Shown: positions 1 to 64,000 of the stretch, one piece after another | Layout of the letters: the number at the start of each line of letters is the position of its first letter | How positions within the stretch are numbered: position 1 is the first letter of the stretch | Assembly: GCA_045401115.1 (NCBI GenBank) | Contig: CP174359.1 | Coordinates: forward strand, 50,117-114,116 | From: Candidatus Phycocordibacter aenigmaticus | Lineage (GTDB): Bacteria > Patescibacteriota > Minisyncoccia > Phycocordibacterales > Phycocordibacteraceae | Reading direction: 5' to 3' | Length of the DNA stretch: 64,000 nt | The notes under the pieces: model-generated | What the model saw: the letters and a program-made list of their open reading frames with translations, nothing else | What the model was told of the DNA's origin: nothing | The model's database searches: none | Program-made: the position numbers and the translations under genes

Positions 1-886
1 GCTGCAGTGTATCCGCTGTGGTGAGCATAAGATTGGAAGCAGTAAAGAGGCGTTCGGTTACCGGCGCGGTAAGATAGCGCAGTGTTTCGTGCAGGTGCAG
101 TGCGACTGGTTTTTGCGCTTGTGTGCTGATAAGACGCGTCACTTCAACAAAAACACGCATTAACGGTTTCATACGTGTTGGGAAAATACGAATATGAGAA
201 AAATCAATGACCACTATTTTTCCTTTGAGCGTCTCGCTGAGAGTAAATTTGGATTCAGACTGCCCGAGGAGGTTACGCACGAGGGTATCCTGCGCGACGT
301 AGCGTCCGTCATTGTCAAACTGTTCGGATACCTGCGGATACTTTTCAAGAAGGCTATTAAAAAATGCCAATTCTTTCTCGTCGTCTTTGAAAAAATCTTC
401 ACGCGCACGTTCATTAGTAACGAGCGTGTAGGGAGTGATAAGTGTGGCGTCAGGACGCGTGCGTATCAGTTTTGCAACATACGTCATGAACTCGTTCCCT
501 TTTATGTTGTAGAGTTCACACAAGAGTGTGAGCACTGCTTCGTCCGCCTCTTTAGTGGGAAGTGTGCAGACATCGTCAAGTACATTCCAACTAAACGGGT
601 ACTCTGCGCTTGCCGGGTCAAGAAAAATAATATCGTCGGTGCGCTCTGGATCGATACGTTCAAGGAACGACTGCGCAGCGCCGTCAGCAGCGGTGAAAAA
701 AAGTGTGCCGTGCCCGGCGTCAATGTCTTGCAGCGCCATGTTGATGAGCAATGCTGTTTTATCGGCAGCAGCACTACCGAGCACACAAACACCGCGTGTG
801 CGGTCATGGTTTTTGATACCAAATTGAACTGAACGTTCTTTGAGCGTGGTTGAGCCAAGGTAGGTTATTTGACCACTAGTATCCAT
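1..886 (-). CDS. Partial (5' portion in window) P-loop NTPase resembling type IV coupling proteins (VirD4/TraG/TraD-like); continues beyond window start
   Basis: ATG at 884-886 on the minus strand, open to position 1. Translation MDTSGQITYLGSTTLKERSVQFGIKNHDRTRGVCVLGSAAADKTALLINMALQDIDAGHGTLFF...YPFSWNVLDD matches the h.hv.G.TGSGKS...DP.gE...y.FNPL pattern of TraG/VirD4 proteins, but Walker A is degenerate (GSAAADKT). The listed + strand ORF 194..832 is its antisense. Confidence 0.4.
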   Translation of the reverse strand, partial: MDTSGQITYLGSTTLKERSVQFGIKNHDRTRGVCVLGSAAADKTALLINMALQDIDAGHGTLFFTAADGAAQSFLERIDPERTDDIIFLDPASAEYPFSWNVLDDVCTLPTKEADEAVLTLLCELYNIKGNEFMTYVAKLIRTRPDATLITPYTLVTNERAREDFFKDDEKELAFFNSLLEKYPQVSEQFDNDGRYVAQDTLVRNLLGQSESKFTLSETLKGKIVVIDFSHIRIFPTRMKPLMRVFVEVTRLISTQAQKPVALHLHETLRYLTAPVTERLFTASNLMLTTADTLQ

Positions 887-1042
887 ACACCTTAGCTTAC
901 CGCTTTTGCCCTTCTTGCGCCAATGGTTAGAGAAAAACCTTTGTTTCTTTCCTGGAGCGAGGACGGTCCTCGCTCCAGGAAGGTGTAGTGAGGGACTATG
1001 GCGGTTTCTTGCTTTTTATTTTTCATGCGGCATAATCAAAAT

Positions 1043-1273
1043 ATGGAAAAGAAACCAACACCGCGCCCATGGGTTACGTGGCCACCAGCACTCATCGCAG
1101 GGGCAGCTGCAAGTGCCGCTGAAGGAACATTCGATATGATCCCAGAGCATCCCAACCCAGAGGCTCACCTTATGGATGAGACACTTCTTGGTTTAGGAGT
1201 ATTCGGGATTGTGTTATTGGCAGCACTTCTCTATGAAATAAAAAACGCTGACAAGCGACGGATTAAAGGCTAA
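1043..1273 (+). CDS. Hypothetical small membrane protein (C-terminal TM helix)
   Basis: ORF 998..1273 with internal ATG at 1043 (MEKKPTPRPW...). Hydrophobic C-terminal segment LLGLGVFGIVLLAALLY, followed by a palindromic terminator at 1297-1324. Confidence 0.3.
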   Translation: MEKKPTPRPWVTWPPALIAGAAASAAEGTFDMIPEHPNPEAHLMDETLLGLGVFGIVLLAALLYEIKNADKRRIKG

Positions 1274-1296
1274 CGGCGAGCCATGATAAGTAATAC

Positions 1297-1324
1297 AAAA
1301 CTACAGCGCACGCTGTAGTTTTTA
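1297..1324. terminator. Palindromic hairpin aaaactacagcgcacgctgtagtttt; second copy at 1749-1778
   Basis: Perfect inverted repeat ctacagcg/cgctgtag flanked by A and T runs. The two copies bracket the small ORF 1400..1702. Confidence 0.5.
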
Positions 1325-1399
1325 TGTATGGGTGGTGTTATGGGAGAAAAATAATGAGTTGACTTTATTTAAAAAAATGGTATTATACGTATAGAGTAT

Positions 1400-1702
1400 A
1401 TGGACCATGAAGCACATAGAGAGTTCAACTACGGCTTGAAAGGGGCTATTGCCGGCTTGGCGTTTGGTGGTGGCGCATCTTTCAGCGCAGCCACTGTTGA
1501 AAATAGGTTTAATTTTTTTGAGTCTGTTGAATTTGATAGTGCTGAAATGTTGGTAATCACATCCGTGGGTGCCTTGCTGATGGCCGGTATAGGAGGTTTA
1601 GGGGGTATTAAATACGCCACCACAAGAGAAGCGAAGATGCGAGAACTTGAACAACACATAAAAGATATGGAGATGCAGGGAGATATGGAAAAGGGGTTTT
1701 AA
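1400..1702 (+). CDS. Hypothetical small Gly-rich membrane protein
   Basis: 100-aa ORF with Gly-rich hydrophobic segments, bracketed by the two copies of the ctacagcgNcgctgtag terminator hairpin. Confidence 0.35.
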   Translation: MDHEAHREFNYGLKGAIAGLAFGGGASFSAATVENRFNFFESVEFDSAEMLVITSVGALLMAGIGGLGGIKYATTREAKMRELEQHIKDMEMQGDMEKGF

Positions 1703-1801
1703 AATGAACACAAACAGTGACCGCGAATCTTTCTTTGCGGTGCATATTAAAAAACTACAGCGTGCGCTGTAGTTTTTTAATGAGTGTATGTGGTGTGTAT
1801 G

Positions 1802-3163
1802 TTATTCCAAGCCACGTAGGTATGCCTCAACGTTTTCGTATTTGTTTGCTGGATCCCAGAAAAACCAGCTAGTGAGCCCAGCGTCGTAGGTTGCTTGGAT
1901 TTGTGCCGCGATGTCTTCCGGGCGGTAGTCTTTACCGTAATCAAAGTCTTGGAGCCATGGGCGCATCTTGCGTACGTCATAGGATTCTTTGGTATACATG
2001 CCAGTCGGCACGTTACGCGTCGTGGTTGCGACAATGAGTTCCCCACTTTCGCTATATTGTGCAGGGATTATTTCTTCTTTGAGAATAGGCTCTCCATCAA
2101 GCGTGCGTACTGAGGTTTCGGTGGCAGCAGTACGTTCTGCTGCTTTTTTCATAGATGTGTACACTACTTTATAGGGGTCGTTGTTTGGATTACTCAGCCC
2201 CGCAAAACCACTGTTGTAGTGTGAGGGATACACCATTGGTGCAATGTAATCAAAGTATGGCAGTGCGCGTTCAAGCTGTTGACCGATGCCGAGGTCGTCG
2301 GAAAGCACGGTGACGTAACCGAAAAGGTCTGCTGACATCGCTACCCCAAGTGGTGACACTTCGGCGTGGAGATATTTAAAGAATTCCTCGAGTGCCTCGG
2401 CTTTATTGTCGTTTACATACGACGCGTCTTTCATAGGTCCGTCTGATGGGTAGCGTACGTAGTCGTAGTTGAGTTCATCAAAACCAACTGCGTAGGATTC
2501 TTTTGAAAGTTGCACGATGTAGTCCCAGAATGGCTTGCTGGATACATCAACAAAAGAAAGTCCTTTGTTGTCTTCCCATGGTTCGCCGGGGCGGCTGACA
2601 CTTTGCACTGCCTGCGCTGGGTACTGTGCGGAATAGAATGGGTCTTGGAATACGGTAATGCGCCCGATGACGTAAATGCCCTTTTCATGCAGACGCTCTA
2701 TAAAACTTGCCATGTCGCGCGCACCACAACTGACAAGAGATGCGTCAGCAAAACGTTCGTCTTGTGTCGGAAATGCGATAGTGCCAGAATAATCTTTTAT
2801 ATCAATAACCACTGCATTAAGCGGAGTGGTTTCAATGAGTGTCACCAGATTATCACGAAAACTCGGTGTACCGACAACACACTGACTCATGTAAATGGCA
2901 TACATAGGTTCGGGTGTATCTACATGTGCAGTAGAAGGATATTGTGGGTCTTCCACCACAGGCTTTTTATCTTCATGTGTGACTGATTCTGTATCGGTTG
3001 ATTCACCGACATGCCATTGACCAGGAGTACTTAATGCAAAAAAGCCTGCCGCACTTAGACAGACTGCTACTGCTGCAACACCAAAAAATTGTTCACGCTT
3101 CAGTGGTCGTTTGCTCATATGCTTGCGCGCCATTTTCAGTATAGGCATCAGTTTGGAAATCAC
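1802..3163 (-). CDS. Membrane-anchored putative glycoside hydrolase-like TIM-barrel protein (GHL10/DUF4015-like)
   Basis: 453-aa ORF with an N-terminal TM (FFGVAAVAVCLSAAGFFAL). Motifs NYDYVRYPSDG and FWDP are typical of the hypothetical glycosyl-hydrolase-like family. True start may be an internal Met (MARKH/MSKRP). Confidence 0.5.
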   Translation of the reverse strand: MISKLMPILKMARKHMSKRPLKREQFFGVAAVAVCLSAAGFFALSTPGQWHVGESTDTESVTHEDKKPVVEDPQYPSTAHVDTPEPMYAIYMSQCVVGTPSFRDNLVTLIETTPLNAVVIDIKDYSGTIAFPTQDERFADASLVSCGARDMASFIERLHEKGIYVIGRITVFQDPFYSAQYPAQAVQSVSRPGEPWEDNKGLSFVDVSSKPFWDYIVQLSKESYAVGFDELNYDYVRYPSDGPMKDASYVNDNKAEALEEFFKYLHAEVSPLGVAMSADLFGYVTVLSDDLGIGQQLERALPYFDYIAPMVYPSHYNSGFAGLSNPNNDPYKVVYTSMKKAAERTAATETSVRTLDGEPILKEEIIPAQYSESGELIVATTTRNVPTGMYTKESYDVRKMRPWLQDFDYGKDYRPEDIAAQIQATYDAGLTSWFFWDPANKYENVEAYLRGLE

Positions 3164-3368
3164 CCTTTAGGGCACGCACCAACCAACGACGCTCTTCTCG
3201 TACTAAGAAACCAAGCCCCATAGTGGCAATACCAAGGACCACAGCGAGGGTTGTTTTAAATACTAGCGGTACTCCTAAGAATGGGAGGAACGTAAGAATT
3301 AGTCCGAATAAAATAATGAGACCCGCTTTTGACATAACGTTATTATACCCTAGAGTAGGACGAAACAA
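3093..3368 (-). CDS. Hypothetical small membrane protein
   Basis: 91-aa ORF with two hydrophobic helices (LIILFGLILTFLPFLGVPLVF; VVLGIATMGLGFLV). Overlaps the 5' end of the neighbouring ORF only if that ORF uses its most upstream Met. Confidence 0.35.
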   Translation of the reverse strand: MFRPTLGYNNVMSKAGLIILFGLILTFLPFLGVPLVFKTTLAVVLGIATMGLGFLVREERRWLVRALKGDFQTDAYTENGAQAYEQTTTEA

Positions 3369-3440
3369 AGTGGATAGGCTCGGAATGAGCGGCGGCGGGA
3401 TGCCGAGTTAGTGTGGTCAACACCCGGGTGTTGACCATAC

Positions 3441-4118
3441 TTAGCGTGGGCCGAGGATGACGACCAGCTCCCCTTTTTCAAGTATTTCGCCATCGGTGAA
3501 TTGTGCGTGGAGTTCTGAGATAGTGCCGCGGTAGTGGGTTTCGTGCATTTTGGTGATTTCGCGGAAGATGGTGGCAGAGCGGTCAGGGGTACGTTCGACC
3601 AGTTCGCCGAGAAGCTTGCCGATGCGGTGTGGTGATTCAAATAGTGCCACTGTGCGCTTCATGTCGGTAATTTCATTCAGCTGTGTCTGTCGCCCTTTTT
3701 TATGCGGGAGAAAACCCATAAACACGAATTCGTTCGTAGGAAAGCCGGACACTGACAGCGCAGCGGCAAGCGAGGAGGCGCCGGGGATTGGTTCGATGCG
3801 AGTGTCGGGAAGTGCTTCGAGAACGCGTGCGATGAGTTCGTTACCAGGGTCGGCAATGCCGGGCGTGCCGGCGTCGGTGACGAGGGCGAGTGTCTTCCCT
3901 TCGGTAAGGAGTGTGATAATTTGTTCGGCTACTTTGTCGGAGCTCTGTTGGTGGTAGCTTTTTAGTTTGGCACTGATAGTGTGGCGCGCAAGTAGTTTGC
4001 CGGTGACACGGGTGTCTTCGGCGAGGACGACATCCGCCTCGCTGAGCACACGCAGCGCGCGTAGAGTGATGTCTTCCATGTTGCCTATTGGTGTGGCAAC
4101 CACGTATAAAGTCCCCAT
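3441..4118 (-). CDS. rsmI: 16S rRNA (cytidine1402-2'-O)-methyltransferase RsmI
   Basis: LYVVATPIGN...DITLRA...VLAEDTR...TDAGTPGISDPG-type tetrapyrrole-methylase-fold motifs across the full length. Confidence 0.85.
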   Translation of the reverse strand: MGTLYVVATPIGNMEDITLRALRVLSEADVVLAEDTRVTGKLLARHTISAKLKSYHQQSSDKVAEQIITLLTEGKTLALVTDAGTPGIADPGNELIARVLEALPDTRIEPIPGASSLAAALSVSGFPTNEFVFMGFLPHKKGRQTQLNEITDMKRTVALFESPHRIGKLLGELVERTPDRSATIFREITKMHETHYRGTISELHAQFTDGEILEKGELVVILGPR

Positions 4119-4119
4119 A

Positions 4120-5412
4120 CTATTTCACTAACGCGTCAGCTATTTTATAAATATCGCCGGCGCCCATGGTGAGGATGAGCGTGTCCGGGGTGTCGAGGGT
4201 ACGCAGTGCTGACTCAATGTCTTCAAGTGACTCGTAAGGTTCCGCCTGAGTACCAGCAGCGGTTATTTTCTCGGCGAGTACGGCGCTGGTGACGCCTTCA
4301 ATTGGTGCTTCGCGCGCGGGGAAAATGGGCGCGATGAGCACGCGATCGGCAGCAGTGAATGCTTCGGTGAACTGTTCCATAAAATCGCGCGTGCGGGTGT
4401 AGAGGTGTGGGTGGAACGCCACGACAATTTGTGTGTCGGGGAATTTTTTACGGACTGCCTCGAGGGTAACGCGTATTTCCGTGGGGTGATGCGCGTAGTC
4501 GTCGTAGATGGCGGCGCCGCCAGGCGCCGCGCCTTTGTGTTCAAACCGCCGCCAAGAGCCTTGGAACGTAGCAACGCTTTCGTAGAGCGCATCCTCGTCA
4601 AGAGATGAAGCGAATGCTTTAGCCGCAGCAATGGCAGCCTGCGCATTGGCAACGTTGAAGTCGCCAAGGAGCGCAAGCTTCGGTGGGATTACGTCGCTGT
4701 AATCAATCACGCGGCAGGGCGCGTGATCGGCAAGTTCCGCTCCAACTTCGCTCTTGAGGTTGACGATAAGTGCGCCGTCTGCGGGGAGGCGCTCGACCGC
4801 CGTGCGAAAGCTTTGCTTGAGTTGTTCAAAAGTGGTGAAGTAGTCGGTGTGTTCCCATTCAAGGTTAGTGACTACCAAAATGTGCGGCGCCAGCTTCAAC
4901 ATGTGGTCACGGTACTCACATGCCTCAACCACAAAAGGACTTCCGAGTTCACCGGTGCCCGGCACAAAATTTGAATCAAAATCTTTTACGAGTGAGCCCA
5001 CAACTACTGTAGGGTTTCGCCCAGCATCACTGAGCATTTTAGCGAGCATCGCGGTGGTGGTGGTTTTCCCATGACTGCCGGCAACAGCTATGGTGTACTC
5101 TCCGCGCGATACGTCACCAAGTGCTTCGAAGTATGACTGTTCAGAGATGCCACGGTCGTGCGCAGCTGTGCGCTCTGAATCTTCTTCTGGTACGGCGTCT
5201 GAGTATACAAGGAGGTCTACGTCTTCTGGGAGGTTTTCAGCAGCGTGGCCGATAGTGACGGTAATTCCCTTTTTCTTCAGTAGTTCGGTGACAGGAGACG
5301 CACTGCGGTCAGAACCTGAGACTGCTACGCCACGCGTGTGGTACAGCTGAGCGAGTGCGCTCATGCCGATGCCGCCGATGCCGACCATGTGTACTTTTTT
5401 CGGTAGATTCAT
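4120..5412 (-). CDS. murC: UDP-N-acetylmuramate--L-alanine ligase MurC
   Basis: HMVGIGGIGMSALAQ (N-terminal dinucleotide-binding motif), GSHGKTTTTAM (P-loop) and DDYAHHPTE are Mur ligase signatures, and gene order is murC-murI-murD. Confidence 0.9.
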   Translation of the reverse strand: MNLPKKVHMVGIGGIGMSALAQLYHTRGVAVSGSDRSASPVTELLKKKGITVTIGHAAENLPEDVDLLVYSDAVPEEDSERTAAHDRGISEQSYFEALGDVSRGEYTIAVAGSHGKTTTTAMLAKMLSDAGRNPTVVVGSLVKDFDSNFVPGTGELGSPFVVEACEYRDHMLKLAPHILVVTNLEWEHTDYFTTFEQLKQSFRTAVERLPADGALIVNLKSEVGAELADHAPCRVIDYSDVIPPKLALLGDFNVANAQAAIAAAKAFASSLDEDALYESVATFQGSWRRFEHKGAAPGGAAIYDDYAHHPTEIRVTLEAVRKKFPDTQIVVAFHPHLYTRTRDFMEQFTEAFTAADRVLIAPIFPAREAPIEGVTSAVLAEKITAAGTQAEPYESLEDIESALRTLDTPDTLILTMGAGDIYKIADALVK

Positions 5413-5419
5413 ACTGCCT

Positions 5420-6184
5420 TTACTCTACCACCTTCAATGAAAAATCAGTATCAGGAAAGAGTGTAGCGACTGTGTGGCGGAATACCGGCGTATCTTTGCT
5501 GACAAAAAAATGAGTGCGTCCCTCGCCTACTTCCTGCCGTTCCCAGAGCTCTGCGGCGCGTTCGGCAACTGCTTGTGCAGGATCGTAGAGTGAGAGGCGC
5601 GGGAAAAGTTCTTTAAATAGTGGGAGGATAAGCGGATAGTGAGTGCATGCAAGAATAAGCATGTCGTAGTGTTCTAGAGACACTTCGGAAAATGCCTGGG
5701 TGATAAGTGAGCGAAGTGTGGTGTCTTCAGCATCGTTTTCTATTGCCCCGGCAAGACCTGGCACCGATACAACATCAACTGAAGCGCCTATCATGTGGAA
5801 TGCGTTTTGGTAGATATGCGATGCAACGGTTGCCGGAGTTGCACATATAAGTGTACGGTTGGTATTAGTAGATCCCCCGACGGCGCGCGTGGTGGGACCG
5901 ACCATTTCAATTACGTGACCCGGTTCGATTGAGAGTGTGTCATAGAGCGAGAGCGTGAGCGATGCGGACACGCTGTTACACGCGCTGATGATTTTGGTCG
6001 CACCTTGTTCGTGCAGAAAGCGTATCGAGTGCATGGTACGCGCGGCGATTGCTTCGCGAGACTGTTCGCCATAGGGCGCGTGCGTGGTGTCGCCAAAGTA
6101 GATCACATCGGCGCTCGGTACTATTTCGCGGAGCGCTTTGAGTACGGTAAGACCGCCAACGCCTGAATCAAAAATACCGATCAT
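5420..6184 (-). CDS. murI: Glutamate racemase MurI
   Basis: IGIFDSGVGGLTV, CNS and ACTHYP motifs with the two catalytic Cys. The 4-nt ATGA overlap with the murD stop indicates an operon. Confidence 0.9.
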   Translation of the reverse strand: MIGIFDSGVGGLTVLKALREIVPSADVIYFGDTTHAPYGEQSREAIAARTMHSIRFLHEQGATKIISACNSVSASLTLSLYDTLSIEPGHVIEMVGPTTRAVGGSTNTNRTLICATPATVASHIYQNAFHMIGASVDVVSVPGLAGAIENDAEDTTLRSLITQAFSEVSLEHYDMLILACTHYPLILPLFKELFPRLSLYDPAQAVAERAAELWERQEVGEGRTHFFVSKDTPVFRHTVATLFPDTDFSLKVVE

Positions 6185-7515
6185 AGAGCGCGCACAAGAG
6201 TGGTGAACTGATCTCCTCTATCAAACTCGTTAGTGAACATACCGAAGGATGCGAAGGCGGGGCTGAAAAGAATAGTGTCGCCCGGTTCGGCTGCGGCGTA
6301 TGCTTCATTCACTGCACTTTCAAGGGTGTTGTGGAGTGTCGCGTCGGTGTCTTGCGGGAGAATGCGCTCCGTGCCGGAGCCCGCCAGATACACCACGCGC
6401 TTGGTATAGCGCGGGAGCGCTTCGGTGAGCGCGCTCATGGAAAGGCCTTTGTCTGAGCCGCCTATGATCAAAATGACGGACGTCGGACGTCCGTCATGTG
6501 GGACGGTAAGGGTGTGGAGGGCGGCGAGGGTCGCTTCGGGGGTGGTGGCGGTCGTGTCGTTGTAGAATGCTATGCCGTTTATTTCACGAATACATTCGAG
6601 GCGGCCTGGCACACCGGCGAAGTCGGCAAGCGCTTGAACGCTGAGTGCATCGTCAACCCCTGCCGCGCGCGCGGCGTTGAGTGCGCAGGCAGCGTTTGCG
6701 CGGTTATGTTCACCAGGCACTTTGAGTTGGAGGTTTTCCGGTAGTGTGTCCGTAGGTGCCACTGCGCGTTTTGCGATAATAGCGTTGTCGTAATGCTCGG
6801 TGAGGAGTGGTGCTACTTGTTCACTCATTACCAACGTGTCGTCCGGCGTTTGATGGAGGAAAATCTGCGCTTTATCGGCAAGATACGCGTCCATGTTGCT
6901 TTGGTAGTAGTCCATGTGGTCGGGGAAAAAACTGGTGAAGACTGCGATATGCGGACTCACCTGCGCGGCACCAAAACCCCAGCACTGCCATGAGTCGAGT
7001 TCCATAAGCGCGATGCTTTTTTCCGTTACCTGAGGGAGCAACGCGAGTGTGGAGACGCCGCGCACGTTGCCGCCAAGGAGTACCTCTTTTCCTGCTGCCT
7101 GCAAGATGTCATACAACATATGTGTGACGGTGCTTTTCCCACGTGTTCCAGTAACACCAATAACCGGGATGTTTGCCAACTCGGCAAACCAACTGGCGCT
7201 CATTTTTATCGGAGTCCCCTCTTTTTGTGCTTCTTGTATATACGGTGAGTCCACCGGCACGTTCGGTCCTTTTAAAATGAAGTCCCGGTTTTGGAAATCC
7301 TCTAGACGGTGTTCACCGAGGGTGTAGGTTATGTGTGGAAATTGTTTTAGTTTTTCAAGTGACGGCGCGAGGGCGTCGGCGTCTTTCAGGTCGGTGACAA
7401 TAAGGTCAGCGCCGTGTTCAGCAAGGAATGCGACATCCCCCACTCCACGTCCGAGAAGGCCCAAACCCACCACGGTTATCTTTTTTCCTTTAATTATGTC
7501 CTGCCAGTTTTGCAT
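6181..7515 (-). CDS. murD: UDP-N-acetylmuramoylalanine--D-glutamate ligase MurD
   Basis: KITVVGLGLLGRG (Rossmann), GVTGTRGKSTVT (P-loop) and C-terminal Mur ligase domain. SD-like AAAGAGGTG lies upstream. Confidence 0.9.
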   Translation of the reverse strand: MQNWQDIIKGKKITVVGLGLLGRGVGDVAFLAEHGADLIVTDLKDADALAPSLEKLKQFPHITYTLGEHRLEDFQNRDFILKGPNVPVDSPYIQEAQKEGTPIKMSASWFAELANIPVIGVTGTRGKSTVTHMLYDILQAAGKEVLLGGNVRGVSTLALLPQVTEKSIALMELDSWQCWGFGAAQVSPHIAVFTSFFPDHMDYYQSNMDAYLADKAQIFLHQTPDDTLVMSEQVAPLLTEHYDNAIIAKRAVAPTDTLPENLQLKVPGEHNRANAACALNAARAAGVDDALSVQALADFAGVPGRLECIREINGIAFYNDTTATTPEATLAALHTLTVPHDGRPTSVILIIGGSDKGLSMSALTEALPRYTKRVVYLAGSGTERILPQDTDATLHNTLESAVNEAYAAAEPGDTILFSPAFASFGMFTNEFDRGDQFTTLVRAL

Positions 7516-7590
7516 GGATTCATTCTACCGCACCTCTTTCAGGGCCCGAAATAAGTCTTATGGGAACGTATAATTGCGAAATATACTCCT

Positions 7591-7908
7591 TTGAACTATA
7601 GTGAAGACATGAATGAAAGTGTTGAGAGTTTTGCAGCGGAGCACCCAGCGGCGCTGGCCCTCCTTATAGGAGCTGGTGCATTGGCAGCTGTTTTTGGATA
7701 CCGCGCATGGCAACAAAAAAAGAGACTGATAAAAACGTTACAAAACTTCAAGGACGCCTCGAAGACATTCTTCATAATGCTGGGTGTGGTAACCGGTGCG
7801 TGTACACTCAGGAAGAACAGGAAGCGGCTGCGGCAGAGCGTTGGGGCAAAAAAACATAGCACTCACTTCGTGGTGTTAAGAACAGAATTGATACACAATT
7901 TATACTAA
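7591..7908 (+). CDS. Hypothetical small membrane protein
   Basis: 105-aa ORF with hydrophobic segment ALALLIGAGALAAVF; no recognisable family. Confidence 0.3.
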   Translation: MNYSEDMNESVESFAAEHPAALALLIGAGALAAVFGYRAWQQKKRLIKTLQNFKDASKTFFIMLGVVTGACTLRKNRKRLRQSVGAKKHSTHFVVLRTELIHNLY

Positions 7909-7918
7909 ACGTAACGAT

Positions 7919-8092
7919 ATGACTATAGATAATCCAGAGAGAATCCCGGAGCCGGGTAGTATGCCGATAGAAAACTTTATTGAGTGGCATATTGTTGAGA
8001 ACCTTGACCATATTGCGCTCGCACTCATTTTAGCGGCGGCGGGAGTGTCAGGATATCTCATGGCACGAAGGAATTTTAGAGAATAATAGGCG
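7919..8092 (+). CDS. Hypothetical 57-aa protein with C-terminal TM anchor (below the ORF-track size cutoff)
   Basis: ATG at 7919; translation MTIDNPERIPEPGSMPIENFIEWHIVENLDHIALALILAAAGVSGYLMARRNFRE ends at TAA 8090-8092. Same tail-anchored layout as the small ORF 8196..8387 on the opposite strand. Confidence 0.25.
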
Positions 8093-8112
8093 CTACTACC
8101 TTCGCGTCCACT

Positions 8113-8137
8113 AAACGGCTCACCCTGGTGAGCCGTT
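8113..8137. terminator. Conserved-stem hairpin aaacggctca-N6-tgagccgtt (repeat family, copy 1 of 6)
   Basis: Identical 10-bp stem AAACGGCTCA/TGAGCCGTTT also at 37694, 40726, 53698, 53729 (variant) and 58171, each with a different 6-nt loop. Confidence 0.55.
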
Positions 8138-8195
8138 CTTTTATAGTGTTTAATGTGCGGTGCGGTACCGTACCGCACATGTACGTGTTTTTCTA

Positions 8196-8387
8196 TTATT
8201 TCTTGTGGAGATTGTTGAAGTGGCGCATGAGGAGCGCGACCGTAATGACTGATGCGAGCGTGGCAACGACAAGAGAGCCTGAGAGAAGTAGTGCGAGACC
8301 TTCTGGACTGAGGTCGCCCTCGCCATTAGAAATCAGGCGTTCGATCTTTTCAGATAGAGATGACGGGGCGTTCTCCATATATACCAA
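8196..8387 (-). CDS. Hypothetical small tail-anchored membrane protein
   Basis: 63-aa ORF (MENAPSSLSEKIERL... then hydrophobic LALLLSGSLVVATLASVITVALL); likely start at the internal Met. Confidence 0.35.
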   Translation of the reverse strand: MVYMENAPSSLSEKIERLISNGEGDLSPEGLALLLSGSLVVATLASVITVALLMRHFNNLHKK

Positions 8388-8592
8388 TTATACTGTACTG
8401 CTTTTAGCGTGATAGCGCTAGACTACATTATGATTCTTTGTGCGACTACTTGGAATCTCACTACTCACCCTCGATAAACTCGGGCTGCGCTCATAGAACC
8501 TTCGGTTCTATGTCGGCCTGCGGCCTAACTCCTCCATGGGGGAACACCCAGTTCCCCCATCGCCCCCTCTGGTCCGAGCCCTGCGTAGCACC

Positions 8593-8630
8593 CATATGTA
8601 AACATCCCTAAAAAGGGATGTTTACATATG
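8593..8630. terminator. Perfect 16-bp-stem hairpin catatgtaaacatccc-taaaaa-gggatgtttacatatg abutting the tRNA 3' end
   Basis: Perfect palindrome lying immediately 3' of the CCA end of the minus-strand tRNA-Ile. Confidence 0.5.
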
Positions 8631-8705
8631 GTGCGACTACTTGGACTCGAACCAAGGACCTCAGTCTTATCAGGACTGCGCTCTAACCAGCTGAGCTATA
8701 GTCGC
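8629..8705 (-). tRNA. tRNA-Ile (anticodon GAT), CCA encoded
   Basis: Reverse complement folds as GCGACTA-TA-GCTC-AGCTGGTTA-GAGC-G-CAGTC-CTGATAA-GACTG-AGGTC-CTTGG-TTCGAGT-CCAAG-TAGTCGC-A-CCA. All four stems are Watson-Crick and the anticodon loop is CTGATAA. Confidence 0.9.
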
Positions 8706-8769
8706 AAGTAGGACAATACTAGCAAAAATACGAGTAAAGGAAAAGGCGCCACGAATACGACTGATATCG

Positions 8770-9357
8770 TTAAAACAACTTTTCAGGTGATGCATCTTTG
8801 GTGAAGTAAAAAAGCTCCGCTGGATTAATAACAAATGCACCAAGCGCTTCCTTCCAAGAAACCCCGTACCACGATGCATAGAGCATGGTGGCGATACCGC
8901 GATGGGTCACCAGACAAACCTTTCCAGCTCCAGAAACCTCTTTCAACGATTGAAGGAGTGTATGTGCACGTTCAAAAAGTTCATCGAAGGTTTCTCCTTC
9001 CGGCGGATGGAGAAAGAATACACGATCGTTGACGCTATATGTTTCCCCTTGATATATCTGTTCTGCCTGAGGTACGGTTTTACCAGTAAGCACCCCTATA
9101 TTACGTTCATGTAAATTTTCTTCAATACGTGGCAACGGCTGTCCACCTACTTCATGGAGTATATGTGCAGTATCCAGTGCGCGTTGTAACGGGGAAGAAA
9201 ATATGCTCTCAAAACGCAGTGGGCTTTGATGCAGTTGCTGCGCTAAAAGACGTGCCTGTTCTTTTCCCCGATCGGTTAATGCAGCGTCATGAGTACCGTT
9301 AAACCGACCCATCGCTGTATCTGTATCTTCACCGTGCCGCGCAATGAAAAGTTCCAT
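8770..9357 (-). CDS. Histidine phosphatase family protein (phosphoglycerate-mutase-like)
   Basis: N-terminal LFIARHGE (RHG catalytic motif), a downstream His (LVTHRG) and branch-1 histidine phosphatase layout. Confidence 0.7.
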   Translation of the reverse strand: MELFIARHGEDTDTAMGRFNGTHDAALTDRGKEQARLLAQQLHQSPLRFESIFSSPLQRALDTAHILHEVGGQPLPRIEENLHERNIGVLTGKTVPQAEQIYQGETYSVNDRVFFLHPPEGETFDELFERAHTLLQSLKEVSGAGKVCLVTHRGIATMLYASWYGVSWKEALGAFVINPAELFYFTKDASPEKLF

Positions 9358-9366
9358 ATGGAAAAC

Positions 9367-10517
9367 TTAGGCTGCAGCTTCTTCGATGTACTCGGCACCC
9401 TCCTCGTTTTCATGAAGTGCGTCCTCTTCTTCGCTCTCAACCTGTTCTTTATGTCTCAGACTCACCAACACTGAGTTACCGAGCAATAGACGAGGTTCTT
9501 TGGCACGAGTAAATGTATCCATAATATGTGTCACGCGCTCTTCAGTGTATGCAGTTCCCTCAACCATATTAAAGAATGTATCAAGGACTATTGCTTCTTC
9601 TTCAGAAACCGCAACAACGGCCAGGATCGCTTCTTTAAGGATACGGAATGCGCGTTGCATATCCCCTTCCTGTAGCGCTTCAACTAAGAGCGCTTCGATA
9701 CCATGCTCAAAAATATACGCATCAATTGCTTCGTCATACAGGCCGAGTATTTCCTTTGCACGGCGATGTGCAATACTTTTTTCGGAGTACTCTTCTTTGC
9801 CATCCAGGTCGGGACGATCAGGGATTACCTCTTCATCTATCCACGAAAGATAGGATAGACCGGATGCGATGCCAACTGGCTGACTTGCTTCTGGATCAAG
9901 TTCAAGTCCCGCTTCTTCCCATAATACTTCCCAATCATCAATAATAAGTTTACTGACGTGGGACGAGGTACGTTTCTCTTCCACGTAGGCAAAATCAAAG
10001 AGGTCGATTTTGTACATACTCGGAATCACAAAAAATGCTGTGCCGTCTTTGCTCAATACGCGCGCCACTTCTGTGAACGCTTTTTGTGGATCGGGAACGT
10101 GCTCAATAACATCGGCACAGACAACTGCTTCCACTGATTCATCCTCAAAAGGCAGGTTTTCGATATCAGCAACGTACCCTTCCACCTCTTCATAGATTCC
10201 CTCAGGTGGTACCCCTAAATCGTGTGCGGTTTTTGGGTCAAAGTAATCCGGAATCAAATCAACGCCGATATAATTAATGTCATGCTTTTCAAGCTGCGTA
10301 CGGAGTGAGCCTTCTGCACGAATAATACCGGAAACATTACCCCCAATATCAACCACATGCGTAGCACCATCTTCAGCACACTTCTCGGCAATCAGTCTAT
10401 TTTTATAACGCGTGTACGTTGCGCCAAGTGTACGCTCGATATACTTACGCGCGTATTCAGCATCGTAGTGCTCCAAAGGAACAGCATTATGTGAAATAGG
10501 TGGTTTTTCTTGAGACA
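9367..10517 (-). CDS. Class I SAM-dependent methyltransferase with long acidic C-terminal extension
   Basis: VVDIGGNVSG (motif I), VVCADVIEHVPDP (motif II/III) and FFVIP (post-II). Start chosen at MSQEKPP (ATG 10515-10517) to avoid overlap with the upstream NUDIX gene. Confidence 0.65.
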
Positions 10518-10538
10518 TAGAGATATATAAAATGCGTG

Positions 10539-11039
10539 TTACACGCAGACCTTTGCAATCCACTGCGGAGTGCTGAATACAAATTCAGCCGGGTTTGCTT
10601 CAAATCGTTTAATTACTTCTTCTTTTGGGAGCCATTCGACTTTTTGCGTCTCTTCTTCGTTAAGTGTGAAATTATTCTCATACTCGGCAAGTTGATAATG
10701 ATACCACTGCAAAAAATACTCGTTTTCAGTACCGTGCATTGCAAGTCGTTCCCCCGTGGTTAATTTCGCAGGATCGAGTGTTACCCCTATTTCCTCTTGA
10801 GTTTCTCGAAGAATAGTATCGAGGAATGATTCATTCTCTTCTACAATACCGTGCACTGCCGGACCCCAGCAACCAGGGTCGCGATTTTCCTGCAGCGAAC
10901 GCTGCGCAATCAATACGTCACCTTGTGCATTAGTGGCCCACAACGCTACCGCACAGAAGAGGTCGCCGGCGGCGATGTCTTCTTTTCGTTTTGCCGTAAT
11001 CGGATGACAATGAGTATTTACAATAACTACACGAGGCAT
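10539..11039 (-). CDS. NUDIX hydrolase
   Basis: Nudix box G-x5-E-x7-REtqEEiG is present as GIVEENESFLDTILRETQEEIGV. Confidence 0.8.
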   Translation of the reverse strand: MPRVVIVNTHCHPITAKRKEDIAAGDLFCAVALWATNAQGDVLIAQRSLQENRDPGCWGPAVHGIVEENESFLDTILRETQEEIGVTLDPAKLTTGERLAMHGTENEYFLQWYHYQLAEYENNFTLNEEETQKVEWLPKEEVIKRFEANPAEFVFSTPQWIAKVCV

Positions 11040-11212
11040 GTATTAGAACATACAATAAAATATTGGATGTGTCAATTAGTATTTTATTTATACGAATCAA
11101 AATAAGGATGATTTGTAATGTTGTAATGTATTTTTAAAAACTACTCCAAAGAAAAAAGCGCCGAGAAAGCGGCACTTGTAATGAATCATACTCACTCAGA
11201 GAGAGTATTTTT

Positions 11213-11389
11213 TTATTTATGCTTGTGATTCTGTGGGCAATGCTCACGAAAACGTCCCCAACATTTCTTGGTGCCAACTGGGTTATGCGCACCACACTCA
11301 CATTCCCAGTACTTTTCTTGGTTATTTGCACTGCTCTGTTCACGAACAAGTGATGATACTGATGCTGCTGATACGCCTTCTAAGCTCAT
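11213..11389 (-). CDS. Hypothetical small Cys-rich (zinc-ribbon-like) protein downstream of 16S
   Basis: MSLEGVS...KYWECECGAHNPVGTKKCWGRFREHCPQNHKHK, a CxC...C...C/H cluster. Start taken at the internal Met of ORF 11213..11443. Confidence 0.3.
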   Translation of the reverse strand: MSLEGVSAASVSSLVREQSSANNQEKYWECECGAHNPVGTKKCWGRFREHCPQNHKHK

Positions 11390-11669
11390 ACTGATTTTTG
11401 TTTTTATTGTTCTATCTGAATATCTGAACACCAGAAAAATCACTCGTTACAGTTGCTGTACTAGTGGTTTTATTATACCTGTTTTAGAAAAATTGTCAAG
11501 TAAGTAAAGATACTTACCTCTCTTCTGCTTTAGATTCTATCTGCCGTGTCGATAATCGGCAAAACCGGATATGTTTCAGAGCAGACATATCAGTGCTCGT
11601 TCTGCGCTCGATCGAGACGCACAACACCGACCATGTTAACCACTACTCAATGAGTAGCGATGGTTCCAC

Positions 11670-13127
<1,458 letters not shown>

Positions 13128-13683
13128 ATTAACTAAAGTTAATCGATAGAACTAAAGCAGAAGAGAAACAAGTACATGCTTTTCTTCTACTATTGGGAAA
13201 TTTCCTTATATCACCGATGTGGTGAACATTCAGGAAACTTCTTCTCACAATTTTTCCTTTTCCAGTTGAGATCGAATGAACGATCTCTTCTTTGTTTCAG
13301 GTTTGATTCCGTACAAAGGGCGGGCAGCCCAATGCACGGAATCGGGTGCCCCACGGTTGGATGATGTGGGGCACTATGCTGGTATTCAATTTTCAAAGTT
13401 CGTCCCGGGGATTGAAAAAGCCGGGGCTTTCACCTCGGCATTGAACATACGTGGATAGCGTTTCTTCTATATACGAATATTCATAATGCCAAGATTAAAC
13501 GCACTCGTAAGTGCGTGAAGCGCATTGTATAGGAGTTCACATGTACTGTCAACACGTACACAAAAAGACATTCTGTGGTGTATTTCCTCATTAAAAAAGT
13601 ATTTGGGAGTTTCTTTTTTATCCCGTTTTATCTCTGTTTCGGGATTGAGTAAAGCGTGTGGGAGCGGTATACTTTTTGGAGCT

Positions 13684-14382
13684 ATGCCTGACGCTGAGAC
13701 TATTGTTATTTCTGTTGGAGGATCATTAATTGTCCCCTCTCAAGGTGACGGCACTCCTGATACTGCTTTTTTAGAATCACTTCGTGCATTTGTTGCGCAA
13801 AGTGTCGCTGAAGAAAAACGCCTGGTCTTGATTGCCGGTGGCGGAAAAACCGCCAGACTTTACCAAAGCGCTCTTGAAGGGTTTGTGGAGATTAATCCAG
13901 ACGATCAGGATTGGATCGGTATCCATGCCACCCGACTAAACGGGCAGCTGTTGAAAATCGCGCTCAAAGGCTACGCAGAGGAATTTCTAGTGACTAATCC
14001 AAATGAACTCCCTCGCTCAGATAAACCGGTCATTGTCGGCGGTGGTTACAAACCCGGCGCCTCAACCGATTTGCGTGCGGTGCAAATAGCAAAAAACATA
14101 GGAGCGAAAAAAGTAGTGAATCTTTCAAATATAGATTATGCGTATACAGCTGACCCGAACGAGGACCCGTCGGCGCAAAAAATTGAAGAGATGCGGTGGG
14201 ATGAATTTTTGAGTCTTATTCCATCCGAATGGTCACCAGGACTGTCTTCACCTTTTGACCCTATTGCTTCGCGTGAAGCACAGGCGGCAGGTATGGAGGT
14301 GGCGATTATTAACGGCACTAAACTTGAGGAAGTGAAAAAGTATTTGAATGATGAGCCGTTCGTGGGGAGTTTAGTGCGGTAA
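13684..14382 (+). CDS. pyrH: UMP kinase PyrH (amino-acid kinase family)
   Basis: IVISVGGSL, LVLIAGGGKTAR and VIVGGGYKPGASTD motifs; GGAG lies 5 nt upstream of ATG 13684. The ORF-track start 13525 is an unlikely TTG extension. Confidence 0.8.
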   Translation: MPDAETIVISVGGSLIVPSQGDGTPDTAFLESLRAFVAQSVAEEKRLVLIAGGGKTARLYQSALEGFVEINPDDQDWIGIHATRLNGQLLKIALKGYAEEFLVTNPNELPRSDKPVIVGGGYKPGASTDLRAVQIAKNIGAKKVVNLSNIDYAYTADPNEDPSAQKIEEMRWDEFLSLIPSEWSPGLSSPFDPIASREAQAAGMEVAIINGTKLEEVKKYLNDEPFVGSLVR

Positions 14383-14396
14383 GGAATGTGAGGGAT

Positions 14397-14432
14397 AAAA
14401 AACAGCGCCGGCGGAGCCGGCGCTGTTTTTTT
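14397..14432. terminator. Bidirectional rho-independent terminator between pyrH and the convergent kinase gene
   Basis: aacagcgccggc-gga-gccggcgctgtt with A runs 5' and T runs 3'. Confidence 0.7.
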
Positions 14433-14991
14433 ATAGGCGTTCTTGTATTTTTTTTAATACTGTTTCTATCTGTGTTTCGAGTTCTTTAAACGTGCCATTG
14501 TTCATGAGCACGTAATCAGCCATAGTGATGACCTGTGTCTTTTGCATACCGTGTGGGTCAGGGTCGTTATTTTCGAGTGCTTCGTGTTCTTTAAATTGTT
14601 CAAAGCTTACCTGGTCTGACGATGAGCGACGCGCCTGGACACGCTCGTAGCGAAGCGCCTGGTCAGCATCAACCGCAAGAAGTATACCGCCAGCGTCCTG
14701 TAGAGTCTGTGCTTCTGCTACTGTGCGGAGCGAATCGATAGCTATTTTTGTGTCCCCTGTCTTTTCAGCGCGGTCAAGAAAAAAGCGTACCACGTAATCA
14801 TTGCCATGTTGTGCACGAAGATCATTAGCAACCAGACGCATATGCACACGGTCGTTTGGCAAGCTTCGCTTTTCTATTTCTTCTATTAATAAGGCGCGGG
14901 CGTGATAGTGTGCGAAACCTTTTTCTTTTACTAAATAATCAACAACGGTCCCCTTCCCTGCGCCATCTGTTCCGGTTACGCCAATGATCAT
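14431..14991 (-). CDS. P-loop nucleotide kinase, dephospho-CoA kinase (CoaE)-like
   Basis: MIIGVTGTDGAGKGTVVDYL Walker A, LLAVDADQALRYERVQAR and ADYVLMNNGT align to the CoaE core motifs. Confidence 0.5.
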   Translation of the reverse strand: MIIGVTGTDGAGKGTVVDYLVKEKGFAHYHARALLIEEIEKRSLPNDRVHMRLVANDLRAQHGNDYVVRFFLDRAEKTGDTKIAIDSLRTVAEAQTLQDAGGILLAVDADQALRYERVQARRSSSDQVSFEQFKEHEALENNDPDPHGMQKTQVITMADYVLMNNGTFKELETQIETVLKKIQERL

Positions 14992-14999
14992 AGTGTAAT

Positions 15000-15896
15000 C
15001 TATGCCTTCTTTTTACCCATTTTTTCAATCATCACCAATAGTGGCGACGCAAAGAATATAGACGAGTATGCACCGGCAGCAACCCCGACAAGTAGCGCGA
15101 GTGCGAAGTCCTCGGTTTGTGACCCGCCAAAGAAGAAGAGTGCGAGAAGTACCAAAATAGTGGTGAGTGACGTGTTAATGGAGCGGGCATAGGTTTGTGT
15201 GAGGCTACGACCAACGACACTTTCAAACGCTTCTTCTTTTTCAGCTTCTTGATTGCGGCGAAGGTTTTCGCGAATACGATCCATAACGACAATTGTGTCG
15301 TTCACCGAATAGCCGAGCACAGTAAGCAATGCGACTACAAAGAGTGCGCCCACCTCAACGTTGAGGAAGTAGCCGAGCAGTACGAATACACCAACCGGCA
15401 TGAGTACATCAAAGGCGAGTGTTGCAAGTGTCACTAACCCATACACCCAACTGGAGACCGGTTTTGATACACGCCAAAATGCAATTGCCACAAACGTAAT
15501 AATACCGAGTGCGACTAAGAGGAGTGCGATTAACGCTTTGCGTAACAGTTCATCACCGAGCGTAGGCCCAACAGTTGATACGCGTAATATATGCGTGTCT
15601 TCTCCAAGCGCATTGACGCTCGTTTCAATGGTAGAAAGTTGTGCCGGGGTCAGTTCAGGAGTGCGTATAATAAATCCATCATCAGTAGGACGGATCGATG
15701 GCACCGCCTGTACCACATCCGTTATATTTTGAGAAATGGTCTCACGTGAAGTGGTTTCAGCACCAACCTCAATTAAGGTACCTCCAGTGAAGTCAATTGA
15801 TGGTTTCAGTCCAAATACACCAAGAACAATAAGTGCGGTGAGTACCAACACCAGTGCTAGTGAGGCAAATATTTTTCTAAAAGCAATAACAAACAT
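15000..15896 (-). CDS. secF: Protein-export membrane protein SecF
   Basis: IDFTGGTLIEV SecF N-terminal motif and six TM segments; lies immediately downstream of secD. Confidence 0.85.
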   Translation of the reverse strand: MFVIAFRKIFASLALVLVLTALIVLGVFGLKPSIDFTGGTLIEVGAETTSRETISQNITDVVQAVPSIRPTDDGFIIRTPELTPAQLSTIETSVNALGEDTHILRVSTVGPTLGDELLRKALIALLLVALGIITFVAIAFWRVSKPVSSWVYGLVTLATLAFDVLMPVGVFVLLGYFLNVEVGALFVVALLTVLGYSVNDTIVVMDRIRENLRRNQEAEKEEAFESVVGRSLTQTYARSINTSLTTILVLLALFFFGGSQTEDFALALLVGVAAGAYSSIFFASPLLVMIEKMGKKKA

Positions 15897-15899
15897 ATT

Positions 15900-17234
15900 T
15901 TATTTTACAATATTAATACCACTACCAAAGAATAATTTTGCGCGACTGCGGGTCCAATCAAATGCAAGCGATAAGAGGAGTGTTCGAGAAATAAGTACCG
16001 CTGAAAGCATTGACATGAGTACCCCTAAACCGAACACGAGTGCAAAGCCTTTGATAAGGGTTGTCCCGAACCAAAAGAGCACGAACGCCGAGATAAGACT
16101 CGAAAGGTTTGAGTCGCGAATTGAAGGCCATGCCCGACGAAATCCTTCTCTAATTGCATCCTCAAGAGTGCGCCCTGCGCGCAGCTCTTCTTTCATGCGC
16201 TCAAAAATAAGAATGTTAGCGTCCACTGCCATACCAACCGAGAGGATGAACGCGGCGATACCTGCTGCGGTGAGTGTTACCGGAATCACCTTAAAGAGTG
16301 ATAACACAATTGCGCCATAAATAAGGAGTGCGAGCACGGCAACAAACCCTGGCACGCGGTACCAAAGAATCATAAAAATGCCGACGAGGATAAACCCGAT
16401 AAGTCCTGCCATAATGCCAGCAGCGGTTGTTTCAGCGCCAAGCGTTGGACCAATAGATGATGAAGAGATAAGTGCAATAGGTACCGGCAACGCACCGAAA
16501 TTAAGGTCACGGACTAATTCTCGTGCTTCTTCAGGAGTAAAAGCGCCGCTGATGGTAGCAACGCCACCAGGAATCTCTTGTTGAATGACCGGGAGTGAGA
16601 TTGCCGCCCCATCAAGGAAAATGCCTAAGACCTCGCCGACGTTTTCTGAGGTAATGGTTGCGAACAGTTCAGCGCCTTCGGAATTAAAGTGTAGGACGAC
16701 GATTGGTTCGTTTGAAAGACCGCCACTTTGTGACTGGCCGAAATCAAGTTGGGCGCGTTCAACGAAACGACCAGTGAGACCTGTGTCAGAAAATACTGGA
16801 GTCCCCGCTTCGTCTGCCCCTTCTTGAATACGGAATTCAAGGATAGGAGTTTCGCCGATAACGGCCACGGCTTCTTCGATGTCGGTGACACCTGGGAGTT
16901 CAACCACTAAACGGCGATCGCCTGAGAAGGTTGTTTCGGTTTGTACCACTGGTTCGGAGACACCGAAGAGGTTGGTGCGGCGTTCAACCACTTCACGCAG
17001 TGCGCTCATGGCGTCGTCTACTTCATGTTGAGGAACTGATTCGATGTCTGCTTGGTAGACCAAGTGTGTGCCGCCGGCCAAATCAAGACCGAGACGGAAT
17101 GGGAATCGCGCATCCTCTCCTTGTGAGGTATATAAAAAACCTCCTAACAGGCCACCTAAAAGAATAAGAATGACGCCAAAAACTCTCGTTCGTATCATAT
17201 AGGGCAGTATGCCCTTTTGGGCAAAAAAAATCAA
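15900..17234 (-). CDS. secD: Protein translocase subunit SecD
   Basis: LGLDLAGGTHLVYQA, periplasmic domain and C-terminal SecD/F TM bundle. Confidence 0.85.
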   Translation of the reverse strand: MIFFAQKGILPYMIRTRVFGVILILLGGLLGGFLYTSQGEDARFPFRLGLDLAGGTHLVYQADIESVPQHEVDDAMSALREVVERRTNLFGVSEPVVQTETTFSGDRRLVVELPGVTDIEEAVAVIGETPILEFRIQEGADEAGTPVFSDTGLTGRFVERAQLDFGQSQSGGLSNEPIVVLHFNSEGAELFATITSENVGEVLGIFLDGAAISLPVIQQEIPGGVATISGAFTPEEARELVRDLNFGALPVPIALISSSSIGPTLGAETTAAGIMAGLIGFILVGIFMILWYRVPGFVAVLALLIYGAIVLSLFKVIPVTLTAAGIAAFILSVGMAVDANILIFERMKEELRAGRTLEDAIREGFRRAWPSIRDSNLSSLISAFVLFWFGTTLIKGFALVFGLGVLMSMLSAVLISRTLLLSLAFDWTRSRAKLFFGSGINIVK

Positions 17235-17255
17235 AGGGTAATCTTGTCGCCTGTT

Positions 17256-18068
17256 TTAATGTTTTTGTGCCAACGTAATGAGATTTTTAAGCAACATAAC
17301 CACTGTAACCGGGCCAATACCGCCGGGAACCGGTGTAAATAAGGATGCTTTCTCAGCGCAATGTGGATCGGCATCCCCTTTTAGAGACCCGCCCGCTTCA
17401 GAGGTGCCTGCATCAAGAATGCATACTCCTTCTGAAATCATATCTGGTGTGAGAATACCGGGCGCGCCAGCTCCAAGTACAATAATTTCTGCGTCAATGG
17501 TCTTTTCTTTTATAGCATCGTCACGTTCAACAACTACAACCTCGGCACCTTGTGTTCGTAACCAATGTGCTACAGGCTTCCCCACTAACTGACCGTTGCC
17601 TATGACGACAGTCTTTTTTCCTTTAAGTGGTATTGCATGATGTGACAATATTTCAGCACACACACCAACCACCGGCGGGAGGATATGTGTCACTCCTTTG
17701 TAATATGCCTGTGTTGCAGTACACGACAACATATCAATATCATATGCTATCGGCACTGCATCTAATACGGCAGAACGATCAATATGTGTTGGAAGCGGTA
17801 ATTGCACGATATAGCCGTCAGTGTTTTTTATGTGCTCAGTAATTGCCGATACTAAATCTTCAGTGCTGATTGATGAGGGAAATTGGTTGATTTGAATTTG
17901 AATGCCAATTTCTTGTGCTACTTGTTTTTTAAGCCCTACATACCGACCGGATACAGGATTCTCGCCCACAATACAAACACCGAGGACGGGCGTTTTAGGA
18001 AGTGTGGCAACTTCCTTTTTAAGCTCTGCAGCAAGCAGAGCGGCGAATTGTTTACCGTCAAAAATCAT
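17256..18068 (-). CDS. folD: Bifunctional methylenetetrahydrofolate dehydrogenase/cyclohydrolase FolD
   Basis: GRYVGLKKQ, VIGNGQLVGKP and PVPGGIGPVTVVML motifs. Confidence 0.9.
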   Translation of the reverse strand: MIFDGKQFAALLAAELKKEVATLPKTPVLGVCIVGENPVSGRYVGLKKQVAQEIGIQIQINQFPSSISTEDLVSAITEHIKNTDGYIVQLPLPTHIDRSAVLDAVPIAYDIDMLSCTATQAYYKGVTHILPPVVGVCAEILSHHAIPLKGKKTVVIGNGQLVGKPVAHWLRTQGAEVVVVERDDAIKEKTIDAEIIVLGAGAPGILTPDMISEGVCILDAGTSEAGGSLKGDADPHCAEKASLFTPVPGGIGPVTVVMLLKNLITLAQKH

Positions 18069-18071
18069 TGT

Positions 18072-19145
18072 TTAGTGGGAGCCTTCTTTCGGTACTACAT
18101 GGGTATACCGACCTTCGGTGGTAGTGAACGCTTCTTTTGATGAATACGCGTAGGTGTGTCCCAGTTCCTTCGTCACCTTTGACCCGTCCATTACTATCGG
18201 GTAGCAGTAGAAGCGCCATGCGCCTGCTGCGGTTGGTACCTTGCCGAAAGTAAGATGGCGCATGAAGAAGAATGCGAGCCGCACAACCCACGGCGGAAGG
18301 ATTGCTACTTTTTTCCCGGTTGCTTCACCCATATCTTCTGGCACTACCACCGCCCCAGGTGGCGCAAGGTTATAGAGCGCCACGTCTTCAGGGGCACCTT
18401 CAAATGTAAGTTTTGTAATGATATCTGCAATGTCATCTTCATGAATAAACTGCCGGCACCATTTTTTAGTTGCAGGTATAAAAGACGTAAGCACACTGAC
18501 AATGCCATACACAAAACTTCCTTTTAGTTTTCCAGATAGCGCTGCTTGTAAACCGAAACGGATACGACCATACCGACCACGTGGGCCACTAATAGCAGCA
18601 GGACGAACAATTGAAATTTCTAAATCGTCGCGCTTATCTTTCGCCATTTCTCGTAGCTTCTCTTCAGAGACTCGCTTTTCTTTTGCATAGAGGTACACTT
18701 CGTCGCGCAATGGCGCGTTGTCACTGAATGTATGTGAAATTTCGTTCTTCGGGTCAGCGCCAAACACCGACGCACTACTGAAATGTACGAGCCGTTCAAC
18801 TGATGGCGTTTCAAAAGCGAAGGTGAACACATTTTCTGAGCCGGTCACGTTCCACTTCCATTGTCGCTTCGGGTGCCAGTGAAGATTTCGAATTTGCCAC
18901 GCGGTGTGTACGACTACTGTAGGGTTGTGGGCAGCGACTTGTTCCTGCCACGAGTCGTCCGCGGTATTAGTTTTTATCCAGGTGGTTTTGGGAGCGTCTT
19001 TGACGAATTCTTCGGGGTCCACCATATCAAGCGCGATGATTTCCTTTACATCGTCACGCTTGCTCCACTGATCAACGAGCATTGCGCCAACGTAGCCAGC
19101 CGCGCCGGTAAGTAAAATAGTATGTTTGTGTGTGTTATGTGCCAT
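18072..19145 (-). CDS. NAD-dependent epimerase/dehydratase family protein (extended SDR)
   Basis: ILLTGAAGYVGAML Rossmann motif and YxxxK-type core. Start taken at MAHNTHKHT, giving an 11-nt overlap with the upstream gene. Confidence 0.65.
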   Translation of the reverse strand: MAHNTHKHTILLTGAAGYVGAMLVDQWSKRDDVKEIIALDMVDPEEFVKDAPKTTWIKTNTADDSWQEQVAAHNPTVVVHTAWQIRNLHWHPKRQWKWNVTGSENVFTFAFETPSVERLVHFSSASVFGADPKNEISHTFSDNAPLRDEVYLYAKEKRVSEEKLREMAKDKRDDLEISIVRPAAISGPRGRYGRIRFGLQAALSGKLKGSFVYGIVSVLTSFIPATKKWCRQFIHEDDIADIITKLTFEGAPEDVALYNLAPPGAVVVPEDMGEATGKKVAILPPWVVRLAFFFMRHLTFGKVPTAAGAWRFYCYPIVMDGSKVTKELGHTYAYSSKEAFTTTEGRYTHVVPKEGSH

Positions 19146-20520
19146 GGGGAATAATACGGACAACTAGAGTTTTAATGGTGCGCAATGCAATCGCTATATC
19201 AAGCCATAACGAACGATGCTTTACGTAGTATAAGTCATAGGCAAGTCTTACGCGAGACTCTTCAATTGATTGTGGACTAATATTACCTGGTGCATACCGC
19301 TGATTGATTTGTGCCCATCCTGAAATGCCTGGTGTGACTTTATAACGGGCATTATAAAATGGAATTGCTTCCACAAGCCGCTCAGCTAAACCAACAATAT
19401 CACTTCGTGGTCCAATAAAAGAAACATCTCCTTTGAGGACTGCGAACACCTGCGGTAATTCATCAATAGAAGTTTTACGTAGTAATGCCCCCACTCTTGT
19501 TACTTTATTGTCTTGTTTCTCTTCAATAGTCCATTCGCTTGAAGCTGATTTATTATGAGTCATCGTGCGAAACTTCAAGATATTAATCTTTCGTCCGTTT
19601 TTGCCCATACGTTCTTGTTGAATAAACAGATCCCCCTTACCTTCAAAACGAATCGCCAAGTATACCAATGGAGTAATGACTACTAATACGAGCATGACAG
19701 CAAGAGAGAGCGTGATATCAATACCGCGCTTTGCAGCGTCATATATTGGACGACGGTTTGATTCAAGATTATCAAGAAGCCAATCATGATCTAATTGAGA
19801 AAGCGGCACCCGATCAAACATTTCTTCGTAAAGTTTCCCGAGATTCACAATATGCACCTGTGACTGAACAAATGTGAGGTTATAAAAAAGCGGTGTAAGC
19901 ATATCAGCATATCTTCCGTGCATATCGATTACGATGTCGGAAACGTCACCACCTACTACATGCTTCAATACTTTCTTTTGAACCTCATTTGGGTTTTGGA
20001 TATGGGCCATATCGATAACTTCCATAACTTCCCAACGATACCGCCCGCTATGTTGGATCTCTTCAACCACCTCTTCAAGTTCCTTACCAGTACCAATGAC
20101 GATTGTTTTATTAAGGCGTTTTGGTTCAAACAGCGGGAACAAGAGGAGTCGCCACAATATAACTAACGAAGAAGAGACAAAAAGATAGATAAAAAGATTT
20201 GTTTTAGGCGCAATACCAAAATAAGGAATTAAAAAGAAAAAAGTAGCCGCGAGTACGATATTCACTGCTTGTGCAGCAAGCACAGTGCCGGGGAGTTCTC
20301 GTTTTAAAAAGGCGGTATGTTTCTCATATAACCCAGCTACGAAAAATATAAAAATAAACACCACGAACAGTAGTGAAAATGGCACCAAATGAGTCCAATA
20401 CGAATCCCACGAAGGTACACTGAGATGGCGTAGGAGAAGTGTGAGCCAGAGTGAAAACACTAAAAAAACAACATCTCCTACTACCAACACAAAACGCTCT
20501 CGACGGCGTATATCTTTCAT
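19135..20520 (-). CDS. Polyprenyl-phosphate hexose-1-phosphate transferase (WbaP/bacterial sugar transferase family)
   Basis: N-terminal TM bundle and C-terminal KRGIDITLSLAVMLVL...LKFRTM...DELPQVFAVLKGDVSFIGPR core motifs. Markedly AT-rich. Confidence 0.85.
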   Translation of the reverse strand: MKDIRRRERFVLVVGDVVFLVFSLWLTLLLRHLSVPSWDSYWTHLVPFSLLFVVFIFIFFVAGLYEKHTAFLKRELPGTVLAAQAVNIVLAATFFFLIPYFGIAPKTNLFIYLFVSSSLVILWRLLLFPLFEPKRLNKTIVIGTGKELEEVVEEIQHSGRYRWEVMEVIDMAHIQNPNEVQKKVLKHVVGGDVSDIVIDMHGRYADMLTPLFYNLTFVQSQVHIVNLGKLYEEMFDRVPLSQLDHDWLLDNLESNRRPIYDAAKRGIDITLSLAVMLVLVVITPLVYLAIRFEGKGDLFIQQERMGKNGRKINILKFRTMTHNKSASSEWTIEEKQDNKVTRVGALLRKTSIDELPQVFAVLKGDVSFIGPRSDIVGLAERLVEAIPFYNARYKVTPGISGWAQINQRYAPGNISPQSIEESRVRLAYDLYYVKHRSLWLDIAIALRTIKTLVVRIIPHGT

Positions 20521-20591
20521 CTACTTAATAATACCAACAAGTACCCGAGAAGGATACATCTCTCTGGAAACCTTCAGAATCACGCGGTAGT

Positions 20592-21716
20592 ATGGTTAAT
20601 GTGAATAAAACAAAGGTCCTCTACCTTATTACCAAATCAAATTGCGGCGGTGCACAGCGGTATGTCGCCGATCTTGCGAATAACCTCTCTACCGACCAGT
20701 TTGAAGCTGTGGTAGCCGCCGGACACGGTAATGAGCCAGGCAGCGGCTGGTTACAAAAAGAAGTTGCCACACATGGCGTGCGCTCAATTATATTGCCTCA
20801 CGTTGAACGCGATATTAAAAATCCCTTTAAAGAAGCGAGTGTCTTCTTTTCACTTGCACAACTGGTCATGAAAGAACGTCCACAAGTACTGCATGTAAAT
20901 AGTGCAAAGGCGGGCGGAGTGGGTGCTTTTATTGGCAGACTATTTGGTATACGCACTGTTATTTTTACTGCTCACGGATGGGCTTCGAATGAAGACCGTT
21001 CGTGGTTATCACGTATGATCATTCGTTTTTTCGAATGGCTCACTATTATACTTTCACATAAAACTATTATGAATTCTAAAGCTACATATGAACATGTAGC
21101 TTCCTTGCCGTTTGTGTCTCGTAAATCAGTAATCATTCACCATGGCATAACACCATTCACTCGTTTAGAGAAAGAGGCGGCACGTGAGGCGCTCGGTATA
21201 TCTGAAGAAGGTTTAGTGGTAGGAACCGTGGCCGAAATCCATCATAATAAAGGTATCGACATACTCGCACTTGCCGCGCAACACATACCAACACCAATAT
21301 ACATTGTGGGAGACGGTGATGATTATAATTATATTAAAAATATTCTCCGTCAAAAAAAGATTAATAATGTGACACTTCTAGGCGCTATACCAAATGCAAA
21401 AAAATATCTTGAGGCATTTGATATTTTTATTCTTCCTTCACGTACAGAATCACTTGGATATGTTCTTCTTGAAGCGGGGCACGCACATCTTCCAGTGGTG
21501 GCAACAAAAGTTGGTGGAGTTCCAGAAATTATTGAGCATAAAAAAAATGGCTTACTCATTACACCAAATGACCCTACTGCGCTCGCCAACGCGGTGGAAA
21601 CACTCCTTTCAGATCAGAAACTTCGTGATAAATATAGTGCTTCACTATATAAAAAAGTGGTTGAACACTTCTCTCTTGAACGTATGCGTGATAAAACCTA
21701 CAGTCTCTATCGTTAA
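20592..21716 (+). CDS. Glycosyltransferase family 4 (GT-B)
   Basis: EAGHAHLPVVATKVGGVPEII (the E-x7-E region) with the typical GT4 N-terminal fold. Confidence 0.8.
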   Translation: MVNVNKTKVLYLITKSNCGGAQRYVADLANNLSTDQFEAVVAAGHGNEPGSGWLQKEVATHGVRSIILPHVERDIKNPFKEASVFFSLAQLVMKERPQVLHVNSAKAGGVGAFIGRLFGIRTVIFTAHGWASNEDRSWLSRMIIRFFEWLTIILSHKTIMNSKATYEHVASLPFVSRKSVIIHHGITPFTRLEKEAAREALGISEEGLVVGTVAEIHHNKGIDILALAAQHIPTPIYIVGDGDDYNYIKNILRQKKINNVTLLGAIPNAKKYLEAFDIFILPSRTESLGYVLLEAGHAHLPVVATKVGGVPEIIEHKKNGLLITPNDPTALANAVETLLSDQKLRDKYSASLYKKVVEHFSLERMRDKTYSLYR

Positions 21717-21722
21717 ACAACA

Positions 21723-22835
21723 TTACGCACCCACTACCTCATGTTGTTTATCTTCCTGTACCACACGGTGATACGAACGCATTGCACTCACCATACCAAG
21801 CATTAAAAATTCAGTAAGAAGATGGCTTCCACCGTAACTCATGAATGGCAGCGTGGTGCCAGTAACCGGCAGTAACCCAATATTCATACCGATATGAATT
21901 GTACTGTGTACAACAATGAGCATAGCAACGCCAAGTGTAAACAGGGTTTCAAAGTTACTGGCACCACGCTGCGCATTAACAACAAGCCGATACAAAACCA
22001 TACCGAACAAAAAGAAAAGTAAGAGTGCTCCTCCAAATCCCCATTCTTCTGTAAAGGCGGCAAAGATAAAGTCAGTCTCATGTTCAGGTAAAAATTGAAG
22101 ACGTGATTGAGTCCCGTAACCAACTCCTTTTCCAAGAACGCCACCACTACCAACAGCAACAGTTGATTGGAAAGCGTTATAACCAGTTCCTTGTACATCA
22201 GCAAGTGGGTGCACAAAACTTATAATGCGGTCTTTTTGGTAATCGGCAAATGTAAAAAACCAAAGTCCTGAAAGGGCCACTGCGCCAATAGCAGCAAGCG
22301 CAGCAAGGTGTCTAAAAGGAACCCCTGCAAGTAAAATAATCCCTGTCCATATACCTAATACAATAATCGCTGATCCAAAATCTGGCTGTAAAAACAAAAG
22401 AACAAAAATAACAGACATGTAAAGGCCTGAAACAATAATGTGTCGTATCTGGGCAATCTCAATGTGTCGACGCGAAAAATACTTCGCAAGCACTATAATA
22501 AGTGCGAGCTTTGCAGGATCAGCAGGTTGTATAGCAAAAGCGCCAAGATTAAACCAACTTTGTGCTCCTTGAAAAGTAGCACCAACTATAAATAAAAGGA
22601 GGAGGAGGCCAACCGCAAGTAAAAAAATACTTACTACACTTACTGTACGACGCAAAAAACGCCAATCAATGGTGCTGCTTATAAAAAAAACAACGAGTGC
22701 AAGCACGAGCCACACCATTTGCCGTGGCGCAAATTGATTAGCAGCACCGAAGTCATACATTGATATAATTCCTAATAAGGTAATAGCCGTAGCACTTCCC
22801 AACAACACCCAATCGATATTACGGAACATCCGCAT
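21723..22835 (-). CDS. SEDS-family peptidoglycan glycosyltransferase (FtsW/RodA)
   Basis: Ten TM helices, with DFGSAII, LLPVTGTTLPFMSYGGSHLL and other SEDS signatures. Confidence 0.85.
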   Translation of the reverse strand: MRMFRNIDWVLLGSATAITLLGIISMYDFGAANQFAPRQMVWLVLALVVFFISSTIDWRFLRRTVSVVSIFLLAVGLLLLLFIVGATFQGAQSWFNLGAFAIQPADPAKLALIIVLAKYFSRRHIEIAQIRHIIVSGLYMSVIFVLLFLQPDFGSAIIVLGIWTGIILLAGVPFRHLAALAAIGAVALSGLWFFTFADYQKDRIISFVHPLADVQGTGYNAFQSTVAVGSGGVLGKGVGYGTQSRLQFLPEHETDFIFAAFTEEWGFGGALLLFFLFGMVLYRLVVNAQRGASNFETLFTLGVAMLIVVHSTIHIGMNIGLLPVTGTTLPFMSYGGSHLLTEFLMLGMVSAMRSYHRVVQEDKQHEVVGA

Positions 22836-22838
22836 ATA

Positions 22839-23576
22839 TTATGGCGCCACACGCGGGATAATATCAACTCTCGCTACTGGTTCTGAAAAAGGTTCTTGCC
22901 AAGTAAAAGTCACTGTATGACGTTGACGTGGATCGATACGCGCAACACGCGTTTGAGAAGCATTAATAAGTACATCCTCATCATTAAACACTAGCGCAGT
23001 CACTATTACATCAATTACTGAGGAAGTAGATTGGTTTTCGATCTCTGCCGTAATCCGAGGCTCTGTTTCTTCTAGATTAAATGAATGGGTACGAACTGGT
23101 GAAATACTACGCTCAAAACGTTTGAAATTATTATATTCTAAATCAATAAACGTACGAGTTGGGATTCGTTCGCCAGTAATAATGTTCGGCTCAAAAAGCG
23201 GTACTGTTTCTCCTGGAAGAATTATTGTACTTCCTTGTCGCCGTGTAATTAAAATATTTTCATCGTCAAACAACGACACTTCATAAGAAACATCTCCTTG
23301 TGCTGCTGTATGAGGGTTCTTGATTAAAGCGACTGCGTGATACACTCCTGGCACTACACGGACTGACCGTGACCATAGTGCATTGATATTTGGTTGTTCA
23401 CACAACAAATTACAAATACCCCCACAATCAACACCTGTTTCGTTTTGATTCTGCACCCCATCATTACATGTCGGCGCAGTGTAGAAAAAAAGAAAAAAAC
23501 TACCAACAGCAATAAGCGCAATAATAAGAAGTGCGCCAAACGCAATCAACAACTGTCGGGTAATACTCCAACTCAT
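22839..23576 (-). CDS. Hypothetical membrane-anchored protein with Cys-rich N-terminal module
   Basis: N-terminal TM, then PTCNDGVQNQNETGVDCGGICNLLCEQ (five Cys). A 3-nt gap after the SEDS gene suggests co-transcription. Confidence 0.45.
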   Translation of the reverse strand: MSWSITRQLLIAFGALLIIALIAVGSFFLFFYTAPTCNDGVQNQNETGVDCGGICNLLCEQPNINALWSRSVRVVPGVYHAVALIKNPHTAAQGDVSYEVSLFDDENILITRRQGSTIILPGETVPLFEPNIITGERIPTRTFIDLEYNNFKRFERSISPVRTHSFNLEETEPRITAEIENQSTSSVIDVIVTALVFNDEDVLINASQTRVARIDPRQRHTVTFTWQEPFSEPVARVDIIPRVAP

Positions 23577-23672
23577 ATCCTACATCATAGCAAAAGTAAA
23601 ATGGTTTTTGTTATAAAGGTTTTTTAAATTTTATTGACCTGCTTTATTTATATTTTATACACTCATACAAAG

Positions 23673-23698
23673 AAAACCCAAGGTTTCCCTTGGGTTTT
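23673..23698. terminator. Terminator hairpin after 5S rRNA (aaaacccaagg-tttc-ccttgggtttt); second hairpin at 23700-23730
   Basis: Perfect stems followed by T tracts in the minus-strand sense, immediately 3' of the 5S. Confidence 0.6.
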
Positions 23699-23742
23699 CT
23701 TTCTCGATACAGAAATACTATATCGAGAGAGATGAATGCTCC

Positions 23743-23851
23743 GTACTGGCGACTAGCTACTTTCCCCCGAAGAGTATCATCGCCACTACCGCGCTTAACT
23801 GCCGAGTTCGGAATGGGATCGGGTGTTTCCACGGCGTCAAGTCACCAGAAC
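23743..23851 (-). rRNA. 5S rRNA
   Basis: The reverse complement reads TCTGGTGACTTGACGCCGTGGAAACACCCGATCCCATTCCGAACTCGGCAGTTAAGCGCGGTAGTGGCGATGATACTCTTCGGGGGAAAGTAGCTAGTCGCCAGTA. Its 5'/3' ends pair (helix I) and the CCGAAC loop is conserved. Confidence 0.85.
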
Positions 23852-23925
23852 GGAACATTCATCTCTTTATTTTCACATCAATACAAAATCCTTTACCTAA
23901 ACAATGTAATATTATTGATTTCCAG

Positions 23926-27226
<3,301 letters not shown>

Positions 27227-27532
27227 TCTGAAAACCACAATATTATTTTGTTTTCGGTGTCTCAACGATCTACAAAATCGTTGAGCTTTTTTCTCAGCAA
27301 TCGGTTTAATTGCTGAGCTATTGGTTATTTTGCATTGACGTTGTCAAAGGGCGGGTTTAGATGAGTGTAAGCATTTAAAAAAGCCGCTTGAGGCGACCTT
27401 TAGTGAGCTGAGCACGAGTGCTAGCTAGGCAAGGTCGCTGGACTTCTTAAGTGCTTTACTCATAAACCGTTCCGCCATAGTACCCGAAGGCATTATGAGT
27501 GTCAAGCATTTTGCACAGTAATTCTTCTATAC

Positions 27533-27560
27533 AAAAACCCCTGAAAATCAGGGGGTTTTT
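27533..27560. terminator. Terminator hairpin aaaaacccctg-aaaat-cagggggttttt between the membrane-protein gene and the 23S promoter region
   Basis: Perfect G/C stem with A/T flanks. Confidence 0.65.
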
Positions 27561-27592
27561 GTGAGAAGGATATACCCTCTAAAAAGCTAAAC

Positions 27593-28282
27593 TTACTCCT
27601 CGTGTCCTACTTCTGAGCGAAGTTTTTCGATGTACTTCGCTGCAGCCTGTTGACCACCAAGACCAAAGGCAAGACCAAAGGCAAGTGACACGGCAACGAT
27701 AACACCAGTGAACAGCGTTTGTACGAATGCACTTGCAACTTGCAAGTGATCAAGCGCCGCAAGAATTGCGAAGATCCAGATAGACCATTTTGCTACCGAT
27801 CCAGCCAATCCGGCGCTGCGTACATGCGCAGCCTTTGCAGCACCTGATACTGCTTTTGCAGCAAGGTCAGCAATCACTGCTGCTACCAACAGAATTAACA
27901 CTGCAACAATTACCTGTGGCAAGTAACCGAGTACAACATTCTGCAAGAATTCATTTACTTGACTCAGTTGTAGTACGTCAAGCGCGGCAACAAGGAATAC
28001 AACGATAAAGAACCATTTGATGAGAGCACCAAGAAACGCGCCTGAGTTTAGTTCAAACCCAGCACGTGATACCACATCATTAAGTCCAGTTGATTTAAGA
28101 GCACTATCAACCTTCAGTGCTTTAATGATTTGAGATACGATACGTCCAAGCGCAGCACCGACAAGCCAACCAAGCACAAAGATAATAAGAGCAACAATAA
28201 TGTTTGGAATGAATGCAATGACGCCGAGCCAGAGTTCCTGGAATGAACGGGTCAAAACATCAGCCCATGTTTCAATAAGCAT
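27593..28282 (-). CDS. Membrane protein with conserved TM-helix repeats (mechanosensitive-channel N-terminal-like)
   Basis: Several TM helices with recurring IIxALxIxVxGWLxxxxLxRIV-type segments (TM_helix repeat). No cytoplasmic MscS domain. Confidence 0.4.
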   Translation of the reverse strand: MLIETWADVLTRSFQELWLGVIAFIPNIIVALIIFVLGWLVGAALGRIVSQIIKALKVDSALKSTGLNDVVSRAGFELNSGAFLGALIKWFFIVVFLVAALDVLQLSQVNEFLQNVVLGYLPQVIVAVLILLVAAVIADLAAKAVSGAAKAAHVRSAGLAGSVAKWSIWIFAILAALDHLQVASAFVQTLFTGVIVAVSLAFGLAFGLGGQQAAAKYIEKLRSEVGHEE

Positions 28283-28440
28283 GTGAATATATTCTTAAAG
28301 TGATAAAAAACGAACCAAATACTATCGAGGTAGCATAGAATACGCCTCGCAGCGGTTATTAGGGATCCTATTCCCTTATAAAAATAGTACCACTATACCC
28401 AGCCATAGCATGGAGCTCTGTGGATATATATAGAATATAC

Positions 28441-29037
28441 TTAATTCCCGCGGTCGAGCACTACCCGGTGCTTAAACTCAAATAAATCACGAAGCATGCG
28501 GTCATATGCTTGCCGGCGATTATAAAATTCCTCAGTATCAAGCACCACGTACCGTATAGGAAGCGCCACTAAACTTTCAAGTTTTTTAATTGATTTAGCA
28601 ATACGCTTCTCATCAGGGTTTTTCCCAACAATTAAAAGTTCAGCAGGGCTATGTGTTTCATCTAAAAAGAATCCTGCTGCAACAATCATCGTTAACCCGC
28701 GAATACCACGGAACGCCTCAACAATCTCTTTATCAGTTGGCGTAGCAAGCGTCACCAAAAACTGCTTCAGTGGTACAAACAAGTTATCAGACTCATTAAC
28801 TGCATACGCGTTTATCCCGTGTATTTGTCTGGATGTGAGAATACCAAACCGCACCAACTGCCCAAGTTCACGAGATACTGCAGCTCGCGTAGAACCAATC
28901 GTTGCTACCACATCAGCAGCATTCCCCCACTCACCTGGGCGACGCACAAAGTAATTTGTTATTTTAAGTCGAAGCGGATTCTTAAAGACAAAGCCGATAT
29001 CTTGAAACATATATGGAAGGTATTCTACCTCGTTCAA
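28441..29037 (-). CDS. Hypothetical protein with winged-helix HTH
   Basis: Segment VVATIGSTRAAVSRELGQLVRFGIL resembles an ArsR/MarR-type recognition helix. Otherwise unassigned. Confidence 0.35.
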   Translation of the reverse strand: MNEVEYLPYMFQDIGFVFKNPLRLKITNYFVRRPGEWGNAADVVATIGSTRAAVSRELGQLVRFGILTSRQIHGINAYAVNESDNLFVPLKQFLVTLATPTDKEIVEAFRGIRGLTMIVAAGFFLDETHSPAELLIVGKNPDEKRIAKSIKKLESLVALPIRYVVLDTEEFYNRRQAYDRMLRDLFEFKHRVVLDRGN

Positions 29038-29088
29038 AGCAGGTCTCCAAATGTGTAAAAATAAGCAAGAAATACGGGCTCATTCACC

Positions 29089-29128
29089 CACGAAAAAACA
29101 CCCTTCTCAAGAAGGGTGTTTTTTCGTG
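29089..29128. terminator. Long rho-independent terminator after rplL
   Basis: cacgaaaaaacaccc-ttctcaagaa-gggtgttttttcgtg, immediately 3' of the minus-strand rplL stop. Confidence 0.7.
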
Positions 29129-29150
29129 GGTTCCACCACCGAGCAATGCT

Positions 29151-29648
29151 TTACGCAAACTCAACAGAACCACCTGCTGCTTCAATCTTAGCTTTAAGTT
29201 CTTCAGCGTCTTCTTTCTTAACGCCTTCCTTAAGCATTTCAGGAGCAGCGTCAACAAGATCTTTCGCTTCCTTAAGACCAAGTCCAAGTGCTTCCTTCAC
29301 TACTTTGATAACTGCAATCTTCTGATCACCAGCAGAAGTCAACTTCACGTTTACTTCTGATGCTTCTTCAGCGGCACCATCGCCACCTGCTGCAGGACCA
29401 GCCGCCGCCACTGCGGTTGCTGATACACCAAACTTAGCTTCGAACACTTTAACCAACTCATTCAGTTCCATCACGCTCATCTCTTCAATTGCAGAAACAA
29501 TTGTTTTGAATTTCTCAGGAACCTCTACATCAGCACCAACCTCTTCTGTCGGAGCCTCTTTCGCTGGAGCTTCTTCTGCAGGAGCTTCAGCCGGAGCCTC
29601 AGCTTCAGGAGCAGCCGCTTCTTCAGTCTTCTTTTCTTCTTCAGTCAT
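29151..29648 (-). CDS. rplL: Ribosomal protein L7/L12 with N-terminal Ala/Pro/Glu-rich extension of about 45 aa
   Basis: The canonical N-terminal dimerisation segment ([21 protein letters not shown]), hinge and C-terminal domain ([24 protein letters not shown]...GGSVEFA) are all present. They are preceded by [36 protein letters not shown]. Confidence 0.85.
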
Positions 29649-29702
29649 AATTAATTTTTTATTAGTGAGAGGAACTATGTGTTCCGCTCGTAATGAATAG
29701 TG

Positions 29703-30209
29703 CTAACTCGCCTTCTTCTCGGCAATTGCATTCAACGCAATCGCACATCGCTGGATTGGTGAATTAATAACATTCACAAACATACCGCGAAGTACTGGTA
29801 CCGGAGGAATTGCAGCAACATTTTCAATTTCTTCTTTTGAAAGAAAACGATGTTCCACAACACCACCAAGGAAGGTAAGACGATCCTTAAACTTCTTTAC
29901 AAAGTCATTAATGGTGCGAGCTGGAGCAGTAATATCATCTCCGTTTTCACTCGGAAGATATGCAATAGCAACTTCACCATCAAGTGGTGGAAGTTCGCCT
30001 TCAATATTTGCTGCCTCAAGCGTGCGCTTCAACAGTGTCTTTTTTGTTACCAAGTAACGGACACCTTCTCCTTTCAGAGTGCGACGCAGTCCATTAAGTT
30101 CTTCAACAGGAATCGCTTCAAAGTGCATGAACGCCAATGACGGCGTGTCAGTCACAATGTCACTAAGCTGTGAAAGAAGTTCTTGTTTCTTTTCTCGTGT
30201 AATTGCCAT
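29703..30209 (-). CDS. rplJ: Ribosomal protein L10
   Basis: Full-length L10 similarity with rplJ-rplL order. A leader of about 120 nt lies upstream (30210-30330). Confidence 0.85.
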   Translation of the reverse strand: MAITREKKQELLSQLSDIVTDTPSLAFMHFEAIPVEELNGLRRTLKGEGVRYLVTKKTLLKRTLEAANIEGELPPLDGEVAIAYLPSENGDDITAPARTINDFVKKFKDRLTFLGGVVEHRFLSKEEIENVAAIPPVPVLRGMFVNVINSPIQRCAIALNAIAEKKAS

Positions 30210-30330
30210 AATGTGTGATGCTCTTATATTAAAAAGAGCTCGTGCGCATCGAGCTGGGTGTTATTCGCGATTCGACCAACCTCTCTAAGAGAAAGGCGTC
30301 GCGGACTTCGGCGGGACATTAAGCTCATAT
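30210..30330 (-). promoter_or_regulatory. Possible rplJ (L10) leader region
   Basis: Untranslated leader of about 120 nt with potential stem structures, in the position of the autoregulatory L10 leader. Not verified by structure. Confidence 0.25.
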
Positions 30331-30445
30331 ATGAGCACCCGCTGTCTCCAGTCGTGCTACGGAGCACTATACCAGATACACTATAAAATGCTACCGGCGG
30401 CACTCACGTGCCGCCGGTCACCCCCCCCTACATACCCACACCCTA

Positions 30446-32200
30446 TTAAAATACCTCCTCTCCCTCTCTACTATAAAGGAGTAGCGCCAACCGGATCATC
30501 CGGTATGGATACGCTCCCTCAAGGTGGGTAAATATATCTTTCAATTTCTCAGTGCCCACAACCTTGCACGCGTCGTGGATAGTATCAATATCGTTTTCAA
30601 TACCGGCGGCAAGGTACGCAATATCGCGAGGACTCAATAACCCCTCATCCACGCACTCCTTTATATGTGTCAATATTGTTTCAGCTTTAAGCCCGCGCTC
30701 CTGCGCTATCGCATCCAGCGCCTGCCCGTCCCGCACATATTCAAGCGTCTCGTGCGCTGAACGTTTTTTCTGCACACCACCAGCGGCGGCACCCTTCCTC
30801 TTCTTTCCCGCCGGCGCATCGGCGCCGGCGGGACCACCCTCCTCGCTCGGCTCAGACCCACCACACGCTTTTACAAAATTCGCATGCATCGTTTCCACCT
30901 CGCTCGACTCCATGCTCGCAAACGCCTCCCGCGCCTCCAGCGACTGCGCGCGAAACGCCGCGTCCTTAGCCAACACCTCTGGGTGCACCTCAAGTGCGCG
31001 CTCGTTAAAGCCAGCAAGCGAAAGCCCCGCCAATGTCCGCACGCGCGAAAGCGCCACATACCCCTGCCCATATTCAAACGCCCGCGACAAATCCATATGC
31101 GCCGCGTCCAGCGACATCCCCTGACTCTTGTGCACGGTCATCGCCCACGCCAGACGCAGCGGCACCTGCCGAATACTCGCCAACACCCGTCCCCCGTCTT
31201 CAATACGCCACTCATCGGGCTCCGCCACCAACTCCCTGCCGTCATGCGTTTCCACTACCGGCAAACCGTCCTCATTAAAATCAATCACCACCCCCAACGT
31301 TCCGTTCACATATCGCCCGCGCATGTGGTCGTTCTTAGTAAACATCACCCGTGCACCTTCTTTCAGTTCCAACTGCTCCGGCGACAGGCACCCCCGCTTC
31401 AGCGCATCCACCAAACGCGCCGGCCCCGTGCTCTCCATCTTCAAACGCTTCGCTTCACTGGCAAGGTTCCCCAATGCTCGTTCATTAATTTGGTCCACGT
31501 TTGCATTATGCGCGTACAGTTGTGTCACCTCATCGTCCGGTTCACCACCCGCGCGATATTCCAAAATTGCTCGATGCTCTTCCGTACACGCACCACGCCG
31601 TATCGCCAACAACAACTCAAGAAATTCAGGATCTTCTTGTCGATACTGCTCAGACAGGTAACACACCAACGGTTGCAGGTCGCGCCACGCCGGCGACTCA
31701 AACGCAAAGTCCGTCATAGGCGCATGTGCGAACATCCCCTGTCCATGCGGCGCACGACGCACCACCGGCGGCAACTGGAAAAAGTCTCCCACCAACACCA
31801 CCTGCATTCCGCCAAACGGCTGCGTCGTGCGCCGCACTTCCCGGCACACCGCGTCTACCATGGACAGCGTACCCTGCGAGAGCATCGACACCTCATCAAT
31901 AATCAGCACGTTCGTGCTCGTCACACGCTTCACCACGTTCTTGTTCTGCGCGATCATGTCCAGATCCTGATCGTTCAAATGGTCCTTGATACCGATACCA
32001 CTCCACGAGTGAATCGTCATACCACCAATGTGTGTCGCCGCAATGCCGGTCGACGCGGTAATAGCCGGGTCAATTCCCCGCTCACGTAACCACCGCACAT
32101 ACGCGTTCACCGTATGCGTCTTTCCACTCCCCGGCTCACCAGTCAGAAACACGTTCGCCCCGGTTTTCAAAATAGTCAGCGCTTCGCGTTGCGTCATCAT
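30446..32200 (-). CDS. PIF1/RecD-family SF1 DNA helicase with C-terminal HTH domain
   Basis: LTGEPGSGKTH (Walker A), LIIDEVSM (Walker B), VLVGDFFQLPPV, TVHKSQG and GYVALSRV, with a C-terminal HTH-like tail. The gene is strongly GC-rich relative to the window, so the long antisense ORFs are artefacts. Confidence 0.8.
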   Translation of the reverse strand: MMTQREALTILKTGANVFLTGEPGSGKTHTVNAYVRWLRERGIDPAITASTGIAATHIGGMTIHSWSGIGIKDHLNDQDLDMIAQNKNVVKRVTSTNVLIIDEVSMLSQGTLSMVDAVCREVRRTTQPFGGMQVVLVGDFFQLPPVVRRAPHGQGMFAHAPMTDFAFESPAWRDLQPLVCYLSEQYRQEDPEFLELLLAIRRGACTEEHRAILEYRAGGEPDDEVTQLYAHNANVDQINERALGNLASEAKRLKMESTGPARLVDALKRGCLSPEQLELKEGARVMFTKNDHMRGRYVNGTLGVVIDFNEDGLPVVETHDGRELVAEPDEWRIEDGGRVLASIRQVPLRLAWAMTVHKSQGMSLDAAHMDLSRAFEYGQGYVALSRVRTLAGLSLAGFNERALEVHPEVLAKDAAFRAQSLEAREAFASMESSEVETMHANFVKACGGSEPSEEGGPAGADAPAGKKRKGAAAGGVQKKRSAHETLEYVRDGQALDAIAQERGLKAETILTHIKECVDEGLLSPRDIAYLAAGIENDIDTIHDACKVVGTEKLKDIFTHLEGAYPYRMIRLALLLYSREGEEVF

Positions 32201-32337
32201 TCCTCTATCCTATCATTTTCAAAACCACCCATGTGCGGACGTCCGACGTCCGCACATGGGTAGGTCACACACCGCCCTCATACAAAACAGCGGCGGCCCC
32301 TTCGGGACCGCCGCACCATCGCACCACCTACCACTCA

Positions 32338-32820
32338 CTAATACCCCAACCGTCGCATGTCAGTCATAAATCCCGTACGGCGCAGTGCATACTCATGACG
32401 CAATGAATCAAACAACTCGCGCGACATATTCGCTGGGTACCCGTCTTGGTTAATGTATCGTTGTGCATCAACATCAACCAAACGATCAAGCGCGTATCCC
32501 ATCGCACGCAAATCTTCCTTATATCCAATAATAATATTGTCTGCCACACCATCGTCAATACGCCGCGCCAAGTATCGCATCTCCTCCACGTCTTCCCATA
32601 CAATATCGCGCATCGCCACCACATCTTCATATACATCCCACGCCAGTCGTTCCTCTACGGGTGCTACTTCACCAGACGGTCCTTGCTCATGTGGAAACTC
32701 GCCCTCACCAACCGATGGTCTAATCGGCTTATCCTGCAACACTTTTGCGCCGTCATATATGTCGGTGTCACTATCAAAAACCTGATGCACGTCTTGTAGT
32801 ATTTCAATTAAACCTTCCAT
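32338..32820 (-). CDS. Hypothetical acidic protein
   Basis: 160-aa ORF between the giant protein and the helicase, on the same strand with a 13-nt gap to the giant ORF. No family recognised. Confidence 0.4.
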   Translation of the reverse strand: MEGLIEILQDVHQVFDSDTDIYDGAKVLQDKPIRPSVGEGEFPHEQGPSGEVAPVEERLAWDVYEDVVAMRDIVWEDVEEMRYLARRIDDGVADNIIIGYKEDLRAMGYALDRLVDVDAQRYINQDGYPANMSRELFDSLRHEYALRRTGFMTDMRRLGY

Positions 32821-32835
32821 ATATTCATTATACGC

Positions 32836-35800
32836 CTAGCGTTTATTTTGCAAGCGCCGACGATGCATCACCCGCCGCAGTATAAAATAGAGGGCTATAT
32901 ACAGCGCCACCAGGAACAACAACCACGTGCTTATGCGCAACAACCAATCAACCTCCCCCGCTCCGACAGCCGCTAGCTGTTGAGTCTGGGGTGCCACGTT
33001 GCTTCCCACCACTACTTCCATCTTTGGCGCATCTACAGCAGTCGTCGTTGCTACATCAGACACGCCTTCGTCCGCCACCACACTCAACGACCTCGGCGCG
33101 GGTGCCTCCGGCACCCGCGCCGACACTTGCCCACCACCACTGACACGCGCCACCGTCTCTTGATCTGCCGCTACCGCCACACCATCCTCTTCTTCATCCT
33201 CAACTACCGCAGGAACACTCTCCTCCTCTTCTTCCTCATCATCAAAAATTCGTCCGTTGCTTCCGCCGCCGGCAGGCACTGGTGCTTCTGGCTCCACATC
33301 CACATCAGCACAATCACTATTACTATCGGCCTCTACGGTCGTATCCACCTCACCATCACCATTGCTATCAAGTGCCAACGCACTCACCGCACTGCCACTT
33401 ACATTAAACGTTCCGTGCGATTCAGCCGACACCGTAAAACTACAAAATGCCGCAGTCACGGTCTGCCCACTTCCCTCTAATATCTCAAACAACACACTCA
33501 CTACGCCGTCTCCTGTACCATCCACCGCCACTGTATATTCCTCACCTTCTGGCACCACCACATACTGCGCTTCACCTACCGTCACGTATGCACTGCCGGC
33601 AATCTCCTCTTCAGAGAACAGCACCTCCCCATCTGGATCTTGCGTCGCATCAAGTCCAGTATAATTGCCCGCGCTATCGACAATACTCAACGACACCGGC
33701 GAATGCGCGCTCACTACCAACGAACGTGGCACATCTGCTTCAGTAAATAGTTGTGTTCCAACGTATCCGCCGGTACTCACCGCACCTGCTGAAAGAATAC
33801 TCCGCAACACATCAAACGTCGGTGTCGCTTGCAGTAAGTGAGTAAACAATGACACTCCCGCGTCGCGCACATACTGCCCCATCTGTATGTAGTAGGTCGT
33901 CGCGCTCTCGTCGGCTGCCGCACTCGCACTGGCAACCACGCCGTCACCATCAGTGCGCCACTGTGCCTGCTGTTTTGTCTCATCACTGCCGGCTGCTCCC
34001 CAGTAGGTCACTCCGCTCAGAGTCGGCAGTCCCCATCCGGTAAGTTGCACCACCGCCATTCCCTCAGGGAAACTAAACGCATCATACGTGTCGTGCACCG
34101 CCTGCCCGCCGCTCACGCGATTCGCGGACAACGCGCCCGGCGCGCCCCGCCGGGCGCCACCCACACGCGGCACCACACTTCCCACAACAAACGATACAAA
34201 ATCATCATACGTACGCACACCGTCATCACCATACGCGCTGCGCCACGCCTCACCCTGCTCCACACTTTCAGTAAAACCAACTACCGCGCCGCGCTCCGCC
34301 GGCGCGACCACCCGCTCAAAATATGTCCGAGAAGGCAGCACCACACTCGCACTGCCAAGGTTCGCCCCAAACGCTGGCGTGCTACTTCCCACTGCAAAAC
34401 GTACCGGAAGATTCATCGCCATAAAAGGCGTTCGTGCGCCATTACTACTTTCAGTCACCTCATCATGCAACAAACCAACAGCACTCCGGGCACTCCCCAG
34501 TTGCGGCACACCTGCCAAAAGCACCGTATCCACCAAATCCGCTTTTCCTTGCGCAACCAATTCCCGCACCAGCGCCTTCGTCACCAAACCGCCATACCCA
34601 TGCGCAACCACCGTCACCGAACCAGTGTATGAATTCTCAGCCAACGCTTCTATGCGCGCTACCATATCCAAAACCCCATTCGCTGTTGCCACACCATTCT
34701 CCACAACAGCAGTTGGTGTATACCGCCAGTCATACGGCAGTGCTTCCCATGCAGCTATCGTCGACGTACCCGTCACACTGTCCACCTGTGCTAATGCATC
34801 AAAAAAGGTACTCGCCGTATCATACAGACCCACTGTTTCCGTTCGACTACCACCGGCGCGCACCGGCACACCAACACTAAACGAAGTAATTAAATCGCCC
34901 ACCACAATGCCACTCTCCTGCGACACACCGGCGTCAGTAAAGGCAAGCTTCGCCAGGTCATCCTCCACCTCACCAACCTCAGGCGGCCACAACTGGTCTC
35001 CTCCTTGTACCAACTGTGAACCCTGCATATCCGGCACAAATACAACCGACGAACAACACGTTGGTGTTGGCGGCACAATTATTGGCGCACTGTCCAACCA
35101 CGGGTCATACACCGCACTCCCGTCAATACGTGCTCCCGTACCTTCATCATTGTCGCGGTGGTCTGGCCCCGTGTCACTACCCCACCAAGAATTCGTCGCC
35201 TGCACAGAAAATGCAGCTCGATTATCAATACCCACACTCACCGCAGCAAAATCACTCTGCTCAATAGAAAACGCGTCACCGCCAAACACCCGCACTGCCG
35301 GGCTCCCCTCACTAAAAAGTGCACGCGACACCGTGGTCGTACCACGCTCCTGTACCAATGCACCTGAGTTCTTAAAATCAGAAATCACCGCGCGCGTCAC
35401 CGTTGCCTCACCGCCACGGTTTACCAAAAACCCATTCGAATTACAAAAACCAAACCGACACTGAAACGACGCTCCAAAATACCGCGCTTCTATATTTTCA
35501 AGTACCGCAGTGGCACCCTCACTCACCCGCACGCCATACGCCATGTCCCCAGGCGCCGCGACACTCGCATCACCATCAGCATTACTATCTCCTAAAACAC
35601 TGTCGTCGCGTAGCGACGTAAACACCACCGCCTCAGCGCCCGGTGTACTCGTCCCTACCTGCAAATTACCGTCCTCACCCACCGAGAAAAGCGTATGATT
35701 ATCAACATCTGAAAATCCTTTTATTACCACGCCCGGATCCACTGAAAACCGCGTTCCGTCTTTAATAGACACGTTCACTGGGCGGTACGGCACACCATCT

Positions 35801-37419
35801 TTCACTAACCGATACGTTGCTCCGTCCCAGAATGAACCCGTCACCAATATCACTCCCGTTCCGCTGGTACTGCCACTATTCGTAAAATCTGTGCCACCGG
35901 CAATACGCACGTCACTTGCTGAAAGAGTCACCTCACCAAAGGTCAACGTACCGCCTTCCGCATCAAACCCATAGTCCATATTCGTAAACGTCGTATCCGT
36001 CACCGTACTTTCACCACCACGCTGCACCACTCCCGTGCCACCGCCGGTAAACACACTCTCGCGCAGCGCCAATGTACCGCCAGTCACCCGCACAAATCCC
36101 GAGTCCGTACTCGTTGCCACCGTTGTGGTACGCATCTGCACATCTCCGCCGTTCACTGCTACTGCCGGTCGGTACGTACACCCACCACCGCCACACGCTA
36201 CCGCCACGCCGCCATAATAAAAATGTGTATGAGCCACACGCACAACAGCATCCTCACTGAATGTGATGTTGTGCCAGTCACCAACGCTCGGCGTGCTCGC
36301 ATCAGCATCACCATTTGTGTCTCCACCCCGGCTATCATCCTTGAGCGATGTCACCACTACCGGGTTCCCACTCGTACCTTCAATATGTAACGCACCAGTG
36401 CCCTGCACTGAAAGTGGCGTACTCCCCGAAAGCTTCACAATTGTTCCTGCTTGCACGGTCACGCGCACATCACTATCAATCACTACGTCATCAAACACAT
36501 ACACATTCTCAGCGCTCAGCGTCGCATCCTCCGTCAACGTTCCCGTCAATGTCACCACTGGCAATCCCGGCACCGTTACTGTCAGTGAACTCGTCGCCGT
36601 ACGTAGGGTGCTATCTACTACATAGTCGTAGTAACTCACCGCCACCGTGTAGTCACCGCTCGCTACACTCTCTCCATCATCAGTGGTACCGTCCCACTCA
36701 GCGCTCGCCGTCGTTGATGTCGCGTTTTCATCAAAAGACGCTACCGCAGTCGCTGACCCACAGTCAGCGCCACCATTAGGACACACAAACAACTCCGTCA
36801 CATACACCTCCCGCGACGCGCTCACCGCCACCGCAACAGGTGTGCTCGTGCTCAGCGTTGCATCATCCTCCACACCATCGAGGGTAAACGAAATAGTCGC
36901 CGGCAGCGCCCCTGCCGGCTCCTCAACCGTAATGCCAATCAGCGCCTCCTCGGTCAACGCGTCAGACTGTTCACTATAATTAAAATACTGCACCGAAAAC
37001 TCGTAGTCTCCCCCGTCCACGCGCGTACCACCGTCATCCGTCCCGTCCCAGTCTTGTGACGCGCTCGTACTTGTCGCCTGCACCGTGAACGTCTTCACCG
37101 CACTATCTGCTGTACACGTACCTGCCGCATCCGGACATATAAAAAGAGCATCCACATATACCTCATCGGTGGCACTCACCCCCAGCGCCACCGTCGCCCC
37201 ATCGGCGTCGGCCAACGTCGCGTCAGTCTCGGCGTCATCCAGGGTGAACGTTAATTCCACCGAGTTATCCTCCGCAGGTGGTGGTGGTGGTGGCGGAGGC
37301 GGAGGTGGCGGTGCAGCTCCCTCAGCAACCACCGACAGCGGCATCACCAAAAGCATCACCACCAGCGTCAAAGAGACTGCTCGCGCACCTGCATTAAATA
37401 GTGTGGGAAACAACCACAT
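32836..37419 (-). CDS. Giant (1527 aa) secreted/surface protein: signal peptide, poly-Pro linker, 2x FlgD-Ig-like domains, right-handed beta-helix, LCAT-like alpha/beta-hydrolase domain (nucleophile Ser replaced by Gly), Ig-like domain, acidic and Pro-rich linker, C-terminal TM anchor
   Basis: Domain evidence: N-terminal hydrophobic signal followed by PPPPPPPPPPPP; FlgD-Ig-like repeats (TFTVQATSTSASQDWDGTDDGG...GDYEFSVQYFNY, repeated twice); Gly/Thr-rich beta-helix repeats and NSWWGSDTGP; LCAT-family signature EALPYDWRY with elbow VTVVAHGYGGLV; and C-terminal WLLRISTWLLFLVALYIALYFILRRVMHRRR. Paralogue of ORF 41461..45906. Confidence 0.75.
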   Translation of the reverse strand: MWLFPTLFNAGARAVSLTLVVMLLVMPLSVVAEGAAPPPPPPPPPPPPAEDNSVELTFTLDDAETDATLADADGATVALGVSATDEVYVDALFICPDAAGTCTADSAVKTFTVQATSTSASQDWDGTDDGGTRVDGGDYEFSVQYFNYSEQSDALTEEALIGITVEEPAGALPATISFTLDGVEDDATLSTSTPVAVAVSASREVYVTELFVCPNGGADCGSATAVASFDENATSTTASAEWDGTTDDGESVASGDYTVAVSYYDYVVDSTLRTATSSLTVTVPGLPVVTLTGTLTEDATLSAENVYVFDDVVIDSDVRVTVQAGTIVKLSGSTPLSVQGTGALHIEGTSGNPVVVTSLKDDSRGGDTNGDADASTPSVGDWHNITFSEDAVVRVAHTHFYYGGVAVACGGGGCTYRPAVAVNGGDVQMRTTTVATSTDSGFVRVTGGTLALRESVFTGGGTGVVQRGGESTVTDTTFTNMDYGFDAEGGTLTFGEVTLSASDVRIAGGTDFTNSGSTSGTGVILVTGSFWDGATYRLVKDGVPYRPVNVSIKDGTRFSVDPGVVIKGFSDVDNHTLFSVGEDGNLQVGTSTPGAEAVVFTSLRDDSVLGDSNADGDASVAAPGDMAYGVRVSEGATAVLENIEARYFGASFQCRFGFCNSNGFLVNRGGEATVTRAVISDFKNSGALVQERGTTTVSRALFSEGSPAVRVFGGDAFSIEQSDFAAVSVGIDNRAAFSVQATNSWWGSDTGPDHRDNDEGTGARIDGSAVYDPWLDSAPIIVPPTPTCCSSVVFVPDMQGSQLVQGGDQLWPPEVGEVEDDLAKLAFTDAGVSQESGIVVGDLITSFSVGVPVRAGGSRTETVGLYDTASTFFDALAQVDSVTGTSTIAAWEALPYDWRYTPTAVVENGVATANGVLDMVARIEALAENSYTGSVTVVAHGYGGLVTKALVRELVAQGKADLVDTVLLAGVPQLGSARSAVGLLHDEVTESSNGARTPFMAMNLPVRFAVGSSTPAFGANLGSASVVLPSRTYFERVVAPAERGAVVGFTESVEQGEAWRSAYGDDGVRTYDDFVSFVVGSVVPRVGGARRGAPGALSANRVSGGQAVHDTYDAFSFPEGMAVVQLTGWGLPTLSGVTYWGAAGSDETKQQAQWRTDGDGVVASASAAADESATTYYIQMGQYVRDAGVSLFTHLLQATPTFDVLRSILSAGAVSTGGYVGTQLFTEADVPRSLVVSAHSPVSLSIVDSAGNYTGLDATQDPDGEVLFSEEEIAGSAYVTVGEAQYVVVPEGEEYTVAVDGTGDGVVSVLFEILEGSGQTVTAAFCSFTVSAESHGTFNVSGSAVSALALDSNGDGEVDTTVEADSNSDCADVDVEPEAPVPAGGGSNGRIFDDEEEEEESVPAVVEDEEEDGVAVAADQETVARVSGGGQVSARVPEAPAPRSLSVVADEGVSDVATTTAVDAPKMEVVVGSNVAPQTQQLAAVGAGEVDWLLRISTWLLFLVALYIALYFILRRVMHRRRLQNKR

Positions 37420-37737
37420 ATATTCTCACTATATATGCTTTTTCTATGGCTTTAACCAAACACGCCGTCTCCCATCTACCACTTTCCACCTACTATTTAC
37501 TACCTTCCACTTTCTACCTACCACCTACCAATTTCCACATACTTGCGCACGCATTCCCCACATACTTCTCCCCAGTTTTATCCCCACCACGCCTCCAACA
37601 CGCGCCGACATACTCCCACGGATACACAAAAAGTTTTCCACTACAACTTTTCAAAAACCTAAAAATCTCTTCCGGGCACGGCACCCAAAAAATAAACGGC
37701 TCACCAGAGTGAGCCGTTTATTATCTTGCTGTAAGAA

Positions 37738-37896
37738 CTAATCAAGCAAACCGAAAAGATCAACCTTGTTACCCTCCAACATATCAGCGCCAATAGTCAA
37801 AACAATTCCACCGAGTATGGTCCATGTTACCCAATCAGGCACGCCGGGAACCACAGGTCCGAGTTCGTACAATGCTGGTTTTTCTTTTTTTGCCAT
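37738..37896 (-). CDS. Hypothetical 52-aa membrane peptide (below ORF-track cutoff)
   Basis: ATG 37894-37896 on the minus strand, translating to MAKKEKPALYELGPVVPGVPDWVTWTILGGIVLTIGADMLEGNKVDLFGLLD and ending at TAG 37738-37740. Lies between dgkA and the giant ORF. Confidence 0.25.
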   Translation of the reverse strand: MAKKEKPALYELGPVVPGVPDWVTWTILGGIVLTIGADMLEGNKVDLFGLLD

Positions 37897-38032
37897 ATAT
37901 ATTTTTTCTTGAAGTATTAAACTCCAATACTTATACCATAAAACTAGATTTTTTTCAAGCTACTCCCTTCTGTCTTACTAAATCCCAAATCAAAAATCTA
38001 ATATCTAATATTCTTCCCTCTTTCCAAACACC

Positions 38033-38374
38033 TTAATTAAATATTACAAACGCGAAACAAATAAGCCCAAACACTGCCGCCCACACCACAGCGCCTGCAG
38101 CCAAGTCCTTGCTCCGACCAATAGCCGCATCATGCTCAGGATGAAGCTTACTCAACGCTATCTCAATAGCTGAGTTTTGCAGTTCGGCAACCATAACAAA
38201 GAACCAACAAAATACGAGTAGTAACAGTTCATTTGATGAAAGGTTGAATACCATATACACAATAGGAAGGCCGACTACCCCAAGAGCCGCCTCAATACGA
38301 ATAGCACTATCGTGAACAAACGCGTACCACAACCCCCGAAACGGATGCGAAAGCCGTGTTATCCAATATTTCAT
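38033..38374 (-). CDS. dgkA: Prokaryotic diacylglycerol kinase / undecaprenol kinase (DgkA family)
   Basis: 113 aa with three TM helices, HPFRG, SAIRIEAALG and NSAIEIALSKLHPEHDAAIGRSKDLAAGAVVWAAV (DAGK_prokar signature). Confidence 0.75.
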   Translation of the reverse strand: MKYWITRLSHPFRGLWYAFVHDSAIRIEAALGVVGLPIVYMVFNLSSNELLLLVFCWFFVMVAELQNSAIEIALSKLHPEHDAAIGRSKDLAAGAVVWAAVFGLICFAFVIFN

Positions 38375-38763
38375 ATCCTCACTATACCAAACCCTCTCCT
38401 TCTCTCTTAATTAAATCCCAAACCTAAAATCTAATATCTAAAATTCTCCTATGTTTTGTTTGGACTCTGGTCCCTGTGTTCTGGGCTTTTACTACCTTCC
38501 ACCTTCTAAATCACAACAACTTCTCGCTCCGCTCGCATCCACAAAAATCACACCCACCTGCAATCGTACATCGACACGCTACAGTACATAAACCTGCACA
38601 CGGGCATGAATCACATGAAAAACCTTTCTCGTCTTGTATATGTTGCTCAATATTTTTCATACCCCCAGTATACCAAACTCCACTTGCCACTTCCCATTCA
38701 CTACCTTCATAAGGTAGGTCCTCGGGCAGGTAAAAATTATGCAACACCCGGTGTTGTACAAAA

Positions 38764-39273
38764 CTACTCCATCATCAAAGACTCCCTCACCTCTTCTGGC
38801 GCATTCACCTCTCGTGAAAGTGTCGCAAGGTCATCTGGCGTATTCAATCCAATGCCTTTATTCGGTTGCAGTGTATAAAGGGTCACGTGTGTTGGTTGAT
38901 ATGGAATATCTATACCAAATTCTTCATTCAGTTTGTCAAAAAATGGTGTCAGGTTTTCTACCTCGCACAGTGCAACCAGCGTCTTGCGCTCATCATTCTC
39001 AGCAAAGCGAAATGCTCCGGTGAAATACACAGAAGGCATGTCATGTTCCTGTATGTACTCACAAAAAAGAGCAAGTACCCTCTCTTCCACTTCTGACATC
39101 TGCGCAAGTATGTTTTTAACGCATACCAGACTCACATGAAATTCATCTTTCCTCTGTAGTGTGACCCCTTCTACCGCAACGGTATCTGGCAAGGTACCCA
39201 ACACAACAGGCATGCCAATATATCCCTTGTTATACGTAAATGTATTCCCATCACAAATATAGTGGTTATTCAT
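38764..39273 (-). CDS. 2H phosphoesterase superfamily protein (LigT/cyclic-phosphodiesterase-like)
   Basis: Two H-x-[ST]-x motifs at the appropriate spacing (EFHVSLV and PTHVTLYT). Confidence 0.55.
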   Translation of the reverse strand: MNNHYICDGNTFTYNKGYIGMPVVLGTLPDTVAVEGVTLQRKDEFHVSLVCVKNILAQMSEVEERVLALFCEYIQEHDMPSVYFTGAFRFAENDERKTLVALCEVENLTPFFDKLNEEFGIDIPYQPTHVTLYTLQPNKGIGLNTPDDLATLSREVNAPEEVRESLMME

Positions 39274-39327
39274 ACCACCACTATATCAAACCCTCCCTCT
39301 CCAAAACTCCTAGAGTAAATTTCCTTC

Positions 39328-39876
39328 CTAAAGAATCGCACCTTGATACCCAGCCCTTTTCAGCGCTTCTTTAATAAAAATTTTCTTCCCTTCTGAATAT
39401 GGACCTCTCTCTCCCTGATACTCAATAAGAAGTCTTTCTTTAAGCGCTTGATAGCGCCTTTTATATTCAGGGTTCTCAATAAGAAAATCTCTAAAGATTA
39501 TTTGCTGGGTCCAAAAATCAGAGTGTATTTCTGCTAATTTTAAGTAATGAGTACGATTCTCCTCAGGTCCTTTTACAAACAGGATGTGAAGCTGTTCCTC
39601 TCTTAAATCCCTCCGAAACTCGTACCCCAATTGTGCAAGCAACTCCGTATAGTGTTCCCACTCATCAAAAGAACGAATACCAACCATGAAATCCAAAATC
39701 GGTTTTGCTTTAATTCCGGGAATTGCCGTTGAACCAATATGTTCAACACCAAGCACAGCATCGCCCAACAATTTCTCAATATGTTCTTTTTCTAAACAAA
39801 ATGCATCCACCCAATCAGGATGATATTCAGACAACTGAACCGTACCGCGCTGAAGTCCTAGGTTCTTGTTTTTCAT
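39328..39876 (-). CDS. GrpB-family protein (minimal nucleotidyltransferase fold)
   Basis: HIGSTAIPGIKAKPILD (GS...D nucleotidyltransferase motif) and overall GrpB/UPF0157 similarity. Confidence 0.6.
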   Translation of the reverse strand: MKNKNLGLQRGTVQLSEYHPDWVDAFCLEKEHIEKLLGDAVLGVEHIGSTAIPGIKAKPILDFMVGIRSFDEWEHYTELLAQLGYEFRRDLREEQLHILFVKGPEENRTHYLKLAEIHSDFWTQQIIFRDFLIENPEYKRRYQALKERLLIEYQGERGPYSEGKKIFIKEALKRAGYQGAIL

Positions 39877-39916
39877 ACCGTATATCTAACATTAATTATC
39901 CGTCTACTTACTATCC

Positions 39917-40696
39917 TCAAACACGTACTCCCACCCCTAACAGCCATCGGCCTTCTCCGTCCTTGGTACTAGGAATATAGGAGGGAGAAAATCTCATTGT
40001 TTGGCGCTCATTATATACAGCGACATCTCCGGACTGATACACAATACTCTCTTCAGCATCAACCATACACCTAAGAAGATAGCGAAATGCCTCGTCTTCT
40101 TTATTCATATTTAGGGATTTAGTAGTGTCAGGAAGATCAAGATTTTCAATATACTGTTGAAAATCAGACGGCTGGTACAACTCCTTAGAAAATTCATACC
40201 CACCCTCAACTTGCTTTAGTAAACCTGATGCAAGAAGCATCCCCCTCTTCTCTTCACCTGCTTGAGCCATTATGTCATGCGCACTCAAGAAATATGTTTT
40301 TGCGTTTTTATCTCCCCGAAGACAATAAAAAATTGAAAAAGAAAATTGTGGGTGTCCATGCCATGTCTCAACATTTGTCGCCCCTTTTTCGTCTACAACA
40401 AATCGGATAGAATTCTCAACCATCTTTTCAGAAATTTCACCAAAATAACTTCCTAAAATCTCAATGAGGTACTTTGGAAATATATCGGGAATTGAGCCAT
40501 GAATCTTTTGTGGAGTTTCATCAAACGCAAATGGAGTGGGAACATTACGAATTATTATATTGTCACTATTCATATCACGAACGGCCTGCAACTGCGAAAG
40601 CACTTCATGAGAAAAAAGATCTCCAAGACCTAAGGGGTTGTCTTTAAGGTTCTCTATAGCAGATGAATCCCCTGAAAACGAGACAATATTCAACAT
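39917..40696 (-). CDS. Hypothetical protein
   Basis: 259-aa ORF, with a possible cupin/dioxygenase-like WHGHPQF segment that is not convincing. Confidence 0.4.
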   Translation of the reverse strand: MLNIVSFSGDSSAIENLKDNPLGLGDLFSHEVLSQLQAVRDMNSDNIIIRNVPTPFAFDETPQKIHGSIPDIFPKYLIEILGSYFGEISEKMVENSIRFVVDEKGATNVETWHGHPQFSFSIFYCLRGDKNAKTYFLSAHDIMAQAGEEKRGMLLASGLLKQVEGGYEFSKELYQPSDFQQYIENLDLPDTTKSLNMNKEDEAFRYLLRCMVDAEESIVYQSGDVAVYNERQTMRFSPSYIPSTKDGEGRWLLGVGVRV

Positions 40697-40787
40697 GTCA
40701 CCACTATACCAAACCCCTCAAAAACAAACGGCTCACCCTATTGAGCCGTTTCTCTATTTTCTACCCCTCAGACGTAAACTCTTTTTG

Positions 40788-40870
40788 TAGCGAGGACCGA
40801 CCTCGCTACAACTGACACACGTCACTCCACATCAAAAAATAGCAAGAAATAGCGAGGTCGGTCCTCGCTA
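40788..40870. repeat. REP/BIME-like element: two inverted GTAG-initiated palindromes (tGTAGcgaggaccgacctcgctaca ... atagcgaggtcggtcctcgcta) with a spacer of about 40 bp
   Basis: About 85% identical to the element at 46798-46878. A single copy lies at 52723-52743; related hairpins with the same GGACCGACC core lie at 52673-52693 and 58137-58157, and a degenerate copy at 953-975. Confidence 0.7.
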
Positions 40871-40897
40871 TTTTGCTAAACACTACCCTTTCGAGTT

Positions 40898-41464
40898 TCA
40901 CAGACGTGCACCCGCCATAATCCACTCAACCAACAGGCGTATATAAGGACTTGCTATTAACATTGCGCCAATACCGAGCACTACCCCACTCAACCAATAC
41001 CAGAGGACATGGAGTTTTTTCTTTCCGGAACGTTGCCGCCTCTCACTCAATATCGAAACACCAATAACCCCCAAAGAAACTCCGACATAAAGTGAGCTTA
41101 AAATTAACGCGAACTCAGAATTTGACGGTCCAAGATCCCAACCGCCGCTAGACGACTCATCTGGCCACCATATAAGTATTATTGCTATAGGGATATACCA
41201 TACTGCAAACTTCCGCCACGCGTGCACTGCTTGCGGGATAAAGAAAAGGAGAAAAAAGACAATAGCGAGGGCGATGGAGGGATAGAAAAGTTGATCGCCA
41301 AGTAATGGAAATGGACAAGAAGTATCCATGACACGTGTTTCATAATTTATATAACAAATTCCAAACTGATAACTATGGTTAAAAAAGTAACCTGCTATTG
41401 CTCCTGCAACCGAAAGCAAGAAAAACCAAAACATCCAATTTTTAAATAACTTTTTCATACTCAA
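40898..41464 (-). CDS. Hypothetical polytopic membrane protein co-transcribed with the giant protein ORF 41461..45906
   Basis: 188 aa with about five TM helices. Its start overlaps the upstream giant ORF stop (ATGA), implying translational coupling. Confidence 0.5.
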   Translation of the reverse strand: MSMKKLFKNWMFWFFLLSVAGAIAGYFFNHSYQFGICYINYETRVMDTSCPFPLLGDQLFYPSIALAIVFFLLFFIPQAVHAWRKFAVWYIPIAIILIWWPDESSSGGWDLGPSNSEFALILSSLYVGVSLGVIGVSILSERRQRSGKKKLHVLWYWLSGVVLGIGAMLIASPYIRLLVEWIMAGARL

Positions 41465-44400
41465 AATAACGAATTAATAAATCTTACAGTTTGCTTAATA
41501 AAGCCAATAATTTTATCGTACCACCCTGTTTGCACTACTGCCGCCACTTGTGCACTTTGTGTGTCAGGTGTAGCAGTGCCTAATTCACGCTCAGACTCTA
41601 CGCTCGTTTCTGGAGTCTGCGTAGTGCGTGCAACAGGTTCAGTTTCTACATGCACGATAGGCGCCGGAGCTGGTTCTGGTTCGCTCACCTCAGGCGTTGT
41701 AGTTGCACTGGTGGTGGCAGTTACTACTCCACTCACCACACTGACTGCTGAAGACATTGCAGTTGCACCCACTGAAACTGCTGGCGAGTCCAAACCGCCC
41801 GACACCACACCATCTACTCCATCAGGAGACACTGTCTGGTCAACATTTCCGTCCCCGTCGAGGTCAAGAGCAATATCACTTGAAGCGCCGCCGGTAATGG
41901 TAAACGATGCTTGGGTTGAAGTAGACACTGTAAAGTTTGAATAACTCGATACTATCTTTTGGTTATCACCTGAAAGGGTTTCTACAAACACTGTCACATC
42001 CCCACTGCCAGTGCCACCCATAGCAAATGTATACTCTCCATCATCAGGAAGGATAAGATATTTAGCGTCACCAACTGTGAAATATGAACTGCCAGGGATA
42101 TCGTTCGTGACAGTGAGAATATCAGCATCCGGGTCCTGGCCAGGGGTGATGCCGGTATAGTTTCCGTGCTGATCGGTAACACCAAGTGTGACTGGAGAGT
42201 GAACGTTAACGATTAATCTATCGTCCTCATCATTGGGCTCCCATTTTGTTGCAGAGATATATTCACTCTCTGTTACTGTTTTATTTTTTAAAACATCATA
42301 TATAAGACCCTGGGTCGGATTAACACTAACAACATCTTTATGGTCTGTGTCTTTGTGGCTCTCGCTATATAATTTTAAATTAAAATAATATTTCTCCTCT
42401 CCACTACTCACTGCACTTGGATATACTACCGCCCCATCGCCCTCCGTAGTAAAGAGTGCTCTATAAATATTGTTAGCGCGCTCTCCATCACTATCCCCCT
42501 CTTTGTTGAAGTGGTAAGTAATACCTTTAATGGTTGGAAGACCCCAGCCTGCAACCTGCACTACCCGTATGGAACTTGGGAAATTAAAACTGTCATACTC
42601 CCGATGCCAGTCTCGTGCTTTAGTGACCAAACCTGTTTCGAGCACTTCCGGAACCTTATATTTTTTGTCATTTGGAGCACGTGGTATAAATGCTGCTGTT
42701 AGAAAATTACTCATATCAAGGAAACTGGTAGTGGTGTCGCCATACGTCGACCACCACTTTCCAAGCATTCTTGAAGCTTCGCGTTCGGTTTCAGGCTGTA
42801 CAAAAACGATGACAGGGTCAAGCACTTTTTCGAAATATTTCTCTGACGGTAAAAGATGGTGAGACACATCTATCGTTTTCCCCAGTCGTCGTGCGTCTCG
42901 TTTTGAGATTAAAGTAATAAACCCTCCTGCTACCGTAATTTCAGAGCCCTCACCATGCAATAACCCTGTCATCGCCCGCGGTGTCCCGAGTTGTGGCGAA
43001 GCAACCATAACAAAATTATCAACCAAGCCTTCTTTTCCTTCATCAATTAAACGTTTAATAAGCGCCTTGCCTACCAAGCCGCCGTACGAATGCATCACCA
43101 TCGTTACCTTCCCAGTGCGCGATTCCTCGGCAAGCGCTTCTATACGCTCCACAAAGTCAATCACTCCTTCGGTGGTTGTGGCACCATGCTCGGCAATATA
43201 GTCCGGCGCGTAGCGCCAGTCGTACGCTAATGGCTCCCATGCAGTAATAGCTGAAGCGGTTTGCTCGCTACTCGTCGCAGTGAGCGTATTCATAAAGTCA
43301 GTGAAGGGTTGATAAATAGGCTTAAGAGAGAAATTATTTAAAACACCATCAACCACCACATTATCTGTCACCGGCTCACCGGTTTCATCAAACACCAGCT
43401 TTGCAAAATATCCATCAGCTTGATGTAATGCAGTTGGCCATAATGTATTTCCCCCGCTCTTCAACCTACTCCCCTGCAACCCCGGCAAAAACACTACCGA
43501 AGAACAACACACCTCTCCTTCATTCTCCTCACCTTCCCCTTCTTCACCACCATCATCACTAATCGGCGGTGGCGCAAACGGGTCATACGAAAGCCAGTTA
43601 CTAAATTCCACCAACCCAACCGCAGCCACGCCGCCTCCGTCAGGATTAGACGAATGTTGAGGTCCACTCACACTACCCCACCAGTTACGCACCGCATCAA
43701 ATGTTTTTGAAGAATGGTTATGAATGGCGGTTGCCAACGAACTATAGAAAGCACTCCTGGTAATACTGAAACTGTCGCCACCAAACACCCGCACCGCTGG
43801 CCCACTTCCCTTAAACTGCGCACGCGACACGGTCGTCGTGCCCCGCTCCTGCACAATAACGCCCGAGTTTTTAAAGTCTGAAAACTCCGCATACTCAACC
43901 GTCGCCTCCCCACCCCGATTCGTTAAAAATGCGTGCGAGTTACAAAAACCAAATGCACATGAGAAATTCTTTCCAAAGTACCGCGCAGTGATATTCCCTA
44001 AGGAAACCGTCCCGCCTTCCGAAACCCGAATACCATACACCATATCCCCGGCCTGCGGCGTGGTACTGGCGCCATCATTATCTGTGTCCCCCAACACCGT
44101 ATCGTCACGCAACGAGGTAAAGATTACTTTTTCAACACCTTCCGCAGCATCTCCCACCACCAAACGCGCGCCACCACTTACCGAAAAAAGAACATCATTA
44201 TCAGTCTCAGATAACCCCTTCACCACCACCCCTGGGTCAATGGTAAACAACGTGTCGTCCTTTAAAGAGACATTATGTATATGATACGGAACACCATCTT
44301 TAACGAGTCGGTATGAGTCACCGTCCCACAGCGGTCCGGAAATAAACACAGACCCATCCCCGGTATTCCCACCGGTATTGGTAAACATAAGCGAATCTTC

Positions 44401-45906
44401 CGTCTCAGGATCAAAATGAAAACTGGAACTGCTCAACGTATTATTCCCAAACTCAACCTCTCCATTCGTCGCCAAAAGTGCTCGCTTCACTCCGGAAAAT
44501 GTACTGCTCGCAATCACTGCACTCCCGCCCAGCACCGCAAACCCTACATCACCCCCACGCACCGTACTACTTGCCACACTCAACGAACCACCATACAAAC
44601 GCACAAATCCTGAATCGGTTGTAGTTGCCACGCTCACATTCTCTAGTGTCACAACGCCATCAGCAATATACAACGCCGGGCCCGTGCAAGAATCATGCGT
44701 ACATGTTTTTACCGCACCCCCATACCGCACATCCGTGTTATACACACGCACCGTACTGTCATCACTGACGAGTATCTTACTCCAATCACCTTGACTCGGC
44801 GTCGTAGCGCTTCCATTCTCGTTACTGTCGCCACCAACCGAATCATCATACAGCGAGGTAATAGTAACTGGCGTCCCCGTCGCCGTTCCCACTGTAATTG
44901 CTCCACCATTTTTCACCTGCACCGGACGCTCGCCATACAACTTCACCACGGTCCCCGGCCGCACCACTACATGCGCACCGGAAACAATCATATTCTTTAA
45001 AATATATACCTCCCCGTCCCCGCCCACCGTCATATCAACATCAATCACTCCCGACAATGCACCTCTATCCACCAACTCCTCCTCAGACAGATCACCAAAT
45101 ATAAACACATCTGGCGAAACCTTTTCTACCGCCTCCTCCCCTGTAGCATAGTCATAGTAGCGAACCGCTGCTTTATAGTACCCTGGCGCTACCGCGCCAC
45201 CGTTAGAAGAAGCGCCATCCCATGTTTTTGAAAAAGCTGACGTAGTTGCGTTTTGCGAAAAGAATTTAACATCCGTACTCCCGTCACACGTTGTCACTAC
45301 TTCCGGGCATATGTATAAACGAGTAAAGTAAAACTCCTGCGGAGCTTCCACACCAATCGTAATCTCTCCCTCTCCAGATAAATCTTCAAACGAAAACATA
45401 AACTCAGACGGCGTCGTAGTCGCCCCGCCACCAGAACCATCATCCTCCACACCTTCACCGCCCTCACCGTCTCCATCTCCGCCACCATCAGACCCCTGCA
45501 CCGAAATCGTATACGCTCCCACTTCCTCAACAGCATCCTCCTCTACCTCATAACGATAATAGCGAGAAACCACTGTATACACTCCTTCCTCAACCTCTTC
45601 ATCATCTGCATCAGTGCCATCCCACTCCCGAGACGCACTCGTACTGGTTGCGTTAATATCAAAACGCTTCACATAGCTACTCCCGTCACAGACCTCAGCC
45701 TCAAAACTACAAATATACAACCGCGTAAAACGCACCTCGGTGGGTGCAGTAACACTAATAGTCATCGGTTCCCCTCCCTGCACAAAAGAAACATTCTCGG
45801 CCACTCCATCAAAACTAACACCTGTATAGCTGCTGCCCTCGGCAAACACCGCACCCGGCACTATAAAAAACAGCAAAACTACCACGGTGTATCGTAAACA
45901 CCTCAT
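41461..45906 (-). CDS. Giant (1481 aa) secreted/surface protein, paralogue of ORF 32836..37419: signal peptide, FlgD-Ig-like domains, beta-helix, LCAT-like alpha/beta-hydrolase with intact Ser nucleophile, Ig-like domain, Thr/Pro-rich C-terminus
   Basis: Same domain order as the other giant ORF: INATSTSASREWDGTDADDEE...GVYTVVSRYY; a beta-helix with NWWGSVSGP; CCSSVVFLPGLQGS...EPLAYDWRY...VTMVMHSYGGLV (elbow x-H-S-Y-G); and a C-terminal Ig-like domain. Confidence 0.75.
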   Translation of the reverse strand: MRCLRYTVVVLLFFIVPGAVFAEGSSYTGVSFDGVAENVSFVQGGEPMTISVTAPTEVRFTRLYICSFEAEVCDGSSYVKRFDINATSTSASREWDGTDADDEEVEEGVYTVVSRYYRYEVEEDAVEEVGAYTISVQGSDGGGDGDGEGGEGVEDDGSGGGATTTPSEFMFSFEDLSGEGEITIGVEAPQEFYFTRLYICPEVVTTCDGSTDVKFFSQNATTSAFSKTWDGASSNGGAVAPGYYKAAVRYYDYATGEEAVEKVSPDVFIFGDLSEEELVDRGALSGVIDVDMTVGGDGEVYILKNMIVSGAHVVVRPGTVVKLYGERPVQVKNGGAITVGTATGTPVTITSLYDDSVGGDSNENGSATTPSQGDWSKILVSDDSTVRVYNTDVRYGGAVKTCTHDSCTGPALYIADGVVTLENVSVATTTDSGFVRLYGGSLSVASSTVRGGDVGFAVLGGSAVIASSTFSGVKRALLATNGEVEFGNNTLSSSSFHFDPETEDSLMFTNTGGNTGDGSVFISGPLWDGDSYRLVKDGVPYHIHNVSLKDDTLFTIDPGVVVKGLSETDNDVLFSVSGGARLVVGDAAEGVEKVIFTSLRDDTVLGDTDNDGASTTPQAGDMVYGIRVSEGGTVSLGNITARYFGKNFSCAFGFCNSHAFLTNRGGEATVEYAEFSDFKNSGVIVQERGTTTVSRAQFKGSGPAVRVFGGDSFSITRSAFYSSLATAIHNHSSKTFDAVRNWWGSVSGPQHSSNPDGGGVAAVGLVEFSNWLSYDPFAPPPISDDGGEEGEGEENEGEVCCSSVVFLPGLQGSRLKSGGNTLWPTALHQADGYFAKLVFDETGEPVTDNVVVDGVLNNFSLKPIYQPFTDFMNTLTATSSEQTASAITAWEPLAYDWRYAPDYIAEHGATTTEGVIDFVERIEALAEESRTGKVTMVMHSYGGLVGKALIKRLIDEGKEGLVDNFVMVASPQLGTPRAMTGLLHGEGSEITVAGGFITLISKRDARRLGKTIDVSHHLLPSEKYFEKVLDPVIVFVQPETEREASRMLGKWWSTYGDTTTSFLDMSNFLTAAFIPRAPNDKKYKVPEVLETGLVTKARDWHREYDSFNFPSSIRVVQVAGWGLPTIKGITYHFNKEGDSDGERANNIYRALFTTEGDGAVVYPSAVSSGEEKYYFNLKLYSESHKDTDHKDVVSVNPTQGLIYDVLKNKTVTESEYISATKWEPNDEDDRLIVNVHSPVTLGVTDQHGNYTGITPGQDPDADILTVTNDIPGSSYFTVGDAKYLILPDDGEYTFAMGGTGSGDVTVFVETLSGDNQKIVSSYSNFTVSTSTQASFTITGGASSDIALDLDGDGNVDQTVSPDGVDGVVSGGLDSPAVSVGATAMSSAVSVVSGVVTATTSATTTPEVSEPEPAPAPIVHVETEPVARTTQTPETSVESERELGTATPDTQSAQVAAVVQTGWYDKIIGFIKQTVRFINSLF

Positions 45907-45974
45907 ACTTTCACCAAACCACTAAAATAACCGCGCTGCCACCGCAAAACTAATTTCTGTGGAAAACTCCCCAT

Positions 45975-46010
45975 CAAAAAAATATAAAGGACAGTCCTTT
46001 ATATTTTTTT
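45975..46010. terminator. Perfect hairpin aaaaaaatataaaggac-a-gtcctttatattttttt between the RAYT-like gene and the giant ORF start
   Basis: 17-bp arms. A second copy of the core atataaaggacNgtcctttatat lies inside the RAYT-like CDS at 46561-46583. Confidence 0.5.
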
Positions 46011-46012
46011 GA

Positions 46013-46738
46013 TTATCCTTTTTTTGAGCCAAGGTACCTAAGCTCTTGTGTATATTCAAAATGTGAAACTACTCCCACAAGATGTTTAACATCATCAAAA
46101 GAAGGAACATCCTCCTCAAGTTCCTTCAGTGCATCAAAATTAATAATGACCCGCTCCGGTCGCACCCTCCCTGCCCCTATATCAGGGAAACTCGCATGCG
46201 CGTAATTCGTAAGAAAAGAAACAGCATCACTCGGCAATGCTTCAAAACCGTCCTCTTTCCAGTTCGGCGCATGCAGATCAAGCGGATTAAGCGCGACATA
46301 CGCAAAGAGCCACCGCAGATAATCACCACTCTCTACGTGCCTACTCTTAAAAGGTCCTTGAAACACCGTTCCGGAATGCTCATGCTTTTTATTGAAATAC
46401 ATAGAATACCCCGTCGAAACCTTTTTCATAAAGCGTGAAATCCCCTCTTCGGCCTTTTGCCGGAGAATCAAATGGAAATGATTCGGCATCAACGCGTACC
46501 CCAAAACATCTACCAACCCCTGACCCACCTCCTCTTTTTCAAAAATTGATATAAAGGACTGTCCTTTATATTTATTGAGAAGATTTGCCGTGTGCATCTC
46601 CCTTTCGGTATTAGCAAGAAATAAAAGCAATTTAAAACGAAAATAATCTCTCTCATCGAGAAAGACCTCGGCCTTATGCGCGCCGCGATTATAGACGTGA
46701 TACACCTCATCAGCTACCAGTGGTGTTTCCCTCTGCAT
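46013..46738 (-). CDS. IS200/IS605-family HUH tyrosine (Y1) transposase, REP-associated (RAYT)-like
   Basis: N-terminal VYHVYNRG, HUH motif MPNHFHLIL and catalytic-Tyr motif AYVALNPL (Y-x3-NP). Flanked 60 bp upstream by a GTAG-initiated REP pair. Confidence 0.6.
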   Translation of the reverse strand: MQRETPLVADEVYHVYNRGAHKAEVFLDERDYFRFKLLLFLANTEREMHTANLLNKYKGQSFISIFEKEEVGQGLVDVLGYALMPNHFHLILRQKAEEGISRFMKKVSTGYSMYFNKKHEHSGTVFQGPFKSRHVESGDYLRWLFAYVALNPLDLHAPNWKEDGFEALPSDAVSFLTNYAHASFPDIGAGRVRPERVIINFDALKELEEDVPSFDDVKHLVGVVSHFEYTQELRYLGSKKG

Positions 46739-46797
46739 ATACTATGTGTACCAAAATCCACACCTCCATCCACATACTTATCCCCACTTCTTCTTTG

Positions 46798-46878
46798 TAG
46801 CAAGGACCGACCTCGCTACAACTGATTCACATCACATTACTCCACCCTAAAACAAAATAGCGAGGTCGGTCCTCGCTA
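46798..46878. repeat. REP/BIME-like element (second full copy), immediately 5' of the RAYT-like gene
   Basis: tGTAGcaaggaccgacctcgctaca-spacer-atagcgaggtcggtcctcgcta, homologous to 40788-40870. Confidence 0.7.
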
Positions 46879-46930
46879 TTTTAAATGGGAAAATAGATGG
46901 TAGCGCCAAAGAAAGGCTTGCAATTCACAC

Positions 46931-47137
46931 TTATGGAGTGCCGGCTGTGTTGGATTCGTCAGATGCCTGAGAAGACGTTACTTCTACCTCACCATCCCCC
47001 ACTTGGTTGGCAATCAATGCAAGTGTACTGAAAGAAACTGCCAAAATAACTACAAACCCCAGAAGATACAAAAAGAAATTTGGATATGTTCTCTTTTTTG
47101 CGACAGTCAGTTTACTCACTTTCTCTTTTACTTTCAT
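46931..47137 (-). CDS. Hypothetical small membrane protein
   Basis: 68 aa with a central TM (FFLYLLGFVVILAVSFSTLALIA). Confidence 0.3.
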   Translation of the reverse strand: MKVKEKVSKLTVAKKRTYPNFFLYLLGFVVILAVSFSTLALIANQVGDGEVEVTSSQASDESNTAGTP

Positions 47138-47176
47138 GATTGTTATGTACTATACTTCACCCTTTCCTTTGAAGTA

Positions 47177-47966
47177 TCAATTCAACCGCTCAAGCTCTAC
47201 CCCAAACTCTTTTATCAGAGCGACGTCTCCTTCATCACGCGCTTTGTTTAACCCTTCGGTGAACGTGGTACGTGCCTTTTCAGTGTTTCCAGTAGCGCTG
47301 TAGTAAGCGCCGAGTGAAAAGTAAAGTCTCACATTCTCCGGAAATGCCGCCATCGCATCCTCTAGAATATCCACTGCTGCGGTAGTTTCAGTCTTATACG
47401 AGTACCGATACAAGTTATGTAACTCAAGGTATGGAGTCAGTGAGTTAGGATCAATACTCATTGATTTTCGGAAATACTCTTCCGATTTTGGATAATCTTT
47501 TAAGTCATAGTGGTACAACTTTCCAAGATTATCAAAAGCCACTGTGTCATTGGGGAGTACTTTGGTAAGAAATTCCCACACCTCACGAGAACCTTCATAA
47601 TCATTCGCTGCGTGATACAGCAAACCAAGCTCAAGCCAATCCGCACCAGAATTTGGATCCTCGCGCAGATTCTCCTGTGCAGTGACCACTTTGGTCTTAA
47701 TTATTTCACGAACATCCTCAGGGATATTTGCTGAAAATTGTACTGAACGAGAAAGACTAGGGAGTATGTCCTCATCTTTAGAAAGCACTTCAATAGAGTA
47801 TCCAGGTGTACTCGTACTATTCTCTTCCACATCCAATACCACATTCGTATTGTGCTCCTCTGTTTTTTTCACCTCCTCGTCAGCAAAAAACTGACTATAC
47901 ACAAAAAATCCTCCCACTCCCACAATGATAATAAGTGAACCAATAATCACCGGTATTTGTTTCATA
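47177..47966 (-). CDS. Membrane-anchored tetratricopeptide-repeat protein
   Basis: N-terminal TM (IPVIIGSLIIIVGVGGFFVY) followed by several TPR-like W/LG/Y/A/F/A/P repeats (WLELGLLYHAANDYEGS; AFDNLGKLYH; YFSLGAYYSATGN). Start taken at the internal Met. Confidence 0.6.
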
Positions 47967-47994
47967 TTCCCTATTATAACGCGCGGCGACCTAT

Positions 47995-48032
47995 AAAAAA
48001 ACACCCCACCAGCTTCGCTGGCGGGGTGTTTT
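47995..48032. terminator. Terminator hairpin after the third giant ORF; second hairpin at 48082-48110
   Basis: acaccccaccagc-ttcg-ctggcggggtgt and aaaacccccgc-cgaa-gcgggggttttt, both with T tracts. Confidence 0.6.
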
Positions 48033-48145
48033 CTCTTTCTCTCCCCTCATCGTTAGCAATCACTAACGCAATTCCCAAAACAAAAACCCCCGCCGAAGCG
48101 GGGGTTTTTGTTGAGTCTCTCTAAAGAGTATTCACGAATGAATGA

Positions 48146-51100
48146 CTATTTAGAAAGGGTCTCTGCTGATGTACCGTTTGAAGGTAGACCAGGAAGGAAG
48201 TAACCGTTTGTCCAGTCAACATGTGCTGCTGCTGAAGTTGTGGTTGCGTTCGGTGACCAAATGAAGTCATCATTTGCGTCATCGTCAACCGCGGTTTCTT
48301 TGCCCATAAGTCCAGCCTGAGCTGGGTATGCGGCATCACCTGAGAGACGTGTGGTTACTGAACCTGAGAAGGTACCAGTACCAGAAGTCAATGTGGTGTC
48401 ACCCAATACTTCGAAGTAGTAGGTTTGACCTGCTGGAATCTGCAAGATTGATGACAACGCTTGTGTGTTGTCGCCAGAACTTACAAGACCTGCAAGTGTC
48501 GGTGTAACCTGACCATTTGTGTAGCCAGACACTGGTGACGAGAAGTTCACGTCAGTGTATGCGTACACCTCAAGGTTCGTAACGGTTGTTGTACCTGATA
48601 CTGATGAACCTGTTGATGTCGCTACATTCACTGTCAACTCACTCAATCCGATACCATTTCCACCCGCTGATGCGGTAACTGAGAAGCGGTAAAGCGTAAC
48701 ATCAGAACCAGTTGTCAATGCGCTTGACGGTACTGAGAGTTTCGCAAGGGTTGGGTAAGATGAGAACACACGAACACCAGAGAATGATGTTGAGCCTGAT
48801 GCGTTGATGGTTGTACCAGATGAACCTACACCTTGGGTGTTGGTGCCATTGGTGTCAATATCAACTGCGATCAGAGCACCCTGTGTACCTACAGCTGAAG
48901 TGCCGATAGGTGCAAGGTCAGTCTTCACAGTGATGTCCTTGTCAGTGTCTTTAGCAATCACTACTGGAGTGCTCAAGGTTGATGTTGCGTAGTCACTGTT
49001 ACCAGTGAAGTATGCTTCACCCACCTTAGTTGCACCGTCCCAGAGGCTTACTTTCGTGATATCAGATCCAGATGACGAAGCAGTGTTGGTCAACTGAAGA
49101 CCAATGCGCTGCAATGTTACATCTTCGTTTGATGCACGGAAGTTGATGATACCGTTTGTTACTTCGGTAGCACCAGCCTTTGTAATAGCGTATGAAGGGC
49201 TTGAAGCATCTTCAGACGCTACGAGTGAACCAGCTGCAACAGTCATAGTCTGACCTGCTGAAGCAGTTACGCTCTCAGTAACAGAAGTACTTGATTGAGT
49301 ACCAGTAACTGAGATGTTTCCTGCAACATCGTTGATACCCCATGACGCAGTGTCGTTGTTAGACACTGAGCTTGAGACGTTACATTTAAGAGCAAGTGTC
49401 TTAACTGTTCCTTTAGCAACGGTCAATGATTCGTCGAAAGTAAACGTTACATCAGAACCAGTTGTAACTGATGATGCTGGGTTTACTACGTTTGAACCAG
49501 TGTTCAATGCAGTTGAACCGTCAAAGAGCTGACAGCTTGAAAGCTCATTAGCGGCCATGTTAGCGAAGTTAAGCTCACCCTTCATTGAAGAGAAGCGAAC
49601 ATCCTCACCAGACTGCGTTGCGTCAAACTGGTAGTTTGCGAACGTGAATCCTTGAACACCTGCAACGATGTTCTGTGCTACTGGGCTTGAAGACACGGTA
49701 ACAGCAAGTGCTGCTGCCTTAACGGTCATAGTGTTCATTGAGAACGCACCGCCAGGAAGCGAGATAGTATCACCGGTGTTGTCACCCTTAGCATTCTGCC
49801 AGTACGTTGAGTTTGGAGTTGTTGAGGCAACAATGGTGTCACCGTTAGCAAAGTCCGTGCCCAATTTACCGCGAATTGTGTACGTGTGCATACCTGTTGG
49901 GAAGGTAATTGCGTCGGTAAAGCGAATGTAACCATCCGTACCAATACCTGAAGCAACACCATCAACAGGACCTGCAACAACTGAGCCGTTCTCATCAACG
50001 AGTGTTACGTTGGTGAGATCTCCTGCATCTTCACCACCAGTGGTGGTAATACCGATGTCAAGACTCTGAACAGTCATTGCTTCACCCTTAAGATCAGTGG
50101 TGAAACCACCAAGTGGCTGGTTAGGAACGTTGATTGCAACATTCTGTGCAGCAACTGAAGTTGCCTTCTGAATGGTGGTTACTGAAGCACCAGTAACTGT
50201 TACCTGGTTACCAAAGATATATGGATTACCAGATGTCTCAGTGGTGTTACTTGTACCATCAGTCAATGATGAAGGATCAGTTGAACCAGCTGCAGGAGAG
50301 ATACCGTAACCGTAGGTTACACCCTCTGCGTAGATGTCAGTGTTCTCATCAACATCGAAGACGATGTTACGACCGCTGGCATTTGAACCAACAATGTCGT
50401 ACTCCACGTATACTTCAACGTTCTGACCTTCTGGAATCAAGATTCCTGAACCAAGAAGTGCAGTGTAATAATTGCCATCAGTTGAAACGGTTGCGGGATA
50501 CGCAACGCCATCAATCATGATGCGTACGTTGTCAATGTCAGAAGCTGATACTGAACCAGTCTGATTGAAGCGTACCATCTTAAGGCGTACATCTTCAGCT
50601 GAACCAGCAGTAAGACGGAAACCGGTTACTCGCTGACCAGTGGTACCAATTTCTTGGCTTACTGGGCTGTTTGCTGCAAACGCACTTGAAGTATCAAGTT
50701 CAAGAGTACCTACCGTCAACGTAGCGTTGATAGTGTGGTATGCACCAGTAATTGGAAGTGAACCTGATACGTTTGCTGAGCTGTTCACTGCAACAAGCGA
50801 GATACCTGGAGCCTCACCAGCGTAGCTAGAAAGGTTTGAAGCCATGTTACCTGCAATCGTAAACGTTCGAGACTGACCAGCAGGAATCGTTACTGATTCA
50901 CCGATAGTTGCCTGATTGTTTGAGTTGAAGGTTTTAGCTGTTCCAAGTTGTGAACCAGTGTCGTCAACAAGCACAACACCGTCAAATGCAGCGTTTGAGC
51001 CGAGGCCCGTTCGCTTTACCACAACACTGTTCATCTGAACTGCGCCGTCAGTACCGGCAGTAACAGTGAATTTAGTGAATGGAACGCGTGATGCGCTCTG

Positions 51101-51727
51101 TGGTGCAAGTGAGTTAGCTGGCTGGCTTGCTGATGAAACAGAAAGACCTGAACCAGTTGGAGCTGTTGTACCGCCGCCATTGTTGCCGCCATTAGTTGGG
51201 GCAGATGCACAAAGCGAGTTCGCTTTTGCACGTGATGAAGCGCCAAAGTATCCAGTACCTGCTGAAAGTCCAAGCGGAGCAAGAACTTCTGAAGCATATT
51301 TGTTCTGGAATTTAGCAACTCCGGCTGCAGTAACTGATCCGAAGTAAGAAGTTTCGTTGCCCGGTGATCCTGCGCCACTTGCTGCAAGTTGCGTTGCTGA
51401 ATCAGCGTTCAAGAACTTCTGAAGTGCCATTACATCTGCACCCGTGTCACCTGATGAAAGGGAACGAGTCCAAGTGAATGGACATACTGACGCAGATGAA
51501 CCTCCACCTGATGTACCACCAGTAGGAGTTTCTCCACGAAGTGAAGCGTCAACGTTGTCGATAGTCGATTGGTCTGCACCAAACGATGTCAAGAGCGATA
51601 GTATCGACTGGATCTGACTGTCAGTCAAAGCAGCGTGAGCTGCAGGAGCTGCAAGAGTCATCACCATAGCCGCTACCAACGCAAAAGCTGCGACAAACGT
51701 CGTAAGTTTTTGAGTAATAGTAGTCAT
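48146..51727 (-). CDS. Giant (1193 aa) secreted protein with N-terminal peptidoglycan-binding (PG_binding_1-like) domain and long Thr/Ser/Gly-rich beta-repeat region; putative cell-surface/S-layer-like protein
   Basis: Signal peptide ending AHA-ALT; PG-binding-like segment SLSSGDTGADVMALQKFLNADSATQL...GSVTAAGVAKFQ; then more than 900 aa of low-complexity T/S/G/V-rich repeats; C-terminal motif FIWSPNATTT...WTNGYFLPG. Confidence 0.6.
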   Translation of the reverse strand: MTTITQKLTTFVAAFALVAAMVMTLAAPAAHAALTDSQIQSILSLLTSFGADQSTIDNVDASLRGETPTGGTSGGGSSASVCPFTWTRSLSSGDTGADVMALQKFLNADSATQLAASGAGSPGNETSYFGSVTAAGVAKFQNKYASEVLAPLGLSAGTGYFGASSRAKANSLCASAPTNGGNNGGGTTAPTGSGLSVSSASQPANSLAPQSASRVPFTKFTVTAGTDGAVQMNSVVVKRTGLGSNAAFDGVVLVDDTGSQLGTAKTFNSNNQATIGESVTIPAGQSRTFTIAGNMASNLSSYAGEAPGISLVAVNSSANVSGSLPITGAYHTINATLTVGTLELDTSSAFAANSPVSQEIGTTGQRVTGFRLTAGSAEDVRLKMVRFNQTGSVSASDIDNVRIMIDGVAYPATVSTDGNYYTALLGSGILIPEGQNVEVYVEYDIVGSNASGRNIVFDVDENTDIYAEGVTYGYGISPAAGSTDPSSLTDGTSNTTETSGNPYIFGNQVTVTGASVTTIQKATSVAAQNVAINVPNQPLGGFTTDLKGEAMTVQSLDIGITTTGGEDAGDLTNVTLVDENGSVVAGPVDGVASGIGTDGYIRFTDAITFPTGMHTYTIRGKLGTDFANGDTIVASTTPNSTYWQNAKGDNTGDTISLPGGAFSMNTMTVKAAALAVTVSSSPVAQNIVAGVQGFTFANYQFDATQSGEDVRFSSMKGELNFANMAANELSSCQLFDGSTALNTGSNVVNPASSVTTGSDVTFTFDESLTVAKGTVKTLALKCNVSSSVSNNDTASWGINDVAGNISVTGTQSSTSVTESVTASAGQTMTVAAGSLVASEDASSPSYAITKAGATEVTNGIINFRASNEDVTLQRIGLQLTNTASSSGSDITKVSLWDGATKVGEAYFTGNSDYATSTLSTPVVIAKDTDKDITVKTDLAPIGTSAVGTQGALIAVDIDTNGTNTQGVGSSGTTINASGSTSFSGVRVFSSYPTLAKLSVPSSALTTGSDVTLYRFSVTASAGGNGIGLSELTVNVATSTGSSVSGTTTVTNLEVYAYTDVNFSSPVSGYTNGQVTPTLAGLVSSGDNTQALSSILQIPAGQTYYFEVLGDTTLTSGTGTFSGSVTTRLSGDAAYPAQAGLMGKETAVDDDANDDFIWSPNATTTSAAAHVDWTNGYFLPGLPSNGTSAETLSK

Positions 51728-52722
51728 AGCGTATAGCTAATTGTGTTTGACACACTCCTCTTAAGTCTGCTGGATTAATAATAATCGAGATCGCTAAATC
51801 TCAACAGCAGCGAAGTGTGGGCACTACAATGCTTTTGCAAATAAAATGTTCCTTCGACAGAACGACAAAAGCACTAGTACCAATTAATAAGAATTCTAAT
51901 TAATTTCCACCATCCCTAAAAAGAGTTACCTCTTTTTAGAGGTTGATGGCGAGAAGAATTTCGGGACATGCAGAATATTTCAGAAACATAACAGGACATT
52001 CAGTAGTATCAGTATAAGAAGAATGTTTTACGCACCAGCACTTCGTTATACATATGACATGAAAAACAAAGTTCTTCAGAGGTATATGAAACAAACAGCA
52101 CCAGTAGTAAAACGTGCACACATGCACGTAACGTGATCACATCGTAATAGTAAACGCGTCTCATGCCGGGGTATGCGCCCGGTTACTCAACGGCAATCCG
52201 GAAATATAACACCGCACACTACCTTTGTATGGCAGTGAGTATTGGTGTCTCTGTCAAAGTTCATCCCCCGTCATTTCAGCAATCTATCGAACGAACACAG
52301 TGTGTTCGTATGCAACCGTTTCAGAAATATCAGTGCATATATTATACCGCTATATGGTGCATTGTGGGGGTCATGCACCGGGTACAAAAATGTGGATAAC
52401 CAACAACAGTAATACAGATAAAAACCCCTCGTTTGAGCGGTTCGTTTTCTGCCTGTTATGTAGTACTACCCACGCCAGCACCATACCGCGAAATGCCCAC
52501 TTTAGCAATACAAAGCGCTAAAACACGCTCTGCGTCAAAAAGGTATATACCTCTATAAAAACCGGTCTTTATACGCTCTTACGCACACTCAATTCCCCTA
52601 TAAAACGCACCCAAAGGCACCCTTATTCAATACATACTCACAGACGCTATATAAAGGAATGCAATTTTCTCATCTCAAGAACCGACCTTGAGAAAGCACC
52701 CCGCTACTCCCCCTATAAAAAA

Positions 52723-52743
52723 TAGCGAGGACCGACCTCGCTA
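52723..52743. repeat. Single REP-like palindrome aTAGcgaggaccgacctcgcta, with a related hairpin at 52673-52693
   Basis: Same core as the BIME-like pairs at 40788 and 46798. Confidence 0.6.
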
Positions 52744-52790
52744 CACTTGTGTTTTTCCCCACCTACCACTTTCCACCGACCACCTCCTAT

Positions 52791-53552
52791 CTATGACGCC
52801 CGCCGGTACGTACTCCATCGACGCTCCCCTTCTTTCAAAAGGACACCTTCAGTAACCATAGAAATAAGCTCTCGTTGCAATGTTTTTTCACTACAATCTT
52901 GAATATGTGCAGCAACGTCTTTTACGGTTATTTTGTCCTTTTTATCTAAAAGACGTAATATCGCCTCACGTCGTGGCGTATGTCTTTTATGTCCTTTTGT
53001 CCTTGAAGGTGTCCGTGTGTTTTTCGGCGTCGCTGGCGCATCTTTCTGTCCAAGAGAAAGCGCACTGCTCCGCGCGGGCGCACTACGCACGGCAGACATC
53101 TGTGCACCACCAACCTCAGCGTTTAATGCACCTGCACCGAACACTTTTTCATAATGCATTTTAACGAAATTAGCCAGCTCTGCATACTCATCTGACAGTA
53201 CGTCGGCATTCATTGATGACACAAAACCTGCACGATGCGCGAGTTTCAAAATCGTACCAATCTCCAAACAACGTGATGCAAATGCATTGCCTCCGGCAGG
53301 CATCCCCGCGCCGTCTTGATCAGCCGTCGTGGCACTTACCAACTCAACTGCGCACATGCGCAAACGTGTCCGTAATGGGTCGTTGCTCGGAATAAATCCA
53401 GTCACCAAGTACAGTGCCGAGGCAAGTTTTTCTGTCTTTTCTACCACAAAGCCGTGGTGCTCATTTTTTAAAAAATCCTTAAAATTCAAGCGAAATCTCT
53501 TATCGCTGTCCTTTATACTGAGTGCGTTTGTGTCTTTTTGTGTATCAGACAT
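52791..53552 (-). CDS. Hypothetical protein with C-terminal winged-helix DNA-binding domain
   Basis: C-terminal ILRLLDKKDKITVKDVAAHIQDCSEKTLQRELISMVTEGVLLKEG resembles a DeoR/MarR-type wHTH. Start taken at MSDTQKD (ATG 53550-53552) because the longer ORF would include the terminator hairpin at 53698-53722. Confidence 0.4.
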   Translation of the reverse strand: MSDTQKDTNALSIKDSDKRFRLNFKDFLKNEHHGFVVEKTEKLASALYLVTGFIPSNDPLRTRLRMCAVELVSATTADQDGAGMPAGGNAFASRCLEIGTILKLAHRAGFVSSMNADVLSDEYAELANFVKMHYEKVFGAGALNAEVGGAQMSAVRSAPARSSALSLGQKDAPATPKNTRTPSRTKGHKRHTPRREAILRLLDKKDKITVKDVAAHIQDCSEKTLQRELISMVTEGVLLKEGERRWSTYRRAS

Positions 53553-53898
53553 GTTGTGTCTTTTATTGTCCTTAATAACTACATCAAAGACAATCTGTCT
53601 ATAGGACAGGTTACTCCTCTGCCTCCTCAAAGTCAATACAACGGACCGCTCTCTTTGACTCATCCTCGTATGATTGAGCCCGACGTCAATCATACATAAA
53701 CGGCTCATCAGGGTGAGCCGTTCTTTGCTAAACAGCTCAATACATTGAGCCGTTTTCTCTGCCTATTAGGCACCGCGCATCACCCTCCCTTTTCTATTTT
53801 TAAACCCAAAACCCCTTCTCGTTTTCCGCTTCTAATATCTGAAGTGTGAAATCATATTTCTGAAATTCCACCCCTGCCCATGTTACTATTTATCCATA

Positions 53899-56166
53899 AT
53901 GGCGCGCAGAAAAAAGAAAAAGAAAAACGGCTTTTCAATGCCACAGCTGCCAAGCTTTGAGGTGTCATTGCAACCAGGCACAGTGCGAAGCATCTACGCC
54001 ATCGGAGCAGCTATCGTAACCCTACTATTTCTCCTGGCACCGTTTAATCTCGCAGGAAATGTTGGTACATTCCTCTTTAATAACCTCAAGGCACTCTTTG
54101 GCACCGGATACTTCCTCCTTCCTATCTCTAGCGCATTCCTTGCCATCGGCCTTGCTCGTCAAAATACTGAAACCGGCGTCGGTGCAGCGCGGCTCATTGG
54201 TGCAACACTTCTGTTTATTTCGGGTATCGGTATTCTCTCACTTATTTCAAACGAACTATTAGGCGCCACTGAAGCAGCTGGTGGTTTTATCGGCACACTT
54301 ATAATGACGCCGTTCGTTTCACTTTTTGATGCAATTCTTGGTGGACTTATGCTGCTCGGTCTTGCTGTCGTCGGTACCCTCCTCGCGCTCGATACACCAC
54401 TCACCCTTCCTCATATTCCATTCCTTAGTCGTGACACCGCAAAAGAAGAAGACGAAGATTTCGACGTTGAAGAATTCGAAAGCGATGAAGAAGAGTACGA
54501 AGAAGAACCATACGAAGAAGACGAGGAGGAAGAGGAAGAGATCGAAGAAGAGCCAGAACCTGAAAAACCAAAGCGCGGTCTGTTTGGCAAAAAAGAATCA
54601 CTCGATGAAGAGGCGGCAGCGGCTGGCATCTCATTCACCCACGTTGATACTGAATACACTCCCCCTCCTGTGTCCTTGCTTGAGCGCGACAAAGGCAAGC
54701 CAGGCATGGGCGACGTAAAGGCAAACGCCAACCTCATCAAACGCACCCTTTCCAACTTTGGCATTGATGTAGAAATGGACGAAGTCTCAATCGGTCCAAG
54801 TGTCACTCGTTTTGCATTGAAACCAGCAGAAGGTGTACGTCTGCAAAAAATCCTCGGCCTGCAGAACAACCTCGAACTCGCCCTCGCCGCATCTCCAATT
54901 CGCATCGAAGCGCCGATCCCTGGCAAGTCACTCGTCGGTATCGAAGTGCCTAACACCAAAAAAGCAAAGGTCGGACTCGCCGGACTCATGGACGATAAAA
55001 AATTCACTGACGACCCTCGTCCTCTTCTTGGCGCATTAGGTCGCGACATCACCGGCTCCCCTCACTTTGCAAATGTCGCCAAAATGCCGCACGTCTTGAT
55101 CGCCGGCGCCACTGGCAGCGGTAAGTCAGTGTCTATTCACGCACTCATCACCTCACTCCTCTATCGCAACGGTCCTGGAGCACTGCGCCTCATCATGGTC
55201 GACCCGAAACGTGTTGAACTTACACTCTACAAAGACATCCCTCACCTCCTCACCCCTGTTATCACCGATCCAAAGAAAGCGATCCTCGCGCTGAAATGGG
55301 CAGCAAAAGAAATGGATAGGCGCTACGACATTCTTGAATCGCACGCTGTGCGCGATATTACCTCATACCACGAGAACATTCTCGCGAAATGGGAAGGAGA
55401 AGACGAAGACAAGCCCGACCAAATGCCCTACATCGTTATTGTTATCGACGAACTCGCCGACATCATGCAGTCGTACCCACGTGAACTAGAGGCAGCGATT
55501 GTCCGCCTTGCTCAGATGAGCCGCGCGGTTGGTATTCACCTTGTACTCTCTACGCAACGTCCAAGTGTCAACGTCGTCACCGGTCTCATTAAGGCAAACG
55601 TACCGGCACGTATCGCCCTTCAGGTAGCTTCACAAATAGACTCACGCACCATCTTGGACTCACCAGGCGCGGAAACTTTGCTCGGCGCCGGCGATATGCT
55701 CTACCTCTCAGGCGAGATGGCAAAAGCGACCCGTATCCAAACCGCCTTTATCTCAGAAGACGAGGTAAAGAAAGTAGTCACCTTCATTAAAAAGAACAAC
55801 GAGAGTCACCTCGACGAAATCACCCTCTCAAATTCAAGTGTTGAGTCATCGAACGCCCTCTTTAGCGGTTCACTAGACGATGAAGAAGCCGACGACGAAC
55901 TCTTTGCCGAAGCGCGCCGTACCGTTGAAGAAGCAGGAAAAGCATCCACCTCATTCCTCCAAAGGAAGCTCCGCGTCGGCTATGCCCGCGCCGCGCGCCT
56001 CATGGACCTTCTTGAAGACCGCGGTATCGTCGGTCCTGCAGATGGCGCAAAACCACGCGATGTGCTCACCCCTGAAGACGACTACGCTCAAGATAACGAC
56101 GGCGAAGACGAATATGAAGATGAGTACGAAAATGAAGACGAAGACAACGAGAACGAACAGCGGTAA
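53899..56166 (+). CDS. ftsK: DNA translocase FtsK/SpoIIIE
   Basis: N-terminal TM domain, an acidic linker (EEDEDFDVEEFESDEEEYEEE...), a motor domain with GATGSGKSV, VIDELAD and LVLSTQRPS, and a gamma domain (SFLQRKLRVGYARAARLMDLLE). Confidence 0.9.
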   Translation: MARRKKKKKNGFSMPQLPSFEVSLQPGTVRSIYAIGAAIVTLLFLLAPFNLAGNVGTFLFNNLKALFGTGYFLLPISSAFLAIGLARQNTETGVGAARLIGATLLFISGIGILSLISNELLGATEAAGGFIGTLIMTPFVSLFDAILGGLMLLGLAVVGTLLALDTPLTLPHIPFLSRDTAKEEDEDFDVEEFESDEEEYEEEPYEEDEEEEEEIEEEPEPEKPKRGLFGKKESLDEEAAAAGISFTHVDTEYTPPPVSLLERDKGKPGMGDVKANANLIKRTLSNFGIDVEMDEVSIGPSVTRFALKPAEGVRLQKILGLQNNLELALAASPIRIEAPIPGKSLVGIEVPNTKKAKVGLAGLMDDKKFTDDPRPLLGALGRDITGSPHFANVAKMPHVLIAGATGSGKSVSIHALITSLLYRNGPGALRLIMVDPKRVELTLYKDIPHLLTPVITDPKKAILALKWAAKEMDRRYDILESHAVRDITSYHENILAKWEGEDEDKPDQMPYIVIVIDELADIMQSYPRELEAAIVRLAQMSRAVGIHLVLSTQRPSVNVVTGLIKANVPARIALQVASQIDSRTILDSPGAETLLGAGDMLYLSGEMAKATRIQTAFISEDEVKKVVTFIKKNNESHLDEITLSNSSVESSNALFSGSLDDEEADDELFAEARRTVEEAGKASTSFLQRKLRVGYARAARLMDLLEDRGIVGPADGAKPRDVLTPEDDYAQDNDGEDEYEDEYENEDEDNENEQR

Positions 56167-56172
56167 CGAAGT

Positions 56173-56736
56173 ATGAAAAAACCTTCTGTTCCCCCGCCCG
56201 CTCCCGTTGCACAATATCGTCACCGCGGCCCGTTTAGCACACGTGGTGCGTCTTCAGGGTTCACTGCTCATACTATTCATGCAACTCTGATTCTTGGTGT
56301 TATTGGGGTGCTCGTGGTTATTGTCTATGGTTTTTTCGTTGCGCTACCCTACCTTAAAGGACCAATATTAACCGTCGAACAACCACGAGAATCCCCGGAA
56401 CACTCATTAATAATCAGCGGCACCACCGAACGAGTCAGCACTGTACATATTAATGGGCTTGAGGTGCCCTTAACCCAAGAAGGCACCTTCGCTGTGGAGC
56501 GCGCCTACCCGCCAGGGTATACTGTAGTAGAAATCACCGCGACCGACCGATTCGGCCGCAGCAAAGAAAAAACACTTACTTTTATAACTGAACAAAACTA
56601 TGCCAGCAAAAAAGAAAACAACGAAGAAAGCAGCACCGAAGAAAACCGAGAACAAGAAAGCGGAGACCAAATCAACCAAGGAAACGAGCGCGGAGAAACC
56701 TCAGGAGAAGGCAGTGGAGAAGAAACCGCATCCTGA
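56173..56736 (+). CDS. Hypothetical membrane protein (TM anchor, beta-rich domain, acidic tail)
   Basis: 187-aa ORF directly after ftsK, with TM segment [20 protein letters not shown]. The 3' end overlaps recA in another frame. Confidence 0.4.
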
Positions 56737-57724
56737 AGCCATCAAATCAACCATAGACAGCATCAAAACTAAATTTGGTGATGGCTCCATCATGATGCTT
56801 GGCGACACTGGCCGCGTGAACGTTGACGCTATACCTACTGGATCCTTAGGACTCGACTATGCGCTTGGTATAGGCGGTGTTCCCCGCGGCCGAGTCATTG
56901 AAATCTTCGGTCCTGAATCATCAGGAAAGACTACCCTCTCTCTTCACATTGCTGCTGAGGCACAAAAGAAAGGTGGTATCTGTGCCTTCGTTGACGCTGA
57001 GCACGCGCTTGACCCTGAGTACGCCAAGAAGCTTGGTGTGAAAATCGACGACCTCCTCGTCTCGCAACCCGACACTGGCGAACAGGCACTCGACATCGTT
57101 GAAACACTCGTACGTAGCGGCAAAATAGACGTCATCGTCATTGACTCCGTAGCCGCGCTAACTCCTAAGGCGGAAATTGAAGGCGACATGGAACAGACGC
57201 ACGTGGGCCGCCAGGCACGTCTTATGTCACAAGCACTGCGGAAACTCACCGCTATCGTGGCCAAGAGTAAAACCGTCGTTATTTTCATTAACCAAATCCG
57301 CATGCAGATCGGCATGATGTTTGGTAACCCTGAAGTCACCCCAGGCGGTAAAGCGCTCAAATTCTACACCTCAGTGCGTATGGACATCCGCCGCATCGCT
57401 CAAATCAAGAAAGGCGACGAAGTGGTCGGTGGACGCGTTCGTGTTAAAGTGGTCAAAAACAAGGTCGCTCCCCCATTCAAAATGACTGAGTTCGACCTCA
57501 TGTACAACGAAGGCATCAGTAAAGAAGGCGAACTCCTCGCCCTCGGCGAGAAGTTCGGATTCGTCAGCAAAGCCGGCAGCTCCTACTCGGCGGAACTCCC
57601 CGGTGACGAAGAGGTCACAAAACTCGGTCGCGGCTACGATGCCGCGCGCACGACCCTACGCGAAGATAAAAAATTCTCAAATCGCCTCCTCAAAGAAATC
57701 CGTAAAAAACTCGCTGAAGATTAA
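56714..57724 (+). CDS. recA: Recombinase RecA (probable GTG start 56714 with AGGAGAAGG SD; the ORF-track ATG 56600 would add a Lys-rich extension of 38 aa)
   Basis: [20 protein letters not shown] (Walker A), IVIDSVAAL and the L2 loop region are all conserved. From GTG 56714 the N-terminus has the canonical length, and caggagaaggca precedes it. Confidence 0.85.
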
Positions 57725-57753
57725 CCTTCGGCAAATCCCTCCACGCACCATAG

Positions 57754-57788
57754 AAAAACCGCCGGTAGCTACGCTACCGGCGGTTTTT
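57754..57788. terminator. Rho-independent terminator after recA
   Basis: aaaaaccgccggtagc-tacg-ctaccggcggttttt. Confidence 0.7.
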
Positions 57789-57801
57789 GTTTTCTACATC
57801 T

Positions 57802-58083
57802 TTAACGGCACTCGTCTTTCTTTCTGCTAAACCACTGCAAAGCAGCGCCAGAAGCGAACAATACTAAACCAGCCCCAATTATACCCAGCGAGTCGAATAG
57901 CGCTTCATGAGATGCATCTTCTATACCCTCTACATCAACGTGAAGACCTTGTTCTTCCGCCTCCTCTATAGCTTCTACAGATGCCGCAGTCATAGTAACT
58001 CCATAAAGACTCCCTCCAAGCACCCCAAGTGTTCCTAAGATCTTTGCGCCCTCTCCAAGCCCTTGTGCAACATGTCTTTCCAT
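57802..58083 (-). CDS. Hypothetical small two-TM protein, paralogue of the ORF 58225..58533
   Basis: 93 aa. Shares ERH...AK..LG.LGGS...AEHLEE...ALFDSLGIIGAGLVLFASGA with the neighbouring 102-aa ORF. Confidence 0.4.
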   Translation of the reverse strand: MERHVAQGLGEGAKILGTLGVLGGSLYGVTMTAASVEAIEEAEEQGLHVDVEGIEDASHEALFDSLGIIGAGLVLFASGAALQWFSRKKDECR

Positions 58084-58224
58084 ATATAAATATAATACAT
58101 TTTATTTACCAAAAGTCAACCTTTACCATTACCCTCTCTCAAGGACCGACCTTGAGAAACCCATAAAATTAAACGGCTCAGTCTCCTGAGCCGTTTAATA
58201 ATGACACTCGTTGTACGCACCAAC

Positions 58225-58533
58225 CTAAAGGTCAAGCTTCCCCGCATGTACCCTACTGCGCCATACATTGTAGCCACTGAGAAGGAGAGACGCGGCACTC
58301 ATAAGGAGTAGCGCTCCTCCAATATCGCCTACATCATTAAATAGTGATTCTGGGTTGAGGTCGAACGCTATATCATCAGAGTGAGTCTCCTCAAGGTGCT
58401 CAGCACGTTGACCCGCAAAATATATACCACCTACAAAGCTACCTCCCGACACTGCAAGTCCTAAAATACCGTACTTGGCGTTTTCAGCCATTGCATTAAG
58501 ATGTCGTTCACGTTCTTGATCTATCATATACAT
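58225..58533 (-). CDS. Hypothetical small two-TM protein, paralogue of the ORF 57802..58083
   Basis: 102 aa. Aligns along its full length with the downstream paralogue and is followed by REP-like and AAACGGCTCA hairpins. Confidence 0.4.
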   Translation of the reverse strand: MYMIDQERERHLNAMAENAKYGILGLAVSGGSFVGGIYFAGQRAEHLEETHSDDIAFDLNPESLFNDVGDIGGALLLMSAASLLLSGYNVWRSRVHAGKLDL

Positions 58534-58650
58534 ATATCTAAAGTAATATACTGATCACTATGCATTATGTATCTATAAAAGTCAAAAAATGCTGATGATG
58601 TCCGAAGTCATTCTAAAAATACCCTACCTCTACAGTGAGCCCGGTAACAA

Positions 58651-58995
58651 TTAGACGTGTTCGCGGTGCGCAAAAAAAGAACTCTGGGCAAGCCAGTACC
58701 ACACATCGCGCATCAACCAAAGCGTGATCACCGCAACCGCAAGCATGGCGAGCTGCACCGCTACTTCAGTTGAAAGGAGCGCATCGGCGGCGTAAGAGAA
58801 GAAACGGTCAAACGAGGTCATAGTCGAGATCGCGTTTGCAAAAATGTCACTGAGCGAGACGGAAAAGAGTACCGCACCGATCAACACCATAAGTGCGGCA
58901 ACGCGCACCTCAAGGCGTGTGACCTGCCGCAGCATGTATACGCCGTATACCCGCATCATTACCTTCCTTTTTATATGGTTATTACTATTGTTCAT
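58651..58995 (-). CDS. Putative anti-sigma factor (single-TM membrane protein downstream of the ECF sigma gene)
   Basis: 114 aa with a cytoplasmic N-terminus followed by TM helices (AALMVLIGAVLFSVSL; LAMLAVAVITLWLM). Starts 11 nt after the sigma-factor stop. Confidence 0.45.
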   Translation of the reverse strand: MNNSNNHIKRKVMMRVYGVYMLRQVTRLEVRVAALMVLIGAVLFSVSLSDIFANAISTMTSFDRFFSYAADALLSTEVAVQLAMLAVAVITLWLMRDVWYWLAQSSFFAHREHV

Positions 58996-59006
58996 ATGCT
59001 CTCCTA

Positions 59007-59639
59007 TTATACGATCTCTCCCACAACCTCCCGTAATACTTTTTTCGCCCGATGCACGCGCGTCTTTATCGCACCCTCACTCACCCCTTCCTGTTCAGCA
59101 ATTTCTTTATACGACAAATTATCAATATACGCTGCCTTCAGCAACGCTGAAACGTCTTCCGGTAAAAACTGAAACGCTCGCTCAATAATATCCTGCGCAT
59201 ATATCGCGTCAGTATCGCTCGGTGACGCAAGTGATTCATAATGCTCCGGCGTCAGTGATGCATGGCGCGCCCACTGCTTTGCCTGTTTTTGGTACTTAGT
59301 ACGAGCAACGTTCATAAGAATCGTCATCGCCCATGCCTTAAACGTTCCTGCATCTCCATTAAATTTCGGTGCAAAACGATAAATACGTACAAATGTCTCT
59401 TGCACCACATCTTCCGCTTCATCAGCATCCTTCACCACATACCGCGCTCGCTCAAAAAACAGCTTTTGGTAACGTGTAAGGAGAACCTCAAACGTACTCG
59501 GGTTTTGTAAAGAATGCTGGAGTAGTTCCTCATCGCTTAATGCTTCAGTCGTATCTGAGTGCGCGTATTCCATACTTGATGGTATACCGCCAAGCAACGA
59601 CCTGTCAATTGTATTTAAAATAGAGGTAGAATGGTACAT
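59007..59639 (-). CDS. RNA polymerase sigma-70 family, ECF subfamily
   Basis: Region 2 (FEVLLTRYQKLFFERARYVVKDADEAEDVVQETFVRIY) and region 4 HTH (LSYKEIAEQEGVSEGAIKTRVHRAKKVL). Confidence 0.8.
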   Translation of the reverse strand: MYHSTSILNTIDRSLLGGIPSSMEYAHSDTTEALSDEELLQHSLQNPSTFEVLLTRYQKLFFERARYVVKDADEAEDVVQETFVRIYRFAPKFNGDAGTFKAWAMTILMNVARTKYQKQAKQWARHASLTPEHYESLASPSDTDAIYAQDIIERAFQFLPEDVSALLKAAYIDNLSYKEIAEQEGVSEGAIKTRVHRAKKVLREVVGEIV

Positions 59640-59760
59640 ATACAGCTAAAAGAGAGGCGCTATTCCATAAAAGCATCGGGCTTGCTATAGTTTTCACGGA
59701 GCCGGCTTCCCTCTCCATGTATAGAACTTCATTACGTATATAAACGTTACAAATTATTTT

Positions 59761-60360
59761 ATGGCTACTCTTTCATATAACGAAATCATTCCACGTAAAA
59801 TCATTGAATATAACAATGAGCCCTGTGTTGTGCTCTCATCCCATGTTTTTCGCAAACAACAACGTAAACCAGTTAACCAAACAAAACTGAAAGGTCTTAA
59901 AAGCGGTAAGACCTTAGAGATATCTTTCCATCAATCAGAAACCGTTCAAGAGGCCGATACCGAGCGTCAAGAAATTACCTACATCTATGCGCGTAACGGC
60001 GAGGTATGGTTCCATGAAGCCGGGAACCCTAAGAACCGCTTCAGTGTTTCTGAAGACCAGTTCGGCGAAAAAATGAAGTTCGTGAAACCTAATACCGACA
60101 TTGTCGCTATTGTCTGGCATGATCCTTCTCAAAAAGGCGACGCAGGTGAAGTTATTGACCTTGACCTGCCCATTAAAGTAGAGCTGGTGGTTACCGAAGC
60201 CCCACCGTCCGTTAAAGGAAACACCGCGCAAGGCGGTTCAAAACAGGTTGTGCTTGAAACGGGTGCAGTTATTTCCACCCCACTCTTCATCAACGAAGGT
60301 GACATTGTGCGCGTAAACACCGACACACAAGAATACGTCGAACGAGCCGAGAAAAATTAA
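59761..60360 (+). CDS. efp: Elongation factor P
   Basis: Full-length alignment to EF-P (MATLSYNEI...; GGSKQVVLETGAVISTPLFINEGDIVRVNTDTQEYVERA). The loop around the usual KPGKG site reads FRKQQRKPVNQ. Confidence 0.85.
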   Translation: MATLSYNEIIPRKIIEYNNEPCVVLSSHVFRKQQRKPVNQTKLKGLKSGKTLEISFHQSETVQEADTERQEITYIYARNGEVWFHEAGNPKNRFSVSEDQFGEKMKFVKPNTDIVAIVWHDPSQKGDAGEVIDLDLPIKVELVVTEAPPSVKGNTAQGGSKQVVLETGAVISTPLFINEGDIVRVNTDTQEYVERAEKN

Positions 60361-60375
60361 GAGCAACCCGAAAAA

Positions 60376-60741
60376 CTAACGAGTAGTAGCGCAGCGCTTC
60401 CACACATTAACCCAAGTATCACATGCTTCTTTTTTCCTGCTATTAGCTTTATACAACATAAAGCTCACCAGCCCGGTTACCAGCACCCCGGCGAGTGCCG
60501 CCTCTTCCCATAACGATTCAAATTCATGAAAAGGGATACGGTCTTCTGGCGCACCTGCACCGAAGGCTGCTTGTGTTGTAGCGCCTGTAGTGAAAAGGAT
60601 CGTGGACACGAGAGCGATTCTTCTTGCAAAACGTAATTGATTTACCTGTTTTCTGCACTTTTGATAACTCTCAAGAGTAGATTCAGAAGTAGTCATAGCT
60701 ATTACCCACCATACCCCAACCAGCCAAAGCGTTATCCACAT
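60376..60741 (-). CDS. Hypothetical membrane protein
   Basis: 121 aa with N- and C-terminal TM helices. Confidence 0.35.
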   Translation of the reverse strand: MWITLWLVGVWWVIAMTTSESTLESYQKCRKQVNQLRFARRIALVSTILFTTGATTQAAFGAGAPEDRIPFHEFESLWEEAALAGVLVTGLVSFMLYKANSRKKEACDTWVNVWKRCATTR

Positions 60742-60776
60742 TCTAAAAAACCCTCAATTTTTGAGGGTTTTCAAAC

Positions 60777-60832
60777 GTGTTTATTGAAATGAGATGGTAT
60801 GCGAGACATCAAGGAGCGAGTGTGTGAGCCGT
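60777..60832 (+). repeat. Direct repeat of about 56 bp (copy 1; copy 2 at 61039-61094) containing a ttgaaa box, gagatgg and an ATG start
   Basis: gtgtttattgaaatgagatggtatgc[g/a]agacatcaaggagcgag[t/a]gtgtgagccgt, with 54 of 56 positions identical. Confidence 0.6.
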
Positions 60833-61023
60833 CGTCCTCATCCCAAGGAGTGCAGACAATCGATGCAGTACCAGGCGTTAAGGAGTGCTCATTCGAGACG
60901 TACCACAAACGCAACTATTCAGAATTGATGCAGTACGAGGCACTGAGGAACGAAAATCCGAGGCGTACTTCATACAGTACGACGAGATTAGAAAAACCCA
61001 AGAGAGAGCCCTCGGGTTTTTAA
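60799..61023 (+). CDS. Hypothetical 74-aa protein whose 5' end lies in the 56-bp direct repeat (second, truncated 12-codon copy at 61061-61099)
   Basis: MRDIKERVCEPSS... The second repeat copy encodes MQDIKERECEPYF-stop. Confidence 0.3.
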   Translation: MRDIKERVCEPSSSSQGVQTIDAVPGVKECSFETYHKRNYSELMQYEALRNENPRRTSYSTTRLEKPKREPSGF

Positions 61024-61166
61024 TCAATACAACGCTCTGTGTTTATTGAAATGAGATGGTATGCAAGACATCAAGGAGCGAGAGTGTGAGCCGTACTTCT
61101 AGATACGGTGAGCAGTCGCGCGACGCAGATAACGAAGCAGAGCGCTCATTTCAGTGAACACTACTC

Positions 61167-61346
61167 TTATTTGACGATGTACGGGATAAGTCCCATAAAC
61201 CGCGCCCTTTTAATAGCATTCTCAATATCTCGCTGATGAGGCGTCGGCACGTGAGTGCGCTTCTTTGCAATAATACGTCCGTAAGGGTTCGTAAACTCCT
61301 TCAGGTACGCGGTATTTTTATAGTCAACGTATTTAGGTGTATTCAT
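61167..61346 (-). CDS. rpsR: Ribosomal protein S18 (59 aa; below the ORF-track cutoff)
   Basis: The minus-strand translation is MNTPKYVDYKNTAYLKEFTNPYGRIIAKKRTHVPTPHQRDIENAIKRARFMGLIPYIVK, which matches the S18 core. Confidence 0.8.
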   Translation of the reverse strand: MNTPKYVDYKNTAYLKEFTNPYGRIIAKKRTHVPTPHQRDIENAIKRARFMGLIPYIVK

Positions 61347-61404
61347 AACTGTGTAGGGATTCTATCTTTTTGCCTATACTCTGTCAAATGCCCGTCCTCG
61401 TTGT

Positions 61405-61725
61405 TTAATTATAAATCCACGAACGGTGCGCCCGCCGACGGCGATGCTCAGCAAAACCAGCAACCGCCAAAAGTGCCGAAACAACTACTGCGCCACCGAC
61501 CAACAGGACATCGTCACTATATTCCCAAAAACTCGACTCCTGTTCCTCTCCGGTTGCTGACGCAACAGCTCCTCCAAGCATACTGGAAACCGTAAAAACG
61601 GCGCCGGCAGCTTTTAATGTTTTATTACGAAGACGTGTATAGCGAGGGCCCCACAAAAAAGGACAATCATCAGTGTAACCCGGGGGATGAGCGCCAAGCG
61701 TATGTTTTTCTTGAGGGAAATTCAT
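61405..61725 (-). CDS. Hypothetical membrane protein inserted between ssb and rpsR
   Basis: 106 aa with two TM helices (AAGAVFTVSSMLGGAVA; LLVGGAVVVSALLAVAGFA). Confidence 0.4.
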   Translation of the reverse strand: MNFPQEKHTLGAHPPGYTDDCPFLWGPRYTRLRNKTLKAAGAVFTVSSMLGGAVASATGEEQESSFWEYSDDVLLVGGAVVVSALLAVAGFAEHRRRRAHRSWIYN

Positions 61726-61756
61726 ACGCTCGGATATATCATACTGTTTATTTTAA

Positions 61757-62200
61757 TTAGAAAGGAATATCGTCTGGGCTAATCTCTTCGGTAGGATATT
61801 CAATATCATTTGTGTCAGAACTTCCCTCCTGTCCCGGCTGGTCACCACCACGTGTCTCTTGAGTATCACCGGTACCCGATCGTGCACCAAACTGAACACG
61901 GTCCGCCACAATCTCAGTGCGGTACTGTTTCTGCCCATCTTTATCCCACGAACGCGTTTGGATACGACCTTCAATCAAGACCCCGCTTCCTTTTTTAAGG
62001 TATTGTGCCGTGGTTTCTGCCTGACGTCCAAACACGACAATATTATGAAATTCAGTTGCTTCTTGTTTTTGACGGTCCTGGTTATACCACACACGATTGG
62101 TTGCTACACCGAATGTTGCTACATTAGCCCCTGAAGGCAGTGCGCGAAGTTCCGGGTCACGTGTGAGGTTCCCCGCAATAAATGCTTTATTAAGATACAT
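61757..62200 (-). CDS. ssb: Single-stranded DNA-binding protein
   Basis: OB-fold signature (AFIAGNLTRDPELR; IVVFGRQAE) and an acidic C-terminal tail ending DDIPF. Confidence 0.85.
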   Translation of the reverse strand: MYLNKAFIAGNLTRDPELRALPSGANVATFGVATNRVWYNQDRQKQEATEFHNIVVFGRQAETTAQYLKKGSGVLIEGRIQTRSWDKDGQKQYRTEIVADRVQFGARSGTGDTQETRGGDQPGQEGSSDTNDIEYPTEEISPDDIPF

Positions 62201-62302
62201 ATACTGCCATTATAACCCCCTCATCAACTACCGCAAACACTGGTTATCCAACAAAAAACACGCCCGAAAGCGTGTTTTTGCACATTGAGTATAGGTTGGT
62301 GC

Positions 62303-62854
62303 TTATGCTTTCTCCTCGTCAGAAGAAGTATCGCCTGATTCATCAACCTCATCTGCTTCCATATCGTCTTCAGCAGCAATCGGCTGCACCGCACCAGCGT
62401 CAGTGCGCACATCAGCCAACGCGCCTTCTACCATGTCGCGTGTTGTTTTTATAATCATATAGCGCAACACATTCTTGTTCGCCTTCATTGCTTCATCAAG
62501 CGCAGCAAGGGTGCCGGGTGTTGTTTCAAACGCAATCCATCCAAAATATGCGGTATCAAAACTACGACGCTTACCTTCTATTTTTTTATCAATAGTGTAG
62601 GCAAGGTCAAAAAGATTTGGTTCACGCTCACCCACTATCTCAGCGGCAACTGCCTTCACTGCGTCTCGCACTGTGTTCGTTTCAGCGTCAACTTCCTCAG
62701 AAGGAATAGTTGAGAGTAAATGATAACCAAGCTCGTAAAGCTGTTGTACATCATTTTCTCCCTCAGCAGCAACCAAGTCCGATAGATCGGTAAATTCCTC
62801 GGTTTCAGCCTGTGTATTATTATCTTTTGTTTCCATGTCCATAGAAGTTACCAC
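62303..62854 (-). CDS. rpsF: Ribosomal protein S6 with acidic N- and C-terminal extensions
   Basis: S6 core (QLYELGYHLLSTIPSEE...NLFDLAYTIDK...FGWIAFE...RYMIIKT) and rpsF-ssb-rpsR synteny. Confidence 0.65.
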   Translation of the reverse strand: MVTSMDMETKDNNTQAETEEFTDLSDLVAAEGENDVQQLYELGYHLLSTIPSEEVDAETNTVRDAVKAVAAEIVGEREPNLFDLAYTIDKKIEGKRRSFDTAYFGWIAFETTPGTLAALDEAMKANKNVLRYMIIKTTRDMVEGALADVRTDAGAVQPIAAEDDMEADEVDESGDTSSDEEKA

Positions 62855-62873
62855 AAAGCGGCGTTCCAGGCAA

Positions 62874-63809
62874 TCAGTTCAGCAACGACACTACCCCAAA
62901 CACCCGCTGGGCATTCTCGCGCACCGCGCTCTGTACCTCCTCCTCAGAAATGCCCCGAATACGCGCTAAAGCTCCCACAACATGTTGTACATAGGCTGGT
63001 TCGTTACGCTCTCCCCGGTGCGGCTTCGGCGCCGCGTACGGCGCATCTGTTTCAGTCAAGAGCATATCAAGCGGTGCTTCGCGCACTACCTCGTCGTAGT
63101 CCTCAGTAAAGGTCAGTACGCCCGTAAACGACGTCGTCATACCCAGCGCCCAGAAACGTCGCGCCACCGCCAGATTCCCCACAAAAAAGTGCATATTCCC
63201 CTTCACCACTCCAATGTGCGGACGTCGGACGTCCGCACTATTCGCGCCCGCCATATCCACCTCACCCTCCTGGTCAACACCTGGGTGTTGACCATTCCCT
63301 AAAGATTCAAAATAATCAGCCGCTTCCTCATACGCATCCATAGATCCTTTTGATGGTCGGCAGTGCACCATCAGTGGCATGTCGTACTCTTGCGCCAATG
63401 CTGTCTGTGCTTTAAACACCTCCCACTGCGTCTCTTTCCACCCCTCTCCGCTTTCCTCGCCGGGTGCTGTCGTCGATTGTCTGAAAAAATCAAGTCCACA
63501 CTCACCCACACCGACCACGCGTGGCTCATTTAACAGCGCCGCAAACGCGTCTCTATCAAATACTTCTTTCTGCGTATAGTTTGGATGCAACCCCACACAC
63601 GCCCACAGGTTGTCATGCTTCTGCGCGAGGCGTACCGCCTCGCGCGAACTCTCCAGGTCAACGCCCACCACAATCCCCGCTACACCTCCCTCACGCATCC
63701 GCGCAATTACGGCGTCTTGGTCCTCTTTTAAACCATCCAAATTCGGGTGGCAGTGCACGTCAATATATCTCAGCACATCATTCATAACGCTACTGTAGCA
63801 CAACAGCAC
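62874..63809 (-). CDS. tatD: TatD-family metal-dependent DNase/hydrolase
   Basis: YIDVHCHP, GLHP, GECGLD and FTGVLTF motifs. The likely start is the internal MNDVLRY. Carries the GCGGACGTC-N-GACGTCCGC palindrome in-frame. Confidence 0.8.
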   Translation of the reverse strand: MLLCYSSVMNDVLRYIDVHCHPNLDGLKEDQDAVIARMREGGVAGIVVGVDLESSREAVRLAQKHDNLWACVGLHPNYTQKEVFDRDAFAALLNEPRVVGVGECGLDFFRQSTTAPGEESGEGWKETQWEVFKAQTALAQEYDMPLMVHCRPSKGSMDAYEEAADYFESLGNGQHPGVDQEGEVDMAGANSADVRRPHIGVVKGNMHFFVGNLAVARRFWALGMTTSFTGVLTFTEDYDEVVREAPLDMLLTETDAPYAAPKPHRGERNEPAYVQHVVGALARIRGISEEEVQSAVRENAQRVFGVVSLLN

Positions 63810-63830
63810 CTTCGCGCTTATAAAAAATAG

Positions 63831-64000
63831 TTATGTATCCAAACGCGGAAAGAGTGCCTCCGGCATGCGGTTCTCCGTCACCGCCTCTTTTATCTTTATG
63901 GTCGTCTCAGGCATAAAGGGCTCAAGTAAGTGCGCAATACCCATAAGCTCGGTAACCAAATACTTGATATCTTCTTTAGCAGTGTCGGGGTCAGTCTTAA
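63831..64000 (-). CDS. Partial (3' portion in window) class I aminoacyl-tRNA synthetase C-terminus, MetRS-like
   Basis: The minus-strand frame reads ...KTDPDTAKEDIKYLVTELMGIAHLLEPFMPETTIKIKEAVTENRMPEALFPRLDT-stop; LLxPFMPET is typical of the MetRS/class I anticodon-binding domain. Confidence 0.45.
   Translation of the reverse strand, partial: KTDPDTAKEDIKYLVTELMGIAHLLEPFMPETTIKIKEAVTENRMPEALFPRLDT

Follow-up and report, generated by a model that had tools for sequence, protein, structure and literature searches.

Dispersed palindromes of 20-40 bp that occur as singles and inverted doublets are known from the REP/REPIN and RAYT systems of E. coli and Pseudomonas (Di Nocera et al., 2013, PMC3733652), and the presence of REPs and RPEs within genes is documented in other bacteria (PMC3733652). 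REPs may sit inside ORFs and be translated. In Rickettsia, RPEs (Rickettsia palindromic elements; Ogata et al., 2000) are selfish palindromic DNA found in-frame in conserved genes of a reduced genome, at surface loops compatible with protein function; RPE-1 is reportedly ~100-150 bp long and adds 30-50 residues. In fungal mitochondria, Neurospora carries PstI palindromes (CCCTGCAG-TA-CTGCAGGG) and yeast carries GC clusters, some of them in-frame in a coding gene. Finally, short palindromes are over-represented in cyanobacteria, genes included, in the form of HIP1.

The window, that is, the whole 64-kb stretch of DNA analysed, belongs to the ultra-small genome of a member of the Patescibacteria (CPR) and contains palindromes of a family (family A) built as (arm)-GGACGTC-S-GACGTCC-(arm'). 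The copies examined in the host genome are the three of this window:

6473..6497, no strand assigned: family-A palindrome copy 1, ATGAC-GGACGTC-G-GACGTCC-GTCAT, within murD
32227..32259, no strand assigned: family-A palindrome copy 2, CCCATGTGC-GGACGTC-C-GACGTCC-GCACATGGG, intergenic
63216..63238, no strand assigned: family-A palindrome copy 3, GTGC-GGACGTC-G-GACGTCC-GCAC, within tatD

All three lay where the initial annotation had placed them, at a density of ~1 per 20 kb, and its statement that the murD and tatD copies are read in different frames was confirmed: copy 1 is translated as HDGRPTSV from the murD ORF (minus strand, 6181-7515) and copy 3 as ADVRRPH from the tatD ORF (minus strand, 62874-63809). 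When one mismatch or bulge was allowed, the palindromes reached 6471-6499, 32225-32263, and ~63213-63242, and with a one-base bulge the arms of copy 3 became AAT(A)GTGC...GCACATT. Arms of the form ATGTGCGG are common to copy 3 and the intergenic copy 2. The latter is located 27 nt upstream of the start codon of a PIF1-like helicase (32200) and downstream of both an acidic ORF (stop 32338) and a terminator-like hairpin at 32290-32314; its RNA fold, at -35.9 kcal/mol (z = -6.75), is a hairpin whose 16-bp stem is capped by a CNG triloop.

Codon-level comparison of tatD with its closest orthologue, P0122/L124 (85% protein and 84% DNA identity), which is without the element and has unrelated loop DNA, defined an insertion:

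63210..63257, minus strand: insertion of 48 nt (16 codons) in tatD, missing from the closest orthologue

The insertion consists of copy 3 and 18 further non-palindromic bases (GATATGGCGGGCGCG... on the coding strand); an imperfect direct repeat on its flanks (GGTGAGGTG / GGAGTGGTG) makes its exact ends ambiguous by a few bases. In the AlphaFold2 model of TatD (mean pLDDT 87.5) helix 150-161 and strand 196-199 are joined by a coil that takes up the insertion, residues 175-191 being below pLDDT 50, and the loop comprises ~41 residues as compared to ~10 in solved TatD structures; the insertion thus lies in a loop predicted to be disordered, in keeping with a permissive site. Related palindromes were found in the same loop and the same reading frame in at least 10 homologues, and a third close relative, P0123, has a palindrome of a different arm sub-type close to this position. 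The arms of the window's tatD copy match the intergenic copy of its own genome, not the palindrome of the orthologous tatD. The murD copy sits in a loop before the ILI(M/I)GG strand; solved MurD structures have 5-6 residues fewer in this loop. Its closest orthologue, P0002 (86% identical), has AEGDKNT at this site, encoded by unrelated DNA without the element, while P0003 (67% identical) carries ATGATGGACGTCCGACGTCCGTCAT there and P0038 is likewise occupied; three lineages have related palindromes in the same loop and frame. The net gain in murD over the element-free orthologue is small (9 nt), so that the loop looks replaced rather than merely expanded. Copies are present in some and absent from other close orthologues, and the suggestion of the initial annotation that a miniature palindrome is tolerated in-frame was borne out in both alignments and in many conserved CPR genes. 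Its alternative, that orthologues might encode the same residues through unrelated DNA, was not what we found, as those that encode the same residues use the same palindrome.

Nor are the copies confined to the window, since they were plentiful in related genomes. Scanning representative genomes returned, among the matches listed, at least 34 copies in at least 27 CPR loci; the composition-based expectation for the 17-mer is 1e-5 to 1e-4 per Mb in CPR-like genomes of 35-45% GC, which the family exceeds by far. Among the same matches listed, the centre base was G or C in 34/34 CPR copies, and palindromy extended at least 3 bp past the 17-mer in 18/34 CPR copies compared to 14/93 non-CPR hits. 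The family consensus is aaWTKnC-GGACGTC-S-GACGTCC-GnMAWtt, 25-33 bp in total with variable outer arms, and it is found in many CPR lineages of distant classes with 35-60% GC and, as a variant, in Omnitrophota. Patescibacteria are a new host clade for such elements, and we found no account of this one in the literature searched. Copies occur as singles and inverted doublets, both between genes and in-frame within conserved genes, which in other Patescibacteria include rpoB, leuS, ileS, gatA, trxB, pgi, a PIF1-like helicase, and glycosyltransferases. A doublet makes the product of one rpoB 12 residues longer than solved RpoB, and one 47-nt doublet occurs in identical form in rpoB and, in a second genome, in trxB. 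Copies of one genome share arm sub-types, and across genomes the sub-types form element-like sub-families, with at least 8 genomes carrying TGAC arms and at least 5 carrying AATTC arms. The core is an exact tandem duplication of GGACGTC, of which longer heptamer runs also exist, and variants altered in both arms were seen in P0148 (GATGTC-G-GACATC) and L095 (GGACATC-G-GATGTCC). Intragenic copies are placed at variable surface loops and linkers and elsewhere use all three reading frames; the core contains no stop codon in any of the six frames and encodes small, hydrophilic peptides (RTSDV, GR[P/R]TS, DV[R/G]RP).

Family A thus resembles REPs in its size, its single and doublet forms, and its translation within ORFs, and the host encodes a RAYT-like Y1/HUH protein. 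Unlike REPs, it has no unpaired GTAG or CGTC tag, being symmetric throughout save for the central base, and is built around a tandem heptamer that includes two GACGTC sites; furthermore, two of the three window copies are intragenic, the host clade is new, and the RAYT-like gene is flanked by another palindrome family. With RPEs it shares in-frame occupation of conserved genes at surface loops, but it is shorter, adds only ~8-16 residues, shows no sequence similarity, and belongs to another host phylum. By analogy only, it also recalls the mitochondrial palindromes, which are GC-rich in an AT-rich compact genome and have two 6-bp sites in an arm-site-spacer-site-arm layout, although these are organellar and of other sequences. 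The likeness to HIP1 drawn in the initial annotation was not supported: HIP1, an 8-mer found ~1 per kb, comes about through substitutions that leave the length unchanged, whereas family A is a far longer, sparser, and insertion-associated element.

We consider it probable that all three copies are members of a GC-rich, symmetric family of short dispersed repeats that behaves as selfish DNA of the REP/RPE type in CPR, with its variant in Omnitrophota. The hairpin-forming element would insert to give new copies, and selection would retain only frame-preserving insertions in permissive loops, which would account for the repeated occupation of the same MurD and TatD loops. Its tolerance in genes would follow from the core being stop-free in every frame. 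Arm-to-arm template switching may keep the palindrome perfect and would account for the variants in which a change in one arm is compensated in the other, and intergenic copies may secondarily serve as RNA hairpins. As a counterpoint to a uniform mobile unit, insertion sizes differ (48 nt in tatD, including the 18 non-palindromic bases; net 9 nt in murD).

The window also includes a candidate mobiliser:

46013..46738, minus strand: RAYT-like Y1 (HUH) transposase gene, 241 aa, assigned by Pfam PF01797, motifs, and structural match

The protein matched Pfam PF01797 with 28.4 bits (cutoff 23) and NCBIfam REP_Tyr_transpos with 33.6 bits, under the cutoff of 80, and contains the motifs YHVYNRG, HFHLIL, and YVALNP. 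Its top structural match was 4ER8, the E. coli REP-associated tyrosine transposase with REP hairpin, followed by the TnpA proteins of IS608 and ISDra2. The palindromes that flank the gene and lie within it belong to other families (B and D), the flanking ones having a core GGAC-N-GTCC unlike that of family A, and odd-centred palindromes of the same overall style flank RAYT-like homologues and interrupt them in-frame. The family-A core was absent around RAYT homologues in 80 loci (400 kb), and no RAYT gene lay within the 8-kb family-A loci. We tentatively regard a RAYT-type HUH/Y1 transposase with single-strand specificity, for instance this one, acting on the hairpin, as the likeliest mobiliser; another enzyme, or recombination following DNA uptake, may be an alternative route of spread. 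We identified neither a transposition event nor a target-site duplication or an autonomous partner, and the intergenic copies showed no strand or orientation bias, contrary to what single-strand transposition leads one to expect.

The palindromes could instead be vertically inherited loop or spacer sequences formed in situ, kept perfect by template switching and slippage of the GGACGTC heptamer and occasionally lost. The shared MurD and TatD loops and frames, the paired-arm variants, the heptamer runs, and the small length change in MurD are all consistent with this; however, the closest orthologues (85-86%) have ancestral-looking loops of unrelated DNA, the tatD arms match the intergenic copy of their own genome, identical cores and arm sub-types recur in unrelated genes and in distant classes of 35-60% GC, and the 47-nt doublet lies in both rpoB and trxB. 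We therefore regard in-situ origin as unlikely.

Distinctly unlikely is a functional RNA or DNA hairpin, selected to terminate transcription, to stabilise mRNA or mark it for processing, or to make translation pause. Such roles have been proposed for classical REPs (PMC3733652), the RNA folds of the copies are very stable (-17 to -36 kcal/mol), and, like copy 2 ahead of its helicase, several intergenic copies in other genomes directly follow a stop codon or shortly precede a start codon. Against this reading, occupancy among close orthologues is sporadic, there is no consistent U-tract or orientation preference, the acidic ORF has its own terminator-like hairpin, and rpoB, aaRS genes, murD, and tatD carry copies well inside the gene, at points where a terminator would do harm.

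A signal for DNA uptake or recombination, a motif that the competence machinery of these DNA-scavenging bacteria would favour and that accumulates through biased uptake and homologous recombination as for Neisseria DUS and Haemophilus USS, appears improbable. Uptake sequences do occur within genes, at sites of poor conservation, the core is kept across CPR classes whatever their GC content, and recombination of incoming alleles could explain why divergent relatives carry it at matching sites of a gene. Yet at ~1 per 20 kb the element is much sparser than the ~1 per kb of such signals, isolated half-sites were not enriched in the window, where GGACGTCC was confined to the three palindromes, 400 kb of other CPR contigs held 0 copies, and the paired variable outer arms are left unexplained.

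Very improbable is a site with a chromosomal function for a dimeric DNA-binding protein or for a restriction-modification (AatII-type, GACGTC) or nicking enzyme; the initial annotation had suggested the recognition site of a DNA-binding or nicking protein. The two-fold symmetry, the strictly conserved 15-17 bp core with its S centre, and the two GACGTC sites correctly noted for each copy fit such a site. However, the window contains 12 GACGTC sites against 9.2 expected, six of them within the palindromes, so that the sequence is neither avoided nor enriched, and the 40 window ORFs that were scanned included neither a DNA methyltransferase nor a restriction endonuclease. Moreover, such a site would not be missing from the nearest orthologues or placed in loops of unrelated genes, and palindromy over 33-47 bp points to a hairpin or cruciform rather than a protein footprint. 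Density, half-sites, GACGTC counts, and insertion as opposed to substitution thus leave the uptake-sequence, HIP1, and restriction-site readings unsupported.

Chance or an assembly or sequencing artefact, for which the small copy number in the window might speak, is negligible, since 0/100 dinucleotide-preserving shuffles (mean 0.11 copies) reached the exactly three occurrences of the 15-mer GGACGTCNGACGTCC seen with up to 2 mismatches, and the ORFs that host the copies are intact and conserved. The same alleles also recurred in independent assemblies and samples (NCBI, Logan, ENA, and JGI-derived proteins), the Logan assemblies of four samples among them.

We first examined the three palindromes placed by the initial annotation, and each was recovered exactly where it had been placed. 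When up to two mismatches were allowed, GGACGTCNGACGTCC had three matches and zero elsewhere in the 64-kb window, and in 100 dinucleotide-preserving shuffles its mean count was 0.11 and a count of three was never attained.

Copies of palindrome family A (arm-GGACGTC-S-GACGTCC-arm') in the window
6473-6497: copy 1, inside the murD ORF (6181-7515, minus strand), peptide HDGRPTSV
32227-32259: copy 2, in the spacer that separates the acidic ORF from the PIF1-like helicase, whose start codon lies 27 nt downstream of the copy
63216-63238: copy 3, inside the tatD ORF (62874-63809, minus strand), peptide ADVRRPH

The three copies in these 64 kb are dispersed, 23-33 bp long and in two of three cases intragenic, the frame of the core in tatD differing from that in murD. 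No inverted or direct doublets of family A were present in the 64-kb window. A separate palindrome at 8153-8180, ATGTGCGGTGCGGTACCGTACCGCACAT, has the arms ATGTGCGG...CCGCACAT of copies 2 and 3 around the centre GGTAC-C-GTACC, and the 8-mer ATGTGCGG occurs 9 times in the window versus 2.7 expected.

Codon-level comparison of tatD with its closest homologue, P0122 (85% protein and 84% DNA identity), which is without the palindrome, revealed a clean 48-nt insertion at 63210-63257, between GGT GAG GTG and GTG GTG AAG. This insertion, the largest associated with family A that we saw, comprises the ~30-nt palindrome and 18 other bases, and its junctions form an imperfect 9-nt direct repeat. The protein has about 41 residues at this site compared to about 10 in solved TatD structures; an AlphaFold2 model (mean pLDDT 87.5) has helix 150-161 on one side of the insertion, strand 196-199 on the other and a coil in between, where pLDDT falls below 50 over residues 175-191. 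We considered whether the palindrome is part of a larger hidden element and rejected this: the 18 extra bases had no second occurrence in the window, and the flanks of the three window copies showed no mutual alignment. In P0123 (82%), also a close relative, another sub-type, AATGTTGGACGTCCGACGTCCAACATT, stands at a nearly identical position, and the identical palindrome is present in the tatD of P0133 (61% protein identity). Other TatD homologues have decayed versions, or variants in which both arms have changed in compensation, such as CTTGATGTC-G-GACATCAAG, found twice in P0148. Unlike these orthologous palindromes, the window's tatD copy has the ATGTGCGG arms of intergenic copy 2.

A second palindrome family, GGTCAACACC-YG-GGTGTTGACC, lies within tatD at 63271-63294, ~30 nt from copy 3 and translated as NGQHPGVDQ, and again at 3410-3441, directly past the TP_methylase stop; P0122 has a decayed version in its tatD, and variants of the peptide occur in many TatD homologues. 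Furthermore, the tatD genes of P0133 (locus L127, ~1905-2060), P0135 and P0145 have an in-frame insertion of ~130 nt right behind the family-A palindrome. The ends of this insertion are inverted repeats, CACCAAGAATG...CATTCTTTGGTG, a CGGGGCATGCCCCG palindrome adjoins it, and it has the look of a MITE- or RPE-like element that is translated as part of the loop (RPE, Rickettsia palindromic element).

Compared with solved MurD structures, the window's MurD has 5-6 additional residues in the loop ahead of the ILIMGG strand. At this site, the homologue P0002 (86%) has AEGDKNT, encoded by unrelated DNA that resembles the consensus of more distant homologues; P0003 (67%) has ATGATGGACGTCCGACGTCCGTCAT, and P0038 a related palindrome, GATGTGGGACGT-GGT-ACGTCCCACATC. 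The initial annotation had proposed an iterated palindrome tolerated in-frame. This was borne out in tatD by the 48-nt insertion relative to P0122, and in murD by the absence of the palindrome from P0002. In murD the window's gene is a net 9 nt longer than that of P0002, and the loop there appears to have been replaced rather than simply expanded. The accompanying analogy to HIP1, an octamer palindrome that occurs about once per kb and causes no length change, did not hold for a repeat with 3 copies in 64 kb and an insertion of such a size in TatD.

The MurD, TatD and transposase-like proteins of the window had identical counterparts in Patescibacteria group bacterium UBA2163, encoded on a 721-kb contig. 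To follow family A into other genomes, CGGACGTCNGACGTCCG was scanned for in one genome per species, yielding at least 119 loci. Among the matches listed, 92 loci were from high-GC organisms (mean GC 0.66), where any base occurs at the centre and extension of the palindrome is rare, and these look like chance matches or (GACGTCN)n heptamer runs. The remaining 27 listed loci, with at least 34 copies, were from Patescibacteria (CPR) MAGs of 35-61% GC; the carriers among the listed matches are Saccharibacteria, Paceibacterota, Uhrbacteria, Nomurabacteria, Kaiserbacteria, Azambacteria and Staskawiczbacteria. The composition-based expectation for CPR-like genomes of 35-45% GC is 1e-5 to 1e-4 copies per Mb. 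In the listed CPR loci the centre base was G or C in all 34 copies, and 18 of the 34 were extended by at least 3 further bp of palindrome, with a maximum of 12; two loci with a centre-T variant, again among the matches listed, were from Omnitrophota. Some CPR MAGs, e.g. JACQMO01 and JAGMBS01, hold several copies per genome. Alignment of 41 copies, with orientation set by the central base, gave the consensus aaWTKnC-GGACGTC-S-GACGTCC-GnMAWtt with mirror-symmetric flanks. Arm sub-types are common to several genomes (at least 8 have TGAC arms and at least 5 have AATTC arms), and both inverted doublets (loci L058, L084 and L085) and direct doublets (L054 and L091) occur.

The family-A 17-mer with A or T at the centre was present in Alcanivorax, Marinobacteraceae and Zhongshania (L083, L116, L119, L011, L074 and L060), with at least three matches in Alcanivorax hongdengensis by itself; embedded in ACGC-flanked palindromes or (GACGTCN)n heptamer runs, these gammaproteobacterial sequences may be a separate REP-like family. 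Viral contigs gave one match only, with centre A and in an apparent coding context, which was uninformative.

About half of the copies in the other CPR loci are intragenic, and family A often lies within long ORFs with the frame kept. In rpoB, a family-A doublet is translated as DVRRPESGRRTSEF, giving 12 extra residues compared to solved RpoB structures within a tightly aligned segment. Further host genes are leuS (a doublet), ileS, gatA, trxB, a PIF1-like helicase and a radical-SAM gene; pgi has the element at its end, and two glycosyltransferases have as many as four copies each. The core is read in all three frames across hosts and contains a stop codon in none. The rpoB of one MAG has a 47-nt 'palindrome of palindromes', AATTCGGACGTCCGACGTCCGGAATCCGGACGTCGGACGTCCGAATT, and a copy of this doublet with its second unit decayed is found in trxB of a Nomurabacteria MAG. 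The central base was C on the sense strand at a ratio of 17:6 for intragenic copies and 7:11 for intergenic copies; we therefore rejected a central-base strand bias as a signature of single-strand transposition, amino-acid selection being the simpler explanation of the intragenic bias. Within the window, the C-terminal linker of the PIF1-like helicase (30806-30833) has a different 28-bp GC palindrome, translated as GPAGADAPAG, and in an Azambacteria orthologue (L020, 4148-4164) this linker holds a family-A copy (RTSDV) that follows the shared ACGG motif. Thus, one helicase linker holds different palindromes in different lineages.

In the reading that these data support best, family A is a selfish repeat of the REP/RPE kind, dispersed and able to form a hairpin (REP, the palindromic repeat of REP-associated tyrosine transposases, RAYTs). 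This reading draws on the non-random distribution of the copies, their presence or absence among close orthologues, the similarity of arms within a genome, the sub-families and doublets common to different genes and genomes, and the location in loops. Evolution in situ by vertical descent, a function as RNA hairpin, a DNA uptake signal, a protein-binding or restriction-modification site and an artefact each leave the presence-absence pattern, the cross-gene sub-types and the variable paired arms jointly unexplained. Rfam had no family at the family-A copies, its matches in the window being rRNAs and one tRNA only. Uptake sequences (DUS/USS) occur about once per kb with single unpaired motifs abundant, whereas the half-sites of family A are nearly confined to its three copies in the window (GGACGTCC solely in the palindromes, CGGACGTC once elsewhere), and this candidate was rejected. 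The suggestion of an AatII-type GACGTC recognition site likewise found no support in the window: a count of all 6-bp palindromes gave 12 GACGTC sites in the window versus 9.2 expected, six of them in the three copies, and no DNA methyltransferase or restriction endonuclease was found among the 40 window ORFs scanned. Finally, the window's murD and tatD alleles recur, identical, in Logan assemblies made independently from four samples; an assembly artefact is thereby ruled out.

REPs number tens to hundreds per genome and are mostly extragenic. Family A resembles REPs and REPINs in being a short (20-40 bp) palindrome repeated at dispersed sites, and its inverted doublets recall their frequent inverted dimers. 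However, one end of a REP has an unpaired tag, GTAG or CGTC, and there is often a CCA tail (PMC3733652); no GTAG, CGTC or CCA tag was conserved among the 41 aligned family-A copies. Family A also lacks the single-copy RAYT gene flanked by its own repeats, the RAYT-like gene of the window being flanked by two other palindrome families, B and D. REPs inside ORFs and Rickettsia RPEs are on record (PMC3733652), and the principle of family A is therefore not new. As with RPEs, in-frame insertion at permissive positions of conserved ORFs is seen in MurD, TatD, RpoB and other genes. In contrast to RPE-1, which is ~100-150 bp long and belongs to Rickettsia-specific sequence families, family A is far shorter at 25-33 bp and its hosts are Patescibacteria. 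MITEs have terminal inverted repeats and a target-site duplication and derive from a cognate IS. The entire family-A element is palindromic, the tatD flanks form only the imperfect 9-nt direct repeat, and no cognate IS was found among the scanned window ORFs. The exact family-A core was in no paper of the literature searched, and the top-ranked papers from searches pairing REP, RAYT or palindrome with CPR names made no mention of RAYT, REPIN or extragenic palindromes.

We also analyzed the other palindromes of the window. Those with arms of at least 9 bp numbered 76, compared to 6-14 in shuffles, and fall into several families, two of which share the core GGAC-N-GTCC and surround a RAYT-like gene.

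RAYT-like gene and palindrome families D and B in the window
46013-46738, minus strand: RAYT-like gene (Pfam Y1_Tnp, 28.4 bits, above cutoff)
45973-46013 and 46549-46571: family D, the latter copy inside the RAYT-like gene at ~codons 57-63, translated KYKGQSF
40785-40873, 46795-46882, 52723-52743, 58137-58157 and 947-983: family B, (T)GTAGCGAGGAC-C-GACCTCGCTAC(A)

Against NCBIfam REP_Tyr_transpos, the RAYT-like ORF scored 33.6 bits and stayed below the cutoff (80). The motifs YHVYNRG, HFHLIL (HUH) and YVALNP are present, and the best match of the structural model of its protein (pLDDT 89.5) was 4ER8, in which the REP-associated tyrosine transposase of E. coli binds a REP hairpin; IS608 and ISDra2 TnpA came next. 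The search for homologues gave over 1,100, and where a source is named it is a CPR bacterium in every case but one. In the 29 loci examined, odd-centred palindromes of the xxxxAAGGAC-N-GTCCTTxxxx type, specific to each genome, flank the gene, and in at least 14 of the 29 there is an in-frame internal palindrome at ~codons 57-63 (nt +168) that co-varies with the flanking copies of each genome; such an internal, translated REP within a RAYT gene is not known to have been described. At 46795-46882 and 40785-40873, family B forms inverted doublets that resemble REPINs and whose ~35-nt spacer is conserved in part, and family B probably represents the cognate repeats of the RAYT-like gene. The window also has six copies of intergenic AACGGCTCAC-N4-GTGAGCCGTT hairpins (8114-8137, 37689-37724, 40724-40753, 53699-53755, 58168-58199), which are terminator-like or another repeat family.

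Family A is in the style of these palindromes: the centre is odd, the inner stem is GGAC...GTCC, the outer arms pair but vary, and the hairpin has a CNG tip. Its core differs from those of families B and D, which flank and interrupt the RAYT-like gene. The family-A core (at most one mismatch) was absent from 80 metagenome loci (400 kb) encoding RAYT-like homologues, all of which have palindromes of the GGAC-N-GTCC type in its place, and tblastn for RAYT across 127 family-A-related loci found the window's own gene alone. A RAYT link by adjacency was consequently rejected. The most concrete candidate for mobilising family A is a Y1 transposase of the RAYT type, like the one encoded in the window, that would act on hairpins in single-stranded DNA; because the adjacency and co-occurrence tests were unsupportive, this step is possible but less likely than not.

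In the selfish-repeat reading, new family-A copies would arise via insertion, and the survivors would be insertions that keep the frame and lie in permissive loops or spacers, which would also explain the repeated occupancy of the same loops. A stop-free core encoding hydrophilic peptides may help tolerance, and perfect symmetry could be kept via intrastrand template switching at quasi-palindromes. A bolder version, which we consider unlikely, is that family A represents an undescribed class of intragenic selfish DNA ranging from Patescibacteria to Omnitrophota, an untagged symmetric ~27-bp palindrome built on a duplicated GGACGTC heptamer and re-entering permissive loops by means of its own dedicated mobiliser. 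This mobiliser would be distinct from RAYT, whose cognate repeats would be GGAC-N-GTCC; the loops repeatedly re-entered would be those of murD, tatD, rpoB and aaRS genes, and the route would be either insertion with a site preference or lineage-to-lineage spread through DNA uptake and homologous recombination.

Patescibacteria genomes are among the smallest and most compact of bacteria and are usually called poor in repeats and mobile DNA. Here, a GC-rich palindrome is found in the core coding sequence of RNA polymerase beta, aminoacyl-tRNA synthetases, MurD and TatD, suggesting that protein loops are a hiding place in which selfish DNA can persist in compact genomes. Family A could serve as a ready-made marker of recent gene flow between CPR lineages and of the loops at which essential proteins accommodate 8-16 additional residues, and together with the CPR-wide RAYT-like family and its own palindromes it offers a tractable system for the recognition and spread of REP-type repeats. 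For annotation, short insertions in alignments of CPR orthologues may reflect repeat DNA and not adaptation.

Several other features of the window were observed. The 16S rRNA gene (11669-13126) is separated from 23S-5S (23744-23849, 23932-27219) by ~11 kb of protein-coding genes, and the 23S match spans 3288 nt compared to a 2925-nt model, which suggests ~360 nt of insertions. Two very large minus-strand ORFs, at 32836-37419 and 41461-45906, encode 1527 and 1481 aa, the latter with weak LCAT/alpha-beta-hydrolase and beta-helix matches, and both may be surface proteins. The plus-strand GC skew is strongly negative from ~30 kb to 47 kb, spanning both of these ORFs.

Follow-up and report, generated by a model that had tools for sequence, protein, structure and literature searches.

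The stretch of DNA that we analysed (the window, 64,000 nucleotides; positions 50,117 to 114,116 of contig CP174359.1, Candidatus Phycocordibacter aenigmaticus) carries two giant paralogous genes, referred to here as A and B, which, like all of their features given below, lie on the reverse strand. Paralogue A (32836..37419) is an intact open reading frame of 4584 nt encoding a predicted giant surface protein of 1527 aa with a degenerate LCAT/LPLA2-like domain, and paralogue B (41461..45906) encodes 1481 aa and has a full set of catalytic residues. The two proteins can be aligned over their whole length (E = 0), with 38% identity across 1419 residues, and a search for a third paralogue within the window found none. 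B is identical to XKT74548.1, annotated as a 'lipase/acyltransferase domain-containing protein'. Judging from the numbering of the accessions, the record has an annotated protein where A lies; in Patescibacteria group bacterium UBA2163, this would be the gene flanked by XKT74540 and XKT74542. When A and B were looked up as exact sequences on assembled contigs, no match was found, and exact look-ups of the A protein in protein collections, from three ATG starts, gave no match either. Two long antisense open reading frames on the forward strand (34088..35464 and 34045..34632) had no family match and were taken as spurious, and the small open reading frames downstream of A and of B showed no homology to each other.

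A begins (residues 1-33, 37321..37419) with a hydrophobic segment, which a hydropathy scan and the sequence itself mark as a presumed signal peptide that would probably be cleaved, and a subsequent run of 12 Pro residues. Two FlgD_ig-like repeats (Pfam PF13860, E = 9e-9, in two stretches) follow within approximate boundaries of residues 52-285 (36565..37266), and about residues 286-780 (35080..36564) form two right-handed beta-helix modules (Pfam PF13229). Residues 788-1238 (33706..35058) form the LCAT/LPLA2-like alpha/beta-hydrolase domain, for which we predict no catalytic activity, and a beta-rich C-terminal domain that is strongly diverged in A comes next (residues 1239-1368, 33316..33705). 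Near the end of the protein, the hydropathy scan detected a hydrophobic helix and, after it, a tail rich in Arg, which we presume to anchor the protein in the membrane (about residues 1490-1519, 32863..32952). In B, the corresponding hydrolase domain comprises residues 800-1235 (42202..43509; Pfam LCAT, E = 3e-10).

The two genes also differ in base composition, as the preliminary description had noted: GC content is 55.9% in A and 48.4% in B, compared with 47.8% for the window. A lies in a sharp-edged GC-rich block (30450..37450) with a GC content of 0.55-0.60 against 0.41-0.45 in the flanks, which also holds a Pif1-like helicase gene and an open reading frame of 160 aa. Direct repeats flanking the block, which would be a sign of an integration site, were looked for and not found. 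The suggestion that the paralogues have different histories holds in so far as the duplication behind A and B is not a recent one and A sits in a GC island, but their relationships vary by domain. The higher GC content of A could contribute to amino-acid changes specific to this paralogue.

Identity of the nucleophile elbow

The HSYGG turn of B and the HGYGG turn of A had been proposed to be the nucleophile elbow of an LCAT-like alpha/beta-hydrolase, and profile alignments and structural models agree with this assignment. In the family profile, the HS(x)GG column aligned with VAHSMG of LPLA2, which contains the catalytic Ser165, and in the deposited LPLA2 S165A mutant (4x92) the Ala fell at exactly the nucleophile column. 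An hhalign comparison of the family with an LPLA2 sequence consistent with the segments from the profile alignment confirmed the Ser and Asp columns at a probability of 96%. The triad of LPLA2 is Ser165/Asp327/His359 (PMC6027918). B scored 40.3 bits against the Pfam LCAT model PF02450, above the gathering score (cut-off 21), and A scored 19.4 bits (E = 7e-4), slightly under the cut-off; A is homologous to 850 family members at E < 1e-30, as well as to B at E = 0.

Consistent with the profiles, LPLA2/LCAT chains were the top Foldseek matches for the AlphaFold models of both domains (B, E = 9e-11, TM 0.54-0.64; A, E = 1.6e-9, TM up to 0.60). Model confidence was moderate for both B (pLDDT 76, pTM 0.83) and A (mean pLDDT 69), and A was modelled poorly around the Asp and His loops. 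The residue at the nucleophile position lies between a beta-strand and a helix in both models; in A, the elbow His940-Gly941-Tyr-Gly-Gly944 (34588..34602) comes after strand 152-157 of the model and before helix 160-173. The column is thus placed at LPLA2 Ser165 by profile alignment and in a strand-turn-helix arrangement by both models, and the models indicate that an LPLA2/LCAT-type fold is present in the domains of both A and B.

At the elbow of A, the reverse strand of window positions 34585-34620 has the codons gtg acg gtg gtt gcg cat ggg tat ggc ggt ttg gtg, which translate as VTVVAHGYGGLV, with His940 at 34600-34602. The aligned position of B reads VTMVMHSYGGLV and contains Ser940 (TCG, 43087-43089). 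We thereby confirm, at the level of the codon, the earlier observation that Gly is truly encoded in A where B has Ser: the GGG codon of Gly941 (34597..34599) replaces the invariant nucleophile that aligns to LPLA2 Ser165. In a MAFFT alignment, the nucleophile column was Ser in 152/152 homologues (about 2300 family representatives exist, 150 of which were among the matches listed for this check), and Ser was likewise found in all 33 of 33 further genomic and metagenomic loci. A is the sole exception among these 152 aligned homologues and 33 further loci. GGG differs by at least two base changes from each of the six Ser codons, and a single miscalled base therefore does not explain Gly941. Alternative frames around the active-site regions of A are full of stops, which rules out hidden compensating frameshifts near its degenerate regions.

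Loss and retention of other predicted catalytic residues

The catalytic acid is kept in both paralogues, as Asp1159 (GAC, 33943..33945) in A and Asp1157 (42436-42438) in B, in a GDG column that is Asp in 152/152 homologues and aligns to LPLA2 Asp327. Downstream of this Asp, the family has only one strictly invariant His (152/152; His1189 of B, 42340-42342), and A has Phe1192 (TTT, 33844..33846) in its place. The alignment here is ungapped between the YY and P anchors, which are spaced identically in A and B. We presume this His to be the catalytic base because it is invariant, comes after the last core strand in the model and fits the canonical Ser-Asp-His order; in the model of B, the strand EKYYFN precedes and the His follows. 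By hhalign, the family His was paired with LPLA2 His347 and not with His359, which in our view is a local slip, since the two share an H..LL...P pattern. A profile of the Asp-to-His segment searched against the PDB gave chance matches only, to fatty-acid-binding proteins. The sole candidate for a displaced base in A is His1194 (33838..33840), two residues downstream of the lost His.

In addition, A carries Asp797 (GAT, 35029..35031) at a column that is Gly in 149/152 homologues and belongs to the VVFLPG motif, which comes after the first strand. We regard this motif as a putative oxyanion loop, an assignment made by inference because the alignment of the VVFLPG part to LPLA2 failed; when the N-terminal portion of this hydrolase domain was run as a profile against the PDB to anchor the loop, chance matches alone were obtained. 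Further conserved residues are altered in A by the changes GTP to GSA, LHG to LHD and R1015P. Over 55 conserved columns, A deviates in nine and keeps 46, compared with a single deviation in B. Among the 18 strictly invariant columns, A keeps 16 and alters two, which are those of the nucleophile Ser and the invariant His. By our arithmetic, if two of the 18 columns were drawn at random, both would belong to the triad with a probability of 3/153, or about 0.02.

Evolutionary rates in A

The faster divergence of A is confined to part of the protein. In the N-terminal, adhesin-like domains, identity to relatives was equal for A and B, the beta-helix modules were equally conserved and relative-rate tests were balanced. 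The hydrolase domain of A shared 39-44% identity with relatives, compared with 49-58% for the intact B, and its C-terminal domain shared 44-47%, compared with 71-74% for B and 71-75% among intact members, with relative-rate tests of the C-terminal domain giving p values of 1e-6 to 1e-8. When true outgroups were used, unique changes in the hydrolase module were two to three times as numerous in A. This excess was significant (p 1e-3 to 1e-9) with 10 or 11 of 12 outgroups when A was paired with the relatives P0008, P0009 and P0010, and with 9 of 12 outgroups, over the same range of p values, when it was paired with B; control pairs of intact members mostly had balanced rates. The hydrolase and C-terminal domains of A have evolved about 2-3 times faster than those of its intact relatives, and A forms the longest terminal branch in the tree (0.73 versus a median of 0.31). 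The N-terminal domains, although equally shifted in GC content, have no such excess of rate. Recent gene conversion between A and B was ruled out, nucleotide identity being at most 66-69% over short stretches.

We found no relative of the C-terminal domain of A in Pfam or the PDB. Searches of GTDB genomes, JGI metagenomes and two word-index protein searches likewise returned no orthologue of A and only distant relatives, which shared at most 35% identity in the genomic and metagenomic loci and all had Ser. The dead state is seen in A only, and to call it old, or kept by selection across lineages, would be conjecture. Possible signs of purifying selection within A are its intact reading frame, the 46 of 55 conserved columns that it keeps and the balanced N-terminal rates, all of which come from a single genome.

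Discussion

A and B belong to a large family of predicted surface or secreted proteins of the ultra-small Patescibacteria. An LCAT/LPLA2-like Ser-Asp-His lipase/acyltransferase domain forms the core of these proteins, and a conserved beta-rich domain comes after it at the C-terminal side. With its full catalytic set, B is presumably an active phospholipase or acyltransferase. With Gly941, Phe1192 and Asp797, A should form no acyl-enzyme intermediate and should be inactive for the canonical reaction, an argument that follows from established alpha/beta-hydrolase chemistry; we infer the loss of activity from these residues. The preliminary description had regarded the domain of A as catalytically dead and A as a pseudo-enzyme paralogue, and this proposal is now supported by the loss of both the Ser and the His, by the change of the putative oxyanion Gly and by the rate acceleration. 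A has kept its fold-defining residues, its 4.6-kb frame and, in the N-terminal part, the Ig-like and beta-helix modules, and hence seems to be still in use. We therefore consider it likely that A is a non-catalytic pseudo-enzyme, a membrane-anchored surface protein whose hydrolase-like module has taken on a non-catalytic role. Pseudo-enzymes are common in the alpha/beta-hydrolase fold. Relative to close homologues with an intact catalytic set, A has kept the fold and lost the catalytic residues, and it is a new member of this well-known class.

As to what the module does, we can only conjecture lipid binding or adhesion. The most plausible role would be to bind membrane lipid, or to tether the cell to another cell's envelope, without cleavage, and A might also assist the active paralogue B, much as ABHD5 assists PNPLA lipases. 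A more specific version, which we put forward tentatively and do not favour, is that A provides a selected, non-hydrolytic lipid or membrane grip on a lipid-auxotrophic episymbiont, whose LCAT-like family harvests and re-acylates host lipids. If this were true, A would grip lysolipid or the membrane of the host, either by itself or together with B, and would be the bacterial parallel to the ABHD4/ABHD5 or cholinesterase/neuroligin split. The Patescibacteria LCAT-like family as a whole, with its roughly 2300 representatives, would then be machinery for harvesting and re-acylating host lipids.

An alternative that we consider improbable is that catalytic loss made the gene useless and that A is in early decay, still awaiting a disrupting mutation or having been recently transferred in the GC-rich block. 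This would account for A standing alone, none of the collections searched having yielded an orthologue, for its branch being the longest in the family and for the erosion of nine of 55 conserved columns, and A does lie in a compositionally foreign block beside a Pif1-like helicase. Against decay, the 4584-nt frame is intact and its alternative frames are closed, the N-terminal domains evolve at the rate of those of B, and conserved structural columns have changed far less often than average positions, with 16 of the 18 invariant ones kept. Moreover, by a rough estimate that was not computed, the hydrolase module carries some 40-60 excess replacements, which should have been accompanied by stops or frameshifts had they been neutral.

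Somewhat less probable still is that A remains an enzyme with non-canonical chemistry, in which, for example, a His1194-Asp1159 dyad would activate water, Asp797 would serve as base or nucleophile, or the substrate or reaction would have changed. The catalytic Asp is kept, His1194 is only two residues from the lost His, the new acidic residue adjoins the putative oxyanion loop, the fold and pocket-forming core appear to be kept in the model, and faster evolution may also go with a shift in function. The elbow AHGYGG, however, offers no Ser, Cys or Asp as a substitute, and the suggestion in the preliminary description that A might use another nucleophile now has little support. Nucleophile and base are gone together, the altered GTP, LHG and Arg1015 positions add to the damage, and the loops bearing the Asp and His are modelled at low confidence. 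To our knowledge, such chemistry has no precedent in the LCAT/LPLA2 family. Finally, we give very little credence to the Gly codon having arisen as an artefact of sequencing, assembly or binning, or to the GC-rich block having been joined in from a different organism as a chimera. In favour of such an origin, the source is a metagenome-assembled genome, look-ups in the protein collections retrieved the neighbours of A but not the exact A protein, and the block has sharp edges. Against it, no Ser codon can be reached from GGG with fewer than two substitutions, nine conserved columns and not one are altered with no frame anomalies, the block sits inside a 721-kb contig, the accession numbering points to an annotated protein at this position, and a chimeric origin would change the owner of A and not its missing Ser.

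Patescibacteria (CPR bacteria) lack lipid synthesis of their own and are thought to recycle host-cell lipids (PMC8080830, PMC7242380), and a surface or secreted LCAT/LPLA2-like family that is widespread in Patescibacteria would be an obvious candidate for acquiring lipids from hosts. A live/dead pair in one genome, with B the predicted active enzyme and A a natural catalytic-null of the same architecture, helps to separate binding from catalysis. A dead copy such as A is an ordinary evolutionary outcome and is so far a single-genome observation.

Comparison with known systems

LPLA2 (PLA2G15) and LCAT (PF02450) are the best structural matches of both domains, with a profile alignment that spans the YDWR motif, the HSxG elbow and the GDG acid. 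B has the full Ser-Asp-His set in the same order as these enzymes, whereas A is without the Ser and the His. The bacterial proteins share only 14-16% sequence identity with LPLA2/LCAT and differ from them in carrying, in the same chain, Ig-like and beta-helix modules as well as an extra, conserved domain on the C-terminal side. The model of B also matches the type VI secretion phospholipase effector Tle4 (PDB 4r1d; Foldseek E = 1.4e-7), a bacterial lipase that acts on the membranes of other bacteria, and this fits the idea that B-type proteins may attack or harvest foreign membranes. Tle4 differs in its weak sequence signal (E = 0.78) and in its delivery and domain context.

For A, the neuroligins and other cholinesterase-like adhesion molecules offer a parallel, as they combine a surface alpha/beta-hydrolase fold with a single membrane anchor and the absence of the catalytic Ser. 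The residue that replaces this Ser in neuroligins is, as in A, a Gly. Neuroligins belong to carboxylesterase type B, an unrelated branch, and unlike A are eukaryotic and have a known protein ligand. Having no catalytic Ser, they act in cell adhesion, so that the fold is used for binding and not for catalysis (PMC12931606). ABHD5 (CGI-58) is a dead duplicate of the phospholipase ABHD4 that is still engaged in lipid biology, as a membrane-binding lipase co-activator (bioRxiv 10.1101/2025.05.06.652485). ABHD5 differs from A in being an intracellular, eukaryotic protein of another alpha/beta-hydrolase family, and the functional link between A and B is only a proposed one; ABHD5 arose, however, by duplication of a phospholipase and loss of the catalytic Ser, and ABHD4 and ABHD5 form a live/dead paralogue pair like B and A.

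Glycine replaces the elbow serine in one of two paralogous surface proteins

The giant surface proteins encoded on the minus strand at 32836..37419 (A, 1527 aa) and 41461..45906 (B, 1481 aa) are paralogues along their full length and 38% identical over 1419 residues (E = 0). The preliminary description reported that A had exchanged the Ser of its hydrolase domain for Gly and that the two genes differ in GC content, and we confirmed both statements. The minus strand at 34585-34620 of the window gives VTVVAHGYGGLV in A, the counterpart of which in B is VTMVMHSYGGLV; His940 (CAT, 34600-34602, minus strand) is thus followed in A by Gly941 (GGG, 34597-34599, minus strand), where B retains Ser940 (TCG, 43087-43089, minus strand). 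Overall GC content is 55.9% for A and 48.4% for B, compared to 47.8% for the window.

We then tested whether this turn is the nucleophile elbow of an LCAT-like hydrolase. The Pfam LCAT profile (PF02450, cut-off 21) scored B at 40.3 bits and A at 19.4 bits, slightly under the cut-off. A profile of the family, comprising Patescibacteria proteins with an LCAT/LPLA2-like hydrolase domain and a C-terminal beta-rich domain, matched lysosomal phospholipase A2 (LPLA2, PDB 4x90), whose catalytic triad is Ser165, Asp327 and His359 (PMC6027918). VTIVAHSxGGL paired with VVLVAHSMGNM in this match, the Ala of the deposited S165A mutant (4x92) occupied exactly the family elbow Ser column in the profile alignment, and hhalign returned the same elbow pairing with 96% probability. 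LPLA2 and LCAT chains were the best PDB matches of the AlphaFold domain models of both B (pLDDT 76, pTM 0.83; Foldseek E = 9e-11) and A (pLDDT 69, pTM 0.79; E = 1.6e-9), and the B model additionally matched the Tle4 type VI phospholipase effector. The elbow residue lies between strand 139-144 and helix 147-160 in the B model and between strand 152-157 and helix 160-173 in the A model. The pairing with LPLA2 Ser165 and this strand-to-helix position in both models uphold the premise that the HSYGG/HGYGG turn is the nucleophile elbow.

A phmmer search of 1.84 billion representatives with the hydrolase and C-terminal region of A yielded 2333 hits, 850 of them with E < 1e-30; family members with a name belong to Patescibacteria, among them Paceibacteria and Saccharibacteria. 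All 152 homologues of a MAFFT alignment carry Ser in the elbow column, as do 33/33 additional genomic and metagenomic loci, leaving A as the sole exception seen. Among the matches listed from the genomes, metagenomes and protein collections searched, there was no orthologue of A.

A second putative catalytic residue is lost from A

The 152-homologue alignment contains 18 strictly invariant columns, and A departs from exactly two of these: the elbow Ser and the only invariant His past the catalytic Asp. The chance that two random picks from the 18 would both hit the triad is 3/153 (~0.02). The His, His1189 in B, is replaced in A by Phe1192 (TTT, 33844-33846, minus strand) in a region that aligns without gaps, with YY upstream and Pro downstream equally spaced in both paralogues. 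The catalytic Asp is retained (Asp1159 in A, Asp1157 in B) and its column pairs with LPLA2 Asp327. Although hhalign placed the family His opposite LPLA2 His347 rather than His359, and targeted profile searches did not decide between these pairings, we assign it as the putative catalytic base because it is the sole invariant His after the Asp, because the model places it after the last core strand, and because the other pairing would deprive all family members of a catalytic His. Of the 55 columns with at least 93% conservation, 9 are altered in A and 1 in B; A has Asp797 in place of Gly within the VVFLPG motif after the first strand, and its further changes include GTP to GSA, LHG to LHD, and R1015P. 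The earlier suggestion that the A domain is catalytically dead is supported and extended by the loss of both the Ser and the invariant His and by the other changes at conserved columns.

The hydrolase module of A shows an excess of replacements

We compared both paralogues with their nearest intact relatives, P0008, P0009 and P0010. A and B show the same level of identity to these proteins across the Ig-like and beta-helix domains, but the level is 39-44% for A versus 49-58% for B in the hydrolase domain, and 44-47% versus 71-74% in the C-terminal beta-rich domain. Tajima relative-rate tests were balanced for the three N-terminal regions (p 0.16-0.89). In the hydrolase module, tested with twelve true outgroups, unique replacements were approximately 2-3 times more numerous in A than in B, P0008, P0009 or P0010 (p mostly 1e-3 to 1e-9), whereas control pairs of intact members were mostly balanced. 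The terminal branch of A in a neighbour-joining tree was the longest, at 0.73 versus a median of 0.31. Since the N-terminal domains of A show an equal GC shift and no rate excess, composition alone does not explain this asymmetry.

History and genomic context

Nucleotide similarity between A and B reaches at most 66-69%, in short stretches only, indicating that they are not recent duplicates, and their nucleotide sequences gave no hint that gene conversion had occurred recently between them. In the hydrolase-domain tree B groups with P0010 and P0008, and A lies near P0009 on a long branch; B is 58% identical to P0010 versus 36% to A in this domain. Within beta-helix II (A residues 521-780, 35080-35859, minus strand; B residues 521-790) A and B are instead mutually closest (55%, versus 37-49% for either against P0008 or P0010), and from these sequence comparisons the family looks mosaic at the domain level.

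A lies in a GC-rich block with sharp edges (~30450-37450; GC 0.55-0.60 versus 0.41-0.45 in the flanks) directly upstream of rplJ, together with a Pif1-like helicase carrying an HTH_40 domain (30446..32200, GC3 0.64) and an ORF of 160 aa (32338..32820) that matched no family. We found no repeats flanking the block, which may reflect horizontal acquisition; A may be either an old paralogue or one acquired together with it. A second GC-rich stretch at 1-8000 (0.50-0.54; genes at 4120..7515 with GC3 0.58-0.59) shows that genome composition is heterogeneous beyond this block. Two antisense ORFs without a family match cover the Gly941 region (34088-35464, plus strand, 458 aa; 34045-34632, plus strand, 195 aa) and probably result from the high GC content and strong skew of the coding strand (GC skew ~-0.33).

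The window is part of a 721-kb contig. B is XKT74548.1, a 'lipase/acyltransferase domain-containing protein' of Patescibacteria group bacterium UBA2163, and neighbouring accession numbers imply that A is annotated as a protein, presumably XKT74541. Exact look-up and homology search of the protein collections did not recover the A protein but did recover XKT74540, XKT74542 and XKT74548, and the likely reason is either that the annotation uses another start codon or that the collections have a gap. The sparsely coding 1.3 kb upstream of A contains direct repeats (37475-38508), with a 21-nt unit at 37475, 37496 and 38488 and a 45-nt unit at 37979 and 38412 (84% identity). Between the paralogues lies a gene for a 113-aa protein that NCBI names diacylglycerol kinase (XKT74543.1; 38033-38374, minus strand). 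A lipid-salvage enzyme thus adjoins surface proteins that putatively harvest lipids, in a lineage reported to have no lipid synthesis. Directly upstream of B, ORF 46013-46738 (minus strand) weakly matches an IS200-like Y1 transposase (PF01797, E = 2e-6). A third giant ORF (48146-51727, minus strand, 1193 aa), not paralogous to A or B, has only a sub-threshold match to a peptidoglycan-binding domain.

Domain architecture

A begins with a hydrophobic N-terminus and a poly-Pro run, continues with two FlgD_ig-like repeats and two beta-helix modules, then with the degenerate hydrolase and the beta-rich domain, and closes with an acidic low-complexity stretch and a classical hydrophobic C-terminal helix followed by an Arg-rich tail (32839-32952). 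B, P0008, P0009 and P0010 share the C-terminal tail Q(S/T)GWYDK..(G/S)FIK......F..SLF (B, 41464-41553, minus strand), which could serve as a signal for sorting or anchoring. The beta-rich domain (B residues 1236-1365, 41812-42201, minus strand; A, 33316-33705) bears the motifs HSPV..L...D..GN.TG, GTG.G..T and D.DGDG..D, had no Pfam or PDB relative, and is the best-conserved part of the intact proteins (71-75% versus only ~45% identity overall). Its strong divergence in A suggests functional coupling to catalysis.

Interpretation

Taken together, the sequence evidence best supports A being a pseudo-enzyme, with an LCAT/LPLA2-like module that would be incapable of Ser-His-Asp acyl transfer. A gene at an early stage of decay is less likely; the reading frame is unbroken over 4584 nt and the remaining frames are closed across the degenerate regions. 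Non-canonical catalysis could draw on the retained Asp1159 with His1194, the closest His, two residues past Phe1192, or on the new Asp797, and is likewise less likely. An assembly artefact at the Gly codon is also less likely, since GGG differs at two positions from each of the six Ser codons, ruling out one base miscall.

CPR bacteria do not synthesise lipids and are believed to reuse those of their hosts (PMC8080830), making lipid harvesting plausible for active family members. As a pseudo-enzyme, A would presumably still be maintained, as a surface protein anchored in the membrane with a hydrolase-like module that binds instead of cleaving. In studies of this widespread, uncharacterised Patescibacteria lipase/acyltransferase family, A may be useful as a naturally catalytic-null partner. 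Pseudo-enzymes of this kind are well known, A being a single-genome case, and there are two close precedents: neuroligins, cell-adhesion proteins that have no catalytic Ser (PMC12931606), and ABHD5, an inactive duplicate of the phospholipase ABHD4 and a membrane-binding lipase co-activator (bioRxiv 10.1101/2025.05.06.652485).

Follow-up and report, generated by a model that had tools for sequence, protein, structure and literature searches.

A Y1 HUH nuclease/transposase-like gene in a Patescibacteria (CPR) genome, UBA2163, was found to be accompanied by its own palindromes, which lie upstream of the gene, in frame within it, and at its stop codon. This layout is new. Many related genomes share it, so the system is genuine, though an atypical relative of REP/RAYT and TIRYT as known from ordinary bacteria. 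The window, which means the whole 64-kb stretch of DNA that was analysed, had been attributed in a preliminary description to a CPR-type genome, and this was correct. It had also been stated that REP/RAYT systems were not known to be described for this group, and the library that was searched likewise gave no paper linking RAYT or PF01797 with CPR.

The Y1 HUH protein

The gene was located at 46013..46738 on the minus strand, encodes 241 aa, and was present in one copy in the 64-kb window. The IS200/RAYT-type motifs reported for this ORF were all found, with YHVYNRG at residue 13, NHFH at 86, and YVALNP at 147. The HuH motif corresponded to N86-H87-F88-H89, and the catalytic tyrosine was Y147 in YVALNP, a Y-x3-NP motif. 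H87, H89, Y147, and N151 were invariant in 23 homologs and two outgroups. The profile search that had been proposed gave a match to Pfam Y1_Tnp (PF01797) above the cut-off (28.4 vs 23 bits). The AlphaFold model showed a pLDDT of 87.6, and its best fold match in the PDB was 4er8_A, the E. coli RAYT in complex with a REP hairpin; the TnpA proteins of IS608 and ISDra2 came next. Judged from its sequence, with its HuH and Y-x3-NP motifs, the protein belongs to the class-2 Y1 HUH enzymes.

The proposed RAYT identity held for the Y1 HUH assignment and for the fold. However, the NCBIfam model NF047646 (REP-associated tyrosine transposase) gave only 33.6 bits, below the cut-off of 80, and the motifs pointed to subclass 2.1. 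The NF047646 scores of P0019 and P0056 were 45 and 31.5. The alignment consensus contained NHFH, FQG, Y[VI]HLNP, and YxYSSF (the SS tail motif), with lengths of 225-240 aa. Set against the motifs published in Table 1 of PMC6006769, this consensus fits TnpA-Y1 subclass 2.1 (TIRYT, RAYT Group 1) as the closest family. A C-terminal HTH domain (Bac_DnaA_C, HTH_23, HTH_28) gave no match for the tail in Pfam or NCBIfam, and the IS200 model of NCBIfam did not match the protein.

A family-specific insertion of approximately 30 residues (roughly 42-75) was observed between helix A and strand 2, upstream of the HuH motif, and it holds the in-frame palindrome. The segment with its internal palindrome was missing from two non-CPR homologs, which meant that the internal site was an insertion.

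Palindromes in the window

The core TAGCGAGGACCGACCTCGCTA was found in the 64-kb window at 40788, 40850 (inverted), 46798 (one mismatch), 46858 (inverted), and 52723, with a three-mismatch relative at 955. The palindromes first described were thus present at their positions, and none was expected by chance in 100 dinucleotide shuffles. The 11-nt tip AGGACCGACCT, with one mismatch at most, gave 9 sites in the window against 0.52 expected; these included 52678 and 58142, the latter belonging to the core-sharing hairpin that had been noticed near 58137. All hairpins in the window folded far better than shuffles (z −4.4 to −12.6).

Two inverted doublets were observed with spacers of 41 and 39 nt, as described earlier (about 40 nt). 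Their identity was 81% (71/88 columns of a global alignment that includes part of the spacer) and not the approximately 85% given before. The upstream doublet (46795..46882) lies 57-144 nt upstream of the ATG and reads GTAGCAAGG-ACCGA-CCTCGCTAC, a 39-nt spacer, and AAAATAGCGAGG-TCGGT-CCTCGCTATTTT. The second doublet (40785..40873) lies between two tandem minus-strand genes and adjoins a separate terminator-like hairpin at 40726-40751.

In addition, a second palindrome type, ATATAAAGGAC-N-GTCCTTTATAT, was present in two copies that the preliminary description had missed. The internal copy (46549..46571; ATATAAAGGAC-T-GTCCTTTATAT) is in frame and encodes K-Y-K-G-Q-S-F-I, and in the AlphaFold model this loop falls between predicted helices 50-56 and 63-68. 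The 3′-end copy (45973..46013) has the same core and a stem of 19-20 bp, and it touches the stop codon. It folded with −16.3 kcal/mol (z −8.8), and the A and T runs on its flanks made it terminator-like in both directions.

The other copies were dispersed, and all of them lay downstream of genes. At 52673..52743, directly downstream of the gene 52791..53708 (minus strand), a variant hairpin (TCTCAAG-AACCGAC-CTTGAGA) is followed in the same orientation by a single copy, ATAGCGAGG-ACCGA-CCTCGCTAC. The hairpin at 52673 had been recognized before with one wrong letter; it reads tctcaagAACCGACcttgaga, with A in place of G. The TCTCAAGAACCGACCTTGAGA hairpin of this pair was also found in locus L124 at 9648-9670. 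The variant hairpin at 58137..58157, TCTCAAGG-ACCGA-CCTTGAGA, has an unchanged tip and compensatory changes in the lower stem. It is 10 nt from a terminator-like hairpin. What had been called a degenerate copy at 953-975 has a related tip; it is in fact the centre of a perfect 33-nt extragenic palindrome (949..981; TTCCTGGAGCGAGGAC-G-GTCCTCGCTCCAGGAA), with a stem of 15-16 bp and the tip GGACGGTCC, a symmetric form of the common tip.

Layout across Patescibacteria

Twelve loci from different Patescibacteria were compared, in which the palindrome had genome-specific versions. An upstream palindrome was present 20-130 nt before the ATG in 11 of the 12 loci. The internal palindrome within the insertion was found in 9/12, perfect and centred on the same G-x-S codon, and a 3′ palindrome at, overlapping, or near the stop codon in 8/12. 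The protein footprint of the internal palindrome was detected in 94 of 119 close homologs (~80%) and in 1 of 355 control windows. Its share fell to 10% in a more diverse set of 137 family representatives.

The palindromes are approximately 21-41 nt long. They consist of a tip and, further down the stem, a block of 3 nt that is specific to the genome; an ATA...TAT foot is often present as well. The tip is the conserved part and reads AGGAC-N-GTCCT or its one-base variant AGGACCGACCT. It was enriched in all loci but one, with counts of 10 vs 1.36 in shuffles for the window, 7 vs 0.33 for L125, and 6 vs 0.34 for L129, and it was ~52-fold denser at the Y1 gene than elsewhere. Doublets were also present in L122 and L127, and L118 had a cluster. 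The 23-nt repeat was shared without change by L118, a distant genome, where it lies at the syntenic position next to TPR proteins that are only 24% identical. Loci L127, L128, and L132 retained the palindromes despite a different gene context. From these comparisons, the association with the Y1 gene that had been described for this genome holds family-wide, also where the gene context differs. In L133, the gene was present and inverted in place with no palindrome, which meant that the hairpins were not indispensable.

The GTAG start that had been taken as a hallmark was present in this genome. However, GTAG and ATAG were base-paired within the stems, with CTAC and CTAT, and were not unpaired tags. 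Besides this genome, GTAG was found in the palindromes of only one relative (L118) and was absent from those of all other genomes compared. No unpaired 5′ GT[AG]G tag was seen at the hairpin foot, and the feet in other genomes were ATA...TAT or different.

These data bear on a canonical proteobacterial-type REP/RAYT system, in which a bona fide RAYT would move GTAG REPs that number tens to hundreds in the genome. GTAG-initiated palindromes do occur beside the gene, along with REPIN-like doublets, the E. coli RAYT gave the top fold match, and NF047646 matched weakly. A Logan contig with an identical gene stops exactly in the outer repeat, which could be a repeat-induced assembly break, but the palindrome itself explains such a break equally well. 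However, the NF047646 score is far under its cut-off, GTAG is paired and confined to the palindromes of this genome and L118, the motifs fit subclass 2.1 and not the REP-associated 2.2, 2.4, or 2.5, and the copies are concentrated at the gene. We therefore regard a canonical system as clearly improbable.

Genomic neighbourhood

The system had been placed in an accessory surface-protein region. This was not the case; in 9 of the 12 loci the gene is part of a conserved block, recA-ftsK-...-large PG-binding protein-TPR-Y1-LCAT protein-...-rplJ-rplL. With this neighbourhood kept and one copy in the window, the Y1 gene appears to be vertically inherited. In an autonomous IS200-like insertion sequence, the flanking palindromes would mark the left and right termini, and the gene would be mobile as a whole. 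Palindromes lie close to the ORF on both sides, and the unit occurs in three different contexts (L127, L128, L132) and was once inverted in place (L133), all of which would suit such an element. However, the position is the same in the 9/12 loci even though the proteins of these genomes are only 46-61% identical, and the window has a single copy. The catalytic motif is Y-x3-NP instead of Y-x3-Q, no tnpB is present, and the IS200 model of NCBIfam gave no match. An insertion sequence of this kind is very improbable.

Covariation and concerted evolution

Among 45 hairpins, 83.6% of the cells were paired compared with 65.9% in shuffles, and none of 500 shuffles reached 83.6%, although the percentage is inflated because the hairpins were picked for having a stem. 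The covariation score was 0.472 vs 0.162 for shuffled sequences, and slid controls gave 0.16 at most. Because pairing and covariation exceeded the shuffles and slid controls, selection appears to act on the hairpin structure and not on the sequence.

The stems were identical within a genome and different between genomes, with compensatory changes. The residues at −2/+2 of the G-x-S centre were encoded by reverse-complement codon pairs in 82% of cases vs 50% when shuffled, and the C-terminal footprint predicted the internal footprint (Fisher p = 1.8e-5). On this comparative evidence, the palindrome copies evolve in concert.

The same data bear on the possibility that the palindromes are purely regulatory or structural (terminators, RNA-stability hairpins, or operators of a dimeric protein) and are never cut or moved. 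They would control the Y1 gene and a few neighbours, and the binder would be the Y1 tail or another factor. The copies at 45973-46013 and 40847 scored as terminator-like with A and T runs, every dispersed copy is downstream of a gene, the tip is a perfect dyad, and the upstream copy lies in the promoter/5′ region in 11/12 loci. However, terminators leave the conserved in-frame copy unexplained, together with its genome-specific stem that matches the flanking copies. Operators keep sequence and not complementarity, whereas the stems here change in a compensatory way. The duplication of doublets as units and a chimeric hairpin in L118 suggest copying or recombination, and no HTH domain was found in the tail with Pfam and NCBIfam. 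A purely regulatory role is thus unlikely, though it deserves consideration.

Proposed mechanism

The explanation we consider probable is a REPtron/TIRtron-like unit, in which a class-2 Y1 HUH gene, single-copy and largely syntenic, is kept with its own palindromes and the enzyme would act on the hairpins. The palindromes are associated with the gene, occupy conserved positions, show compensatory changes in their stems, and are alike within each genome. The enzyme most likely binds, nicks, and rejoins the hairpins on single-stranded DNA. The palindrome set comprises one copy or an inverted doublet upstream, one in frame, one at the stop codon, and a few after neighbouring genes. The Y1 enzyme, presumably a dimer like its solved relatives, would bind the hairpins once the DNA becomes single-stranded. 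Tyr147 and the His87/His89 metal site would nick beside the hairpin, and the strand would then be rejoined. Palindrome units could thereby be copied or exchanged between sites, which would keep the copies alike within a genome and occasionally seed new extragenic copies. The copies that bracket the gene probably also act as terminator or insulator, possibly with autoregulation.

Several observations weigh against this REPtron/TIRtron-like reading, among them the lack of palindromes in L133 and the 10% share of the internal footprint in the more diverse representatives. Near-perfect dyad symmetry would also be favoured by a dimeric protein that binds double-stranded DNA. The extragenic copies away from the gene are few, with 8 in the 64-kb window and 0-3 per 20-kb locus elsewhere. 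Subclass 2.1, the closest, is without REPs in published analyses, whose searches found no canonical ones (PMC6006769).

More tentatively, the gene may carry its own substrate; we regard this as possible but not probable. An ancestral palindrome unit would have been inserted in frame, a second copy would have reached the C-terminus, and the enzyme, domesticated with a host function, would keep rewriting all copies by cutting and rejoining hairpin cassettes. If so, a protein loop and a C-terminal peptide would be dictated by the current DNA target sequence. The hairpin/HUH pair of these streamlined CPR genomes, self-referential and vertically inherited, would then be domesticated and not a parasite, with a host function such as the processing of single-stranded DNA at replication forks or self-limited expression.

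Significance

Descriptions of hairpin repeats that are paired with HUH tyrosine enzymes come mainly from Proteobacteria, Cyanobacteria, and Bacteroidetes. The present case adds the ultra-small Patescibacteria, whose genomes are tiny and poor in repeats and in which ~970 clusters (50% identity) of the Y1 protein are labelled merely 'transposase'. The fixed in-frame and C-terminal palindromes may serve as a protein-sequence record of joint change in enzyme and DNA target, so that nuclease/site co-evolution and concerted evolution could be tested over hundreds of genomes. A protein of ~230 aa and a hairpin of ~23 nt form a compact candidate pair for biochemistry. In addition, the palindromes may break assemblies of Patescibacteria genomes.

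Comparison with known systems

The TIRYT/TIRtron (Di Nocera et al. 2013, PMC3733652) corresponds to TnpA-Y1 subclass 2.1 (Quentin et al. 2018, PMC6006769) and RAYT Group 1 (Bertels et al. 2017, PMC5581495). The published traits of subclass 2.1, namely NH[YF]H, FQ, Y[IV]HLNP, an SS motif in the proximal tail, and a median of ~238 aa (PMC6006769), are shared by the present family at ~230-240 aa. As in TIRYT, copies of the gene are few (one in the window), one repeat is placed tens of nt before the gene and a further one extends over its 3′ end, and the repeat families are modest in size, sometimes self-complementary, and arranged as dimers. A homolog on a Sporomusa plasmid showed this TIRYT layout, with GGGGTCAG TIRs upstream and overlapping the 3′ end. 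It matched DnaA models, unlike the tail of the window protein, in which no DnaA_C/HTH domain was found. The repeats here are perfect hairpins tipped AGGAC-N-GTCCT, each self-complementary, whereas the TIRYT TIRs often carry GGGGWSAS. The extra ~30-residue insertion with a third, in-frame copy, the CPR host, and the deeply conserved syntenic position also differ from TIRYT.

The E. coli REP/RAYT system (TnpA-REP, PDB 4ER8; subclasses 2.2, 2.5) likewise encodes a Y1 HUH enzyme beside its target hairpins, which are presumed targets here. Inverted REPIN/BIME-like doublets, copies downstream of genes, and a gene flanked by palindromes are common to both, as are a vertically inherited gene (one copy in the window) and a hairpin and enzyme that appear to co-evolve. 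However, our protein is below the RAYT model cut-off and lacks an unpaired GTAG guide as a family trait. Copies were few in the loci examined, FQ replaces WQ/WE, and the protein is longer with a different tail. The IS200/IS605 TnpA shares the fold, the presumed chemistry, and hairpins that flank the gene. It differs by Y-x3-Q, ~150 aa compared with 241 aa here, many near-identical copies, frequent tnpB, and no synteny.

In subclass 2.4 (Cyanobacteria/Bacteroidetes), there are REPs in frame within the tnpA-REP gene and also 'double-foot' REPs. The present system is similar in that a palindrome lies inside the transposase gene with the frame intact and both palindrome ends are paired (GTAG...CTAC in the window). 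In contrast to subclass 2.4, the site here is fixed upstream of the HuH motif and conserved throughout a large clade, its sequence changes together with that of the flanking copies, and a second copy forms part of the coding sequence for the C-terminus.

The Y1 enzyme and its family

The product of ORF 46013..46738(-), the Y1 gene, was 241 aa long, with YHVYNRG at 13, NHFH at 86 and YVALNP at 147. Its Pfam Y1_Tnp score was 28.4 bits (cut-off 23), in line with the HUH Y1 transposase proposed in the preliminary description. The NCBIfam RAYT model gave only 33.6 bits, under its cut-off of 80. H87, H89, Y147 and N151 were invariant in the family alignment, also when two homologs from outside the Patescibacteria (CPR) were added. 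The AlphaFold model was confident (pLDDT 87.6, pTM 0.87). Its top PDB fold match was 4er8_A, the E. coli REP-associated transposase in complex with a REP hairpin, and IS608 and ISDra2 TnpA came next. These relatives were found by fold search only, and searching PDB sequences with the profile of the family gave 0 matches at E <= 0.01. The enzyme class and the intact catalytic residues were established.

Homologs of the protein numbered over 1,100, with lengths of 225-240 aa; most of the named ones belonged to Paceibacterota, Kaiserbacteria or Parcubacteria. A protein identical to the query was also recorded from 'Patescibacteria group bacterium UBA2163'. Against 1.84 billion cluster representatives, the family profile matched 969 clusters at E <= 1e-30 and 12,607 at E <= 1e-10. 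The family consensus of ~230 aa carried NHFH, FQG, Y[VI]HLNP and YxYSSF. Judged from sequence, the family agrees with what has been published on TnpA-Y1 subclass 2.1 (PMC6006769 Table 1), which is RAYT Group 1 (PMC5581495) or TIRYT, and not the REP-associated subclasses. No REPs were found in subclass 2.1 by the authors who described it (PMC6006769). The Y1 enzyme with linked palindromes was kept from the preliminary description; its canonical RAYT was not, and a canonical system with REPs in high copy number was considered quite improbable here, even with the REP-associated transposase as top fold match.

Palindromes in the window

The 21-nt core TAGCGAGGACCGACCTCGCTA occurred with at most one mismatch at 40788, 40850 (inverted), 46798, 46858 (inverted) and 52723, where shuffled sequence gave an expectation of 0, and a relative with three mismatches lay at 955. 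The 11-nt tip AGGACCGACCT, the top of the hairpin, was found at nine sites with one mismatch allowed, against 0.52 expected. With counts so far above those of shuffles, the palindrome family was real at the sites claimed for it. All hairpins folded far better than their shuffles (z-scores of -4.4 to -12.6). The pairing into two inverted doublets was also correct, with spacers of 41 and 39 nt, but the doublets were 81% identical over their whole length, part of the spacer included, and not ~85%. The site described as a degenerate copy (953-975) was real, but it formed the middle of a longer palindrome, perfect over the 33 nt of 949-981. Similarly, the core-sharing hairpin at 52673 was present, but its correct letters were AAGAACCGACCTT. 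GTAG and ATAG could not be kept as tags, since both were base-paired stem positions.

Two types were distinguished. The GCGAGG type, whose tip is the one-base variant ACCGA, comprised the doublet upstream of the Y1 gene and the dispersed copies. The copies inside and at the 3' end of the Y1 gene were of one type, ATATAAAGGAC-N-GTCCTTTATAT, which had only two occurrences in the window. An Rfam scan gave matches to rRNA and tRNA families only.

Other repeats and rRNA genes

A second palindrome family, AAACGGCTCA-N6-TGAGCCGTTT, had a conserved stem and a variable loop. Its six copies (0.01 expected) were at 8113-8138, 37694-37719, 40726-40751, 53698-53723, 53730-53755 and 58171-58196. This family looks terminator-like, and two of its copies lay 10-35 nt from ACCGA hairpins. 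GC-rich palindromes of the form GTGCGGACGT-CSG-ACGTCCGCAC, with a relative, were located at 6473-6497, 32227-32261 and 63216-63238, and others of the form TGGTCAACAC-CYGG-GTGTTGACCA at 3414-3437 and 63271-63294; neither resembled the Y1-linked family in sequence. A 37-nt inverted repeat (1294-1330 and 1743-1779, 89% complementary) surrounded a 100-aa ORF at 1400..1702 and contained hairpins AAAACTACAGC-GCAC-GCTGTAGTTTT. A 56-nt direct repeat (60777-60832 and 61039-61094) was 96% identical, 262 nt apart. The 16S (11669-13126) and 23S (23932-27219) rRNA genes were unlinked, with 10.8 kb between them, and the 5S gene was at 23744-23849. The 23S match covered 3,288 nt compared to a model of 2,925 nt, suggesting insertions of ~360 nt.

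Three fixed palindrome positions at Y1 genes

Twelve loci with DNA were compared by a hairpin scan, and palindromes were observed at three fixed positions. An upstream copy stood 20-130 nt before the ATG in 11 of the 12 loci, which in the window was the doublet at 46795-46882. An in-frame copy was located at a G-x-S codon in nine loci (window, 46549-46571), and a 3' copy was at or overlapping the stop codon in eight (window, 45973-46013). These positions were established. The perfect palindrome within the coding sequence had the same place in each locus, its centre being the codon flanked by an invariant Gly and a Ser/Thr (G59-x-S61 in the window protein). The perfect stems at this centre were 11, 10, 6, 14, 10, 7, 3, 8, 5 and 8 bp long in ten loci. 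The orientation of the palindromes relative to the Y1 gene was inconsistent across loci.

The tip motif (GGAC.GTCC, GGTC.GACC, GGACCGACC or GGTCGGTCC) was enriched in all loci but one, with 10 sites in the window against 1.36 expected, 7 against 0.33 in L125 and 6 against 0.34 in L129. In locus L131 the arrangement was the same and the tip was a variant, AAGGA-GAG-TCCTT. The density of tips at the Y1 gene was ~52-fold that in the remainder of the loci. Within a genome the copies shared their lower stem, and the stem differed between genomes: CGGAGGAC-A-GTCCTCCG was present five times in L129, ATATCAAGGACGGTCCTCGAT four times in L130 and CAGAGGAC-C-GTCCTCTG four times in L124. This within-genome homogeneity was likewise established.

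Stem covariation and protein footprints

Forty-five hairpins, which were chosen for their stems and include non-independent copies from the same genome, were aligned without gaps. Of the cells, 83.6% were paired compared to 65.9% in shuffles (0 of 500 reached this value), and the covariation score was 0.472 against 0.162, with slid controls at or below 0.16. Three pair types were seen at each of three stem positions, and the tip AGG...CCT was invariant. Compensatory stem changes were thus established.

The palindrome was also followed in the proteins. The residues at -2 and +2 around the centre corresponded to reverse-complement codon pairs (K/F, Q/L, R/S) in 82% of 118 homologs; 1,000 shuffles gave a mean of 50% and a maximum of 61%. 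A five-residue footprint was found in 94 of 119 homologs and in 1 of 355 control windows. These motif-based footprints replaced a noisy statistic, the longest reverse-complement-compatible run, which did not separate target from control, and also a MAFFT alignment of diverse representatives that was unreliable in the loop. We take the protein-only tests as independent support for the palindrome structure. Among 137 more diverse representatives the footprint was present in only 10% against 1.8% of controls, which meant that the feature was confined to the query's own clade or that the tip differs in other clades.

The 3' copy was translated near the C-terminus. Read in another frame than the internal copy it gave [KE]-D-x-P in 38 of 118 homologs (0 of 631 background windows), or, in the same frame, it gave a repeat of the internal peptide, such as YQGPSLL and YQGRSLI. 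The residue before the tail Asp predicted the residue before the Gly of the internal site (25/3 versus 2/10, Fisher p = 1.8e-5), as required by a shared DNA sequence. On the evidence of these residues, the two palindrome copies in one gene evolve in concert in dozens of genomes.

In the AlphaFold model, the peptide encoded by the internal copy formed a loop that connects short helices at 50-56 and 63-68, all within residues ~42-75. Neither the Skermanella nor the Sporomusa homolog has this segment, and the Pfam and NCBIfam models lack it too, their matches starting only at residues 73-76. This indicated an insertion particular to the family, in which any peptide specified by the palindrome is tolerated. 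Only the comparison with non-CPR homologs makes it an insertion. A recent insertion of the palindrome into this gene was ruled out, since the KYxGxS segment was conserved across the close family.

Genomic setting and copies elsewhere

From Pfam matches of the window ORFs and gene tables of the homolog loci, a conserved order was obtained: recA, ftsK, an HTH-like gene, a PG-binding protein of ~1,150-1,200 aa, a TPR protein, a small ORF, Y1, an LCAT-domain protein and, further on, rplJ, rplL and an MS channel. The recA to rplL block was common to nine of the 12 loci, with Y1 identities to the query of only 46-61%. The accessory region in which the gene had been placed was therefore set aside. 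The Y1 gene was in other contexts in L127, L128 and L132. In L133 (10001-10693) it was inverted in place inside the otherwise conserved block from recA-ftsK to rplJ-rplL, and no palindromes were detected upstream of it, inside it or at its 3' end. An active insertion sequence would be very improbable at this gene, even given the other contexts and the inversion. The 1,193-aa gene was preceded by a gap of ~1 kb (51728-52790), unusually long, in which no ORF reached 100 aa and one of 98 aa lay at 52225..52521.

The 21-mer had two matches in metagenome contigs. One, L118, belonged to a distant relative and was syntenic: it had the TPR gene, the small ORF and the C-terminal end of the large protein, and its TPR protein was only 24% identical to that of the window. 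A BIME-like hairpin cluster was present in the syntenic place (79-101, 260-296, 328-350 and 373-410). It comprised the identical 23-nt repeat GTAGCGAGG-TCGGT-CCTCGCTAC, a different-stem variant CCCCAGAGG-TCGGT-CCTCTGGGG, a chimeric hairpin with the left arm of one type and the right arm of the other joined at the shared tip, and a nested copy. The other, L119, had a single identical copy (238-264) ~200 nt upstream of an ORF, which, by reading of its translation, we take to be the N-terminus of an IS30-like transposase. In genome contigs, the 17-mer GCGAGGACCGACCTCGC gave no Patescibacteria among the 80 loci listed of at least 117, and these were chance matches in GC-rich genomes. A 4.3-kb Logan contig with an identical Y1 gene (L120, SRR31281916) stopped precisely at the outer of the two repeats in the upstream doublet (1-29, window 46854-46882). 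The break could be due to the repeat or to the palindrome itself. It was rejected as proof of multiple copies, because a palindrome alone can break de Bruijn assembly.

Proposed mechanism

The Y1 HUH enzymes IS608 TnpA and E. coli TnpA-REP are the model systems for the mechanism. By analogy, a Y1 dimer would bind the hairpins on single-stranded DNA, nick it via a 5'-phosphotyrosine intermediate and rejoin the strands. Palindrome units may thus be copied or swapped, which would keep the copies alike, and new ones may sometimes be seeded downstream of nearby genes. As a whole, this cut-and-rejoin reading is somewhat favored. The copies that bracket the gene are probably also terminators and perhaps contribute to autoregulation. 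Palindromes with a purely regulatory function and no movement would account for this part, and we consider them unlikely, with the chimeric hairpin of the syntenic cluster in mind. We prefer hairpin cutting and rejoining.

Comparison with known systems

The homolog on a Sporomusa termitida plasmid (L135) had a DnaA_C-like tail, and its gene was flanked by 34-nt inverted repeats with GGGGTCAG at 1417-1450 and 2369-2402. One repeat was 50-84 nt upstream and the other, on the right, overlapped the 3' end of the gene. These repeats match the published TIRYT consensus GGGGWSAS, and the layout is that of a TIRtron (PMC3733652). The CPR unit had the same layout, with a repeat upstream and another at the 3' end. 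However, its repeats were self-complementary hairpins with a different tip consensus, its protein had no detected HTH tail, and it had a third, in-frame copy. In-frame REPs inside tnpA genes are already known in subclass 2.4. In the literature library searched, no paper linked RAYT or PF01797 with CPR; one preprint mentions a KEGG 'REP-associated tyrosine transposase' match in an archaeon, and nothing more. Palindrome copies in frame and at the C-terminus, changing together with those that flank the gene in streamlined CPR genomes, seem not to have been described before.
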